NCBI RefSeq assembly: GCF_035084215.1
Contig: NC_090360.1
Location: forward strand, 10,850,001 to 10,914,000
Length of the DNA: 64,000 nt
Direction: 5' to 3'
Source of the DNA: Heptranchias perlo
Taxonomy: Eukaryota
Shown here: positions 1-64,000 of the stretch, one piece after another
Numbering within the stretch: position 1 is the stretch's first letter
How the letters are laid out: every line of letters starts with the position of its first letter
The notes under the pieces: generated by a model
Told to the model about the DNA's origin: nothing
What the model saw: only the letters and a program-made list of their open reading frames with translations
Database searches by the model: none
Program-made: the position numbers and the translations under genes

Positions 1-786
1 TTGTTAAAGGTGAGGTTAAAAGAGATCTCTCGTATTGCGTTTGTTAAAGGTGAGGTTGAAAGCGGTCCAAGGGTATGAGTAAACTTGGCACTTAACCAGG
101 AAATTTTACTTTGGTAGAAGCCCAGTACGAAGTTGAATTGCGCAGACTTTGCATCCACTGCCACTGACCCTGGTGAATTTTTAGGTCTCAAGTTAATTGA
201 ACTTTGGGATCCCTATCTGCACCAGGAAGGCTGCTTTGGTGAGGGGCCCAATCACTGCTACAGGCCTTGAGACACCTGCAGCAGCAGAGGAGGCTGAAGG
301 GGAGAGCCAATTTTCATTCAAAAAATCTTAAATCTCAGTGCTGTGGACTGCAAGTGATCATCCCACAATTGATTGCACTCCTTAACAGGGCCATTTAACA
401 TTTAAATGATCTTCCACACATGAGGAACACGCTGGCATTCCTTACATCCTGTGTTATTATGACAATAATGGAAAATATGACCAATTATGTCACTTCACAA
501 TTGCCACACTCTTTGAACACACTTGCCCATATTCGAATGGAAATATTCAATGGCCGTTGTTACTTCTGGTGGAAAATCCTGGTGGTGACATTGACTGGTG
601 GGGGTATGGTGCCCTGGGCAGCTTTCTGCCTCTGTCTACCCCAGATCTATCCAAATTCAGTCAGAATAACAACGAAAAATCAAGGCTAAGATGTTCAGTC
701 ACTGCAATCAACAAAGCAAGTAGACTCCTGTATCATACTGCTAACTCAGTCGACTATAAACCAGAGGATGTCATGTTGAAACTATA

Positions 787-990
787 ATGTGGAGATGCCG
801 GTGATGGACTGGGGTTGACAATTGTAAACAATTTTACAACACCAAATTATAGTCCAACAAATTTATTTTAAATTTCACAAGCTTTCGGAGGCTTCCTCCT
901 TCCTCAGGTGAATGGTGTGGAAATGAAATTTTCGAATCCTTCGCATTTGTAAATCACAGAACAATGCCTGGTGATTACTGCCCGTTGCAA
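787..990 (-). mobile_element. Penelope-like pLTR copy 1 (with tail and hammerhead)
   Basis: Reverse complement of the repeat at 20965-21095, plus about 80 bp of extra 5' element sequence. Confidence 0.85.
874..912 (-). ncRNA. Minimal type I hammerhead ribozyme motif
   Basis: Minus strand reads TTCAC-CTGAGGA-A-GGAGG-AAG-CCTCC-GAAA-GCT-T-GTGAA: stem I TTCAC/GTGAA, CUGANGA and GAAA cores, stem II, palindromic AGCT stem III. Confidence 0.8.
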
Positions 991-1559
991 TGGAACATGC
1001 AAAGGCCATAGAGGGGAAAGCCTTGAGACTAATCCCTAATGTCAGAGGATATGAAATATGAGGGGAGACTGGAGAAGTTTAGGCTATTCATCCTTTGAAA
1101 GGAAATGACTTGGAGGGGATATTATACAACTCTGTATAATATATTAAACAGTGCACATACGGTATCCTATCAAAGAGTTCAAATTGGTGAAAGGCAAACT
1201 TAAGGCCAATGTCAGGAAGTTTTTCTTCATGTAAAAAGTGATTAACAATTGGAATGGGCTTCCAGGGAGCGTAGTGGAGGCAAAATCCTTGGAGTAATTT
1301 AAGAGATTGCTGATGTTGTGATGGGTGAATGGCCGCCTTCACCCTTACCTAGCTTATGACGTGGCAGAGGAATGTTGCCTCTGTGCCACAAGCAGAAATA
1401 TACTTGTTGAATCCCTTGAGGACTTGAAATATGTTGATGCTTCAAATCAGTGGACTGATAAGATTCTAGTGTCGTCCCCGTGATACCATCCTAGGCAATT
1501 TTGCAGTTTTAATTGTAGCACATCTGTGTCGACCCTTCTAATTTTCAATTGCATTGTTA

Positions 1560-2010
1560 AACAGACACTTGCCCAACTCCTTTTAAAAAGAATTAATCGA
1601 CACAACATGAGTTGCTTTTGCTGGGAATCCAACATACCCATTGCTTTCCGTCACTAAAACAAACATTGCTTTTAAACTCTGGTTTTGCTTGAGGCTTGCT
1701 GATTTTGTGCTCCTGTCATCCGCTTCTATACTCACAATCTTATTTAAATGCTTTATCCTTGCCTCTCATTGTTTTGAAGATTTGTATCAAGTTGTCTCTC
1801 ATTCTTTTCTCCAATGAACATAGTTTCAGTTTTATGCCCCAAGCCCTGAAATCATCACTCTCCTTTGATATCTGTCCAGTGGTCAATGTCTTTTCCCAGC
1901 TAGGATGCCCACAACTGCACACAGTGTTTGAAATGTAACCTGACCAGTGATTTGTGCAAGGTTGAAATCATCAATTTTGATTTATAATCACATGCTCTTA
2001 ACGTTTATTC
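1560..2010 (-). mobile_element. Old CR1 LINE 3' fragment
   Basis: ORF 1740-1922 LCSLEKRMRDNLIQIFKTMRG matches CR1 LFSLEKRRLRGDLIEVFKIMKG. Confidence 0.7.
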
Positions 2011-4103
2011 CCAGCAATGGATTTTATTATTGATAACTGCTTTGCATTGACCAGATACTTCGAGCGAGTAATTACATGCATCTCATTTTCCTTTTTTTGG
2101 GAATATCTTTGCAATGTAGCCATCTTTTTAAGAGCCACTTGTCTTTCAGGTATTAGTAAATTCTTCACTAATTTTCCACCAGATGGGAAATTGGAAATTA
2201 AATAATAAACACAGGACTCACTAAATTTCTGCCAACCTGAATCGACTATCCCTTGTTTATCTTGATGGCAATATCTGCCAATTATTAGTAGCCAGATTCA
2301 AACGAAACAGGTGTCACCTTCCAGAACATGGAGAATTACACCTGCTGAGGATAAGTTTGGAAACTAACACAGAATCTCTGATGTATTGTTGCCATTTTGT
2401 AACATGCATTTGACCTGAGATTTCCACAGCAATTGTTCTCACCGAGAAGGACAATGAGGTGTTATGATTTCAAATTGGAAGTGTGGCAAGTAAGAAGAGA
2501 TATGTGTCCATTTAGCAGGAATTATCAGCCAACATTGAATTACCTTGTTGTGTTCGAAGCACAGTGTTGGAGGAGATTCAGAACGAGCAGGAAGGTTTGT
2601 AGTCAATTTTGAGACTCTGTCCAATGTTTGAGACTGCCACCATAATGGTTAATAGCCATATGACTTAGCACGAGCAAGAATCAATACGTTGCAGTATGTA
2701 AGCAATAGTTTACAAAGCACAATTGAGAATTATATTATCTCATCGTCCTTTGGGTAGAAGCTGCGACCTCGTTCCCCGTCCCTTCATGCACGTACTCTCA
2801 TTCTCGTTTACCTGCCTGGTACTTTCTTTTTTTTCTGTCCTCTACACTTGACAAAGGCTCAGACTCCCCAGTTATACCCCCACAAAAACAGAACTGCGGC
2901 AAAATACGTCCAGATAGTTTCCAAAATGCTCCCTTTCATTTACCCAATCGTGTAGACAACACGTATTTGTCCAGAAGAGACGGTGCCTTGTGGCCCTCTT
3001 GTCTCGCCTTATCCCTAGCACAGTGTTGCTCAGTCCCTGCTGTTGATAAATCACCCTATAGGCCTTGAAGGTGACAGGACATGGCTAGCTTCAGCATTCC
3101 ACTATGTCTGAAGCATTGTGGGGGTAACGTTATATTCCTCCCTTAGTTTAGAATAGCAAGATTCTCATGGCTGTTAGTGCCTGCAGCTGCACTAAGTTAA
3201 TTTAAAAGCAGTCTATAGTACAGTACTTTCAGCTAAAGTGTTGACTAATTAACCCTTTCGAGCCTGGTTCCCCTAAATACCTTGACCTATATTTCCTTAC
3301 AGGTTATCATGGAGATCTGGGAGTTGAATGCTTCATGCCTCTATCAATTCAACCACTCTCATTGTGAAAGCAAAAGCCACAGCTGCCTTGAGTTTTCTTG
3401 CCGCAGGGTCCATCCAAGTTCCTGGTGGAGATTTAAACTGGCATTGCTCAGGAAGCAATGTCCAATTGTATTCAGGATGTGATTGACGCTTTTATGGTAT
3501 GTTCTTCATGCTTCATTCATTTCTCCAAAAAAGTAGAACAACTCTAAAACCAGTAAGAGCTGCTGCAGGGTCTGCAAAAAGTGCAGGGTGTTTTCAATGG
3601 TACACTTGTTGAGATATGGACCCATCCTGGGGACTACAACAACCACAGAGGATTCCACTGCTTAATCACAAAGGTAGTCTCTGATAAAGCATGAAAATAT
3701 CATGGTGACTACTGAAAAATTCCCTAGGTCAACACATGATCCCATAATTTAATACAGTTGGTGCGTACTGACTATGCTCGTCAGGGATAACTGTGTCTGC
3801 GCTGGAAGCTATTGGCCGAAACCTTGGCTAACAACAGCAGTGCAAAGCCGTTGGAATGCAGCAAACTGTATGTACAGTCAAACTCATAAGGCTGTCAGAT
3901 CAGTTGTAGACTTTACGTTTGTTTGTGATGTGGACACGTGTTTGTGAAGAAGTAGCCAGGCCGGTGAGTATAATTTGAGTTGTGGATGTTGCTGGTATTG
4001 GTGAAGGTGGTGCTGATTTCTCATTGGTGACAGTTACCTACTAGTGATAAGTAACATGACAAAAATAGTTATTTAAGTTTTCACACGCAAATGAATTTCA
4101 GTT

Positions 4104-4853
4104 CAACAAGAGAGAGTCTAACCACCTCCCCTTGACATTCAACGGCATTACTATCGCCGAATCCCCCACCATCAACATCCTGGGGGGTCACCATTGACCA
4201 GAAACTTAACTGGACCAGCCATATAAATACTGTGGCTACGAGAGCAGGTCAGAGGCTGGGTATTCTGCGGCGAGTGACTCACCTCCTGACTCCCCAAAGC
4301 CTTTCCACCATCTACAAGGCACAAGTCAGGAGTGTGATGGAATACTCTCCACTTGCTTGGATGAGTGCAGCTCCAACAACACTCAAGAAGCTTGACACCA
4401 TCCAAGATAAAGCAACCCACTTGATTGGCACCCCATCCACCACCCTAAACATTCACTCCCTTCACCACCGGCGCACTGTGGCTGCAGTGTGTACCATCCA
4501 CAGGATGCACTGCAGCAACTTGCCAAGGCTTCCTCGACAGCACCTCCCAAACCCGCGACCTCTACCACCTAGAAGGACAAGAGCAGCAGGCACATGGGAA
4601 CAACACCACCTGCACGTGCCCCTCCAAGTCACACACCATCCCGACTTGGAAATATATCGCCGTTCCTTCATCGTCGCTGGGTCAAAATCCTGGAACTCCC
4701 TTCCTAACAGCACTGTGGGAGAACCGTCACCACACGGACTGCAGCGGTTCAAGAAGGCGGCTCACTACCACCTTCTCAAGGGCAATTAGGGATGGGCAAT
4801 AAATGCCGGCCTCGCCAGCGACGCCCACATCCCGTGAATGAATTTTTAAAAAA
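4104..4853 (+). mobile_element. Young CR1-group LINE family B, 5'-truncated
   Basis: ORF 4232-4789 (RT C-terminus ...YKAQVRSVMEYSPLAW...). Near-identical to 50625-51368; shared 3' end GGGCAATAAATGCCGGCCTCGCCAGCGACGCCCACATCCC. Confidence 0.92.
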
Positions 4854-5405
4854 CAGTCTGATCCGGCTGATCTCCACTCTTTGCATTCTGTTTCTACAAT
4901 TACCATGAATTGATCTCTCCCATGGATGGAAGCAGGCATATGCATTGTGTGCAAATCTGGACCTTTTTATTGCAAATCAGCTGTTGGAGCTCCACAGCAC
5001 CTGAATAAGAGATCACTGCCGTTCTGCTTCTTGATAGCGCTGGCCATGGCTGCAGTACATACCCGATTCTGCTGTTTCATTCCAGGAGTGGACTCTGTAC
5101 TGTAGGCTGCCCGTGGGAATTACCACTCGTGTGATAGATCAGGAATTCCCAGCCGCAGCACAGAGCCCGTTCCCAGAGCGAAGTAGCTGCGTCAGATGGG
5201 AGCTGCAGCTGGGACCAACGGCGAGAAAATCAGTAAGGAGTTGTAGGAATCTGTGAATTGGGTGGAGAGAAAGGTAGTTCAGAGCATGAAATAATGCACC
5301 ATGTTTTTGGGGAGGCTGGTGCCACAAGAAACACCAGTTACCAAAACCATTCCTGCGCTAGATGTGGAGGTCACTGATTTAGCATTTAAAATACCCGTGT
5401 CCATC

Positions 5406-5690
5406 TGAGGCCCTATCTCCCTGTTTAGGTGGACATAAAAGATCCATGGTGCAATTTGAATAAGAGCTAGGAAGTTTTCTCAATGCCCTGGTCAATATTT
5501 ATTCCTCAATCAATACCACCATAAACAGATTAACTGGTTATTTATCTCATTTTGTTTGTGAAGCCTTGCTGGACACAATTGGCTGCCCATTTACCTGCAC
5601 AGCAACAGAGACTATATTTCATAATAATTCATTGTCTGTGACTTCCTGAGGACATGAAAGGCACTGTATAAATGCAAGTACTTTTTTTCC
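5406..5690 (+). mobile_element. DeuSINE (SacSINE1-like) 3' part
   Basis: GGTGGACATAAAAGATCC...GAAAGGCACTGTATAAATGCAAG; homologous to 33803-34240. Confidence 0.75.
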
Positions 5691-6794
5691 CTTAGCTAGT
5701 TCCTGAACAAGTGCCTATTCCTACAGCCCAAAAGTCTCTCGTCAGTCATTTCTGACTTAGCAAAAGGAGCAATCAAGACAAAAGGATCCTACATTTGTCC
5801 CACTCTCTTACTGTTATACATCTTTCCTGGCCAAGTGGCAACCTGCTCCCAGTTTATGACAATGCTGCTTTTGAGCTAGCATCTAGGAAATGCATGAAAA
5901 TGGGCTACATGGCAACTGCCTGCTCCCCTGCATTTGTTCCTCCTCCCTCCCCTTGTAAAAGTGCCTACTCCTGCTCAGTACAGTAATCATTTGTGAGAAA
6001 TTAATTCTTCTCCAACTTGCAAGCAATGAAAGCTCAATTATGTCACAAACATGGTGGGGGGGGCAGTTGCAGCTTTAAATTATTACAGGAAAACTTAATT
6101 TCCTGCAGAAGTTGAGCTTTGCCAAGAGCTGAGAAAGAGTTATCGTCCAATCGTACTGACGAGTTTAGAATGATTGTAGACTAGTGCGACTGGTGAGAGC
6201 TTGTATTTTTGCCACGAGTTACGTTATCTTCTTTATGAAATGCAGAGTAACAGATGGTTGGGTGTGAATTACAGTCGTGTTTGTGATCCTCGCTCGGTCT
6301 GGGTCAACCCACAAGTACTTAAATAAAATTAGACTGAATCAGCGACCCCATACCTGTCTGAAGATGCAAATCTAACAAAGTGGGGTGAGTGCGCAGGCTG
6401 AGGAGGTAATGAAAAACAACAGGCCTGTGGCTCGTAAGTGCTGCAGTTGCAGCTCCAACATCAGACATGTAAAATTATAGGAGAATTACGTGCATGTTTG
6501 AACATAGTGCTGCTGTGTGATTTACCGAAGTATCATTGTAGGACGAGACAAAGAAATGTACCTGGCATAATGTAAGACATAGTGCATACTCTGTAGTGAG
6601 CGTGTCACTACATCCCTCTCCTGTACAAATACTTTATTCAGTTTAAGCTGCCATGTAGGCCTTAAAAATAAGGTTCTTACCTTCTGTTCATGTAAGTAAT
6701 ATAAGCAGCTGTCTTTTGAGCAAAGTCGAATTTCTTCTACTCTTCAGCACCTTTGTAATTTATTCATGAACTAAAACCTGAATCCCATTAAGGA

Positions 6795-7504
6795 CTTAGT
6801 TGTAGGGAATGAAGCTGGGCAGGTGGAAGGAGTATCAGTGGGAGAGCATTTTTGGTGGTCGTGATCATAATTCGGTTAGATTTAGCATAGTTATGGAAAA
6901 GGACAGAGATGGAACAGGAGTAAAAGTTCTCAATTGGGGAAAGGCAAATTTTACTAAGCTGAGAAGTGATTTTGCAAAAGTGGACGGGAAACAGCTACTT
7001 GAAAGATAAATCAGTGTCAGAGCAGTGGGAGGCATTCAAGGGGGAGATAGTGAGGCTTCAGAGCAAATATGTTCCCACAAAGAAAAAGGGTAGTGCATTT
7101 GATGTAGTCTACGTGGAATTTAGCGTGGATTTTAGCAAGGCTTTTGACAAGGTCCCACGTGGCAGACTGATAAGAAAAGTAAAAGCGCATGGGATCCAAG
7201 GGAAAGTGGCAAGTTGGATCCAAAATTGGCTCAGTGGCAGGAAGCAAAGGGTAATGGTCGATAGGTGTTTTTATGACTGGAAGACTGTTTCCAGTAGGGT
7301 TCTGCAGGGCTCAGTACTTGGTCCCTTGCTTTTAGTGGTATATATTAATGATTTAGACTTAAATGTAGGGGGCATGATTAGGAAGTTTGCAGATATACAA
7401 AAATTGGCCGTGTGGTTGATAGTGAGGAGGAAAGCTGTAGACTGCAGGAAGATATCAATGGACAGGTCAGGTGGGCAGGAAAGTGGCAAATGGAGTTCAA
7501 TCCA
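6795..7504 (+). mobile_element. CR1 LINE (host of a nested insertion), left part, internally deleted
   Basis: End of the endonuclease domain (DHNSVRF) is joined directly to RT motifs DFSKAFDKVP, VLQGSVLGP and KFAD. Confidence 0.9.
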
Positions 7505-10400
7505 ATATAGAAGCATCCATAATAAGGTAGACAAATTAACAGCACAAATAGATGTAAACGGATACGATATAATTGCAATTACGGAGACATGGCTGCAGGG
7601 TGACCAAGGCTGGGAGCCGAATATCAAGGGTATTTGATATTTAGGAAGGACAGGCAAAAAGGAAAAGGAGGTGGGGTGGCTTTGTTGGTAAAGGATGAAA
7701 TCAGAGCAATAATGAGAAAGGATATTGGCCCAGAAAATCAAGATGTAGAATCACTCTGGGTGGAGTTAAGAAGCATCAAGGGGCAGAAAACACTGGTGGG
7801 AGCTGTCTATAGGCCTCCAAACAGTGGTAATGTAGGGAACGGCATCAAACTGGAAATTAGAGATGCATGTAACAAGGGTACTACAGTAATCATGGGTGAC
7901 TTTAATCTACATATAGACTGGCCAAACCAAATGAGCAATAATACTGTGGAAGATAAATTCCTGGAGTGTGTACGAGATGGTTTTTTAGACCAATACGTTG
8001 AGGAGCCAACTAGGGAACAGGCTATCCTAGATTGGGTGTTGTACAATGAGAAGGGGTTAATTAATAATCTTGTTGTGCGGGAAGATTGACCATAACATGA
8101 TAGAATTCTTCATTAAGATGGAAAGTGAAGTAGTCCAATCCGAAACTAGGGTCCTATATCTAAACAAAGGAAACTACAAAGGTATGAGGAGTGAGTTGGC
8201 TATGATAGATTGGGATGCTTCATTAAAAGGCATGACGGTGGATAGGCAATGGCTAACATTTAAAGAATGAATGCATGAATTGCAACAGTTATATATTCCT
8301 TTCTGGTGCAAAAACACAAAATGAAAAGCGGCCCAACCATGGCTAACAAAAGAAATTAAGGATAGTATTCGATCCAAAGAAGAGTTATATAAAGTTGCCA
8401 GAAAAAGTAGCAAGCCTGAGGATTGGGAGCAGTTTAGAATTCAGCAAAAAAGGACCAAGAGATTGATTAAGAGGGGAAAAATAGTGTATGAGAGTAAACT
8501 TGCAAGGAACATAAATGCAGACTGTAAAAGCTACTACAAATATGTAAAAAGAAAAAGATTAGTGAAGACAAATGTAGGTCCCTTACAGTCAGAATTGGGA
8601 GAATTTATAATGGGGAACAAGGAAATGGCAGAGCAATTAAACAAATACTTTGATTCTGTCTTCACGGGAGAGGACACAAATAACTTCCCAGAAATGCTAG
8701 GGAACCAAGGGACTAGTGAGAAGGAGGAATTAAAGGAAATTAGTATGAGTAAAAAAAATAGTGCAGGAGAAATTAATGGGACTGAAAGCTGATAAATCCC
8801 CAGGGCCTGATAATCTGCATCCCAGAGTACTAAAAGAGGTAGCCATGGAAATAGTGGATGCATTGGTTGTCATCTTCCAAAATTCTATATATTATGGAAC
8901 AGTTCCTGCAGATTGGAGGGTGGCAAATGTAACCCCACTATTTAAAAAAGGAGGGAGAGAGAGAATAAGGAACTATAGACCGGTTAGCCTAACATCAGTA
9001 GTGGGGAAAATGCTAGAGTCTATTATAAAGGATGTGATAACAGGACACTTAGAAAATATCAACGGGATTAGACAAAGTCATCATGGATTTCTGAAAGGGA
9101 AATCATGTTTGACAAACCTATTGGAGTTTTTTGAGGATGTAACTGGTAGAATATATAAGGGAGAATCAGTGGATGTGGTGTATTTGGATTTTCAGAAGGC
9201 CTTTGATAAAGTCCCACATAAGAGTTAGTGTGCAAAATTAAAGCACATGGCATTGGGAGTAATATACTGGCATGGATTGAAAATTGGATAACAGACAGGA
9301 AACAGAGAGTAGGAATAAATGGGTCTTTTTCGGGGTGGCAGGCGGTGACTAGTGGTGTACCACAGGGATTAGTGCGTGGGCCCCAGCTATTCACAATATA
9401 TAAATAAATATCAATAATTTGGATGAGGGAACCGAATGTAGTATTTCCAAGTTTGCTGACGACACAAAACTAGGTGGGATCGTGAGTTGGGAGGAGGATG
9501 CAAAGAGGCTTCAAGGCGATTTAGACAAATTGAGTGAGTGGGCAAATACATGGCAGATGCAGTATAATATGGATAAATGTGAAGTTATCCACTTCAGAAG
9601 GAAAAACTGAAAGGCAGGGTATTATTTAAATGGTGATAGATTGGGAAATGTTGATGTACAAAGGGACCTGGGTGTCCTTGTACACCAGTCACTGAAAGCA
9701 AACATGCAGGTGCAGCAAGCAGTTAGGAAGGCAAATGGTATGTTGGCCTTTACTGCAAGAGGATTTGAGTATAGGAGCAAGGATGTCTTACTGCAATTAT
9801 ACAGGGCCTTGGTGAGACCACACCTGGAGTATTGTGTGCAGTTTTGGTGGTCTTACCTAAGAAAGGATAACCTTGCCATAGAGGGAGTGCAGCGAAGGTT
9901 CACCAGACTGATTCCTGGGATGGCAGGACTGTTGTATGAGGAGAGATTGGTTTGACTAGGCCTGTATTCACTCGAGTTTAGAAGAATGAGAGGGGATCTC
10001 ATTGAAACGTATAAAATTCTGACACGTCTAGACAGACTGGATGCATGGAGGATGTTTCCCCTGGCTGGGGGTCTAGAATGAGGGGTCACAGTCTCAGGAT
10101 AAGGGGTAGGACATTTATGACTGAGATGAGGAGAAATTTCTTCTTTGAGAGGGTGGTGAACCTGTGGAATTTTCTACCACAGAAGGCTATGGAGGCCAAA
10201 TCAGTGAATATATTTAAGAAGGAGATAGATAGATTTTTAGACATGGAAGGCATCAAGGGGTATGGGGAGAGAGCAGGAGAGCTCTGCCATTTCCTTGTTC
10301 CTCATCATAAATTCTCCCGTTTCAGCCATGATCATATTGAATGGCGGAGCAGGCTCGAATGGCCTACTTCTGCTCCTATTTTCTATGTTTCTATGTTCCT
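7505..10400 (+). mobile_element. CR1 LINE with near-complete ORF2 (APE endonuclease + RT), frameshifted, with 3' UTR and tail
   Basis: Motifs IAITETW, GGGVAL, YRPP, MGDFN, NYRPVSLTS, LDFQKAFDKVPH, KFADD, RPHLEY; (TTCTATGT)n tail; flanked by AATCCA at 7499-7504 and 10401-10406. Confidence 0.95.
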
Positions 10401-10672
10401 AATCCAGAGAAGTGTTTGGTAATACATTTGGGGAGGGCAAACAAGGCAAGGGAGTGCACAATAAATGGGAGGATACTGAGAGGTGTAGAGGAACATTGGG
10501 ACCTCCGAGTGCATGTCCACAGATCCCTGAAGATAGCAGGACAGATGGATAAGGTGGTTAAGGAGGCATACGGGATACTTTCCTTTATTAGCTGAAGCAT
10601 AGAATATAAGAGCAGGAAGGTTATTCTAGAACTATATAAAACACTAGTTAGGCCACAGCTTGAATACAGCAC
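10401..10672 (+). mobile_element. CR1 LINE host element, right part
   Basis: Resumes the reading NPEKCLVIHLGR... exactly where 7504 (WQMEFNP) stopped. Confidence 0.88.
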
Positions 10673-11112
10673 CAACCCCCCAATGATCGCAGATCCCTGA
10701 CCCCCAATCGTGGACCCCCCCTCCCCCGATCCTCCCCCTCCCCACCCCCCCCCACCCCACTCCAATCCTCCGACCCACGATCCTCCCCCTCAACGATCAC
10801 GGACCCCTGCGATGATTCCCAATCCTGACACCCCCCCCATGACTAAACCCTGATCCCATCCCCCATGACTCACGGACCCCATGCTAATCTATGCCCACCC
10901 ATGCCCCCATGCATACTGACAAAGACTTACCTGCAGACTTACCTGAAATCATCCTCTCCTTGGCTGGTCTCCCGTCTGACTAAGACCAGCCTGTCAATCA
11001 GCCGGACGGGAAACGGACAAAAAAAAAAGATGTCCTTACATCAAAACCGTAAGGACATCCAGGAAACCCGTACTAATGGGTTTCCCGACCTTAATTTGAA
11101 CCCCCCCCCCAC
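10673..11112. repeat. C-rich repeat, probably a non-autonomous DNA transposon fragment
   Basis: Repeated CCCC/GATC units followed by a GC-rich terminal-like segment ending ...AATTTGAACCCCCC. Confidence 0.45.
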
Positions 11113-11139
11113 CCTCTTCCCAGCTCCATTTTAAAATTG

Positions 11140-11420
11140 AGCCTGGTGAGTGAGCAGGACTTAAGCCCAGGATAGGATGTGGTTGGGCTGAGTTTTGGAT
11201 GTGTTGGAATTGCTGTAGGATGGTGCTTGGGAGACAAGCAATGAGTGCATTGGAGAAGTTGAGCCTGGAGCTGATAAAAAGATGGGACTGAATATCTTCA
11301 TTTACCTCATAAATCAATGCTGGGCAACTACTTTATTACAAGGGTCTCAGGAATAGTGGAGAAGGAAGTAAGCAGTCTTGCTGGTGGGTAAGATATGGGT
11401 AAAAGCTCAGGTTTGAACAA
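11140..11420 (-). mobile_element. Old L2 LINE fragment
   Basis: HLFISSRLNFSNALIACLP...QHIQNSA resembles L2 HAFISSRLDYCNALL...QLIQNAA. Confidence 0.7.
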
Positions 11421-11429
11421 TTTCCTTGC

Positions 11430-11782
11430 CAATGTTCTCCCCTCCTTTCAAGGCATTGGCTCCTTGCTGGGGTATAGTTCCATGGACACAGGGGGCCTTC
11501 TGGTACTTTTCTCATGACTGTTTTTCACATCTGAGCTTTGACAGTGAGTATTCAACCAGGAGTGGAATCGCAGCTGAGTCTGAGCCTGTCCTCAACCAAA
11601 CTACACACATATACTCTCAGCAGGAGTCGCTGGAGAGCAATGAGCAGCTCAGTTGAAGCACCCCTTGCATTGTCCTGGCTGAGATCAGCTAACTCAACAC
11701 AGACCAAGTATTGATCCTGGAACCTTCCTGGTCTGTATAGCTTAGCTATGCACTAGATTAATTGATTAAGACATTGGGGGGA
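11430..11782 (-). mobile_element. Old SINE family C copy
   Basis: Reverse complement shares GGTCTGTGTTGAGTTAGCTGATCTCAGCC and the downstream body with 33255-33610. Confidence 0.65.
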
Positions 11783-12959
11783 ATGAGGTTTACTTGTTGA
11801 AACTGGGATCACAGATGGTAGTTGAATGCTGTCACAACTATCACTTAGGATTCTGGAAGTAGAAACTAATCGTATTAACGTGACATTGATTCTGTAAACT
11901 CAACATAATTGTTTGAGTCGGTTATTGATCATTCTGGCACAATCTATATGCCCAACAAAATTCAATGGCAAAGAACTCGGGATACAGTTCTTCAAATAGT
12001 TCTATTTGAAGAAATATATCCATTTCAATTGCATTGAGGAGAGCTTTGTTTAGTCACAGTGTCATGTGATTAACTGTGTTTGCAACACCAGTCTGGGTCT
12101 ATTTTCTTGTCAGATTGGATATATCTGACATTTAATTGAATTTGTAAAATAGTCACACAATCAAATGAATGAGTTTGATGCGGAGCACTGACTTAAAAGG
12201 AACTTTTATAAATGTTAAGGAAGACGTGGATACATTCGGTCTAAAAGAAAGTATCCAGCATGAGGCAAGGTAATTAGAACCTATAAAATCAATAGGTTTC
12301 TTGAATGTTTTCCTCGAGAGCTTTTTATTCATTTGTCCTTAATCATTATTAATATTTCCATTGAAACTGTTGTTGAAAACAGGATATCTGATTGAGTTTG
12401 ACATTTTTGCTCGGTAATGGAATTTGTTTGGTGTTCTCCAACAGCAAACCTCACTGTTTTGAAGAAGTGTGATCTTACCACGTGCCTCTATGGCTGACCT
12501 ACAATAATTAAATGCCAATTCTATTCTGACTTTATCCTGTGCTCACTAAGACATTCAGCTTTGAACTTCACAATGTTTAAATATTTATATGAAGAAAAAA
12601 GTCACACCAAACCTTTGTAAAAGAGGAGTCTGAAACCACTGCAGGGTCGACCTCAGTGTGATGCCAATTAAGTGAAACACAAGGCCCTCATCTGAAATGG
12701 CCAGTTCAGATAAACTCCCAATTTTGTGCTAACAAAGTAATTTACTCTAGTCTTATGGAGAACTGACAGAGCTTTCATGATTCTCTCATTAAAGATGCAT
12801 TATCCTCTTCCTCAGCCCTGTAATCAGTGTAATGGAAAATTACATTTATTTATGAAATATTTCCAATGATGGGTGGATGGATAAGTGAAACAAATACAGC
12901 TTCACTTCAATAGCTATTGGGATTTGGGACATCTCTCTGCTTTTAGCATCCAATGCCAT

Positions 12960-13300
12960 TAACAAGTACTTGCAGTTCAGGTACACCGCAGGCCAGATGG
13001 AGAGTAAGTGTCTTTCTCTTCCCCAGTAACATACAGCCCCTACTGTACCTGTATGACATGGCTATTTCCCATGCCAGCCATGCTTTTGACCTCTCCAGAG
13101 TAAGGTTACTAATTAATGCAACATTTTGAATAGTTTTGTGCTGTGCACTGATGGCAACTAGGAACTGGTTAAGATTGCTTAAACTTGCTTAAGACCCAGC
13201 AGCCAATAGAACAGAAGGCGCTTTCACTCCCAGGCTGGATTTGAACCCAAGTCCAGGAGGCTAAAGGGCAGTGTTCTCATCGATTCTGTTCCCCACTCCC
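12960..13300 (-). mobile_element. Ancient tRNA-derived SINE remnant
   Basis: B-box-like GGGTTCAAATCC on the minus strand near 13238-13249 within a tRNA-like head; body boundary uncertain. Confidence 0.4.
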
Positions 13301-14270
13301 TGTAGATTGAAAGGTTTAAAACCATTTGCTCCTGTACAAGTTTAATTCTGTGGTAACCTTTCCTCCAACTCACAGGTTTCTTCTCGTGTGGGTGTGTGAA
13401 AAAATTGGTGTTGGCATTTTTGTGCTCAATTTTGCACTGAGTTCCATTTACAGACTTATTTCCTGTTGAAAAAAGGGAATTTGATTCAAATAACAGCTTT
13501 TTGTAACAGTTGCCATGGAGCACTGTTTTTTTCAGGGAGCTGCTGCTGTTTCATTCTAAATTTCTGACACTTTTTGAGGCTAATCCCATGAAATAGTTTA
13601 TAGAATAAAATTAGCTACAGGATGTCAATGTTTTCTCTAAATTATCTTCATGGCTCCCTTCAGCTGTTTTACATAATTTTTTCTCTTCCCTATCTCACTT
13701 TAATGCAACAATGAAAAATGTTAGGATGACATAAATCAGTTTAAATGTAAACAAATATCTTTTGAAGCGCAATGATCAATCAAGTATTTTTGACAATTTT
13801 AACAAGATTCTCGAACACAACTTTCTTTACTATTTCCTCAGTTGTGTCCAAGTATTGTGGTACCAGAACAACAATCTTCAATGACTTAGAAAGAAATAGA
13901 CTCTAAATATGTGGAAACATCCATTTAACCATGTTTATCTCTATGCCCTTCAATAGGAGCCAGAAGGCCCTAATGTCACGACATGAAGGGCAGCTACAGA
14001 TCCCTTAGGCTGGCAGCTGCGTTCCTGTTTATATCCCCTCTGGACCCCCTCCCCATCCCAGTATAAGGCCCTGCCAGAGTTGGGAGTGCACTCAGGCAAT
14101 GAAAATGGCCTGGGCCATGAAATTTTGGTGGACTCCTTCCTCTCCCCACCTCTGATACGCTGGTGCCTACTGGGGGTGCTAAACAGGAAATTGGCCCAAT
14201 GCTGTCAGTCTACCTTAAAGGAAAGGAGGGATGTAGGAATTTTTTGTTGGAACAAAGACTACCTCGTGAT

Positions 14271-14504
14271 TAGGAACATAGGAACAGGAGTAGGCCATTC
14301 AGCCCCTCGTGCCTGCTCCGCCATTTGATAAGATCATGGCTGATCTGTGATCTAACTCCATATACCTGCCTTTGGCCCATATCCCTTCATACCTTTGGTT
14401 GCCAAAAAGCTATCTATCTCAGATTTAAATTTAGCAATTGAGCTAGTATCAATTGCCGTTTGTGGAAGAGAGTTCCAAACTTCTACAACCCTTTGTGTGT
14501 AGAA
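14271..14504 (-). mobile_element. CR1 LINE 3' end
   Basis: Reverse complement of GATCAGCCATGATC...GGCTGAATGGCCTACTCCTGTTCCTATG tail. Confidence 0.9.
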
Positions 14505-14574
14505 ATTGTATTACTTGCAACAACCAGGGACATTTTGTACAAATAAATGATCAGTGTTTCTATAGATGATGATA

Positions 14575-14775
14575 ACATTGCTGAACATTGTCCAGTGAAC
14601 CCCGCTACTAGTGTGCATTTGTGGATTAGGCTCAGCTGTGATACCCTCCATAGATTAGTCTGTCAATACTGTCTAAGCTTACAAGTAAAGAATGGCCATT
14701 TAGGAGATGTAGCGGAAGACTGTTAGTGCCTGTGGATTCATACACCAGCAAGAGTCCTTGCTTTCAAGCAAGTAG
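14575..14775 (+). mobile_element. Old SINE family C, 3' part
   Basis: Homologous to 33410-33610 and to the reverse complement of 11430-11650. Confidence 0.5.
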
Positions 14776-17700
14776 GGGAGAAAATTGGGAGGAAATATTT
14801 AGGATGCATATCTTCAAATTTCAACATGTTTGGTTGCTGATAATACCAGGTGTCATTAAGACCAGAAAATATGTCATTCCTTGCCCAAGAGCTGTTCCCA
14901 ATATTGGATATCTTCTGGAGATCAGAGAAAGGGTATAGCTGCAGGATCAGAGTGCGCTGAGGATTATATCGCCCATGAACAATGTGTAAACTATAAAACT
15001 GTAAAGTTCTGTTCAAAGTTAGTGTATCTTACACTGTTCCCTATCTTTCGCCTGAATGATCTGAAGCCAACAGAGCTCATGTCAGAAATTTTCAGCATCT
15101 CTCATCAAGGAGTCTTTCACCTTCCCCTGCCCAATGTGATGGAAGCAGAGCTTTGTCATGTAGGGAAATGCTCTTTTTTATATGAATTCAGTTAGTCAAA
15201 GAAGTGAGTTAAAGATCGGCTTCAGATGAGCTGTATCTTAGAAGAGTAGCCAAAGCACCAAACCCTGATTCAGTTGCACTTCATTAAGAATCATCTGTAT
15301 TGGATAATTTTCCCCATTGACATTGTTGCCTGTATTTAAAAATAAATTGTGTCAGAAAGATAATTTTATGACTGGATCAATAAATTTTAAGGTGTTAATA
15401 TATGCAACTTTGCAGATTGGTGGATTGGACGGATTCATCATTTCTAATTTCACCCAACAGCGGTCACCTTGAAAGGAAGACAGTTCATGTGTCATATTTA
15501 ACACCTGCATCATAAAGAAAATCTTCTTTTGACATTAAGGCATTGCCATTGCTTCTCAAATTTAGTTGAGTGTTTAAGTCTAGCTTCCCACGCTGCTTCA
15601 GTTCCTGTAATTGATGCCTTGACTCCATACAGTAGCAGGAATATAGCTTCACCCACAGACAAATATTATGTCAGGAAACCTATGAAAAAATGGTTTCTGT
15701 AAAGGTCACGCAGATCAGCAGACTGTACAAGAATTTTGTTCTGAAGAAAATATTTAAACTCTTGTGGACTGATTCAATCCTTTTTGTTTTCTAAGAATTT
15801 GTACCATCAGTGTCTTGCTATGTTTTTCTGCATCTGTGTAATTATTTTGCTTATAAATATGTTTGACTATTAGGTTAACCTGAATGTAACTGATATTTAC
15901 CATCTTTTGGAGTGGGCAATAGAGCATGGTCGACATCACGTATGATGTCTGGTGGGTTATACCATGAGAAACATTCTACTTGTTGGTTCTGTGACAGCTA
16001 TCTCATTCATAGTATGCACAATGGGCCAAGTTTCAGTTGATAGGAAGCTCTGTACTGCTTTGACCCCAATGTAGTGCCCATTCTCTTCCAGCATTCGCAC
16101 CTGTTTTGTGAACATGAGAGAGAAAGAGGTGACTGTGTGTACAGTGCCAGATCTGTTTTTATGCTGAGGGCAGAAGAATGAATTTTTTCAGCTAATTTTT
16201 AGATGAAATAGTAAACATTGTGAATTTATGCTAACTCCTTGGTTTCGAATTTACTTTAGTTGCAGGAAGATTTATTCCAACACCAACAGTCAAAAGCAAT
16301 ACTTGGTTCTTAGCATTGTGTGAAGGTCAAAACAACTTTGGCTGCTAAAACTGGGCATAATTGTCAACCTAAGATTACTCAAGCAGCAACATTAGGTTTA
16401 TCTCAGGAATTATCTCTTCCAAACACCATTTGATGAAGGGAAAATAATTCCTACTGGGCGGAAAGCAAAACATAGTCAACTTTAAAAGCCAATATAATGG
16501 AAGGCCTAGGAAAACAAACTGAACATTTTGACTGAAAATCTCAATCTTGATCAAGATCAGTCTTGATCAAGATAATGTCTGTACAAGCACCAGTGTATTA
16601 CTCTAATGAATCTCAGACATTGGTGCATCAACCCTACATTTCATGACTAGTATTTGGTGTATATTGTAGTTGCATTTCCAATTCCCAATCTGATAGCGAT
16701 GCCTCAGAATACAAATATCCTTTGGTGCTCAGATTTATGAAAGAGGTCTGAAAGACCCAATCCCTGTCAGAACTCTATTCTTTAAACCAAATTAAACAGC
16801 CTTCAGCATTCTATAGTAATGTCCCCTGAACTGGAAGACAAGTATTTGAAGGTTTTGGTCTCAGCTTGAAGAATTAGTGCTTTGGGTACTGACTATCATT
16901 ACATGATGTTGCATTCGGGTAGAGTAATATTTTGGCTTCATGCTAAGTTCCTGTCAAAAGAGCTTTTGGTTTGATTTAGCTCAAGAGATCATTCTTGAAC
17001 ATTCTATCAGTTTGTCACATCCACATAAATCTTTGTGGGTAAGCACAGGCTGTCTCCCACTATTTAGACAGTGAATGGTTCAGAAACTCTAGCCAATCTT
17101 TGTGAAAGGGAAACTGAACATCAGGTGAACTTGCTATAAAACAAAGAGTAGCAAAAAGGGAAGTGGAATATATCTCTTTTGGGGGGTGGGAAGTCAAAGG
17201 TTATTGAGCAGAGGCTGCAGTGGGTGGAGAAAATTCCTTTCATCGGCTTGCGATTAATATCAATATGTTCTTTCATTTTCAGCTTTTCTTTCTCTAATAG
17301 CTAGTCCTTTGTGATCTTCCTCTGTACTAGTATGAATTTTGTTCCAGGGAAAGAGGGGGAGGGAGGGTAAGAGGAGGAAAGAACAATAGGGAATGTCTGT
17401 GATTGGGTAGAGGGAAAAAGTGATTAAATGACGAAAGGGATGATGGTGCGAGGCAAGGAGGGTGGTAATGGGTCAAGTTAAGAAACAAAAGATTGGCCAG
17501 CAGTAGCTGTGAATGGCAACAGCAGAACCATTACCAGCACAAGCTGACTGAAAAAATGGTTATGATCTGAAGTTATTGAAATCAATGTTGAGTCCAGAAG
17601 GTTGTAAAGTGCCTAAATGAAAGATGAGGTGCTGTTCTTTGAGCTTTATTGGAACAGTGTAAGACGCCGAAGACACAGAGGTCAGAGCAGGAGTGGGACA

Positions 17701-17853
17701 GGGAAATAAAGTGGCAAGCGACCGGCAGGTCAGGGTCACGCTTGCGGACAGAGCGGAGGTGTTCAGCAAAGCGGTCGCCCAATCTGTGTTTGGTCTCCCC
17801 AGTGTAGAGGAGACCATGTTGTGGGTAGGGAATACAGTAAACTAAATTGAAAG

Positions 17854-17977
17854 ATTGTAAACAATTTTACAACACCAAGTTATAGTCCAACAAATTTATT
17901 TTAAATTCCACAAGCTTTCGGAGGCTTCCTCCTTCGTCAGGTGAACGGTGTGGTTCACCTGACGAAGGAGGAAGCTT
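17854..17977 (-). mobile_element. Penelope-like pLTR copy 2 (tailless, fold-back), nested in the PLE fossil
   Basis: Starts ATTGTAAACAATTTTACAACACC; contains a 23-bp inverted repeat 17924-17946/17953-17975. Confidence 0.88.
17905..17946 (-). ncRNA. Minimal hammerhead ribozyme motif
   Basis: GTTCAC-CTGACGA-AGGAGGAAGCCTCC-GAAA-GCTT-GTGGAAT on the minus strand. Confidence 0.78.
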
Positions 17978-18904
17978 ATTGGTTGACAGCCTATCCCCAG
18001 AAATGGAGATAGAGAAGTCGAAGAAGGGACGGGAAGAGTCAGAGGTGGACCATGTGAAGGTGAGGGAAGGGTGGAAATTTTCCAGTTCGGGGCGAGAGTA
18101 GGAAACGACACCGATAGAGGCATCAATGTACAGGAAAAAGAGGTGAGGGAGGGGACCTGAGTAAGACTGGAAGAAAAAATGTTCCACGTATCCCGCAAGA
18201 AGGCAGGCATGGCTGACACCCATACGGGTTCCCATAGCGACACCTTTTATTTGGAGGAAGTGAGAGGAGTCAAAGGAGAAGTTGTTCAACGAACAAGTTC
18301 AGCCAGGCGGAGGAGGGTGGTGATGGATGGGAACTGGTTGGGCCGTTCAAGAAAGAAGCAGATGGCCTGCTGGCCGTCCTGGTGAGGGATGGAGGTGTAG
18401 AGCGACTGGACGTCCATGATGAAAAGGAGACGGTTAGGGCCGGGGAAGTGGAAACTGTTAAAGTGGCGGAGGGCGTTCGAAAAGTCGCGGATGTCGGTCG
18501 GAAGAGACTGGACAAGGGGAGAAAAAAGAGTCGAGATAGGAGGAAATAGGTTCCGTGGGGCAAGAACAGTCTGAAATAGGGCAGTCCTGTTTTTGGATCT
18601 TGGGAAGGAGGTAGAAGTGGGCTGTGTGGGGTTGGGGGACTATGAGGCTGGAGGCTGTGGGGGCAAGATCTCCAGAGGTGATCTTTAGAGGCCACTTAGA
18701 ATGTTGTTTAGATTGGGCCTTGGATGAATACCCTTGTAGCCATCATAAATGGTTTACTTTTGCATACTGCATCATTGAGACAATAGGAAGTCATTAAACA
18801 CATCTCTGAGAAGTTCATATCCTGATGCTAGAAAGGATTTTCATTCAAAATGTCTAGTGGGGGACTTATTTGGACAGACAATACAGCTACTGTGAATTGC
18901 CACC

Positions 18905-19075
18905 TGGCGGTGGGGGGGGGGGGCGGTAAGGTTTATTCAAAGTGGTAACTTTGATTGGCAGCTTGGCTGACCAATCCTTTGTAACACAGTGTTGAAGGAG
19001 GGGTCAGAGGATAGCCTGTGTGAGTCTCTCTCTCTCTCTCTCTCTCTCGTGCTCTGGAGCCAATCAGGTGGCTTA
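18905..19075 (+). promoter_or_regulatory. Candidate Pol II promoter (GC box + 3 CCAAT boxes)
   Basis: GGGGCGG at 18920-18926; ATTGG at 18954-18958; CCAAT at 18971-18975 and 19060-19064. Confidence 0.3.
19025..19048. repeat. (TC)12 microsatellite
   Basis: Read directly from the sequence. Confidence 0.95.
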
Positions 19076-19947
19076 GAAACTCCAGGCTATAGTGAAAACA
19101 TATACGGCCCTATTAAAATTAGTACCAAACTACAGTAACGTGCCAAAAAATTTGGTGCCACAAAGACTGACGCAAAAACTTTCTTTCATCAAATATTGTT
19201 CGTGTACTTTTGTACCAGTCACAGCATCTTAGTTAATATAGAAAACCTACACTTTTGTGGAAGATTATGATATCAAATGATGCATCATTTGAAAACAGGT
19301 CACATTTAAAAGTGCTGTTTTATATTTAAACTGACACGATGGGGCCATTGGATAATGGGATATCTGCTTCTTGTTTTACATGCAGGCAATTTAGTTAACT
19401 TGCATCACAGCTGTCACAATAGTGATGAACCACTAAGGTCAGCCAAGCACATGAATGAGCAGAATGGCCAGTAGTCAGTGCACATCATTTGAATAGTTTC
19501 AGATTATCACTTGGTAAAATCATTTCAATATATTGATATTTTCACATTATCCACTGTATTTCTACATTGGTGTCAACACCATTCAGTCATTGTGTGTGAA
19601 GAAGTGAAGTTTTAACACTTAGGGGCCAAATTTTGATACAGCGCTAAAGGGGAATACACGAACTGGCTATAAATTTAACACTAACACATTTACTATAGGG
19701 GGAGGGGATTTCAAATCACCTGAATTACTAGCTATGGTACAAAACAAAGGTAATAGCTTCCTCTGGCATTAAAATAGATTCCTTGTTATAAACGCACAGG
19801 CACTAGATATTCTCTTAGCAATCACTTCGGGAAGCGGTCTTTGTGTGCCTATGATCTGGAGTCTAACTTTACTGCTCAATATCTAGTTAAAGATGGCATG
19901 ACCTTGGAATCGGAACAACAGGCCCCTTGTTGCATGTACTGGATATT

Positions 19948-19993
19948 ATGATCTCTTATGTGTTGCTATGTGAATTTCTAGTCTTTTCAGAAG
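19948..19993 (+). CDS. Candidate first coding exon, signal-peptide-like (MISYVLLCEFLVFSE + 1 nt)
   Basis: ATG with A at -3, 15 mostly hydrophobic codons, phase-1 donor AAG|GTACGT. Confidence 0.3.
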
Positions 19994-20964
19994 GTACGTT
20001 GAAAAGCATTCTAGCGGAAAGCCAACAAACAAGATTATTTTACGTAGAATACATAAATTAACAGAATACAGTCTTCCAGTGAGGTGCATTTATATCCCTC
20101 ACTCTTCATAGCACAAAACAACAAAATAAACAACTCTGCTTCTATTAGAGGCTACACTCACTTGCAAGTGGAAATCCCTGCACTGCAATGAACCTGTTCA
20201 TTTTAAAAGATTAATTAGTATTAGCGCAATGCATTTATGTGTGTCTTCATCACCTCTGATTGCATTTTGTAACATTTATTGCTCCATTCCTCTCGTAGCT
20301 TTTTGAATTAAATACTTGTTTCCTGTTGTATCAACTCACATGGTACTATCGTTATTCTTCTCTTGATTACGCAAAGTCAATTAGATGAGCTCAATTTACT
20401 TAAAGTGTCTTATATGTGTCTGACAGCACACAAAAGTAGCAGCTAGTGGTAAGATTGATAGATGCAGTCAGATGACTATGGGCGAGAATTCTCAATGAAT
20501 TTGCCCATTTTAAGCAAGTTCCTCACTCAAAAACATCAATATCTTTTTAGCTTGGAGCTGGAATCAGGTGGTCTGAAATAAGGAATTGCTTTTCAACTGG
20601 TTGACATTGCAAAATTTTAGCTTCTCCCTCGAGGTCATGTTGCTGGATTATTTTATTTCTTTGTTGCCCTCAAGATTGACAGACTGACTAAAAGCATGCT
20701 TTTATTTGCATGTCAATTTTGATTCTTGGGTTTTAAGCATTTGCATTGAATGAACATGAGCTTTAAGCCCAAGGGCAACTCATTGCATTGTACCAATTAA
20801 GGCTGGTCATTCTGTCTGCCAGTAGAAACAACTGTCGAAGTATGCAGCATGTGGCTGTTCTTCGGTAGATAGATGACCCATGTAGTGAGCCAAGGAATGT
20901 CTGATAGAGGCATGTTGATTGTACCACACATTATTCTGGTTCAATCCTTGACTATCAAATCTGG

Positions 20965-21095
20965 ACATTTACCTGAGGAAGGAGGAAGTCTCCGAAAGCT
21001 TGTGAATTTAAAATAAAATTGCTGGACTATAACTTGGTGTTGTAAAATTGTTTACAATTGTCAACCCCAGTCCATCACCGGCATCTCCACATCAT
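20965..21095 (+). mobile_element. Penelope-like pLTR copy 3 (hammerhead + tail) with TSD
   Basis: Flanked by ATCAAATCTGG at 20954-20964 and 21094-21104 (the AT overlaps the element end). Confidence 0.9.
20967..21007 (+). ncRNA. Minimal type I hammerhead ribozyme motif; predicted cleavage after 21001
   Basis: ATTTAC / CTGAGGA (20973-20979) / GGAGG-AAG-TCTCC / GAAA (20994-20997) / GCT-T / GTGAAT. Confidence 0.8.
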
Positions 21096-21184
21096 CAAAT
21101 CTGGGTAGACCCTGTGCTGTTGTGATACATGCTCCATGGCTTGAAGAAAGTAAAACAAATTATGCACGTATATACTCATCCTGC

Positions 21185-21390
21185 AGTAATGCCATCGGGT
21201 CTTTTACATCCACCTAAACAGGCAGACAAGGTTTAACATCTCATTCAAAAGGTGGCATCTTTGACAATGCAGCACTCAGTCAGGACTGCAGTGAAATGTC
21301 AGTCTAGAATACATGCTCAAGTTCTGCAGTGGGCCTTGACCTATAACCTTCTGACCTAGGATTGAGAGTGCCCCAACTGATCCAGTTTGT
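21185..21390 (-). mobile_element. DeuSINE (SacSINE1-like) 5' half
   Basis: Reverse complement of the tRNA-like head and Deu-domain start seen at 33803-34010. Confidence 0.75.
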
Positions 21391-21457
21391 CTTTGAAGAA
21401 TCCTGCATGTTACGTTCATTTCTTAACACGAATTACTTTTGATAATCATGATTCAAT

Positions 21458-21608
21458 CTAACAGCACAGTGGGAGAACCGTCACCACACGGACTGCAGCG
21501 GTTCAAGAAGGCGGCTCACCACCATCTTCTCAAGGGCAATTAGGGATGGGCAATAAATGCTGGCCTCGCCAGCGATGCCCACATCCCATGAATGAATTTT
21601 TAAAAAAA
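21458..21608 (+). mobile_element. LINE family B, short 3' end
   Basis: Matches 4704-4853. Confidence 0.9.
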
Positions 21609-22679
21609 GAAAGTCTTTCCCGCCTTTTTCTCATGCTAAGATTTGGCAAAGATTTCCTCTTTACCCTACAAAGAATGTTTACAATTTCACTACAAATAGC
21701 TAACAGTGGAAAGCTTCCCCCGTTGTCTCTAATTCTCTCCATTTTGCCACAATGCTCTCAATATCCACAAAATTGGGTTGGCCATTGCTGCTCAATGGGA
21801 ATGATGGCAATTAACTAACAGGCCGAATGATTGTAAGTGGGTGACACATTTGTAGGAGGTTTTTCACAGCCTCATGTGCTTGTACTTTGACATTGACCCT
21901 AATAGTGTATCCAAAGAGTGTTCAAACTCAATGCAGTTATGTTTAAGGTGTGAATATCGTAGAGCTCAAGGCTCAAACATATGACCTGTTAACTGTGAAG
22001 CATAGATGTGGTAGTCATGTGAACCCATTAAACTGTGTAGTGAAGAGACCTGAAGTGAAGGTAAACTACTGACTATTGAAAATCTGGGGAAATGCTTAGT
22101 TTCTTGAGTTTGCTTCTTGTTGCATTTTAATGGGCATTTGCATTTGTGTGAATTTTTGGTGCTGATTGCTTTCTATTCTGTTGTTTATAGATGAATCCCC
22201 TTTAATGTTGTGCCATTCAAAGTCAGTGGCAATGTTTATATCATTATATCATGAAAAACATTTCATGTTATTTTGATACATTACGTTTACAATAGCATCC
22301 ATTGACCGCAAGTATGTGTTGTGCTGGAAATGGCACTTGATTTGACTAAGATACAGCAATTGCTTCACAGTTACTTCCATATACACAAGTGTAATAATGC
22401 AGACTTGCTTGATGTAACAGTGAGACGGAATAAATATTCTCTAACGTTCAGTACCAGAAGTGATAGGTCACATTTATCCTCAAAACCTGTCCGCTTCCTG
22501 AGTCTGCCCTGGAGAGACATGGTCAGGGGATCAGTCGTCGATAAGATTATTGGACCAACTTTCCAACTGTGGGTTCCAAAAATTGCAGGGAGATGTGTCT
22601 GTGAATTCCTGATGTGTACTCCCAGTGGATAAGGTTTCATGCATTTGGAAAAGCAGCCCTTACATCCGAATTACGTAGT

Positions 22680-22910
22680 GGGGTACTATTTCATCTTTAT
22701 GCCCCTGGTGTAAAGTATCACCTGAGTGCAGCACAGAGAGGAAAATCAGGCAGGGGAGGATCGCATGTCCCTAATAGGGCCCACCATTAAATTAATGGAA
22801 GGAAAATCGGGCGGACCTATCGAGCATACCATCCTCCCAGACTGATCTTTCTCTCTCTGCTCCGTCCAGGAGATGTTTTGCACCAAGGTGGTAAAGACAA
22901 AGTCCTGCCC
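22680..22910. mobile_element. Fold-back MITE (about 230 bp imperfect palindrome)
   Basis: Left half GGGGTACTATTTCATCTTTATGCCCCTGGTGTAAAG... pairs with the right half ...TTTTGCACCAAGGTGGTAAAGACAAAGTCCTGCCC. Confidence 0.65.
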
Positions 22911-23052
22911 AAACGCTTTGTGTTAGCCTCCATTACTCATAAATATCACCCAAAAAGGTACCTCCCTGAAAATGTAGTTCATTCCAAAAATCTCTTGTTT
23001 CATACAGTTGCTGGGGACTGAGTTCAAAGCTGGCCATCAATAAACCATTTAA

Positions 23053-23898
23053 ATGCAAGAGGACATTAATAAACTTGCAGAATGGGCATGTAATTGGCAA
23101 ATGAATTTCAATATAGATAAGTGTGAGGTGGTGCATTTTGGTAGGAAGAATAAGAAGGCCACATACTGCTTGAATAATAGTTTAAATGGGATAGAGGAGC
23201 AAAGGGATCTAGGGGCACAGATATACAAATCACTAAAAGCAGTGAAGCAGGTTAATAAGGTAATGAAAAAGACAAATCAAGCACTGGGATAGAATTGAAA
23301 AGCGAAGAAATTATGTTAAACTTGTATAGAACCTTGGTTAGACCACACTTGGAGTATTATGCACAGTTCTGGTCTCCATGTTATAGAAAGGATATAGAGG
23401 CATTGGAGAGGGTGCAAAAAAGATTCACAAGGATGATACCAGAACTGAGAGGATATCCCTATCAGGAAAGACTGAACAGGCTGAGACTCTTTTCTCTAGA
23501 AAAGAGGAGGCTGAAGGGTGACCTGATCGAGGTCTTTAAGATAATGATAGGGTAGACGTAGAGAAAATGTTTCCACTTGTGGGGGAGTCCAAAACTAGAG
23601 GTCCTAAATATAAAATAGTCGCTAATAAATCCAATAGGGATTTCAGGAGAAACTTCTTTACCCAAAGCGTGGTAAGAATGTGGAACGTGCTATCACAAGG
23701 AGTGGTTGAAGCAAATAGCATAGATGGATTTAAGGAGAAGCAAGATAAACACATGAGCGAGAAAGGAATAGAAGGATATGCTGATAAGTTTTGATGAAGT
23801 AGGGAGGGAGGAGGCTCATATGTAGCAAAAACACCGGCATAGACCCGTTGGGCTGAATGGCCTGTTTTGGTGCTGTAGTTTTGATGTAACTTGATGTA
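23053..23898 (+). mobile_element. CR1 LINE 3' fragment
   Basis: WQMNFNIDKCEVVHFG, RPHLEY, LFSLEKRRLKGDLIE; 3' tail GGGCTGAATGGCCTG. Confidence 0.92.
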
Positions 23899-23934
23899 AA
23901 CTTCACCTTTGTGGAATATGGTGGTGTCTGAACT

Positions 23935-24063
23935 GATTGATTTGATTACAGCCCTGTAATCACTCCCAAGGGAGCTGCTATTCTCTGTATAAACCATTTA
24001 TAATCATTGATTAAATTACAGCCTTGTAACTGAATCTTGGACACCTGTTATTCTCTGTATAAA
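23935..24063. repeat. Degenerate 70-bp tandem dimer
   Basis: ATTACAGCC at 23945 and 24015; TATTCTCTGTATAAA repeated at the same 70-bp spacing. Confidence 0.75.
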
Positions 24064-24262
24064 TTTCTTGATTGGACTATTGCCAATTAGCCATTATTCC
24101 AGAAATATTATTTTTCAAACAGCCAGTTTTATTGAAGTAGCAAAGCAGTTCTGTGCCATACAGTTTTTAATTGACAAAAGGAATTTTGTAAAACAGATAA
24201 TGGGGTAGATTTTCATCACCACTACTTGGGTGTCAGGCATTGCCTGGCGGAGGAAGATTGAT

Positions 24263-24647
24263 CACAACAACAACAACTTGCATTTACATAGTGCCTTTAA
24301 TGTAGTAAAATGTCCCAAGACACTTCACAAGCGTTATTACTGAGCCACATAAGGAGATATTAGGACAGATTGACCGCTTGGTCAAAGAGGTAGGTTTTAA
24401 GGAGCGTCTTAAAGGAGGAGAGAGAGTTACGGGGCCGAAGACAATAGCTTCGGTCTTCCCAGTGTTTAATTGGAGGACATTGCTGCTGATCCAGCCGGAC
24501 AAGCAGTAGTCTGACAGATCAGGGGCAGTGAAGGGATCAAGAGAGGTGGTGGTGAGGTGGAGCTGGGTGTATTCAGCGTACGTGTGAAACCTGACGTGTT
24601 TTCGGATGATTTCACCAAGGGGCAGCATGTAGATGGGAAATAGGATC
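24263..24647 (-). mobile_element. L2 LINE fragment, internally deleted
   Basis: IYMLPLGEIIRKH...YAEYTQL (cf. YADDTQL), LQLNTGKTEAI; (GTT)n tail. Confidence 0.85.
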
Positions 24648-26784
24648 ATGCTGAAGATGAGAAATCCATCAGTCTTACTGATAAATTTTCATGAATTTTG
24701 GGCCAAACATTTCTTAGCATTTGGCTAGACCAAGACTTTTTCATATATAATTATCAGCACAAGCCAGGTTACATTTTGGAACAAGTTTAATGGAATCTCA
24801 CTGCAATTTTCCAACAAAATAATGGCAGACAAATTACCAAGGCTGTAAAAATATTTGTATGCTAAATCTATAATATATTAAAGTTATTATGTCTGCAAAC
24901 ACTTCCTGTTAGCTTTTTCCATTATAAATTCCTATGTCCACATTTATATTGGAAACTCCTTATGCAAACTGGTTATGCTGCAATGATACCTATCCCTACT
25001 GAGGCCACTGCAGTTTCTATTATAAATGTGAATACTTGAATTTATAAAGGAAATACAAGGATGTATCACTGTAAAATGGAAACCGAATTATACACGTGTG
25101 CTCTGATCCAATTGATCCTTGCACTACAACCCTGCTTCACCTGAAGTCTACACTTAGTCTAAACTCCCCATCTCCACTGCCATGGGAGATCGACTAGTAA
25201 TAATAAGGAATTGAAACAGCTCTGATTGCTTCTTCAATTTCTATTTTCTCATCCTTTTATGCAAGAGTTGTGGTCACTTTTTTTTAAATAGGCAATACAA
25301 CTCTGTTAAGATATTTTAAACGTTTGCTTCAATAAAAGGGAACTTTTGGAAGCTGAATTTCACATGCAGCAATGGCGTTTTTGTATGGCTGTTCCGATCA
25401 GTCATTTCTGTAACTGATCCATTGGTTGGAATATCTAGATAATTAATGAAAACTAAATTGAAATATTGTAGTAATACGTAGTGAATATCACACATATGAT
25501 TGTAAAGATTGTGCAGAATAGACTGATCAAATGCCATTTCTGTTTGAATTGCTTCTCAATTGAGTTTGAGAAGTCCAGGTGAAATTTCCAGGTGGAGGGT
25601 AGGTTGGTGGCCAAAATCATACCATCAAGTTAATGTTACCCAATCAGCTCCATAGGTATTAAACATCCTGTGAACTCCGATCAATCTGTGGGTTACAAAG
25701 CAGGTTGGCTGCTCCAACTCAATGGTGCCAAGGAATAGTGAGGGGTAGGCTTACTTTGCCGCACTTGGAGCACTCCGTCTTGGCTGGGCCAGCAACAGGA
25801 TAATCAAAGGCATTTTCCTTTGGGGCGGAAAGGGAAATTCATTTGTGGGTCTAAGCTGTTGCAGTGCGCCTCCCAACATCTACTTACAGAGCAGCACTGG
25901 GCACAGGGCAATTGTTAGCCTGTGACTTTCACTCACAGAGCACCATGGGGTTTGGGGGGGAGGGGAACAGACTTTAAAAGAGGAAGAATTAGAAACAATA
26001 CTGTAAGTTGTAATCAGTTATACTGTCCAAGGTGATGAGATGCAATCTATAATTTCAAAATTTGCTTTTGAAGTGATGAAATTTCTCAACATCACTTGAT
26101 TGCTTCATTGGCAAGTCCATCATAAATAAAGCTTTGTTTCCACACAATGATATCGCTGATGACATCTCTTCCCAGTAGCACAATTCATCTAATTCTTTGG
26201 ACTAGAAAGACTGAAAATAGTTTAACATAAATAAGGGACTTGAGGGCTAATGTGATTTTGTAGATACAACACCTGGCCCAGATAGGGGACCTTTGTGTGA
26301 CATTGAAAGCTGTGTGGCAATCTCTATATCTGAATTGAGTTCCTGGAAACCTGCAGGGACTGAAATCAACAGCTTAGCATTCAGATGAGAGATGCTTCAG
26401 ACACTAACCCTACAATGTAAAATGCGTACAGCTCAAGGTTAAAGGCAATCCTAGCTTTGTCAGTAAGGATCAATTTTACAAACCAGGATTGAAGATGAAG
26501 AATTCTTTTCCCAGAGACTGCAGTAGTAATGCAAGGAAATTAATGAACTTTACATCCCTCACACTGGCACTGATCACACAATTATAGTGACATTTTGTTC
26601 TAAAAAGGTTGTACTTAATACTGACATTTTTGATATATGAGAATTGTTGACAGTTGTCCAGTTTTAATTTCTAGAATTCTAATGACGTGACTTTAAAAAT
26701 AGTTCAAAACCTAGCTTGACGATGACAGGAATGATTGCAGAATGCTGCCTTGTCAACCTTCCCATTGTGACTGCTTTTCAGCTT

Positions 26785-27121
26785 CATAGAATCATTAAAT
26801 CTTACAGCACAGAAGGAGGCCATTGGGCCCGTTGTGCCTATGCCGGCTCTTTGAAAGAGCTATCCAATTAGTCCCGCTCCCTGCTCTTTCCCCATAGCCC
26901 TGCAAATTTTTCCTTTTCAAGTATTTAACCAATTCCCTTTTGAAAGTTACTATTGTATCTGCTTCCACCGCCCTTTCAGGCAGTGCATTCCAGATCACAA
27001 CAACTCGCTGCATAAAAAAATTTCTCCTCATCTCCCCTCTGGTGCTTTTGCCAATTATCTTGCATCTGTGTCCTCTGGTTACCGACCCTTCTGCCAGTGG
27101 AAACAGTTTCTCCTTATTTAC
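26785..27121 (-). mobile_element. CR1 (HER1-like) 3' fragment
   Basis: ORF MRRNFFMQRVVVIWNALPE...; tail ending ...ATGATTCTATG. Confidence 0.9.
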
Positions 27122-27565
27122 GTTGTGATGTAATCACTGTAATAAGCTCCTGCTACCAAATGAAGAATGATATTGTTCCTGTTCAGAACTAAATGTCAGG
27201 TTTGCTCCCGTGCTCCAGTGGGAAACTGGATTGTTTTGTTCTTCCAACTTCTGTCATGGGGAAACTCCTATTTAACAGAATCTCCAAATAATATTGAGAA
27301 ACTTTACACTTGGGTAAACACTTTGTGAAGAAGGCTCTAAGTTGGTGACAGATTTGTTTAATGGGTATTGACATCTCAGAGTTATGTAATAAACAATACA
27401 GGGTTATTTCTGTTGCAGGTACCTTATGTTGCACAGTCCATTCAAAATCAACCTGGGCGAACAGAAATAGCTGACTTAGGACTGAAGAAATTGACTTAGA
27501 ACTGACTGACTGTTAGATTGGTGAAGAAGTGCTCGATTTGCAACATCTCGTGTACCCAATGTAGT

Positions 27566-28112
27566 GGGGTAGAAATTGGGATGCATTACACCCAATTTTC
27601 GGGCATATAACGGGTGCAGCGATAACAAATCTGGCAGTGGGATGGCTCGCACACAATCTGCGTATGAGTTTGGGCCTCTGCTAAATTCATCATTGCAGAT
27701 GTTAGTGAAGAGGCCTGACATCTGTTTATGGACCCTTCTGGGAAATTGGTTTCTGATGAGCAGAGCTGGGGCTCGGCCTGCTGCGGTCAGGATTCTTCGG
27801 TGGCACTGTGGCCTAAGCAGCGCCCGCCGCCAACAGTTAAGTTTAAATTAAAAGTGGAGTGCTGCCCCGCCTCCACAGAACTCGCGATCGCCCCCCTCCC
27901 CATCGCCGCGGCAACCTCGCCCCCCCCCCCCCGGGACTTAATTTTGGGTCGCTGCTGGCGAGGCAAGCGGTCTGATATTCACCTTAGTAAAATGTGCAAA
28001 CTGCCTGTAAAGCCTCACAGGTGCCAGCCCAGAGACCAATTTCGGGCCGGCCTTAGGCCTCCCGGTTGGGGCACGCGTTGTCAACCCGGCAACGGGCCGT
28101 AACCAATCTTCA
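27566..28112. mobile_element. GC-rich non-autonomous DNA transposon (Harbinger-like termini)
   Basis: Starts GGGGTAGAAATTGG; complementary CCAATTTCGGGCC at 28037-28049; CpG-rich relative to the flanks. Confidence 0.5.
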
Positions 28113-29163
28113 ATAATCCCAAGTAATATATTGGACAAACAAGACACTAAACTAAAAACTGCAGATACAATCACCATGTACAGCTGTCATTTGATTTGCC
28201 AGCATCTATTTTGATCAATAAGAACCATACTTGCCTCTAATAGCTTATGGAACAGATACTTGAAGACCAAAAACATTACACAAAGAGCAGTAATTATGTT
28301 TTGGAAGGAGAATTGTTACAGAGTGTTCCACATCTACTACAACAAGAAAACACATACACCACACACAAATGTAACATCATGTCAAGCATAGAGGTTAAGC
28401 ACCACATGTGATGATGATTACTATTACAAAATGAAGAGAAACATAATGAATAATAAAAATCGCATGTGTAGCAACCACCTTACTGTGCTTTGGAGTAGTT
28501 AATGAGTTGCTGCTGGATTATACCATGGATTTTTATGGTGGAATTCGATTGAAGTTTGTACCACACCAGAATACAGCACTGCTCACTTCACATGCTTCCG
28601 TCCCTTCCTGTTAGAACTTGCTGCAATCCTATAAAATAAGATCTGAATCCATCCTTCTATTAAAATTAGAAGCTGGCAGCTGAACTTTGGGTTTTACTTC
28701 AGGGTCACCCAGGACCACCAATTGAAAACAAGCAAAGCAAAAGGACCTAAACGTGGATTAATACCTGGCCTGAGTCGGAGAAAACAAAATGGTTTGGAAC
28801 CAGCTCAGTCGGGCATAAATCAGAATGAAGAGAAAGATCCCAGAGGTGGGATGGAGATTGGCCCAGCATGGATTCCAGCACCATTGTGAATTACAGCTGC
28901 ATTCACATCCTGAGTAGGTTGGAGCAATCTGGAAGACATGCTGCATTTCCCTGACCACAGTGTAAACACGACCGTTGGCAGTTGAGATTTCAAAGTCGCC
29001 CTCCCCGTTGTCGCTGCTTTTCACTGTCACGGCATCACAATGTAATCTTTGTGATAAGCACTTTCCACCAAAATGCAGAGTGTATCACTTCGCTCATTTT
29101 CTTTTCCACATTTAAACCTACTTTGGTTTGTAATTGAATTTTTTTCTCCACCAGCCTCCAAGT

Positions 29164-29460
29164 AAAAAAGCATAAATCTGCAGATGCTGGAAATCTGAAA
29201 TAGAAACAGAAAATGCTGAAAACACTCAGCAGGTCAGGCAGCATCAGTAGCGAAAGAAACAGACAAACTAAACGTTTCAGGTGTCGAACCCCTCAGTATG
29301 ACCGGAAACAAATTACAGATGCACAGCATTTAAAAAGGAGCAGAAGAGAGCTGTTCATCTGTATTTTATTCCACGAAGGGTTATACACCCAAACTGATCA
29401 CATGCCTGTGCTCTCCACAGTCGCTGAGTGTATCCAGCATTTTCTGTTTTTAGTTCCCAG
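29164..29460. mobile_element. Inverted pair of PLE terminal repeats (family 2) with decayed hammerheads
   Basis: Left AACAGAAAATGCTGAAAACACTCAGC pairs with right GCTGAGTGTATCCAGCATTTTCTGTT; decayed GAAACGTT core at about 29271-29278 (minus strand). Confidence 0.65.
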
Positions 29461-29997
29461 GTGCTAGTCTGTTGATCTGTCATTTGGGTCTTCCTGCACT
29501 CTTTTCAGAATGGTGATGAGGGGCTCTGGGCACAATCTCTGTTACTTCAAATTTTATCACTGAGCCAGCTGATCAATTAAGACAAAATCTTATCTTTTCC
29601 CGCCTACTGCCTTCCCATCTGACAGCGCAGTTGTACTTTCCCTCAAACGCGTTAGGTTATAAGTGCATTTATTCATTTATTTTGAATTTTTTTTTTGATT
29701 GACAGATTGTTTAGCAGTGAAATTAAAATATTATTGAGGCAAATGCACACAATGTCAATCAAAGGACACAGCTCCTTTGAACTCCTTCGTGGCTGTCTGT
29801 TCTTGATATCATTTTGCTTGAAGGCAATTTGGGAATGTATCGACCTACACTGCCTCCAGGGCAATTTAAGCCTCTGCTTGAGCCTCGTTTCTGTGTTTGC
29901 GGTGATTACTCGCACTGTGGGAAAGCCACTGAAGTCGTCCTCTGGTTATTCAGTTGACATGATGGCCAAGAGATACATTGACGCCATGCTTATTTTA

Positions 29998-30521
29998 CAG
30001 GCATAAAACGGGCGCTTTAGTGTCCAAAATGGCGCATGACGCGCGCACATTCTGCATCTCAAGTTTGCCGCCCGCCATATTGGTAAAGACTCCTGTACAA
30101 GCATCTGGGGCCCATGTCTGAAACAGATGTTAGACTTTTTGCATATGCAAATAGAAGGCTCAACACCTGGTTGAGGCCCTCTTCCTGAAATTGGACTGCC
30201 CTGAACAAAGCTGGCGCTGGGCCTGCTGTTTTCAGGATACCCATGTTTACATGCGGCCTAACCGGCTACCTCCGAAACGGTAAGTTTTTTTAAAAAAGGC
30301 TTACCTGAATGTGGAGCCGGGAGAATAATGAATTTTGCTCCTGGCTCCACAGCAGTCCCGAAGACCATTGCTGCTCCTCTCCCATTCGCCCCCCTCTCGG
30401 GACCTACCTGAGGGACACAGCCAATGCAACTTCTTCCTCATAGAACCGGTGAGCTGCCTCTGGACACCCGTCTGCAGCTCGTCAGATATATGCTGATGAG
30501 GCCTGAGGCCCAATTTTGGCC
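29998..30521. mobile_element. GC-rich non-autonomous DNA transposon fragment
   Basis: CpG-rich block ending CCCAATTTTGGCC, similar in style to 27566-28112. Confidence 0.45.
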
Positions 30522-30675
30522 GAAACTGTGCTTTAAGCCTGGAACAGTCAAGGAGCTTTAGTGACATCTTTTGTAGTCATCAGTATTGCCTAGTTGTGTT
30601 GCAACCAATAACATGATGTCAACTAGTTGTTTTTAAGGCAAGACCATCTCTTATGCTACTTTTCTCTCGTTCTAT

Positions 30676-30798
30676 AAAAGCATAATACCGCAGATGCTGG
30701 AAATCCGAGATAAAAAAAATAATGCTGGAAAACACTCAGCAGGTCAGGCAGCATCTGCGGGGAGAGAGACAGAGTTAATGTTTCAGGTCATCAGAACT
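30676..30798 (-). mobile_element. PLE terminal repeat family 2, solo copy with collapsed hammerhead
   Basis: Homologous to 29164-29290; minus strand GTT-CTGATGA-CCT-GAAA-CAT-T-AAC (stem II lost). Confidence 0.7.
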
Positions 30799-31140
30799 TT
30801 CCTCTCCTTTCCTTGTTTGATCTAAACTCAACGTTTGTAGTCAAGGAAATGGTCAGACAACCAGCTCCCAGTCTCCACCATTGTTGCTCTGAAATGGGCT
30901 GTGAGGAGGACCATAGGAGTGCACTGAGGTTACGTTTCATACCTGTGCAAAAGACTGTAGTCTTCATTCGCCCTCTCCATTGTGGGAATGGATTTATGCC
31001 CCACTGCTGTCTAACATAGTGTGGTTGGTGTTTTAATGCCCCTATAACTCAGTCAGATGAAGATGTCTGGAAATTTAATCATCTGACTGAATTGTTCAGA
31101 GTTTGTTTATCCAGTCATCCTTTCAAACTAAGTGTCTTGT

Positions 31141-31645
31141 TGACTCAGTTGGCAGCACCCTTACCTTTGAATCGGAAGGTTGTAGGTTCAAGCCCCACTC
31201 CAGCACGTAATCTCTGCTGACACTGAGGGTGAGCTGCATTGTTGGAAGTGCCGTCTTTCAAATGAGATGTTAAACCTAAGGTCTCACTTGCCTGTTCAGG
31301 TGAACGTAAAAGATCCCATGGTATTCTTTGAAGAAGAGCATGCTCACCAAAATTCATCCCTCGAACAACCTCTGAACCAAGGCGGGTAAATGGAGTTAAG
31401 ATACAGATCAGCCATGATCTAATTGAATGGCAGAACAGGCTCGAGGGGCTGAATGGCCTACTCCTGTTCCTATGCAATATCACTTATTTACTGTTTGTAG
31501 GCTCTTGTCGTGCAGAAATTGGTTGTCACGTTTGCCTACAAAATAACAGTGGTTACGCTTCAAAAAGTAATTAATTGACTGTGAAGTGCTTTGAGGTTTC
31601 CCAAGGATGTGAAAACTATTGTATAAACACAAGTTATTCTTTTCA
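31141..31645 (+). mobile_element. DeuSINE (SacSINE1-like) interrupted by a CR1 3' end at 31374-31474
   Basis: tRNA-like head CTCAGTTGGCAGCAC...GGTTCAAGCCCC, then the Deu domain; SINE sequence resumes after 31475. Confidence 0.85.
31374..31474 (+). mobile_element. CR1 3' end nested in SINE
   Basis: GATCAGCCATGATCTAATTGAATGG...CTCCTGTTCCTATG. Confidence 0.88.
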
Positions 31646-33254
31646 TTCTTTAGCAATCCTGTTATTTGTGAAAATCTTTCATCTAAGAAAGAAGTTCTTC
31701 ACTACCAGGTCAGATTTTATTACTGTGTATACTGGTTGTATACTATTGGCAACAGATATAAAAATGCTTTATTTTACAGGATTATTAGCTGTAATCATAC
31801 AAGTACATCATAAAATAACACACTGCTTGACTCTTTGATTCTAAATTGGAACAGATAAGCTAATGCAAACAGAGCCAGGTGGTGTGATTTACCAGACCAG
31901 CTAATTTGCATGTATATCCAAGCCCCTCTTGCATGAAATGTCCATTAGCCCTAGCAGAATACTGTACAAATTTGAAAGATAGCTATATGCAAATGAGATA
32001 TTGATTTTATTCGGTTGCATACGGTTAGAAGAAATGAACAACCTTCTAGTGAAGCCTCAGTGCCCATCCAACTTGTGATAATGAGAGAATTATTTCTCTT
32101 CCAGCTGCTTAATTATAGTAAATACATGAAACTTAGTTATTATATAGATGTTGATGAATTCCTTTGAAATTCACTATCTGAGAGTATTTTGTGAGGTCCT
32201 ACATAATTCTGTGTCGTGACCTGATGTTCAGTGAAGTTTTGTTTCATTCACTGAGATCCTGTGTCATTACCCAATGTGGCACTGTGAGGTCAGGATAGTC
32301 TGGATGAGTAGCAGAGAGATAACAAGTTATAATCCAGTCACAATATCCAGACAGCTAACAAACCATTCTTCTTTTGCCTTCATAGTTTGTGAATTCATCT
32401 GAACTCCTTGATTGGATTCTTGTCTTGTAATCTACTCTCAGCCATCCAGTCCTTCAGCTGTCAAGTTAAGGGAAACAACTGGAAATCTTCACTGTATATA
32501 TCAACAGGATTAAAATTCCATATCCATCACTCAGATAATCACTTTAGATGTATGGCATTCAGGTATTTGCTCCCCCGCCCCCATGTTTATATATGAGATG
32601 CAGAGGGATGAATTTTGAAGCAATTGTACTTCATTCGTGTGAGCACTGCAGCCTGGTTGAGTTTCAGTGCCCTTGGAGATGTAGACATTCCATTTTGTAA
32701 ATCTGAACGGCTGTTCTTTTGTTTTTCAGTTGACACTAAAATAAAATTCACGAGCCAGCATCCGTTACATGCAGACAAAATCAAAATAAGAATATCAAAA
32801 GTGAAAAATGAAAACACCTAAAAATGTGGTACTTGTCCAGTAATGAACCTGCCTCATCTTTCTGAGGAAAGTAACTTCTGAATGTCACGTCCTCTCAGAC
32901 TCCTAATGAATCTAGCGTGATTCAGCCTTATGCCAGTTTTGTACTTTGGGAATTAAGAATGGAAATGCGTTCCATCTCATTTTACTGTCGTTTCAAGTAG
33001 TTACATAAATAATAATTCATGTAATTGAGTCAGTTAATAAGCTGGCTTGAAGCCAGACCCATAGCGCAGACGCACAAAAACAGGTGTCATATTAAAAGGA
33101 AACCAAATTAATTTGGGCATTCTCAGGCTCGTGAATCTCAGAATTTCACTCCTTGATGCCCATCTTGCATCAATGGCATGGACTTCTTAATTTGATGCAT
33201 TTTTCGCTGGTGAGACCAAAAGTACTATGCAGAGCTACGTATGCTGTCGCTCCT

Positions 33255-33610
33255 TTGGTGCCTCTGAGTTTATGCTGCGCAGCATATAAACAAGGAAGGC
33301 CCCGGGTTTGATGCATAGTCTGTGCTGAGTTAGCTGATCTCAGCCATGGTCCTACAAGCAGCCTTAATGCCCAGTGAGAGGAAACCCAGTCACGGTTTGC
33401 CCTCCTGATCATATTCCAGCAACCCCCAGTAAAAGTGTACCTCTGTGAACGTCAGGTGAGAACAGGATTGGATTCTGCTCTGGTGCCCTCCCCCACTGTC
33501 AACTAGCCTGCTGACACTCACTGTCAAGGTTCACACATGAATATTGACCACTGGGGTGAAGAACCAAGAGACGTATAACAGCAAGAAGTCAAAGCCTTCA
33601 GGGAAGAAGA
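33255..33610 (+). mobile_element. Old SINE family C copy
   Basis: GGAAGGCCCCGGGTTTGATGC (B-box-like), then GTCTGTGCTGAGTTAGCTGATCTCAGCC, shared with 11430-11782 and a fragment at 35700-35750. Confidence 0.65.
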
Positions 33611-33802
33611 GGAAGTAGAAAATTAATGAGAAAAAAAATCAATAAAGCATGCTAATGCACTTTTGTTGGCAGGAGAAATATATGACATTCTTCAAATAAA
33701 TGAACCATGTATATTTGTAACAGATTTCTCTCAAAGTACAAATTGTACAAAGGGAAAACTTGAGAGTTATTTCTTGTGCAATGACTCTCTTTGCTACTTA
33801 TG

Positions 33803-34240
33803 GTGTCAGCCTTGGCTCAGTTGGTAGTGCTGTCACTTCTGAGTCAGAAGTTCAGGGTTCAAGTCCCACTCCAGAGACTTGAGCACATAATCTAGGCTGA
33901 CACTCCAGTTCAGTACTGAGGGAGTGCTGCACTGTTGGAGGTGCAGTCTTTTATGAGACGTTAAACTGTGGCCCCGTCTGCTCTCTCAGGTGGACATAAA
34001 AGATCCCATGGTACGTTTCAAATAAGAGCAGGGCAGTTCTGGACAATAATTATCCTCCAATCAACATCACTAAAACAGATTATCTGGTCAGCTATCTCAT
34101 TGCTGCTTGTGAGATCTTGCTGTGTGCCAAGTTTCCCCATGTTACAACAGTGACTACACTACAAAAGTAACGAATTGGCTGTGGAGCGCTTTAGGATATT
34201 CTGAGGCCATGAGTGCGATATATAAAGGCAAGTTTGTTCG
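33803..34240 (+). mobile_element. Full-length DeuSINE (SacSINE1-like)
   Basis: A box TGGCTCAGTTGG, B box GGTTCAAGTCC, Deu domain (GGTGGACATAAAAGATCCCATGG...), L2-like 3' end. Confidence 0.9.
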
Positions 34241-34414
34241 GTGTTTATTATATTGAACAATGGAAGCCACAAAAGTGGTAGCATAAACTGTTTTCATTCA
34301 GTTTTTAATTTTTTTCATCATCCTTATTTCAAATACATTTTAAGACTCTGATACATAACAAAGTTAAAATAATTTGTAACAATTCACTTATAACCAGCCC
34401 CCTATTGTGATATT

Positions 34415-34760
34415 AAGTCAGGACTTGACAGTTTAGTACAGTACTGAAGGAGTGTTGCATTGTCAAAGGATACTGGCTTTTGGATGAGACGTTAAATTGA
34501 GGCCCCATCTGTCTGTTCAGGTGGACATAAAATATCTCATGGGATAATTCGAAGAAGAGCAGGAGGCTCCCAATATCCTGCAACGATTCCTCTCTCAACC
34601 AACACCACAATAACAAATTAATCTCATCTGTGTCTGTGCACATAATGGCTGCCATGTTTGCCCACATAACAATAGTTACTGTGCTTCAAAGTAATTCATT
34701 GTATACAGGACATTTCTTAGAAATGCAAAAAGGCACTATATACAGAAAATGCAAGTCTTC
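34415..34760 (+). mobile_element. DeuSINE, headless copy
   Basis: GGATGAGACGTTAAATTGAGGCCCC...AAAGGCACTATATACAGAAAATGCAAGTC. Confidence 0.8.
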
Positions 34761-36528
34761 TGCCAAATGTGAGGCAGATGAAAAAAATTCTTGATTGGCT
34801 TGAAAGCACACAGTTGGAGTCCAGCCAAACTGAAAATAAGACTCCAAGAGCAACAAACCCAAAAACTGGAGCTGTGATAAGGCTGATGTTTTGAATTGCA
34901 CTTTTATAATTAATACTGTTGGGAATGAGCAGTAATTCTGCAACTCTGCCCTTGGATGATGTAATGGGAAGACATTAGGGGGTTATATTCTGGAAGGATG
35001 AGATCAAATGGCCCTAGATTCAGTTGAAGAAGGCAACTATCTTGTGATAAAAGTAAGACATTACCTGATGGAGGTCAGGTCGATCAGTTGTAAAATAGAC
35101 CAGTAACATTACTATCCAGTGGAAGACACAACTCAATAACATTTAGCAGGTTGTCCATGATGTTGCTCACGCTGGCTGAAATTGGTGTGGGTTGAAAGGA
35201 CTGTAATAGTATGACAGCTTTGGGAAAAATATATTGATTCTGCCCACAAGAATAACAATGCCAACTGACTAATCACAAGTTACGGCACTTTCTTTGATTA
35301 AAAACTTTTCCCTATATGTACCCATTATTTGTCCCAGAGCATTGAACTACTGTGGGGCTCCCCCAATGCCTCACGGAGAAATCGACCACATTGATGTGAT
35401 CGACTATCAATGTTCTTTTCCATTGCCCCAGCAGTTTCTAGAGTTTAGAACCGTGGGGGGACGGTTGGCTTTTTCCTTTTTAGTTTGGGCTTGTGACTTA
35501 CCGGCAACAGTTACTGTCTTTTTTTAAAACTATGCACCAAACTGAAAAAGTCTCATGTTTCTGCTCCTGTTGCTGGAGCGTTTTTAAATTCAGCCCAGCG
35601 GCTGTTTTAAGTGTGATTAATAATGTTGCAAATGTTGTGGTTTTTAAGCCGCAGGATGTCTATCTCTAATTGTGGTGCTGAACCATACACTCCACAAGTG
35701 TCTCGGGATCAGTCCCTGATCTGTGCCGAGTTAGCTGGACAGTGGTGGGGATGTTAGAATTCTCCCATTTGTTATGCTCACTTGTGTGAGTAGCTTCAAT
35801 AGTGAAGAAGAAAATCATTTTAAATAATGAGGATTTTCTGCATCCACATTGACTAAAGAAACTCTTCCCCCATGAGAAGAAGTGGTAATATGGATTTCGG
35901 TCATTTTGTTTATAATACTTGTATGTATAAAAGTTTTGAATCTGTCACATTTCAGATGTTACACTTTAAAGTGTCAAAGATATATTTAAAAAAATAAGAG
36001 AGGCTGTCGTTTCATGCTTGTTTCTTCTGACCTGGAGCTGAAAATTTACATCACCAATCTGCAAACTTCCCTCATCAACAGCAATTAACTCCTAATTGAT
36101 CTCGGGATTTCCTTTTTACAACAAATAGACTTTGTGGTCTGGTTAAACAGAGCTGCATCTTAGCAACCAAACAATGCATTGTGCATCACATGGTATAAGG
36201 CTCCTGTCATTATAAAACAGTGTATTTATTATCTGACCTCCCATGAGCAGTTCAGTGGGAAGATTGCTAATATGTTTAGAATTAATAATAATTATTTATA
36301 AAACTTTGAATCAGGAAAGCTGTTCTTTTCTAATAGATCTCTGACGGCGGTGGTAGAAATGTTATTTTTGGGCAAGGCAACAAGATACGAGAGTGGAAAT
36401 TAAAATTTCTCACTGCTCTGTGGGTAAGCTACATGTTAATGTCTGTGTTACAGTAGCACAGAAAGGAATTTGGTGCAGGTGTGTTAAGTGCTCATATGAG
36501 AATAGTGCTGCTTGTAATTTAGGAGTGC

Positions 36529-37055
36529 CACAAGTCAGGAGTGTGATGGAATACTCTCCACTTGCCTGGATGAGTGCAGCTCCAACAGCACTCAAGAAGC
36601 ACGACACCATCCAGGACAAAGCAACCCGTTTGGCACCCCATCCACCACCCTAAACATTCACTCCCTCCACCACCGGCGCACCGTGGCTGCAGTGCATTAT
36701 CCACAGGATGCACTGCAGCAACTCGCCAAGGCTTCTTCGACAGCACCTCCCAAACCGCGACCTCTACCACCTAGAAGGACAAGGGTAGCATGCACATGGG
36801 AACAACACCACCTGCACGTTCCCCTCCAAGTCACACACCATCCCGACTTGAAAATATATCGCCATTCCTTCATCGGCGTTGGGTTAAAATCCTGGAACTC
36901 CCCACCTCACAGCACTGTGGGAGAACCTTCACCACATGGACTGCAGTGGTTCAAGGCGGCGGCTCACCACCACCTTCTCAAGGGCAATTAGGGATGGGCA
37001 ATAAATGCTGGCCTCGCCAGTGACGCTCGCATCCCATGAACGAGTTAAAAAAAAA
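36529..37055 (+). mobile_element. LINE family B, 5'-truncated
   Basis: QVRSVMEYSPLAWMSAAP...; same 3' end followed by poly(A). Confidence 0.92.
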
Positions 37056-38089
37056 TTCCTACCCTATAAGGTATTTGGGGGGGTGGGTGGGAAGATTGTC
37101 ATGAACTGGTGCATGTAACTGTAGTAAAGACTCGCCTTCAAAACAAAGTACCAAAGTTAGTGACACATGTAAGCATAAGGAATTCATTGTACTACAAGGC
37201 CATGAATTCAGGTCACTCCCTTCAGGATATGTAGATAGTCTGGTCAAATATATATCATGTGTGCTTCATATTGTGATTAAAGCTTCAGTGTAAACTGGAG
37301 GATTATCTGTCACATAATGCTTCCAATTAGCTTTCAGGATGTAATTTAATCTTTCAACAAACAGGCAAGATACTTCAAAAATATTAAGAAAATATTGAAA
37401 ACCTCTATAATTATTATATCAATTAGACTGCCTGTTACACAAAAAAATGGTCGCTTCTAAGCCAGAAGGCACTTATGACACCGTCAGTTACTTCAGCTCA
37501 AACCAAGAATGTATTTTCATCCAACTCAAACTGAGATGCCTCAAATGTATATTTTATCACAGTAACAATGCAATTTGATTTATCAGGATTTGACTGGAAA
37601 ATGGTTTCAAGTTAGTCATTTTGAGCAAAAGCAGTGGTGGAATTTTCCCCTAGGCAGGTTTACTATCGGAAAAAATTAGTTCCAGTTGCCATAGCAGCTT
37701 TTTAAATGGGGTAATAAGCTGATTTTCATAATTTAATTGAACTTCAGCTGTATTCAGACATTTGAATGCCTGCGGTATGTGTTGACATTGGTGAATAGGG
37801 TGATATGAAGATATGGCCCAGAACCAATGTACTGATTGGATTTTTTAAAACTTCAGAAATCATTCTCCCCACCACCCGAATTATTGAGCATGATGTTGTG
37901 GAAAAAGATTTTACTGGGCAGTGTGGTGCTAAGGAATGCTTAATTTAACCTTTATAACAGTGCCTATGTTGGAATCATTGACCGCAAATGCAAGTTGTTT
38001 TGGTGAATTGCCCTTGTTTGGGTTGCCAGTGAGTTATCTCTCAATGATTTGCCATTCACTGATTTGCCTGAAAGTCATGTCAATAATTT

Positions 38090-38960
38090 GAGGCTGCAGA
38101 GGGATATAAACAGGTTAAGTGATAGGGCATGAAGGTGGCAGATGGAGTATAATATGGGGAAATGTGAAATTATTCACTTTGGTAGGAAGAATAGAAAAGC
38201 AAAATATTTTTTTAAAAGGTGAGAGACTAAGAAATGTTGGTAGTCAGAGGGATTTGGGTGTCCTTGTACATAAATCACCAAAGCTAACATTCAGGTACAG
38301 CAAGCAATTAGGAAGGCAAACTGTATGTTAGCCTTTATTGCAAGGGGGATGGAGTATAAGAGTAAGGAGGTCTTGCTGCAAATATATAGGGCTCTGGTGA
38401 GACCACACCTGGAGCACTGTGTACAGTTTTGGTCGTCTTACCTAAGGAAGGTACTTGCCTTAGAGGGGGTGCAACGAAGGTTCACTAGATTGATTCCTGG
38501 GATGAGAGGGTTGTCCTATGAGGAGAGATTGAGTAGAATGGGCCTATATTCTCTAGAGTTTAGAAGAATGAAAAGTGATCTCATTGAAAGGTATAAAATT
38601 CTTAGAGGGCTTGACAGGGTAGATGCTGAGAGGATGTTTCCATTGGCTGGAGAGTCTAGAACTAGAAGTCATAATCTCAAGATAATGGGTTAGCCATTTA
38701 TGACTGAGATTAGGAGGAATTTCTCCACTCAAGAGGGTCGTGAATCTTTGGAATTCTCTATCCCAGAGGGCTTTGGATGCTCAGTCATTGAGTATATTTA
38801 AGATTGAGATCGATCGATTTTTGGACTCTTAAGGGAATCAAGGGATATGAGGATAGGGCGGGAAAGTGGAGTTGAGTTAGAAGATCAGCCATGATCTTAT
38901 TGAATGGTGGAGCAGGCTCAAGGGGCCATATGGCCTACTCCTGCTCTTGTTTCTTATGTT
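38090..38960 (+). mobile_element. CR1 LINE 3' fragment
   Basis: ORF 38325-38693 matches the CR1 RT C-terminus; CR1 3' UTR present. Confidence 0.93.
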
Positions 38961-39148
38961 GACCTGTTACCCTAATTTGGTCAGATCAAGCTTCAATGAT
39001 CCTTCTCCTGATCAGATGAAAACTGGTTTCACAGTTTTGTCTTTCAACCAATCAGAGGACTGATTATAATGGGTGTGGACAAGGTTCAGAAAATAGATGG
39101 TTGTTCAGCAGAGGCAAAGGAAAGAGGTAAGTTTGAAAGGTGGGGGTT

Positions 39149-39656
39149 GGGTGTGATTTTGATCCCATCCACATAGCGTAAACTGGGTTGGTAGGCAGTT
39201 AAAATCACTTGGGTTACTTACCTGTCAGAAAGTCACAGGGAACTCAACATTCTGTGCTTTAAGCTGCTCTTTCGAGCAGATGGAAAGGACATGTGTCCAA
39301 AACTGGCAGGAACCTTCTTTACATAAGCATGTCATGTCCTGACGATGTCATCGGGACCTGACTGCAATTTTAACTGCTAGCCTGAGCCAGGAAACTGCTG
39401 TAGCTTTCCCGCTGGGTGACGACAAAAGGAAGTGGAGCCGAGGCCCGAACAGGTCATTTTAAAATTTGTTTACTTTCCTTGTGGGACCAGGAGGAGCTCC
39501 TTTTGAGCTCCACAAGGAAAGCTTAGTGCCTCTCCTGCTGCTGCCCCCCTCCCTGAGATCCCCATGAGATGGCCCTCGAAACTGATCGCGCCACCTACCT
39601 GGTTCCAACTCACCTTGCTACCCACCCGCCCAAACCCGGAGTTAAAATCGGGGCCG
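39149..39656. mobile_element. Non-autonomous DNA transposon with imperfect TIRs
   Basis: Left GGGTGTGATTTTGATCCC and right GGAGTTAAAATCGGGGCC are imperfectly complementary. Confidence 0.5.
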
Positions 39657-40654
39657 TGAAGATAATCAAAAGTAATGCTTGTCGAACTGCTTATATTTGT
39701 ATAATGTGTGTGTATTATTCCTACAATAATGGAGCCAATCCTAACATCTCAATGGCATTCTTGTAATATTGCATAATCAACTGATGGTCTAATGTAAAGG
39801 TGACAGTAATTTGCCATTTTGGATATCAAATGTAAGATAACTTTATTAAACAGAGACTGGATAACCATATTGGAAAGTTGGACAGTATTGATTCTGGCAC
39901 CTGGGAAATTCTTCCCCAGACTTTCTCCAAAGAAATAAATTAATAATGAGGCTATACTGTTTTGTATCAAGAATTTATTAAAATATACACTAGTACCAAG
40001 TGCAATGTTTGTGGGATATAGAGTTATATTCCACATTATCATGTAAACCTAGTCTAAAGACAAGCACACAAGTAACTCTCTTGCTTAAATCAGAACTGCT
40101 GGAATAAAGCTATTATGCCTGAAGACTGAAGGAGACGTATTCTAATATGTAGCCAGCAGAGCTGTACTGAGCAAGGATTTACTTTCCACTAATATAACTT
40201 TAGAAATAAGTTTGGCATGGGATAACACAAATTAGAGCATTAGTTAAGAGATGTTCCTGATCAATGTGAGGACACACATCTACTGTATTTTTAAAAAATT
40301 GCTTCTATTAAGTAATACAAATGATAGTTCATTATCTAAATCACAGTGTTGATATTGATTTTGCCACAGGATGTTCAGTGGTCTCAATTTTCCAATGTTT
40401 TCACTCAAATTCCCCCAATCTCATATCTGCACTGTTTACCTTGTTAAAGAAGCTCAGTGCTGTGCAAATGGAGGCTATCAGTGCCATCCCTTGGCCAACC
40501 TACCAATAAGCCAATTTGAGTGGATTGGGAAAGGCTCGTTGCCAGCATTCTTTTCCTTCTCACCAAGGGAAAATATTCCCCATGGGAAATGGTTGTTGAC
40601 ATTTGTAGCTATTGGTGTGATCTTCATCGTTTATTTGCTCTGTCACCAAGACCG

Positions 40655-41484
40655 CCGACTTTCACCTCTGTAAAATTGCCTGCCTCTGCCCATGCGTCGG
40701 CTCATCTGCTGTTGAAACCCTTATCCATGCCTTTGTTATCTCCAGACTGGGCTATTCCAATGGTCTCCTGGCTGGCCTCCCATCTTCCACCCTCCATAAA
40801 CTTGAGCTCATCCAAAACTCTGCTGCCTATATCCTAACTCGCAGCAAGCCCCGTTCTCCCAGCACCCCTGTGTTTGCTGACCTACATTGGCTCCCGGTTC
40901 GGAAACGCCTTGATTTTAAAATTCTCATCCTTGTTTTCAAATCCCTCCATGGCCTCGCCCCATCCCTATCTCTGTAACCTCTTCCAGCCCTACAACCCTC
41001 TGAGATCTCTGCACTCCTCCAATTCTTGCCTCTTGCACATCCCCGATTTTAATCGCTCCACCATTGGCGGTCGTGCCTTCAGCTGCCAAGGCCCTAAGCT
41101 CTGGAATTCCTCCCTAAACCTCTCCGCCTCTCAACCTCCTTTTAAGACGCTCCTTAAAATCTACCTCTTTGTCACCTGTCCCAATATCTCCTAATGTGGC
41201 TCGGTGTCAAATTTTGTCTGATAACATGAGAACATAACAAATAGGAGCAGGAGTAGGCCACATGTCCCTCGAGCCTGCTCCAGCATTCAATAAGACCATG
41301 GCTGATCTTGTACCTCAACTCTACTTTCCCGCCCAACCCCCTTATCCCTTGATTCCCTTAGTGTCCAAATATCCTTCAATCTCAGTCTTGCATATACTCA
41401 TCCATGCTCCTGTGAAGCGCCTTGGGTCGTTTTACTGTGTTAAAGGCACTATATAAATGCAAGTTGTTGTTGTTGTTGTTGTTG
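40655..41484 (+). mobile_element. L2 LINE 3' fragment with (GTT)n tail; CR1 3' end nested at 41224-41400
   Basis: ETLIHAFVISRLGYSN-like and LHWLPV...IGGRAFS...PKLWNS motifs; tail ATATAAATGCAAGTTGTTG... Confidence 0.9.
41224..41400 (-). mobile_element. CR1 3' end nested in L2
   Basis: Reverse complement of the CR1 tail (AAATAGGAGCAGGAGTAGGCCA...CCATGGCTGATC). Confidence 0.85.
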
Positions 41485-41530
41485 TCCTGAAGAAGTCCCT
41501 GAAACTCCTACATTTCCTGCAATAGAATCA

Positions 41531-42169
41531 TTTTTTTTATTCGTTCGCGGGATGTGGGTGTCGCTGGCGAGGCCAGCATTTATTGCCCATCCCTAATTGC
41601 CCTTGAGAAAGTGGCGGTGAGCCGCCTTCTTGAACCACTGCAGTCCGTGTGGTGAAGGTTCTCCCACAGTGCTGTTAGGGAGGGAGTTCCAGGATTTTGA
41701 CCCAGCGACGATGAAAGAACGGCGATATATTTCCAAGTCGGGATGGTGTGTGACTTGGAGGGGAACGTGCAGGTGGTGTTGTTCCGATGTGCCTGCTGCC
41801 CTTGTCCTTCTAGATGGTAGAGGTCGCGGGTTTGGGAGGTGCTGTCGAAGAAGCCTTGGCGAGTTGCTGCAGTGCATCCTGTGGATGGTACACACTGCAG
41901 CCACAGTGCGCCGGTGGTGAAGGGAGTGAATGTTTAGAGTGGTGGATGTGGTGCCAATTAAGCGGGCTGCTTTGTCTTGGATGGTGTCGAGCTTCTTGAG
42001 TGTTGTTGGAGCTGCACTCATCCAGGCAAATGGAGAGTATTCCATCACACTCCTGACTTGTGCCTTGTAGATGTTGGAAAGGCTTTGGGGAGTCAGGAGG
42101 TGAGTCACTCACTGCAGAATACCCAGCCTCTGACCTGCTCTTGTAGCCACAGTATTTATGTGGCTGGTC
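41531..42169 (-). mobile_element. LINE family B, 5'-truncated
   Basis: ORF 41593-42108 is nearly identical to ORF 4232-4789. Confidence 0.93.
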
Positions 42170-42286
42170 ATAGTGGGGGATGAGCTTAAAGCATGATCCT
42201 CACATGGTGAATTGTTGATCCAAGTCAAGCCTTCAGAAAAAGGTGTCAAATAGAAATCAATTGCTTCCTCAGTGGGTGGGTCAAGT

Positions 42287-42362
42287 ATATGGGAACAGGA
42301 ATAGGTCATTCAGCCCCTCGAGCCTGTTCTGCCATTAAACTAAATCATGGCTGATCTAATTG
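42287..42362 (-). mobile_element. CR1 3' tail remnant
   Basis: GGAACAGGAATAGGTCATTCAGCCCCTCGAGCCTG...CATGGCTGATC. Confidence 0.8.
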
Positions 42363-43104
42363 AGGAAGCTGATTTAACTTGTAACTGCTTACAGCAAGGT
42401 AAAGGCTTAGGATTAAGGTTGCTTCTCAACTGGGAAATTATATTTAATCTGAACCTTTGTTATATTTTTATGTATTTAAGACGTCTTAAAGTGCCACTTT
42501 AAATGGTTTACTGCTGACTAGTTTTCTCTGTATTGCAAAGGAATCCGCATTCAAGTATATGGCCTGAAATACCATCGAGGTCCGGTCCACCTTTTGATAG
42601 GGGTGGTGCCTGCAAGCATTGATCTCTACTGTTTTGGATATTTATTCAATCACCCCAGGCCTCCAGCTGGATGTTACCAGGTCTGGATACTACAGATGCA
42701 TGTATTCATTCCGAATTGCTGGGCTGTCAGAGCTAGCTTTGTTCTGAAGCAAAAAAGGGTCAGCCATGTGCCATTGTATCTTTTGATTGAAGAGCGATGA
42801 TCGGTGCCAGCGAAACCTGAACTTAAACCAGCTTCTCACAGTGGGGGATGTCCCATAAGGGCTTCTGGGGGCTTGAGCTAATTGACAGCCCTGCGGCCAG
42901 GCTGAGTAATATATCCAGCATCTTGGCTTCCTTCAGCAGGGTCCTCCTTTGTTCTGTCAATGTAGAAGTATACAGGTGAAGGCTATGTCAGTTGGACTCA
43001 ACCTCATGTATAAATTTTGCCTCCTAGATTCTGGTTCAGGCTCTTGTTATAACGAGAGTTGGCTTTTATTATTTTGTGAATCAAGGAGTTGTAAGTTAAC
43101 TGCA

Positions 43105-45345
43105 ACCGAACAACCGTTAAAGAGGAGATGGTTCGGGTATAGTCTAGGTACATTCACAGGAGGGGAAAAGGTAGGGCAACCAAAGCCAGAGCTCTCTTAA
43201 TGACGAAAGAGTTAGAGAGTAAGATGAAGCAGAAAAAGGAGGCGTATGACAGATGTTAGTTTGATATTACAAGTGAGAACCAGGCTGAATGTAGAATGCT
43301 CAGAGTGGAAGTGAAAAAGGAAATAGGAGGGGCAAAGAGAGAGTATGAGAATAGACTGGCAACTAACAAAAAAGGGAACCCAGAAATCCTCCATAGGCAT
43401 AGGGATGGGGCCGAGTAGGGACCAAAATGGAGATCTACTCATGGAGGCAGAGGGCATAGCTGAGGTACTAAATGAGTACTTTGCATCTGTCTTTACCAAG
43501 GAAGAAGATGCTGCCAAAGTCACGGTAAAAGTGGAGGTAGTTGAGAAACTGGATGGGCTAAAAATTGATGAAGAGGTACTAGAAAGGCTGGCTGTACTTA
43601 AAATAGATAAGTCACCAGTTTGGATGGGATGCATCCTAGGTTGCTCAGGGAGTGAGGGTGGAAATTGCGGAGGTACTGACCATAATCTTCCAATCATCCT
43701 TAGATACAGAAGTGGTGCCAGAGGACTGGAGAATTGCATATGTAACACCCTTGTTCAAAAAAGGGTGTAAGGATAAACCCAGGAACTACAGGCCCGCCAG
43801 TTTAACCTCAGTGTTGGGGAAGCTTCTAGAAACAATAATCCGGGACAAAATTAACAATCACGTGGACAATTGTGAACTAATTAAGGAAAGCCAGTACGGA
43901 TTTGTTAAAGGCAAATCATGTTTAACTGACCTGATTGAGTTTTTTGATGAGGTAACAGAGAGGGTTGATGAGGGTGATGTGGTGTATGTGGACTTCCAAA
44001 AAGCGTTTGATAAAGTGCCACGTAATAGGCTTGTGGGCAAAGTTGAAGTCCATGGAATAAAAGGAGCAGTAGCAGCATGGATACGAAATTGGCTAAGTGA
44101 CAGGAAACAGAGAGTAGTGGTGAATGGTTGTTTTTCGGACAGGAGGGAGGTATACAGTGGTGTTCCCCAGGGGTCAGTACTAGGACCACTGCTTTTCTTG
44201 ATATTTATTAATGACTTGGACTTGGGTGTACAGGACACAATTTCAAAATTTGCAGATAATGCAAAACTTGGAAGTGCAGTGAACAGTGAGGAGGATAGTG
44301 GTAGACTTCAAGAGGACACAGACGGCTGGTGGAATGGGTGGATACTTGGCAGATGAAATTTAATGCAGAGAAGTGCGAAGTGATACATTTTGGTAGGAAG
44401 AATGAGGAAAGGCAATATAAACTAAAGGGTACAATTCTAAAGTGGGTGCAGGAGCAGAGAGACCTGGGATATATGTGCACAGGTCATTGAAAGTGGCAGG
44501 GCAGGTTGAGAAAGTGGTTAAAAAAGCATATGGGATTCTGGGCTTTATAAATAGAGGCATAGAGTACAAAAGCAAACAGAAATAGACAGTTTCCTAGAAG
44601 TAAAGGGAATTAGGGGTTATGAGGAGCGGGCAGGAAATTGGACATGCATTTAGATTTGAGGTTAGGATCAGATCAGCCATGATGTTATTGAATGGCGGAG
44701 CAGGCTCGAGGGGCCGATTGGCCTACTCCTGCTTCTATTTCTTATGTTCTTATGTAGGTTATGATGAACCTTTATAAAATACTGGTTCAGCCACAACTGG
44801 AGTATTGTGTCCAGTTCTGGGCACTACACTTTAGGAAGGACGTGAAGGCCTTGGGGAGGGTGCAGAAAAGCTTTACTAGAATGGTTCCAGGGATGAGGGA
44901 CTTCAGTTATATGCATAGACTGGAGAAGCTGGGATTGTTCTCCTTAGAGCAGAGAAGATAGAGAGGAGATTTGATAGAGGTGCTCAAAATCATGAGAGAT
45001 CTAGACAGAGTATATAGAGAGAAACTGTTCCCATTGGCGGAAGGGTCAAGAACCAGAGGACACAGATTTAAGGTGATTGGCAAAAGAACCAAAGATGACA
45101 TGAGGAAGAACTTTTTACGCAGTGAGTAGTTATGATCTGGAATGCATTGCCTGAGGGGGTGGTGGAGGCAGATTCAATCGTGGTTTTCAAAAGGGAATTG
45201 GATAAATACTTGAAAGAAAACAATTTGCAGGGCTATGGGGAAAGGGCAGGGGAGTGGGACTCGCCGGATTGCTCCTGAAGAGAGCCGGCGTGGACTCGAC
45301 GGGCCGAATGGCCTCTTTATGTGCTGTAACCATTCTATGATTCTA
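43105..45345 (+). mobile_element. CR1 LINE (HER1-like tail), RT region, frameshifted
   Basis: ORF 43652-44356 (NYRPASLTS, DFQKAFDKVP, GVPQGSVLGP, KFAD); tail GGGCCGAATGGCCT...ATTCTATGATTCTA. Confidence 0.95.
44576..44755 (+). mobile_element. CR1 3' end nested in CR1
   Basis: Interrupts the host reading YKSK|EVMMNL; ends in (TTCTTATG)2. Confidence 0.88.
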
Positions 45346-45822
45346 AGTTAATGCAACCTACTATTCCAACCTTTGCTACTATTTTTTTTACTTTTAATAA
45401 ACTTGCTTCATAGATTATAGCCTAAGTCACATGGTATAAAAGGGTGATTATTATTCCATTATCCAAAGAGAAAGATTTTGCATCAATTCCAGTGAGAAAA
45501 TTACAGAAATAAGGGTGTCCTGTCCAACTCTGCAACAGTACAATACCAGATATTGTGCCTATAAGATCACACTGCAGTTCGTAGGGATCGATGGGTTCAC
45601 TTACAGGAGAACTCGAGCGTAGAGCATGAAAACGATATCTCTTGCAGGCTGAAAATCAGAAGAGAGAGAGAAAATTACTAAGAAAACTTAATTTCTGCTA
45701 AACAATTACACATTGCTTTATTAAATTCAGAAGCAAAACACATGAAGAATTAATGGAATGGAAGTAAGAGCTGGCTCGATCTGTACTTTTGTCCGTTGAT
45801 GTTCAGTGTCTTGCTGCTTGTA

Positions 45823-45915
45823 ATGATGTGGAGATGCCGGTGAAAGAGGCTACCTCTTTTTGAATTTAAAATAAAATTGCTGGACTATAACTTGGTGTTG
45901 TAAAATTGTTTACAA
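45823..45915. mobile_element. Penelope-like pLTR copy 4, inverted structure with TSD
   Basis: Tail piece (minus) 45823-45843, hairpin filler, body (plus) 45861-45915; TTGCTGCTTGTA at 45811-45822 and 45916-45927. Confidence 0.88.
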
Positions 45916-46869
45916 TTGCTGCTTGTAGGGAGTGTTTGGACAGTATCAGCTTGGATCAAATTTTTATATAAGCCACTGGCTGATCAGCCATCACTTTCTC
46001 ATTAGGAAATGGTTCAGTGGAATATTTCTTGTATCACTTCCCATCATTTGCATTGAAGGTTACAAGTGAGGTGTTTGAATTTCTGAAACTCTGTATGAGA
46101 AGCACTTGACCTTTCTGCACAACCTACTATATCTCTACATTTGCTTGGCTAACTCTGTTTAAACCTCCCATGGGAAGCTTATTGCAATTGCATTATAGCC
46201 ATTTGTCACTAAACACGTTTTAATTGGCCAATCTGTGAATTTTCATCTAAATTGTAGTGTCAGATACAACAGTCAACATGTTTGCACTGCTGATCAGCCC
46301 GTTGTCCTCTCTTGTGTAAGAAGACATGATACAGTGTCTTACATTGCAGCCAATACAGCAGCTGTGCACCTGTCAAGCTTTCTTCCCTTTTGGGTGCTGC
46401 TTTACAAGTCATTTTTAGAGAGGTAAGGATGAGATGATACCATTTTGGCTTGGGAAAGAAAGATTATTGTTAGGCAAACCGCAGTTTACTTTGTAGCATG
46501 TTGATTTTGCTTTATTGATCTATTTATCTGTTCAAAGGCAACCTTTGGAGCAGTAGCTTGATCTTTTGTTTGTATTGTGTGTACCTGCATAGAAAATTTT
46601 TCAATCAATCCTTTCCATTACTGTTCAGCCTGTCCATGACCAAGGATTGAGTAATATTATAGGATGTTGATTTGCTAATATTTATGCAAATTTTTATTTT
46701 GGGATGGTAGGAAACATTAGGAAATAGGGGAGAGAGACAGAAAGGAAAAGAACTGTGCTCGCAGAAGGAATAAACCAAAAGACACTGCAGAGACTTTCAA
46801 TTACTTATTTTATTAACCTAAATTAGCTCCCTGGTAATCTTTAAACAGTCATAAGTATTCCAGTGCAGG

Positions 46870-47025
46870 CCTCATGACTTTCACACTATTTCATACTTGG
46901 TCTCACTCTGTCCCTTGTTCTATTAACAACACTCACTGCACCTCAAAGTAATTTCTTGAATGTGAAGCATTTTGAGACATTGCTGAGATATGTGTTAATG
47001 TGCTTTATAAATGCCAGTCTTTCTC
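46870..47025 (+). mobile_element. DeuSINE 3' remnant
   Basis: CACCTCAAAGTAATTTC...GTGAAGCATTTTGAGAC...TATAAATGCCAGTCTTTC. Confidence 0.55.
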
Positions 47026-48369
47026 ATTTCTTGCTGTATTAACAACTTATTCTTCCACCAGCTGCCTGTCACAAGTTAGACTCTACCAATTCTTTTATTC
47101 ATGTGCCCAGTTAAATGATCAGACCTAGAATCTAAGACATGCACCCATACGCATGCCATGGATGGGGAGTAGAATACCAGGATAAACGATGACCCATTTC
47201 CCATGACGTTTTGCTTCAGAATTTGCATGGACTGTGCACCGTGCACTGCTATCCACTCCAAAAGGCAGGGAGCACGAGGCTGGCAAATTGTATTGTTCAG
47301 GCTAAAGCTAATGGTCGAATTTATTTACAAGATTTATAATTAAAGAGAAGTAAAAGCAGTACAGCAGATATACAGAAATACGGCCCTTGACCTACACAAT
47401 ATTTCAAATCATATTGAAAACAGTATCCAAAATCTTGAAGTCCCTATCAGAGTCTTGGGCACATTCCTACTCAACAGAGTCCCCCGTGTCACTACTGCAA
47501 GGATGGGGAAACAATTGGTTAAAGTAAGGGAGCTGTCGAATAGAGAACGCTGGACTTATGCTACTCCAGTTTAGCTTTTGACACCTCCGATCAAAGCAGT
47601 TCTTTCACATTAGGCCTATAAACTTGTCGTCTTCATTTTTACCTTTTTGGCAGATAGCATGTGGACTTCCAGCATTTAGATGGGTTTTGTTTGCTTCTAA
47701 CACCTGACTTGCATGTTAAATAGCTTGATCCCAAGATGAATCCTTAGTGACCATCATGCACCTGCAAGCTTCATGTGCATCCAGCATTTCAAAGCTGGAC
47801 AGAATTTCTCATGCGATTAACGTGTAATGATTTCCCTCTAGTAGCTCGGCTATGCTCGCTAGCTCCCACGGAAATTTATATATCCGTAGGAATATTTGTG
47901 AACTGTTTTAACTTGGGCACCAAGACACAGGAATTCTTTTCAGAAGGCACTTAAATGTGCCATTTTAACTTCATAATATATTGGCCAATCTAAAATTTAA
48001 TTTGAAAAATATATAATAGAGATTTTTTTTGATTTGAAGCCAGAAAAGGTCTCTGCTTCCATTACATCACCATCCCTCAGTCTCACTTGTCCCTTACATT
48101 TCCTGCCATCTCTTTTTCTGTTGCACCTTGCTCTTCGTTTCCCTTCCCCACTTTCCACTCACTCTTCCCTATCTCTTCTTCTCTTACCCTTGCTACCTAG
48201 TGTTCTCTACTTTGTCCTGTACTTTTCTTTATTGCACTCAATCCCTCGAGTGTCACTTTAAGCTCTCCCTTTTATTGAATTTCTGCCTCTGCTCCTCTCA
48301 ACTTTCAAACATTTTTCCAAAAGCTTATTGCTTCCTTCTTAAAAAGACTTCCATGTCACCCCCCCCATC

Positions 48370-48490
48370 AGGACTTAAGTGCATAATTGAGGCTGACCCT
48401 CCAGTGCAGTACTGGGGGAGTGCTGCATTGTCAGAGGTGTCATCTTTTGGATAAGATATTAAATGGGCTCCTTGTTCAGATGCATGTACA
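48370..48490 (+). mobile_element. DeuSINE fragment
   Basis: AGGCTGACCCTCCAGTGCAGTACTGGGGGAGTGCTGCATTGTCAGAGGTG. Confidence 0.7.
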
Positions 48491-49072
48491 ATAAAGCTGT
48501 AATGGGAAGATATTGGAGTTGATCTTCTGGAAGGATGAGATCAGATAGACTGCCTTCATCTATGGCCTTGTGACCTTCTCACAATAACCACCATCAGCCC
48601 CTGCTGTTCCACTTTGCAATACATGAGAGGGTTTTTCTTACAAATGTTTGCATCTGGTGCAGAGCCTCACCCATAATAGGAAATTAATGGATGATTTTCC
48701 ACCCATTAACACTGCAATGTTCTCATTTCATCAGTCCATTATTTGTGGTTTATTATTATTTAATGGAATCTGTGAGGAGGCAGAGGTTGTATTTCCATTT
48801 TGTGATTTTCTTTTCTAGTTTTCTTTTTGGTGAATAACTGCATTGCATCACAATCTAGTAGTTAGTGGCAACTGGTTCCTCAGCATTACTGCTCCTACGT
48901 TTTGTCAGTCATGTTAAGTAAGTGACAGGCAGAGGACAGAAATATTTTAAAGCCCCCATAAGGATATCTATGAAATTGTAACAGGCATAGAAATTGGCAG
49001 TAGCCCTTTTTGATTGACTGCAAGCATGTTATTACTGTCTGTCTCGAGGGCTACTTGTTTCTGGTTATAGTA

Positions 49073-51879
49073 GCCCAGATTTTGCTGGAATGGGGCATCT
49101 CATGGTGTGCCCCGTTAGTTCGACTTTTTCCTTCACCTTTCAGCTCAAATTTTTTGCCCTGCAAGTTGCTGGAAGTGCGAGCTGATAACGGCATGGCGAG
49201 GGCAATGGGGTGTCGGGGACGTTGGTGAACGATGGGACTAACAGTCTATCTCCTTAATCAATGAGATTTAAGGATTGAGAAAGAAACAGAGGAATGGCCA
49301 AGAAGGAATGGCCCGGCATATTCCTCACTCTACCATTACCAACAAGCCAGGGGATCAACCCTGGTTCAATGAGGAGTGTAGAAGAGCATGCCAGGAGCAG
49401 CACCAGGCGTACCTAAAAATGAGGTGCCAACCTGGTGAAGCTACAACACAGGACTACATGCATGCTGAAAACGGAAGCAACATGCTATAGCCAGAGCTAA
49501 GCAATTCCACAACCAACGGATCAGATCAAAGCTCTGCAGTCCTGCCACATCCAGTCGTGAATGGTGGTGGACAATTAAACAACTAACGGGAGGAGGAGGC
49601 TCTGCAAACATCCCCATCCTCAATGACGGCGGAGTCCAGCACGTGAGTGCAAAAGACAAGGCTGAAGCGTTTGCAACCATCTTCAGCCAGAAGTGCCAAG
49701 TGGATGATCCATGTCGGCCTCCTCCCGATATCCCCACCATCACGGAAGCCAGTCTTCAGCCAATTCGATTCACTCCACGTGCTATCAAGAAACGGCTGAG
49801 TGCACTGGATACAGCAAAGGCTATGGGCCCCGACAACATCCCGGCTGTAGTGCTGAAGACTTGTGCTCCAGAACTAACCGCACCTCTAGCCAAGCTGTTC
49901 CAGTACAGCTACAACACTGGCATCTTCCCGACAATGTGGAAAATTGCCCAGGTGTGTCCTGTCCACAAAAAGCAGGACAAATCCAAACCGGTCAATTACT
50001 GCCCTATCAGTCTACTCTCAATCATCAGCAAAGTGATGGAAGGTGTCGTTGACAATGCTATCAAGCGGCACTTACTCACCAATAATCTGCTCACCGATGC
50101 TCAGTTTGGGTTCCGCCAGGACCACTCGGCTCCAGACCTCATTACAGCCTTGGTCCAAACATGGAGAAAAGAGCTGAATTCCAGAGGTGAGGTGAGAGTG
50201 ACTGCTCTTGACATCAAGGCAGCATTTGACCGAGTGTGGCACCAAGGAGCCCTAGTAACATTGAAGTCAATGGGAATCGGGGAAAACTCTCCAGTGGCTG
50301 GAGTCATACCAAGCACAAAGGAAGATGGTAGTGGTTGTTGGAGGCCAATCATCTCAGCCCCAGGACATTGCTGCAGGAGTTCCTCAAGGCAATGTCCTAG
50401 GCCCAACCATCTTCAGCTGCTTCATCAATGACCTTCCCTCCATCATAAGGTCAGAAATGGGGATGTTCGCTGATGATTGCACAGTGTTCAGTTCCATTCG
50501 CAACCCCTCAGATAATGAAGCAGTCCGAGCCTGCATGCAGCAAGACCTGGACAACATCAAGGCTTGGGCTCAAAAGTGGCAAGTAACATTCGTGTCAGAC
50601 AAGTGCCAGGCAATGACCATCTGCAACAAGAGAGAGTCTAACCTCCCCTTGACATTCAACGGCATTACCATCACCGAATCCCCCACCATCAACATCCTGG
50701 GGGTCACCATTGACCAGAAACTTAACTGGACCAGCCATATAAATACTGTGGCTACAAGAGCAGGTCAGAGGCTGGGTATTCTGCAGCGAGTGACTCACCT
50801 CCTGACTCCCCAAAGCCGTTCCACCATCTACAAGGCACAAGTCAGGAGTGTGATGGAATACTCTCCACTTGCCTGGATGCGTGCAGCTCCAACAACACTC
50901 AAGAAGCTTGACACCATCCAGGACAAAGCAGCCCGCTTGATTGGCACCCCATCCACCACCCTAAACAGTCACTCCCTTCACCACTGGTGCACAGTGGCTG
51001 CAGTGTGTACCGTCCACAGGATGCACTGCAGCAACTCGCCAAAGCTTCTTCGACAGCACCTCCCAAACCCGCGACCTCTACCACCTGGAAGGACAAGAGC
51101 AGCAGGTACATGGGAACAACACCACCTGCACGTCCCCCTCCAAGTCACACACCATCCCGACTAGGAAATATATCGCCGTTCCTTCATCGTCGCAGGGTCA
51201 AAATCCTGGAACTCCCTTCCTAACAGCACTGTGGGAGAACCTTCACCGCATGGACTGCAGCGGTTCAAGGCAGCGGCTCACCACCACCTTCTCGAGGGCA
51301 ATTAGGGATGGGCAATAAATACCGGCCTCGCCAGCGACGCCCACATCCCATGAACGAATAAAAAAAAATAGGGTGGATTAGGATCAAATCAGGTACAGAA
51401 AGAGAAATAAATAAATAGAGGGAAAGAGCAATTAGTTTAAGAGAGAGAGAAAAAAAAGGCAGTGAGAAACAAATTTTAAAATTTTATATTTTAAAAAATC
51501 TCTTAACAACTATTTACTACCTGGAGGAATGAGGCTCCACAGTTTAAATTATTCCCTTTCTGGGCCAGTTGGCATTGCAGGAACATTAAACTCCTCACTA
51601 AGAAGGTACTTACGCTGTTAAGTAGCAGCCCTAACTTTCTGCTGCGAGTTTAATTGGCAATTAATGTGCAAATGCAGCAATTTCTTGAAACTCTCGGGAA
51701 GGTTGAGGGCGAGCTGCCGTTTTCACAACGCTAACGGCGGAGCGGCACAAATCGTCCAGCAACGTGACGATTGCAATTCACGGGGTAGCTCTTTCTTGCC
51801 ACAATTTGCTCGATTATTTCCACATTAATATTGGCGAGCGCCATTAAACCCGCCATTATTTTGGCACCAAATCTGGGCC
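49073..51879. mobile_element. Non-autonomous DNA transposon (TIRs GCCCAGATTT / AAATCTGGGC) split by LINE family B
   Basis: Complementary termini near 49073 and 51879; the right arm is homologous to 52290-52739. Confidence 0.55.
49308..51368 (+). mobile_element. LINE family B, longest copy (RT domain, one frameshift near 50280, stop at 51162)
   Basis: KAMGPDNIP, NYCPISLLS, QFGFR, LDIKAAFDRVWH, GVPQGNVLGP, FADD; poly(A) end. Confidence 0.95.
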
Positions 51880-52215
51880 ATTGGACAGAAAGTAGCAACT
51901 TAGTTTGTACTGCTCGGTGGGATAAGGGTGGATTGATGCTTAATGTGAAACCTTGACAGACAGATGTTCTGTCATCCTGCTACAGTCATATTAATCTTTG
52001 ATAAAATAAGAACCTTGATGTGGGAAATGTTTTTCACTATAGAGTAATGACAAAAAGTTGGAAGCGGGGGTAGATAGGGGGAGATACATATTTACGAACA
52101 TTTACTGATTGATTGTCATGAAGGTCTTAATTTTGGTAATAAGTTGGGGCAATTGTCGTGGATTTACAGGGAATTAGAAATATACTAAATTTCCAGGTGT
52201 TGCTGTGTGTAAATA

Positions 52216-52281
52216 TTATTGGGCAGGATCGTCCTATGAGCGGCGAAGGATTGGCGCTCATGGGAAAATCCCGCCCAATAA
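52216..52281. mobile_element. Collapsed hairpin MITE (27-bp imperfect arms)
   Basis: TTATTGGGCAGGATCGTCCTATGAGCG / CGCTCATGGGAAAATCCCGCCCAATAA. Confidence 0.65.
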
Positions 52282-52289
52282 CATAGCGA

Positions 52290-52739
52290 AATAAAGAGAG
52301 GGTAAGAAATATTGAATTAAGAGACAGATAAAAGAGACAAAGAAAAAGTTTTTAAAAAATGTATATTTTTTAAATGTCTAATAACAATTAAAATCTGAAG
52401 GAATGAGACTGCACACGTATAAAAGTTAATTTTCAGTGCCAGAGAGGTTGTTTGGCGGTAGTTAAGATTTACCACGCCGTTAAAACTGTTCTTAGATTTG
52501 AAATGACTTTTTTGTGAGATTAGTTCGTATCCGTCAGGTCAGTGCAGGAACTACACGCTGCTCCATTCATTTGAATGAGGACCCAGTCAGCGAGATGCCG
52601 TTCTCGCCCAGTTTACGGAGGAGGGTCGCATCTGGCACAGATTTCCGCTTGCGGTCCCCGAAAGTTGCTGTACCAGATGCACAAAAATAACGGTCAGCCC
52701 TGTTAGCCTTGCCGTTATTTTCACAGGGAAATCTAGCCC
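52290..52739. mobile_element. DNA transposon right arm related to 51400-51879
   Basis: Shared GGAATGAG...CAC and GCC.TTATTTT...AAATCT.G.CC end. Confidence 0.5.
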
Positions 52740-53392
52740 GTTATGTTGATCTATCAATTGCAGAGAATTGTTTTTGAAGCAAGGAATGAGAAACTTGAAT
52801 TATTTTTGAATGAGAAAATTCCTTAATATTTGTGAGATCCTGTTTGCTCTTCCACCAATCATATATAATTGGCCCTGTTCTGCTTTCAGCCCTAATTTTT
52901 TCTGCCCTCGGGGAAAGTTCTGTAAAGTCCCTCCTTAACTCCCAGTGCTCATAGATTGGCTCTCAAGTGTGTCTGTTCATCTGTCCTTTGACCATCATAT
53001 TTAACATTGGCTGGTTGATTTCCACAGATGATATTTTCAAGATCCCATCATCACAGAAGCCATAGTGTTCCATGGAATGTTTGTCCAATTAAATTGTTAG
53101 TTGGACTGTGTGAATAAAAAATTGCAATTATCTTCAGGCCTCAGCTGGAAGTCTCAGACTAAAAGGTCAAATATTTGAAGCATTTTTCACAAATGCACAC
53201 AGTCTTCTTGAAATCCATGTGCTTAGGAAGCCTTTTATTTTTGAGAGAGAAGACCGAAGTTCTGTTTACGCCACACAAATACCATAATGACTTTTCAACA
53301 TAATTCATATAATTGCTTTATATGCTTGTTTACAAAGATAGGTTTGACAAGTACCTTTTCAGAAAGACAGTGCACCTTTGAAGAGTTGGCTG

Positions 53393-53832
53393 AAGAAAGA
53401 ACTAACTTGTATTTGCATAGCATCTTTCATGGCATCCCAAATCACTTGACAACCAATGAAGTACTTTTTAAGTCTCTGTTGTAGTGTAGGGAAACATGGC
53501 AGGCAATTTGTGCAAAGCAAGATCCCACAAACAGCAATGAGATGAATGACCAGATAATCTGTTTTAGTGATACTTGAAGAATAAATGTTGGCCAGGACAC
53601 CAGGAGAACTCCCCTGCCCTTCTTTAGATAGTTTCATAAGATCTTATACGTCAATCCAAGAGGGCAGATGGGGCCTCAGTTTAATGTCTCATCCGAGAGA
53701 TGGCACCTCCAACAGCGCAGCATTCCCTCAGTACTGCCTAGATTATATGATCAAATCTCTGGAGTGGGGCTTGAATCCACAACTGTCTGACTCAGTGGCG
53801 AGAGAGTGCTGTCACTGAGCCAAAGCTGACAC
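53393..53832 (-). mobile_element. Full-length DeuSINE (SacSINE1-like)
   Basis: Reverse complement of 33803-34240. Confidence 0.9.
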
Positions 53833-55456
53833 TTCATCCTTCTCTTTCCATAGATGGAATCTGGGACAGGATAATTCTCCAGGTGATTATGCTGGGGCAC
53901 AAAAAATGTCCCCCCATCATCCTTCCTGTTCTTTGAACTACTTGTTAAGAATAAATGGGAAAATTTGAGAGAAATCAACTACAAATTGTCCTGGCTTGCC
54001 TTGCAGAATTCAGTACTGGATTAGTCTATACCACAAGTAGGCATTGCTGTGCTCCCCAGTAATATAATTCAGAAAGGTCAATCCTCCCCATTACCTGCTG
54101 TACTTTGTAACAACACAGGAAGTGACTTCCTGCGTGTTAGATGTTTGATGACTGGTGCAGCAATGGACTGCGTCTGTTCCGTGCATGGAACCAGCTCTAA
54201 TTAATTATGTAAATTATACCACATTCCATTCTAACACTATACATGACTGTCAAATCCTTTGTTTAATTTTGTTTATCATTTCTCATGCCAAGGAAGTAAA
54301 GCACCGCGTTGATTTAGGACTCTGAATTATTGATTGACTCACAAAATGTTGCATGGATTCTGTCACCGTGGGAGTCATACTGTCTGTCATTGATTCACTT
54401 CTGTTCTCTAAAGGTAGAGGTAGTGAACTCTTTATGTTAGAAGCACAATAGACATCAAATGACTTTGTGTAACATGATGTGTAGGTGTTGCCGCATGGCT
54501 CTCTTATAAAGTGCTGAACGCTCCAGGTTATCTATACTTTCTCAAGTTACCCCCCAACTCAAGCTCTTGTTGACTTACATAGCAATGATTTTCCCTTTTG
54601 GCTGCACTGACCTGATGTGATCAGTATAAACTGAGCACTTGTTCTTGCACATCATTGTGCCCTGATACCAGGGGGGGATTCAGATAGCTTCAGATTTTCT
54701 TTGCTTTTGTGTAGGAGGTAGATGATTTGGATTGAGGGTGTTTGTTTCCTGCAAAATGAGAAAACCATGTCCATGACCTTCTCCAGAAAAGTACGGAGTC
54801 AACAACAAATTCTTAAGGGAGATATTGGAGTGGAGAGGGAGCAGCATTTTACTTTCCTTTTACCTGTTCTCCCTCTCTGGATGGAGGGATGTGGGCTGCT
54901 TAGATTTATCTCTGATGCCAGATGTTTTTCCGACTGATTGAAGTACCATTCAGTTACTGTTGGGGCCCATTTTGAAGTATCAGCCTGAAGTAAGGTCTTG
55001 CCTGTGGCGGGCCCCTTGATTTCAAACATCCCACAAATTCTTCAGTCGCACTTTTTTGAGAACAATTCTCTCCCTAAAGCTGAATGCATGATAGTTGTGT
55101 CCTATGTGCATGTGGAGTCGGAAATGGGGTAACTTTTTTAAAAGAAGAATTTTGAATATAAGAAAATATATGGAGCCTTTAATTGCCAGGACAATGAGAT
55201 TTATTTATTATCAGAAGGCCTTTCATGTCTTGACTATAACAATAGTATTTGTGAGTGTCGATCAGTTTTCTAGCATTTCATACATTACATGATTAAATAC
55301 GCTTTAGTACAGATTCCAAGTAAGGCCCTGATTAACTTTTTATATGTAATACTACATCTATAAAAGTTTAGCTTTTGGTTTACCAGTGTAGTGAAACATG
55401 TATATTTAGACTGCTTTGTGTGTGTATATAGAATATACACAAAAATCCCTTGATTT

Positions 55457-55838
55457 AGGGCTGATCTAATTTAGGTATTTAAAATGATTAAAGGATTTGA
55501 TAGGGTAGATAGAGAGATACTATTTCCTTTGGTGGGGGAGCCCAGAAGAAGGGGGTTTTCACCTTAAAATTAGAGCTAGGCTGTTCAGGGATGATGTCAG
55601 AAAACACTTCTTCACACAAAGGGTAGTGGAAATCTGGAACTCTCTTCCCCCAAAAAGCTGCTGAGGCTAAGGGTCAATTGAAAATGTCAAAACTGAGATT
55701 GACAGATTTATGTTCGGCAAGTGAATCATGGGTTACGGAACCAAGGCGGGTAGATGGAGTTAAGATACTGATCGGCCATGATCTAATTGAATGTTGGAAC
55801 AGGCATGAGGGGCTGAATGACCTACTCCTGTTCCTATC
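55457..55838 (+). mobile_element. CR1 LINE 3' fragment
   Basis: DLI..FKMIKGFDRVD..., FFTQRVVEIWNSLP; CR1 tail present. Confidence 0.88.
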
Positions 55839-58424
55839 TAGAAGATGGATAAGACTGTAAACTTGCCATGTTGATTGCACTCTTTTAAAATGGAAATGAT
55901 TTATGCATTGCTGGGCAGTAACAATGTCTACTGATCACACATGGCTTCACCAAAGTGTGACTTTGCTGTTGAAAGCTTTAAAATGTTTAATGGTATTGGA
56001 GATTGTTGCAGGTTGAAACATGTTCTTTGTCTCCCACTGGGAAAACTGGGAATTGAATTAGTTCCGGGCGTTTACGTGTTGCAGTAGTAAAATAAATATA
56101 CAATTTTTTCATTAAATGCTTATGAACGTCATGCCCCTCCTTGCCCCCAAATGTCACTCGAGGTCCTGTCACATCATCAGCATTACCTCCAGGTTACAAA
56201 ATAGAGGTTCAGGTAACCTGTGATCTTTCAGAGCACACGCATGGCACAAGTGAGCAGCAACATTTCCCACATTGTAGGAGGAATAAAAGAGCCTTCAAAC
56301 AGAAGGGTTCTACAGGAAAAAGTGAAGATTTTATATGAAAAGGAGAGCAACGCTGGGGTGAGAACAGATGGATTGTAGAGGAGTGAAGCTTGCATGAACT
56401 AAACAACTGTCTGACAGGCAAGGATTGATTGGATTTTTCAAAACGAACAAAAATTGCAATTTTTTCATCTTCAAGATTAGTTTTTAAAGATTTTCTTTAA
56501 CTTTAGTTGCATCCTTTCTACTAAAGAAATGCATATCCGGAGATTTCAACCTACCTTATTGAGTATGGCACCCCTTTATGGGTATAAGAAGTAATATTCA
56601 CATGATTTGAATGCTATATTCTGTATTAACACAGCTTGTCTGCAGCATTGGATTCCCTGTGCAATTCTAACTACCCAGTCAAATGGAGGGAGCGAGAATT
56701 ATTTTCTGGGATCAGATATTTTTATTCGAAGGGGAGGTTCTCCATTGCCATGGTCAGCTGGTACAGGCGAGGACCCCTGCAGTCTTTCCACAATCTGAAG
56801 ACTGGCTTCCTTGTTAAAAACTCCTAACGTTTGTTGGTGATACATCATTTCTACAAGCCCTGCAGATGGCCGAGCAGTTCATTTCTTGGATGCTTCAGTT
56901 TGGAATTATTCATTTGTTGTGAAGTGTGGCAGGGTTATTGATTTGTACTGCACGGTGCTATCCACTCTCTTGCTCAAAAGGGTGACTGTACGCTGCCTGT
57001 TGTTTAGCCCCTTGGAGCGATAACTTATTAAATTACCTCTACGACTGATCTGCTGTTGTGAGCTGTCTGGCACAGAGTTGCACTGGTCGTTTTATTTCCC
57101 TAAATCAATAAAGAGTTTAAGATTAAAGATTTTCAGCACCATATATGTCATTTTTCATTTGAAGACATTGAAATTGCACAAGCTTATGCAATTTCAGATT
57201 TTGTATTCGAGAAGCAACTAAAAATGATTAATGGGCATTTTTCTTAAATTGATAATTGTTTTATGTTTAATCATGGGTTACATTATGTGGCCATCTAACC
57301 CTCCAGAGGTCATCTTTAAGGCCTTTTCCAGACTTCGTTTCCAAATGCCTAATAAACAGAGTGGCCGTTCATTTCTTTAGCAGCTGCTCTTTCCCCAGCT
57401 GCACCAGTCAAAAAATGTCGTGTGGGTAATCTACTCCCAAAACGTTGCCAATATCCCGAAATGCTTCTGAGAATAGCCGGGGTATAACTCACTCTGTGCT
57501 TCCCCATAATTCCACATAGTGCCTGAGATCAAGAACACAGCAGCATGACATCATTCTACGTTCATGGTCTGGGACTGAGATGCTATAATAATAACAACAG
57601 GGTGTGATTGCCTTGTAATTAAACCAGTGAACGATAAAAAGACCTCTATTGCTTCTTTTATAAGCCATTTATGCTTCTTTTGTTTCTTTTACTAAGCCAT
57701 TTATGCACGTATTTAAGGGAAGGAATAGAATCTGAAAAGTGAACCACTGTCCTGAGTTGATGGATTCCTGCTGTATTATTCCATCAGTTTACATCGAGAC
57801 CACATATTGGTGTTAAAGGAAGTGGGGATACTCACGTTGAATCATTCTGTTTGATTCTTTGTAACAGCTACAACACGAGGCTTGGTAGTGTTGGTACAAT
57901 ACAGAAATTAGCCCTATCTTTTAAGCTTGTTTATGTTTTGTAATTTAGTTTGTAGGGTAAGTCAACCGGCACCAGTAGGTTGGCATGTTGTGATATCTCA
58001 TTAGCTCCCACTGGTGGGCTGGGTGGGTTAATTCAGGAGCCCCTTTTGCTCATGAGCCTGTCTGCATGATCCATTTAAAAAAAAATCTGCACTAATAATG
58101 AAATTCATAATGTGAATCGATTAAAATTATTTTTACACACAATGTCACTGAAAACACTCAATACTTGAATATAATCCTTATCTAGTTCATATAAATTATT
58201 CTTGCATGTCCCATGTGTGAACACATGCTGTGATTACCCAATTATCACAGTGATGACATTTCATAAGTGTGATTTAAGGCCCCAGTAGTGACTATCTGAA
58301 GAGCATAATCCAATTCTGCTTAAATGTCATACTTACTTCACCATCAACAGGTGCACAAGCAATACTAACTAAAGTAAAAATCACCCTTTCTCCAATCTTT
58401 TTATTCCTTCTTTATAACTTGCAG

Positions 58425-58539
58425 ACTATTTCAGCATCAGTACATCAATAAATTCAATCAAGTCCCACTTGGAAACTTGTTAAGCTTGCAGTATACCTCC
58501 AGAGTCGGGCCCCGTCTTGATTCCGGAGAGCAGCGATGG
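58425..58539 (+). other. Candidate 115-nt internal exon of an unknown host gene
   Basis: TACTAAC at 58363-58369, long pyrimidine tract, TGCAG acceptor, TGG|GTGAGT donor; one open frame. Confidence 0.4.
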
Positions 58540-59859
58540 GTGAGTCCTTGGTGGAAGTGGTGTCTCACCATTTGGGTTCAGTGCTGAATGCAGTATAATT
58601 CCAGTGCGGTGTCAAACCAGCATCAAAAAGTACTCAGAGGGTCATTGGCATCTCCTGGGAACTTACTGAACCTACCGAGAGTTGAGTTTGGTCATCTTTC
58701 CTCATCCTCCCATGAAGGCTAGGCACCTGTTCCTTTTCTCCTCTATGAGTCACCTTGGGGCTTTTTCTATGTTAAAAGCATTATATAATTGCAAGCTGCT
58801 GCTGACTAATGCTTCGAGAGCCTGAATGTTTAAATGTTACCGCTGGGAGGAGGATTTCTGCACATACCTGTAATTACCATCAGAAAATCAAAAGTAAACT
58901 TCTGTAAGCATTGCACAGCCTCAGATTGAAATGAGTATTAAAATGTCTTATTAAATATTGAGACAAATGAATATGCCAGTGGAGGAGGCAGAACAGCTTT
59001 TTTTTTAGCATTTTTGATGCTCGGATCTGATCTGATTTGAATATTTCTCTGCTAGCTCTGGTATTACCAGAATGGACTCTATCAGAGCTGGTTGAACATA
59101 TCCGTGTATATGCATGGTGATTTTTCAAGGCTCTGCTTCTGTTGTGGAGCCTTTCTAGACAGGAGTGTAGGTCGCCTATCGAGCTTTATAGCCCCGTCTC
59201 TGACCTGCACTTCTGTCTAGTAAGGTTCTAAGTTAGGGGCAAAGACTCACAAAATAATCCCGATAATGAATTGAAATAATTAATTAAATCAGAATGATGC
59301 AGAATTAAAGTGATTCTCCAGGATTGATGGTGAGGACTTCGATTGGTTCATGTAAGGTTAGAAATTTTATTTAATAACTTTTGAGACCCCCCCCGATTTT
59401 TACATTTCCAATTTAAATCTATTCGGGAGGTCAAACATTGATTTGATAACTGTTTTGCCAAATATCTCTGAAAATAGTGAAGGAGTGGAATGGAAAGTAC
59501 AAATTTTAAAACGCTTAAAGATGGAGGGGAATGAAGTGGAAGATGAATTCGAGAAATGACCAAGAAAATGGGGGAAATTAGTAAAAGTCAACGTATGGAC
59601 CAGAGGGCTCCAGAATGCCCCAATGGAAAGATGAAATAATGTACCTGCAGTTTGCATTGAGCTTGGTTGGAACAGTTAAGAGGCAAAGGATGGAAGGGTC
59701 AGAGTGGGAATGGAAGGGGAATTAAAGTGGTGAGCCACAGGAAGATGAGGATCGTACTTGTGGACAGATTGGAGCCATTCAGCAAAGCAGTCCTTCCAAC
59801 TGAGTGTGATCCGCCCAATGCATGGGATGACCACACTGTGACCAATGAGCATATTATAG

Positions 59860-59985
59860 TGTAAACAATTTTACAACACCAAGTTATAGTCCAGCAATTT
59901 TATTTTAAATTCACAAGCTTTCGGAGATTTCCTCCTTCCTCAGGCAAATGTCAACCCCAGTCCATCACCGGCATCTCCACATCAT
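59860..59985. mobile_element. Penelope-like pLTR copy 5, inverted structure with TSD
   Basis: Body and hammerhead on minus (59860-59950), tail on plus (59949-59985); CATATTATAGTG at 59850-59861 and 59983-59994. Confidence 0.9.
59909..59949 (-). ncRNA. Minimal hammerhead ribozyme motif
   Basis: ATTTGC-CTGAGGA-AGGAGGAAATCTCC-GAAA-GCTT-GTGAAT on the minus strand. Confidence 0.78.
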
Positions 59986-60634
59986 ATTATAGTGGAAGAA
60001 GCACTTATAAATTGCTGGCTCACGCAAAAGGAGTGCTTGGGGCCTTAGGAATTGATTGGTTGCTTATTTATACTTTCAGTTTGTTGCAATTGTCTGGTAA
60101 ATTCCAAATAAATTGTATAAATTCCGAATAAATAAGTTTGGAAGACAAGTGTAAATGGATTATACTGAGCCATTTATATGCATGCACTCACAAATTCACT
60201 TGTAATTACTTTACCTCTGATGAACAAATGAACTGGAATTAAAACCGTGTTATCAGGCATATTAGCACCTTGGTGCTGTCAATGCACAAGCTAATCTTTG
60301 AAGAGGATATTCGTTAATGAAATTACAAAAGACCTGATGCTTCACATGAATCTGGAGTGATGAATCACATGGAAAAGCCTGGGACCAGTTTCGAGGACTC
60401 GCTGCAATTTTCAAGTAACCAGTCCACACAAATGTAGTTCCTCGGTTCATGTTCAAAGTGCATTGAAAATGAAGCTTTGAGCTTTTGAGCCTGGTGCTTT
60501 TCACCAACAGGATGTGTAAAACTACAGACACTGTAGTAATTAATATGACCACTGCATCTCAGCTCCTTCAAGCAGTTTTAATCAGTGTGCTGTTAATAAG
60601 ACTCCTCTTTTTAGTGTTGTAAAACAGAGCAGAT

Positions 60635-61010
60635 AAAAGGTTATTTTCACTGGGGCAGAGAAGGCTACAAGCAGATTTAATAGAGGCATTTAAAACTTTG
60701 GAGGGTGACTAGGGAAAGATTATTTCCTCTGGTTGGGGAGTCAGTGACAAGGCCAATAATTTAAGATGGCTGCTGAGATTGAAGAGGTGATCAGAGAAAT
60801 TTCTTTCTGCAAGAGGATTATTGAAACACGGATGCTTTGCCACAAGGAATAGTTGCATCTTCTAAAGGAAAAGTGGATAATTATTTGAAGTAACGGAAGG
60901 TACAGGGCTATGGGCAGTGGCATTGATTTTGGATTGTTCTAAAAAAGAACCAGCACAGACCTGATGGGCTGACTGGCCTCCCCCTGTGCTATAAATGTCT
61001 ATAGTTCTAA
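60635..61010 (+). mobile_element. Old CR1 3' fragment
   Basis: LFSLGQRRLQADLIEAFK-like translation; tail GATGGGCTGACTGGCCTCC...CTATAGTTCTA. Confidence 0.75.
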
Positions 61011-62177
61011 GAAGCAAAAGAAAAATGAACAGAAGGAGAAGTTGCTCATGTGCAGTATCTTGCTATGTGTACACTTTTCAGCAATGTTTTACAATGGTGT
61101 GCCCTGTTAAAGCTTTGGATTCCCCAATACAAATTTGATTGTGGAGTACAAGTGTATCTAAATACTGTGGATGCTCAGAATAAAAGTTTGCTTGGAATGA
61201 TATAAGTCATTGAAAATGGCAGCTAAATTAACCCTGTATTGTTTCTAATCACTTCAGTTCTTTGTCACTGACAAGGTATCATAGTATTCTGCAATGCTGT
61301 ATCCACCTGCAGCAACTATGCACACACAAACTCTTGTGCGATATACATTGAAGAACATGGTGCTGGCTGGAAAGCAGACCTGAAATCAGATAAAACCACA
61401 ATGTAATATTCGGTGTGCATTTTGATTTCCCCTCACAGGTTGTTTACATACAATTTTGGTTCACGTTGTGCTTTCTTCAGATCCCCACTACTGTCCAATG
61501 CTGAATAAATCCCTTTTTCAGCTGGGATGTGTCCTTATGAAGGCCCTTCCTCTGCCTCTTCCCTCGTCCTATAACCCAACATATAAAGCATATCATAACC
61601 TGGCTGAGAATTGTCAAAATTGAATGAAGGTAAATGCACTTAAATCACAAATGTCATTGCGATGCAGATGGGAATCCTTGGTTCTACGATGCAGTACTCT
61701 ATAATAAAGTTATGAAGCTGAGCTACATTTCAGATCTATACTTGAAAATGCGTTAATACTGTAGTGTGCTAGACTTCCGTTTAGTTACTTGCTAACTTTC
61801 CTGTCTCAAGTCATTTAGGTTGAATCTTTACTTGTGAGTTTCCAAAGACCGTTTTTGAAAGCAATTTCACACGTTGTCAATTATCGTGCTGCTCTGTGAC
61901 CATGTGATTGTGAAGTATCCAGGTGGATGTTGAATTCACATCCCCTACGGGTGTCACTCACCTGCCATTTTCTCCTTATGCTTTTTTTTTTGAAACACCT
62001 CGTCACGTGCCACCCACAATTCCCCATTTGAGAGGACATTCAAGTGATCCACTTCTTGCCCTCAGTAAATGCTTCTTTGCCGTTGGCTGGTCAGAGTTCT
62101 GTGAGAACTTCTGATTTTCACTCCCTTTGCTCTGTGCCTCCTCTAACAGTCTATGGAACGATGGGGAGTACAGTATT

Positions 62178-62789
62178 AAGAAAGAAAGACGTGCAATCCT
62201 TTCACGGCCTCAGGACGTCCCGAAGCGCTTTACAATCAATGAAGTACTTTTTGAAGTGTAGCCACTGTTGTAAATGTAGGAAATGCAGCAGCTAATTTAC
62301 GTGCAATAAGGTCCCACAAACAACCATGTGATAATGACCAGATAATCTGTTCTAGCGGTTTTGGTTGAGGGATAAATATTGGCCAGGACACCGGGGAGAA
62401 CTCCCCTGTTCTTCAAAATAGTGGCCGTGGGATCTTTTACGTCCACCTGAGAGGGCAGACGGGGCCTCGGTTTAACGTCTCATCCGAAAGACGGCACTCC
62501 AATGCAGTACTGTCGGAGGTATCAGCCTGGATTTTGTGCTCAATTCTCTGGAGTGGGACTTGAAGCCACAACCTTCTACTCAGAGATGAGGGTCAAAATC
62601 CTGGAACTCCCTTCCTAACAGCACTGTGGGAGAACCGTCACCACACGGACTGCAGCGGTTCAAGAAGGCGGCTCACCACCACCTTCTCGAGGGCAATTAG
62701 GGATGGGCAATAAATGCCGGCCTCGCCAGCGACGCCTACATCCCGTGAACGAATAAAAAAAAAAGACCCACTGAGCCACGGCTGATACC
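62178..62789 (-). mobile_element. DeuSINE (SacSINE1-like) with head split by a LINE family B 3' end
   Basis: Body 62178-62589; head remainder CCACTGAGCCACGGCTGATAC at 62765-62789. Confidence 0.9.
62590..62764 (+). mobile_element. LINE family B, short 3' end with poly(A)
   Basis: Matches 4680-4845. Confidence 0.92.
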
Positions 62790-63321
62790 TATATGTAGAC
62801 CCAAATCCTCCCCCTATTCTGTGGCACAGCCCATCACTTGCCACGGGAATGTCAATAGCATGATGGAGAGTACAGGACATAGACCCAAACACCCCCCCCC
62901 TCCCCCAAACTCTGTAGCACAGTTCCCCATTTGTAGCAGTTCTTTCTGTATTTACAAACAGACTTCTGGCAAGCAGCGAGTTTTAAACATGGAATAACTT
63001 CAGAATTGTGATGTTTGGCAGGGTAAATATACAGTATAGGGAGCGTCAGATCACACATCTCACAGTTTGACTGAGCTATTTTGACCTACGCCTGAAGAGA
63101 TGGCTGTTTGGCCGATCTCAATGTGATTAGAGTTGTATTTTGGAACTCTTGCTGTGACTTGAAACTAGGACAATAAAAGCACCACTGGGATAACAGATGT
63201 CAAAGTACACAAGCTAGGAAACAAAAAAAGGAGTCTTCAGAGGACTGTGGTTACAAGAAATGCCCTGAGTGAGTAAATATAAGACCCTGTAGCCTTGGTG
63301 AGAAGGTTATGAAGACATTGT

Positions 63322-64000
63322 GGGGCTTAAATTGGATAACCCCCGAAACTGGGCGCAGGGGTCACGGCGTGCGATTAACCTGGTCATTGAGATGTATACA
63401 GCAGGTAACATTCACGCTGCCTGGTGATTTACCTGACATCTGACAGCAACCAGGCCTAGCTGCGCTCTTGAGCGGCTGCCAACTAGCAGGGGGGCCCCGA
63501 TATTGAGAGTGGCTAGCACCACGTAGAGGCAGCCTGCACCTCTTAAAGGCAGCCTGCACCTCTTATTTGCAAAATATAGGTTACGGGTCCGCACGACTTC
63601 TGAACAGAGATCAGAAATCGCACACATAAAACACAGATGCAGGTCCTGTCCCTATGTTTACAAACTGTTGAGTTATGTTAAAACATTGAATAAAGGTTGC
63701 ACACTAGTAAATCCCACATCCTCCAATCTGCACACCAGATCTTACCGATCTGAGTTTGTACCAGACCTGCGAGAGAGCATGCACCAAGGTTCTCTGCTGA
63801 TGTACTAGAGGCCTTGGTGCAAGAGGTGGACAGAAGGAGGGACATCCTATATCTGCAGGGGGGCAAGAGGCCCTCCAGGCATATGCTCTGGAGGCAGTAG
63901 GGGACAAAGTCAATGCCAGGCACAAAGCACCACAAACATGGATGCAGTGTAGGAAGAAGTTCAATGCTTTGACACGAGTGGTCAAGGTGAGAGGTTTGTC
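63322..64000 (+). mobile_element. PIF/Harbinger-type DNA transposon, left part (runs off the window)
   Basis: Terminus GGGGCTTAAATTGG followed by a Myb/SANT-like coding exon. Confidence 0.7.
63763..63986 (+). pseudogene. Myb/SANT-like DNA-binding domain exon (Harbinger accessory protein, NAIF1/MSANTD-like), frameshifted
   Basis: REHAPRFSADVLEALVQEVDRRRDILY...MLWRQ*, then frameshift to EAVGDKVNA...TWMQCRKKFNALTRVVK|GTGAG donor. Confidence 0.75.

Follow-up and report, generated by a model that had tools for sequence, protein, structure and literature searches.

Background

Penelope-like elements (PLEs) leave insertions of a recognizable kind, with target-site duplications (TSDs) of 9-10 bp, a tail, inverted pLTRs, palindromic junctions, microhomology joins that lack a TSD, and solo pLTRs (PMC3846280). 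The tail, which has been seen at one end of an insertion or at the other (PMC8557442), was long unexplained and has recently been tied to two start sites of the reverse transcriptase (RT): in vitro, two internal start sites bound the tail, both target strands are cut and extended, and hammerhead cleavage is dispensable (PMC11167929). The minimal hammerheads of these elements are mostly solo and tied to truncated PLEs; thousands of them are known from fish, coelacanth and frog (PMC4209133).

Five copies of a shark family

The window analysed here, a 64,000-nt stretch of Heptranchias perlo DNA, contains five short, near-identical repeats. All five had been listed in an earlier note on this DNA, and when the five regions were searched by BLAST against the whole window, no sixth appeared. 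They are most likely dead stumps of an abundant PLE, from the end that bears its ribozyme: 5'-truncated insertions of its pLTR and a tail of ~37 nt, not one uniform unit, and thus debris of a kind already known. The inserts are 93-205 bp long and hold no ORF sequence; the body that is common to them (55-56 nt) differs between copies by 0-4 substitutions and a 1-nt indel. The family can be called young, as the earlier note had it, only in relative terms (0-4 substitutions in 55 nt), but its claim of abundance is borne out by the depth of public contigs, 12,923 of which, from one public DNA run, map to copy 1. The two subfamilies that it distinguished also separate as claimed, copies 1-2 (type A) from copies 3-5 (type B). 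Variant tables from public contigs, which alignment bias may distort, suggest more than two haplotypes genome-wide; in contigs of run X1 placed on copy 1, a variant at 861 makes up ~46% and one at 857 ~7% of summed depth. No relatives were found in viral contigs; a search of JGI metagenomes gave none and then a single match inside a bacterial-looking gene, which was rejected as chance. Scanning 65% of run X14 placed no contigs, which does not prove absence from that run. The shark literature that was searched contains no description of this family.

Two copies are simple. Copy 1 (784..988, minus strand) is a type A 5'-truncated pLTR comprising 75 nt of upstream sequence, the hammerhead, the body and the full tail, whose end is ambiguous between 784 and 787. 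Its minimal type I hammerhead lies at 873..913 on the minus strand, with C3 at 907 and the predicted cut between 879 and 878; there is no TSD, and about 58 bp of the CR1-like target are missing at the insertion. Copy 3 (20965..21095, plus strand) is of type B. Its hammerhead has C3 at 20973 and a predicted cut after 21001, the position already given correctly in the earlier note, and it is followed on the same strand by AATAAA at 21012, TATAA at 21028, a proximal 3' site at about 21054-21060 and the tail, which runs to 21095. The TSD of 11 bp (20954-20964/21094-21104) has 2 nt in common with the element end.

The other three carry an inverted arm. Copy 2 is of type A; its body (17854..17953, minus strand) starts at the proximal site without a tail, has an intact hammerhead (C3 at 17940) and ends 13 nt upstream of C3. 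It is joined to a fold-back arm (17954..17975, plus strand), a 22-nt inverted duplication from the 5' strand of stem I to stem II. There is no TSD, and ~580 bp of target have been replaced. Copy 4 consists of a tail arm (45823..45843, minus strand) with the last 21 nt of the tail, a filler (45843..45859) and a body arm (45861..45915, plus strand) that is inverted against the tail. The filler, a 7-bp hairpin resembling stem II (fold z-score -3.9), occurs nowhere else in the window; the body arm lacks a hammerhead, starts within 1-2 nt of the predicted cut and terminates at the proximal site in a 3-nt microhomology with the TSD (12 bp, 45811-45822/45916-45927). In copy 5 the body arm (59860..59954, minus strand) starts at the proximal site and has an intact hammerhead (C3 at 59943), its 5' end falling in a junction microhomology of 3-6 nt (59949-59954). 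The tail arm (59949..59985, plus strand) comprises all 37 nt of the tail in inverse orientation to the body, and the 12-bp TSD (59850-59861/59983-59994) has 3 nt in common with the element end.

The tail between the two 3' sites is thus absent in copy 2, collinear in copies 1 and 3 and inverted in copies 4 and 5. As the earlier note had stated, three of the five copies (3, 4 and 5) have TSDs of 9-12 bp; copies 1 and 2 have target deletions instead. Insert ends adjoin the TSD directly, with no poly(A) end. No tandem units occur within the window; a single head-to-tail joint (978-787) was seen, in one contig of run X1.

Targets, and the search for a parent

Copy 2 sits in an older, different PLE, whose best named matches are in Chiloscyllium and Hypanus, in keeping with a cartilaginous-fish host. 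The downstream part of this target (17566..17853, minus strand) is the GIY-YIG region (GIY-YIG E 0.006, below cut-off) and the upstream part (17977..18682, minus strand) a frameshifted RT region, of which two RT fragments searched alone gave no Pfam match; the junction with copy 2 lacks about 194 codons of the stretch from RT to GIY-YIG. Copy 5 lies in the decayed GIY-YIG region of an older PLE (59584..60044, minus strand), 71% identical to the copy 2 target over 179 bp. These ORF remnants were considered as the parent and rejected: they are targets, because copy 5 interrupts one of them with a TSD and there is no DNA match to the module. No ORF with RT and GIY-YIG being linked to the module, its identity as a PLE rests on anatomy.

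A 37-codon frame across the upstream sequence and hammerhead of copy 1 stops just after the predicted cut; it matched one repetitive unnamed protein (E 3e-4), which was rejected as chance; nor does any frame stay open between the hammerhead and the tail. A start codon at the end of the tail, where the next base is G in two contig items, is a weak hint only. Contig depth over the tail is 3.5 in run X5, which is only guessed to be RNA, versus 0.75 in X1; since type B contigs align poorly on copy 1, this is not used as evidence of expression.

The hammerhead

Four hammerhead cores had been called intact from the sequence, and a pattern search agrees, with four matches (879-907, 17912-17940 and 59915-59943 on the minus strand, 20973-21001 on the plus strand) against a shuffle mean of 0.01 and none in copy 4. 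Each of the four has the CUGANGA and GAAA boxes, the extra base between 9 and 10.1, and G10.1-C11.1. All stem positions pair (5 bp in stem II, 5-6 bp in stem I), and differences among copies fall at N7, in loop II or at wobble-compatible positions. An AGCU palindrome replaces helix III in every one, with a self-duplex of only -2.5 kcal/mol. This architecture fits the descriptor of the minimal type I hammerhead (PMC4209133), and the assignment of the repeats to a PLE terminal repeat is supported.

In a comparison with covariance models, as proposed in the earlier note, no Rfam hammerhead model matched any copy, as expected when helix III is absent; neither of the two matches at E<=1 is a hammerhead. 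A match to MIR6426 (17926-17973; 29.7 bits, gathering 96) is the hairpin of copy 2, and one to snoR71 is chance. Minimum free energy folds give stems I and II in copies 1, 3 and 5, not in copy 2; fold z-scores of the hammerheads (-0.4 to -1.5) are not significant, and unconstrained cofolding gives the full active dimer for none of the four. With no partner available for helix III, the solo copies are predicted to be inactive.

An excess conservation of the core was also looked for. At 876-912 the contigs placed on copy 1 have no variant at or above 5%, whereas 13 of 57 positions in the flanks do (Fisher P 0.001). But variants are just as scarce at 784-856 and 951-987, and the variant table lacks the type B changes known at 890 and 910. 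With other segments equally quiet, known changes missing and seed bias likely, core conservation is not counted as selection.

3' ends, inversions and a scheme of insertion

The 3' ends occupy two sites, 37 nt apart: relative to the predicted cut, copies 2, 4 and 5 have an end at +53..+59 and copies 1, 3, 4 and 5 at +91..+94. Copies 4 and 5 use both sites, on opposite strands and between TSDs, with no stretch of template copied twice. Among the contigs are further loci whose end is the proximal site (X1 record 3 at 821; X5 records 17 and 18 at 820 and 823), and two contig joints, 924-820 and 836-818, fit twin priming, although the strand of the joint is not given. Twin priming is known for L1; in the titles and opening lines of abstracts through which the literature was searched, it is not described as part of the PLE mechanism.

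We put the probability at about 0.75 that the stumps were laid down by a PLE RT and GIY-YIG nuclease using two start sites on a longer RNA, with the hammerhead as cargo. The nuclease would likely place one nick in each target strand, 9-12 bp apart, and the RT would prime internally on the longer RNA at the two sites flanking the tail. One primer would yield a simple stump (copies 1 and 3); priming by both nicked strands, one at each site, would yield the tail-inverted form (copies 4 and 5); and a nascent cDNA folding back on itself would yield the duplicating inversion of copy 2. Joining at the 5' side would proceed through microhomology or filler, at times removing target DNA (copies 1 and 2). 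Most cDNAs extend across the cut site, so that the RNA copied had probably not been cleaved. The flipped tail of copies 4 and 5 (21-37 bases) is what would be expected if both target strands were primed at the element's two start sites; the twin-priming reading rests on these two copies. A more specific proposal, that two-nick, two-start priming on a single RNA makes non-overlapping tail-inverted products and that cDNA synthesis favours the upstream stem I edge as its stopping point, is offered tentatively, the odds being against it as a whole. It may also involve a preference for the part of older PLEs that codes for GIY-YIG.

The inversions might instead have arisen in the same family by self-priming on an antisense template or by copying from two RNA molecules. 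Head-to-head PLE palindromes were read as self-priming, possibly on antisense template (PMC3846280), and the 22-nt duplication of copy 2 and the hairpin filler of copy 4 are fold-back products. What makes such a route improbable is that the arms of copies 4 and 5 do not duplicate each other, that the start of their body arm at the proximal site shows 2-3 nt of microhomology with the TSD end, as expected of target-strand priming, and that extension of both target strands by the anole protein takes place on sense RNA (PMC11167929).

5' ends and the question of a defined unit

The earlier note took the family for a SINE-like unit with a fixed 5' end. The 5' ends of copies 2, 3 and 5 (-42, -37 and -34..-40 from the predicted cut) do lie within ~6 nt of each other, three of five thus clustering at the stem I edge on the upstream side; four null models give P values of 0.013-0.038 for this. 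Contig depth steps at 905-926, with a 4.3-fold drop in X1 and a 23-fold drop in X5, and the two largest 5'-side loose-end classes listed for X1, both of low agreement, are at 911 (68 contigs) and 914 (34). Plain random truncation predicts neither the cluster nor the depth drop nor the loose ends. The contig tables list no accumulation of ends, a feature that contigs are unable to reveal. The idea of a defined unit is partly supported, in that 5' ends are non-uniform (P 0.01-0.04), but subfamilies with divergent upstream sequence could yield the same depth drop; seven variant positions lie at 913-950 (contigs on copy 1).

Type A sequence does not stop at stem I. It continues for 75 nt upstream in copy 1, and multi-copy contigs of three runs (X1, X5 and X11) bridge stem I and the upstream sequence: in X1, 881-964 at a depth of 136 and 908-987 at 184, versus 18.6-19.8 for single-locus contigs; elsewhere, 881-987 in X5 and 874-978 twice in X11. 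Behind 988 there is full agreement among the loose ends of 12 contigs in X1 and of 2 in X5, and two contigs of X11 extend a median of 134 letters further. Because the multi-copy contigs continue upstream past 988, type A is not a defined SINE-like unit. For type B the upstream sequence is known only from about 6 loose letters (an X1 consensus with agreement 0.41 and one X11 contig); beyond the stem I edge 6 nt match the start of the copy 5 tail and 5 of 6 the end of the copy 3 TSD. The 5' ends of copies 3 and 5 can thus be explained by microhomology with a template going further, and the shared ACATTT start, which the earlier note took as a hint of a unit, falls on junction microhomologies. 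The start of copy 4 near the predicted cut has a chance probability of 0.09-0.16 and is not counted as evidence.

A defined non-autonomous RNA of ~130 nt, from the stem I edge to the tail and moved by PLE protein in trans in the fashion of a SINE, would, at least for type B, account for the end cluster, the depth step and the loose ends. Apart from the run-on of type A, the microhomologies of type B and the other source of the depth step, it is opposed by the lack of a tRNA-like head (no tRNA-, 5S- or 7SL-type Rfam match), of a poly(A) or simple-repeat end, and of any TATA or splice acceptor seen just upstream of stem I in copy 1, and we think it unlikely. A very improbable alternative is that cleaved or circular RNA from a tandem non-LTR retrozyme array elsewhere in the genome was copied into these monomers. 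In its favour, retrozymes derive from pLTRs, leave dispersed monomers and are present in the single chondrichthyan that has been sampled (bioRxiv 10.64898/2026.07.22.740005); the start of copy 4 coincides with the predicted cut, and X1 has its head-to-tail joint. Against it, the window contains no tandem units, four of the five copies run on across the cut site, and no copy has an end there of the sort a permuted monomer would have; a single tandem joint equally fits a PLE partial tandem.

Significance

As a family these stumps are ordinary, and their value is that of a large natural data set. Copies 4 and 5 each show both sites in use within a single insertion. The abundance suffices to count junction types and test twin priming against fold-back, and could show whether cDNA ends accumulate at the edge of stem I or at the cut site, which bears on the role of the hammerhead in PLEs. 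If the two-nick, two-start proposal is true, some 10^4-10^5 copies per genome would be the in vivo footprint of the mechanism; it would explain PLE tails at either end and make the hammerhead fold a cDNA boundary rather than a cutter.

Comparison with known systems

The insertion units of EN+ PLEs consist of a pLTR, an adjacent inverted 5'-truncated pLTR and a 30-40 bp tail (PMC3846280, PMC8557442). The copies described here resemble them in the tail at one end only, the inverted arms, the palindromic junction (copy 2), a TATA-like motif, a similar TSD length (8-10 bp there, 9-12 bp here), microhomology joins without TSD, and insertion into other retroelements, including other PLEs. They differ in being only 93-205 bp long without ORF sequence, and in that the forward arm of copies 4 and 5 is the tail alone, with no overlap with the inverted arm. 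With Poseidon_Ac (PAc) of the green anole, studied in vitro (PMC11167929), they have in common two 3' end sites that bound a tail downstream of the hammerhead, an AC-rich distal site and copies that read through the cut site; the PAc ORF, in contrast, starts at stem II, with the start sites inside it, whereas in the shark module no frame stays open across that span.

The hammerheads are like the minimal type I hammerheads of metazoan PLEs (PMC4209133) in their core boxes, the unpaired base before stem II, G10.1-C11.1, the lack of helix III, the palindrome at 15.2-16.2, the short stem I and their mostly solo occurrence. Stem II has 5 bp here, versus 7-8 in Schistosoma, and N17 is U; two supplement files of that paper, when searched, contained no shark entry. 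Animal non-LTR retrozymes (bioRxiv 10.64898/2026.07.22.740005) are likewise non-coding, derived from pLTRs, equipped with a type I hammerhead and found as dispersed monomers. They are defined, however, by tandem hammerhead units, whereas the copies in this window bear the marks of TPRT: TSD, tail and inversion.

The hammerhead module

The five dispersed repeats of the earlier note (near 787, 17854, 20965, 45823 and 59860; copies 1 and 2 are type A, copies 3 to 5 type B) are all recovered, and no other, when their regions are compared by self-BLAST with the 64-kb window. Numbered from the predicted hammerhead cut, with the first base past it as +1 (21002 in copy 3), the module runs from the 5' strand of stem I (about -35) through CUGANGA (C3 at -29) and an unpaired A to a 5-bp stem II, GAAA, GCUU, the cut and the 3' strand of stem I. 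AATAAA follows at +11, TATAA at +27, a proximal end site at +53 to +59, where the body ends, and, beyond the tail, a distal end site at +94. The hammerhead pattern occurs four times in the window (0.01 expected), bearing out the core claimed for four copies. Pairing is kept in all four motifs (all stem II pairs, 5-6 stem I pairs), and the type B substitutions preserve it by way of G-U. The hammerhead models of Rfam, a search that the earlier note proposed, match no copy, and folding z-scores are unremarkable for the copies. Solo motifs are predicted to be inactive because helix III has no partner (a self-duplex yields only -2.5 kcal/mol) and N17 is U; single minimal type I hammerheads failed to cleave in PMC4209133. 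Structure prediction folds the RNA past the cut (21024-21073, plus strand) into a long stem-loop whose closing 6-bp helix joins the TATAA region to the tail; its 3' arm contains the proximal start site, and the z-score of the whole unit is only -1.2.

Anatomy of the copies

Copies 1 (784/787-988, minus strand) and 3 (-37 to +94) are simple insertions, the former extending to -109. Copy 1 splits an old CR1-like ORF2 remnant (704-784 and 988-1330), with ~58 bp missing at the site; on the right flank the remnant's protein match is weak (E 0.06-0.23) and its DNA match strong. Copy 2, which has no tail, spans from the proximal site to -42, after which 22 nt are repeated inverted; it sits at a junction in an older Penelope-like element (PLE) that lacks ~194 codons between RT and GIY-YIG. 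Between its target-site duplications (TSDs) copy 4 carries 21 nt of the tail on the minus strand, then a hairpin filler and, on the plus strand, body from +2 to +56; copy 5, also bounded by TSDs, has body on the minus strand (+55 to about -37) followed by the whole tail, +58 to +94, on the plus strand. Each of these two copies uses both 3' sites, on opposite strands and with arms that do not overlap, and in each 2-3 nt are common to the body arm and a TSD end. The repeats, real as all five are, are therefore not of one uniform form: the fold-back of copy 2 and the inversion of tail against body in copies 4 and 5 had been missed. TSDs of 9-12 bp surround copies 3, 4 and 5, the three for which they had been claimed; none were found at copies 1 and 2. 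The filler of copy 4 (45843-45859), a perfect 7-bp hairpin (z -3.9), looks like hammerhead stem II.

Abundance and longer relatives

Part of copy 3's region is present in 16 public runs, four of which were compared with window 740-1040 at 80% likeness. Matches were found in 12,923 of the 26.0 million contigs of X1 (DNA), in 1,716 of the 1.65 million of X5 (the same sample; RNA by guess only), in 7 contigs of X11 (another organism) and, at that likeness, in none of X14. Summed depth reaches 5.8 million, versus ~19 on single-locus contigs, which places family size very roughly at 10^4 to 3x10^5 copies, contig depth being no true copy number. Multi-copy contigs in three runs bridge stem I and upstream sequence, and loose ends (contig letters beyond the matched part) past 988 are in full agreement among the classes listed, so type A is part of a longer element and copy 1 a truncated form of it. 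A variant with ~15 extra letters at 978, reverting afterwards to copy 1's sequence, occurs in X5 and X11; the family is therefore common to at least two organisms. At the end of one 3226-nt X5 contig (record 18, depth 465) stands a type B-like copy without a tail (823-900); the contig may be a host transcript with an insertion, or a piece of the parent element.

The 5' ends

Past the stem I edge of type B, the plus strand continues TCAAGA (X1 consensus at 914: 34 contigs, agreement 0.41; one X11 contig). All six letters agree with the beginning of copy 5's tail arm, and five of the six with the end of copy 3's TSD. Both ACATTT starts thus fall on microhomology to a template that extended further, and the shared start no longer hints at a defined unit. 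The idea of a small unit itself survives only in part, since type A also continues upstream. On its side, the 5' ends of copies 2, 3 and 5 lie within ~6 nt of each other (P 0.013-0.038 under four null models, post hoc), and X1 depth, level over 795-904, drops ~4.3-fold between 905 and 926 and then stays level as far as 981. Among the classes of loose ends listed (12 of 239), the largest on the 5' side are those at 911 and 914. The drop in depth would also follow if subfamilies had unrelated sequences upstream, and the consensus at 911 opens as type A does, with a short gap. A preferred stop close to the edge of stem I is plausible, though not proven; the candidate stop differs from the ribozyme cut site.

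Targets and neighbouring elements

A decayed older PLE at 17566-18682 (minus strand), a target and not the parent of the module, has 58-64% amino-acid identity to shark and ray proteins, which suggests a cartilaginous fish as the host. Its relative P0004 carries a cysteine cluster ahead of GIY-YIG, a motif that, going by PMC8557442, would point to the Neptune/Nematis type. Copies 2 and 5 (17853/17854 and 59861/59862) both lie within older-PLE remnants and share one orientation; in homologous coordinates their junctions are separated by 4-9 nt, directly before the GIY-YIG motif. Older PLE makes up ~2% of the window (P ~0.004 for at least two of five copies inside, post hoc), and a target bias toward this site is possible. 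A 3'-anchored family that we take to be a LINE has 89-96% identical copies at 4136-4853, 21458-21607, 36529-37055, 41531-42169, 49469-51369 and 62458-62764, with RT-bearing ORF pieces at 49469-51164; several further families in the window are presumably CR1-like and SINE-like.

A proposed mechanism

Two 3' sites 37 nt apart occur in these copies together with TSDs, inversions, microhomologies and target deletions, and the predicted cut site is read through in four of the five. The copies are most likely target-primed products of an anole-PLE-like enzyme acting on a longer RNA. A single primer would yield copies 1 and 3, two primers copies 4 and 5 by twin priming, a mechanism familiar from L1, and fold-back of the cDNA copy 2. 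The X1 joints 924-820 and 836-818, which end at the proximal site (among the 23 of 14,914 pieces listed, strand not given), would fit tail-inverted copies. In PMC11167929 the anole PLE protein nicks both strands of the target, extends each of them and initiates within the RNA at two sites flanking the tail; hammerhead cleavage is dispensable there and protein-assisted.

Comparison with known systems

Tandem units, which mark retrozymes, are absent from the window, and the copies have neither the head nor the end of a SINE. In the literature searched (outside Repbase, Dfam and subscription papers) we found neither a name nor a description of this shark family, nor a statement of two-site twin priming for PLEs. 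Three features deserve further attention: tail-inverted copies whose arms do not overlap, the possible stem I-edge stop and the two insertions at nearly one older-PLE site, each drawn from two or three copies. PMC3846280 gives endonuclease-bearing PLEs a tail, inverted terminal repeats (pLTRs), 8-10 bp TSDs, palindromic junctions, microhomology joins, solo pLTRs and other PLEs as targets; in PMC8557442 the tail may stand at either end, and in PMC4209133 solo minimal hammerheads number thousands per genome. In the terminal module, the part known here, every structural feature of the five copies has a described counterpart among endonuclease-bearing PLEs, to which they would belong. The repeats are real, the family is abundant, and its kind is already known.

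Follow-up and report, generated by a model that had tools for sequence, protein, structure and literature searches.

The standard anatomy of Penelope-like element (PLE) insertions is a pair of arms arranged head to head, with a tail at just one end. In L1 twin priming, the first priming takes place at poly(A), and the internal site is freely variable and chosen by target complementarity. Twin priming yields inverted fragments with an internal deletion, bounded by target-site duplications (TSDs), and in the L1 data presented in PMC2837659 twin priming and dual priming are inseparable. For PLEs, insertions have been described in which an inverted, truncated copy lies adjacent to the element and the tail is found on one end, with resolution by the endonuclease put forward as a guess (PMC8557442); the same anatomy is described in PMC3846280, where self-priming is proposed for the head-to-head arms. 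The inverted arms depicted in these two reports overlap widely.

The biochemistry of one such element, Poseidon of Anolis carolinensis (PAc), has been worked out in vitro (PMC11167929). According to that report, reverse transcription by PAc starts internally at two sites bracketing the tail, and the enzyme, for which a dimer is predicted, nicks and extends both strands with no difference between them. The ribozymes of PLEs are usually minimal hammerheads without helix III (PMC6155905). As far as their accessible text goes, PMC2377424 and PMC12910113 add nothing on priming.

Here, we describe a short repeat of which one copy is a real and unusually clean example of this known PLE anatomy, and we compare its ends, arms and junctions with the systems described above.

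Results

A putative Penelope-like end module present in five copies

The window, that is the whole 64,000-nucleotide stretch of DNA that was analysed, consists of repeat-rich, animal-type DNA with a GC content of about 0.41. BLAST of the window against itself revealed five copies of a short repeat (about 783-985, 17854-17975, 20965-21095, 45823-45918 and 59860-59985, referred to as copies 1 to 5; Table 1), and a mismatch-tolerant scan of the window for weaker copies returned just three isolated single 20-mer matches. Positions within the repeat are numbered on copy 3, a colinear unit of 131 nt in which the predicted hammerhead cut falls after position 37, the last A of GTTTACA is position 92 and the tail comprises positions 95-131. 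Two subfamilies can be distinguished, one formed by copies 3, 4 and 5 (identical at 84/85 positions, for the bodies of copies 3 and 5, and at 56/57) and the other by copies 1 and 2. The 37-nt tail (95-131) is colinear in copies 1 and 3, missing in copy 2, and carried on the opposite arm in copies 4 (its last 21 nt) and 5. Three of the five copies in the window are inverted, and TSDs of 11-12 nt are present in three of the five.

Four of the five copies contain CTGA(G/C)GA, a 5-bp stem II, GAAA, GCTT and a stem I of 5-6 bp. A pattern scan based on a putative hammerhead core motif gave four matches in the window, all within this repeat family, compared with a mean of 0 in 30 shuffles. Rfam returned no match at gathering score in the window and four weak matches over copy 1, none of them to a hammerhead. 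With a minimal hammerhead-like motif, an optional 37-nt tail, inverted arms and TSDs of 11-12 nt, the repeat is, as judged by these sequence features, a putative Penelope-like pLTR fragment, or end module of a Penelope-like element. No open reading frame (ORF) is joined to the young repeat, and none of the window copies extends into one. A search of public collections found 0 further copies in metagenome contigs (two patterns) and 0 in viral contigs.

Table 1. Coordinates of the repeat copies in the window and of the features of copy 5.
Feature	Coordinates	Strand	Remarks
Copy 1	783..985	-	About 200 nt, the longest of the colinear copies with tail; TSD not found; reference for contig mapping
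Copy 2	17854..17975	.	Tail-less body arm on minus (17854-17953), then 22-nt plus-strand arm repeating the 5' part of the body arm; no TSD
Copy 3	20954..21104	+	Colinear 131-nt unit with tail (20965-21095) inside 11-nt TSD ATCAAATCTGG
Copy 4	45811..45927	.	Minus-strand tail arm 45823-45843 (positions 111-131), filler 45844-45857 and plus-strand body arm 45861-45918 (positions 39-96), all within a 12-nt TSD
Older Penelope-like EN-coding remnant	59574..59849	-	Insertion target of copy 5; 67-73% alike to the copy 2 flank
Copy 5, left TSD	59850..59861	+	CATATTATAGTG; last 2 nt common with the tail-less end
Copy 5, body arm	59860..59952	-	Copy-3 positions 1-92, 2 mismatches, 92 nt; 3' end (proximal start zone) faces outward; 5' end at hammerhead stem I edge
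Copy 5, inner hairpin	59860..59877	-	GTAAA-ATTG-TTTAC; 3' base is the proximal start zone; predicted fold, from copy 3 and copy 1 equivalents
Copy 5, minimal hammerhead-like motif	59915..59950	-	CTGAGGA, stem II, GAAA, GCTT, 6-bp stem I; pattern scan; predicted cut after 59915
Copy 5, tail arm	59949..59985	+	Positions 95-131 exact; 91-131 (from 59945) with 1 mismatch; last 3 nt common with TSD
Copy 5, right TSD	59983..59994	+	CATATTATAGTG; exact 12-nt match to left TSD

Copy 5 is split cleanly into two outward-facing arms

A sequence-only reading of this DNA had described copy 5 as a tail on the plus strand with the rest of the repeat inverted from GTTTACA, with about 2 nt lost and with both outward ends overlapping the TSD. 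The alignment of the two arms to copy 3 agrees with this description: summed, the arms make up the copy 3 unit with about 0-2 nt missing and no clear duplication, and both 3' ends point outward. The tail arm, 37-41 nt long, stops at or before the internal zone at which the body arm ends. A TSD of 12 nt was reached by 0 of 3000 random flank pairs.

Both overlaps with the target are present and differ in their expectation by chance. CAT is common to the tail end and the TSD, and an overlap of 3 nt has a null rate of 2.4%; TG is common to the GTTTACA end and the TSD, and 64% of random targets would show an overlap of at least 2 nt somewhere within a zone of 9 nt. At the internal end, copy 5 overlaps its target by 2 nt and copy 4 by 3 nt. 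The TGTC microhomology proposed for the inner junction amounts to 4 nt when measured against copy 3, the fourth base being part of copy 3's own TSD, and shrinks to 2 nt with copy 1 as the reference and to 0 with copy 2.

Inner junctions vary and only the outward-facing ends recur

As previously claimed, both kinds of outward end are found again in copy 4, which lies within a TSD of 12 nt, and copy 2 was found to end at GTTTACAAT. The idea of a fixed inner breakpoint did not survive the comparison: the tail arm of copy 5 starts at 91-95, that of copy 4 at 111, followed by 14-17 nt of filler. The arms of copy 4 are non-overlapping and its internal loss is at least 14 nt, plus the filler; its body arm begins 1 nt past the predicted hammerhead cut. 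A resemblance of this filler to a piece of stem II (10/11 nt match) was dropped, as 25 of 300 random 14-mers score equally.

Three twin-priming insertions had been counted, of which copy 2 must be withdrawn: it is without a tail arm and without a TSD, and its second arm duplicates part of the first. TSD-bounded, inverted, non-overlapping fragments with internal loss are thus found in copies 5 and 4 and not in copy 2, so that the tail-plus-internal configuration occurs in only two copies and a clean split in only one. Within copy 2, the second arm (17954-17977) ends in GGAAGC followed by TT, which corresponds either to a hammerhead-cut end after a 10-nt slip between AAGC words or to simple truncation. 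A substitution common to the two arms of copy 2 was considered as a private marker and rejected, the variant being present in about 28% of the mapped contig depth.

Taken together, the inner junction varies among the inverted copies and just the outward-facing ends recur. A single pre-inverted master for all inverted copies, the outcome that would have explained their shared shape by descent, is excluded because the inner junctions differ and the inverted copies span two subfamilies.

The internal start is a narrow zone at a predicted hairpin

The tail-less end lies at positions 90-92 in copy 5, 94 in copy 2 and 93-96 in copy 4. It is therefore a zone of about 7 nt (90-96) and not one base, and the ranges of copies 4 and 5 do not overlap. 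Accordingly, what remains of the single programmed priming site that had been proposed is a recurring internal start zone, seen in three of the five copies and at other loci. The proposal had further assigned this site to second-strand priming. PMC11167929 reports no difference between top and bottom strand in vitro, at least in its account of the PAc reactions, and for this reason the site is not regarded as specifically serving the second strand.

The predicted stem-loop at the internal zone has a z of -2.64 (1/200 shuffles) in copy 3 and of -1.60 (14/200) in copy 1. Further downstream, position 111 adjoins an outer helix in the centroid fold of copy 1; the best fold of copy 3 uses another outer helix, in which 111 is not the helix base. 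Two sequences stop at position 111, namely the tail arm of copy 4 (window 45843) and an unrelated contig joint (copy 1, 804 to 880), and a pause of the reverse transcriptase (RT) inside the tail is possible there.

Contigs from other loci reproduce the ends of the repeat

Contigs from two DNA runs (11,254 and 11,381) and from two presumed RNA runs (2,335 and 2,376) were mapped on copy 1, with contig joints taken at 85% likeness and with sides shorter than 30 nt, which makes them weak. In a listing of 32 contig pieces, beyond which lie 28,089 further pieces and 444 loose ends, four rows, representing about two loci, pass from a long flank into positions 94 and 92. Nine distinct joints are listed, two of them at positions 96 and 95, five within 5 nt of the predicted hammerhead cut (between 878 and 879 of copy 1; window 874-881) and two elsewhere than the zone or the predicted cut. 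A strand change would have taken up the letters in between, and we therefore infer that the joints at 96 and 95 are same-strand tandems, which appear to use the internal zone. No joint among those listed is labelled as a strand change, copy 5's own included, and the set has little power for inversions.

The 5' side of the repeat is delimited in a similar manner. In each DNA run, 40-41 loose contig ends with unrelated flanks cluster at the edge of hammerhead stem I (copy 1 911-914), and the same edge is the start of copy 3 (20965), of the copy 5 body arm (59950-59952) and of the second arm of copy 2 (17954). The joints near the predicted cut, weak singly, together with the body-arm start of copy 4 suggest that the RT either jumps to the ends of cleaved RNA or runs off them. 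For PAc, no RNA-seq read is reported to end at the hammerhead cut (PMC11167929).

At the opposite end, the consensus of 13 loose ends (run X6, copy 1 787) suggests a G after the final CAT, with an agreement of only 0.46, and the tail may end on the ATG of the ORF. No RNA run containing the copy 5 region is among those listed.

Copies 2 and 5 are inserted in older remnants

Copy 2 sits within an older Penelope-like remnant, between the parts coding for RT and for EN. Its flank matches Pfam GIY-YIG at E=0.005, which is below the curated cut-off, and the RT piece beside it has no Pfam match. This old remnant appears to be without the stretch between the RT and EN parts. The RT/EN remnants that adjoin copies 2 and 5 represent older targets and are not parts of the young repeat.

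The tail-less arms of copies 2 and 5 lie on the same strand of two separate old EN remnants, with junctions (17853/17854 and 59861/59862) that differ by about 4 nt when the remnants are aligned; no further remnant of that EN region was found in the window. The shared strand and near-same junction make a target-site preference possible. The window also contains young LINE-like 3' fragments, 90-96% alike (4183-4853, 36529-37055, 41531-42169, 50699-51369 and 62458-62764), as well as other dispersed repeat families.

Discussion

Relation to described systems

The repeat resembles PAc, as reported, in that two recurrent 3' ends bracket a tail of 30-40 nt, the upstream start may fall within a stem-loop, as predicted, on the downstream side of the hammerhead, and both strands are extendable. 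Unlike PAc, it is without an ATG at stem II, and no ORF or clade is tied to it. The proposal that a programmed internal start accounts for the optional tail describes an established mechanism, and is not new, having been published in 2024 (PMC11167929).

With the canonical EN+ PLE insertions illustrated in PMC8557442 and, for Pen2a_Av, in PMC3846280, the locus shares head-to-head arms, a tail on one end and a variable TSD, the latter being 11-12 nt here versus 8-10 nt in the rotifer examples shown. It departs from them in that the arms of copies 4 and 5 are non-overlapping, whereas the published arms overlap over most of the pLTR. The likeness to L1 twin or dual priming, as characterized in PMC2837659, consists of TSD-bounded inverted fragments, a small internal loss and outer ends that are putative priming sites; in contrast to L1, there is no poly(A) and the internal start is held to an element-set zone of about 7 nt (90-96). 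Copy 5 would work like twin priming, but not of the L1 type.

A model for copy 5

We interpret copy 5 as a minimal head-to-head insertion in which reverse transcription of element RNA started from both 3' ends of a staggered 12-nt cut, one at the tail end and the other some 37 nt upstream, in the internal zone, with a single RNA molecule as the most likely template for both, and we assign this reading a probability of about 0.5. Under this model, the staggered cut would leave two 3' ends. The bottom-strand end would pair with CAU at the tail end and copy 37-41 nt, and the top-strand end would pair with CA at the hairpin base and copy 92 nt, as far as the edge of the hammerhead. The first RT would stop where the second had started, and repair would join the two cDNA ends. 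The start zone would be programmed and strand-agnostic.

One RNA is the simplest reason for arms that sum to one unit and for tail arms that are short: the tail arms are at most 41 nt in both TSD-flanked inverted copies (2/2), and five other long arms measure about 58-200 nt. The fit of one-RNA twin priming is good for copy 5 and loose for copy 4, and the model rests on one or two copies. Several observations speak against a single RNA. Judging from the published arms, which overlap (PMC3846280, PMC8557442), and from those of copy 2, which overlap too, tail arms are not, as a rule, cut short by a proximal primer. The zone is located at the base of a predicted hairpin, so that a stall alone would end the arm there. 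Finally, the proximal 2-nt overlap is not above chance and the inner microhomology depends on the reference copy.

Dual priming on two RNAs, which we consider rather unlikely, would yield an identical product; each subunit of the dimer would bring its own RNA, one started at the tail and one internally, the short tail arm of copy 5 then being the result of an RT stall at the hairpin base. Overlapping inverted pLTRs are the norm in the insertions published in PMC3846280 and PMC8557442, and the L1 data of PMC2837659 do not separate the two modes of priming. The location of the internal zone at the base of the inner hairpin and the stops of the copy 4 arm and of one contig joint at 111, beside the outer helix of the copy 1 centroid fold, are likewise in line with stalling. 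Nevertheless, copies 1 and 3 continue across the hairpin, the best fold of copy 3 places no helix base at 111, and arms that sum to one unit would require a coincidence.

Fold-back self-priming, or endonuclease resolution of an intermediate, as the source of both the inverted arm and the one-sided tail has been modelled in PMC3846280 and PMC8557442, respectively, and seems improbable for copy 5. Fold-back predicts a duplicated arm, which is what the overlapping arms of copy 2 look like, but the arms of copies 4 and 5 are non-overlapping; a resolution step is unneeded given that start mapping in vitro explains the tail, as PMC11167929 describes it for PAc.

We give no greater credence to the possibility that copy 5 derives from a master that was inverted beforehand, or that a colinear copy underwent inversion in place once it had been inserted. 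The 5' end of copy 3 does agree with the inner junction of copy 5, sharing 8 of the 9 bases that precede the CTGA core, and the near identity of the two bodies noted above would suit either version. A master, however, has to be reconciled with the different inner junctions of copies 2, 4 and 5 across two subfamilies, with the 40-41 loose ends at the edge of the hammerhead, whose consensus does not carry on into the tail, and with a 5' truncation that would need to fall exactly at the recurrent start zone. As for inversion in place, a simple flip between the GACA/TGTC repeats would retain AT, which is absent at the left junction.

An assembly artefact, conceivable for a short high-copy repeat with no strand-change joint among the joints listed, is very improbable in view of the exact 12-nt TSD and of four DNA runs of one sample, perhaps the window's own source sample, that contain 0.99 of 312 sampled words over 58500-61500.

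Implications for Penelope integration

Extending priming of both cut ends on one RNA beyond copy 5, we tentatively raise the possibility, which we hold to be doubtful, that the integration of Penelope elements is inherently double-ended. Both strands would be nicked by a dimeric enzyme, which would prime one RNA at two programmed start sites at once, and the head-to-head shape and one-sided tail would be a single phenomenon. Copy 5 would then be an RNA of about 131 nt copied in two halves, and hammerhead-cleaved RNA ends would serve as landing points for RT jumps.

The main explanation is already in print (2024); the unpublished remainder, namely the use of both sites on one RNA within a single event, is plausible. 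The main text of the PAc paper (PMC11167929) describes neither the joint use of both sites in one insertion nor a link to head-to-head arms. Among the titles and abstracts searched, with most subscription papers falling outside, we found no PLE account that has a single RNA primed at the two sites during one event; the supplements of PMC11167929 may bear on this point.

On the origin of the head-to-head arms and one-sided tail of PLEs, the 2013 and 2021 papers make differing guesses, and the 2024 biochemistry explains the tail and not the inversion. To these the window adds one clean example, not proof. Priming of a single RNA at the two start sites, if it takes place, would give the inversion and the one-sided tail of Penelope-like elements one cause.
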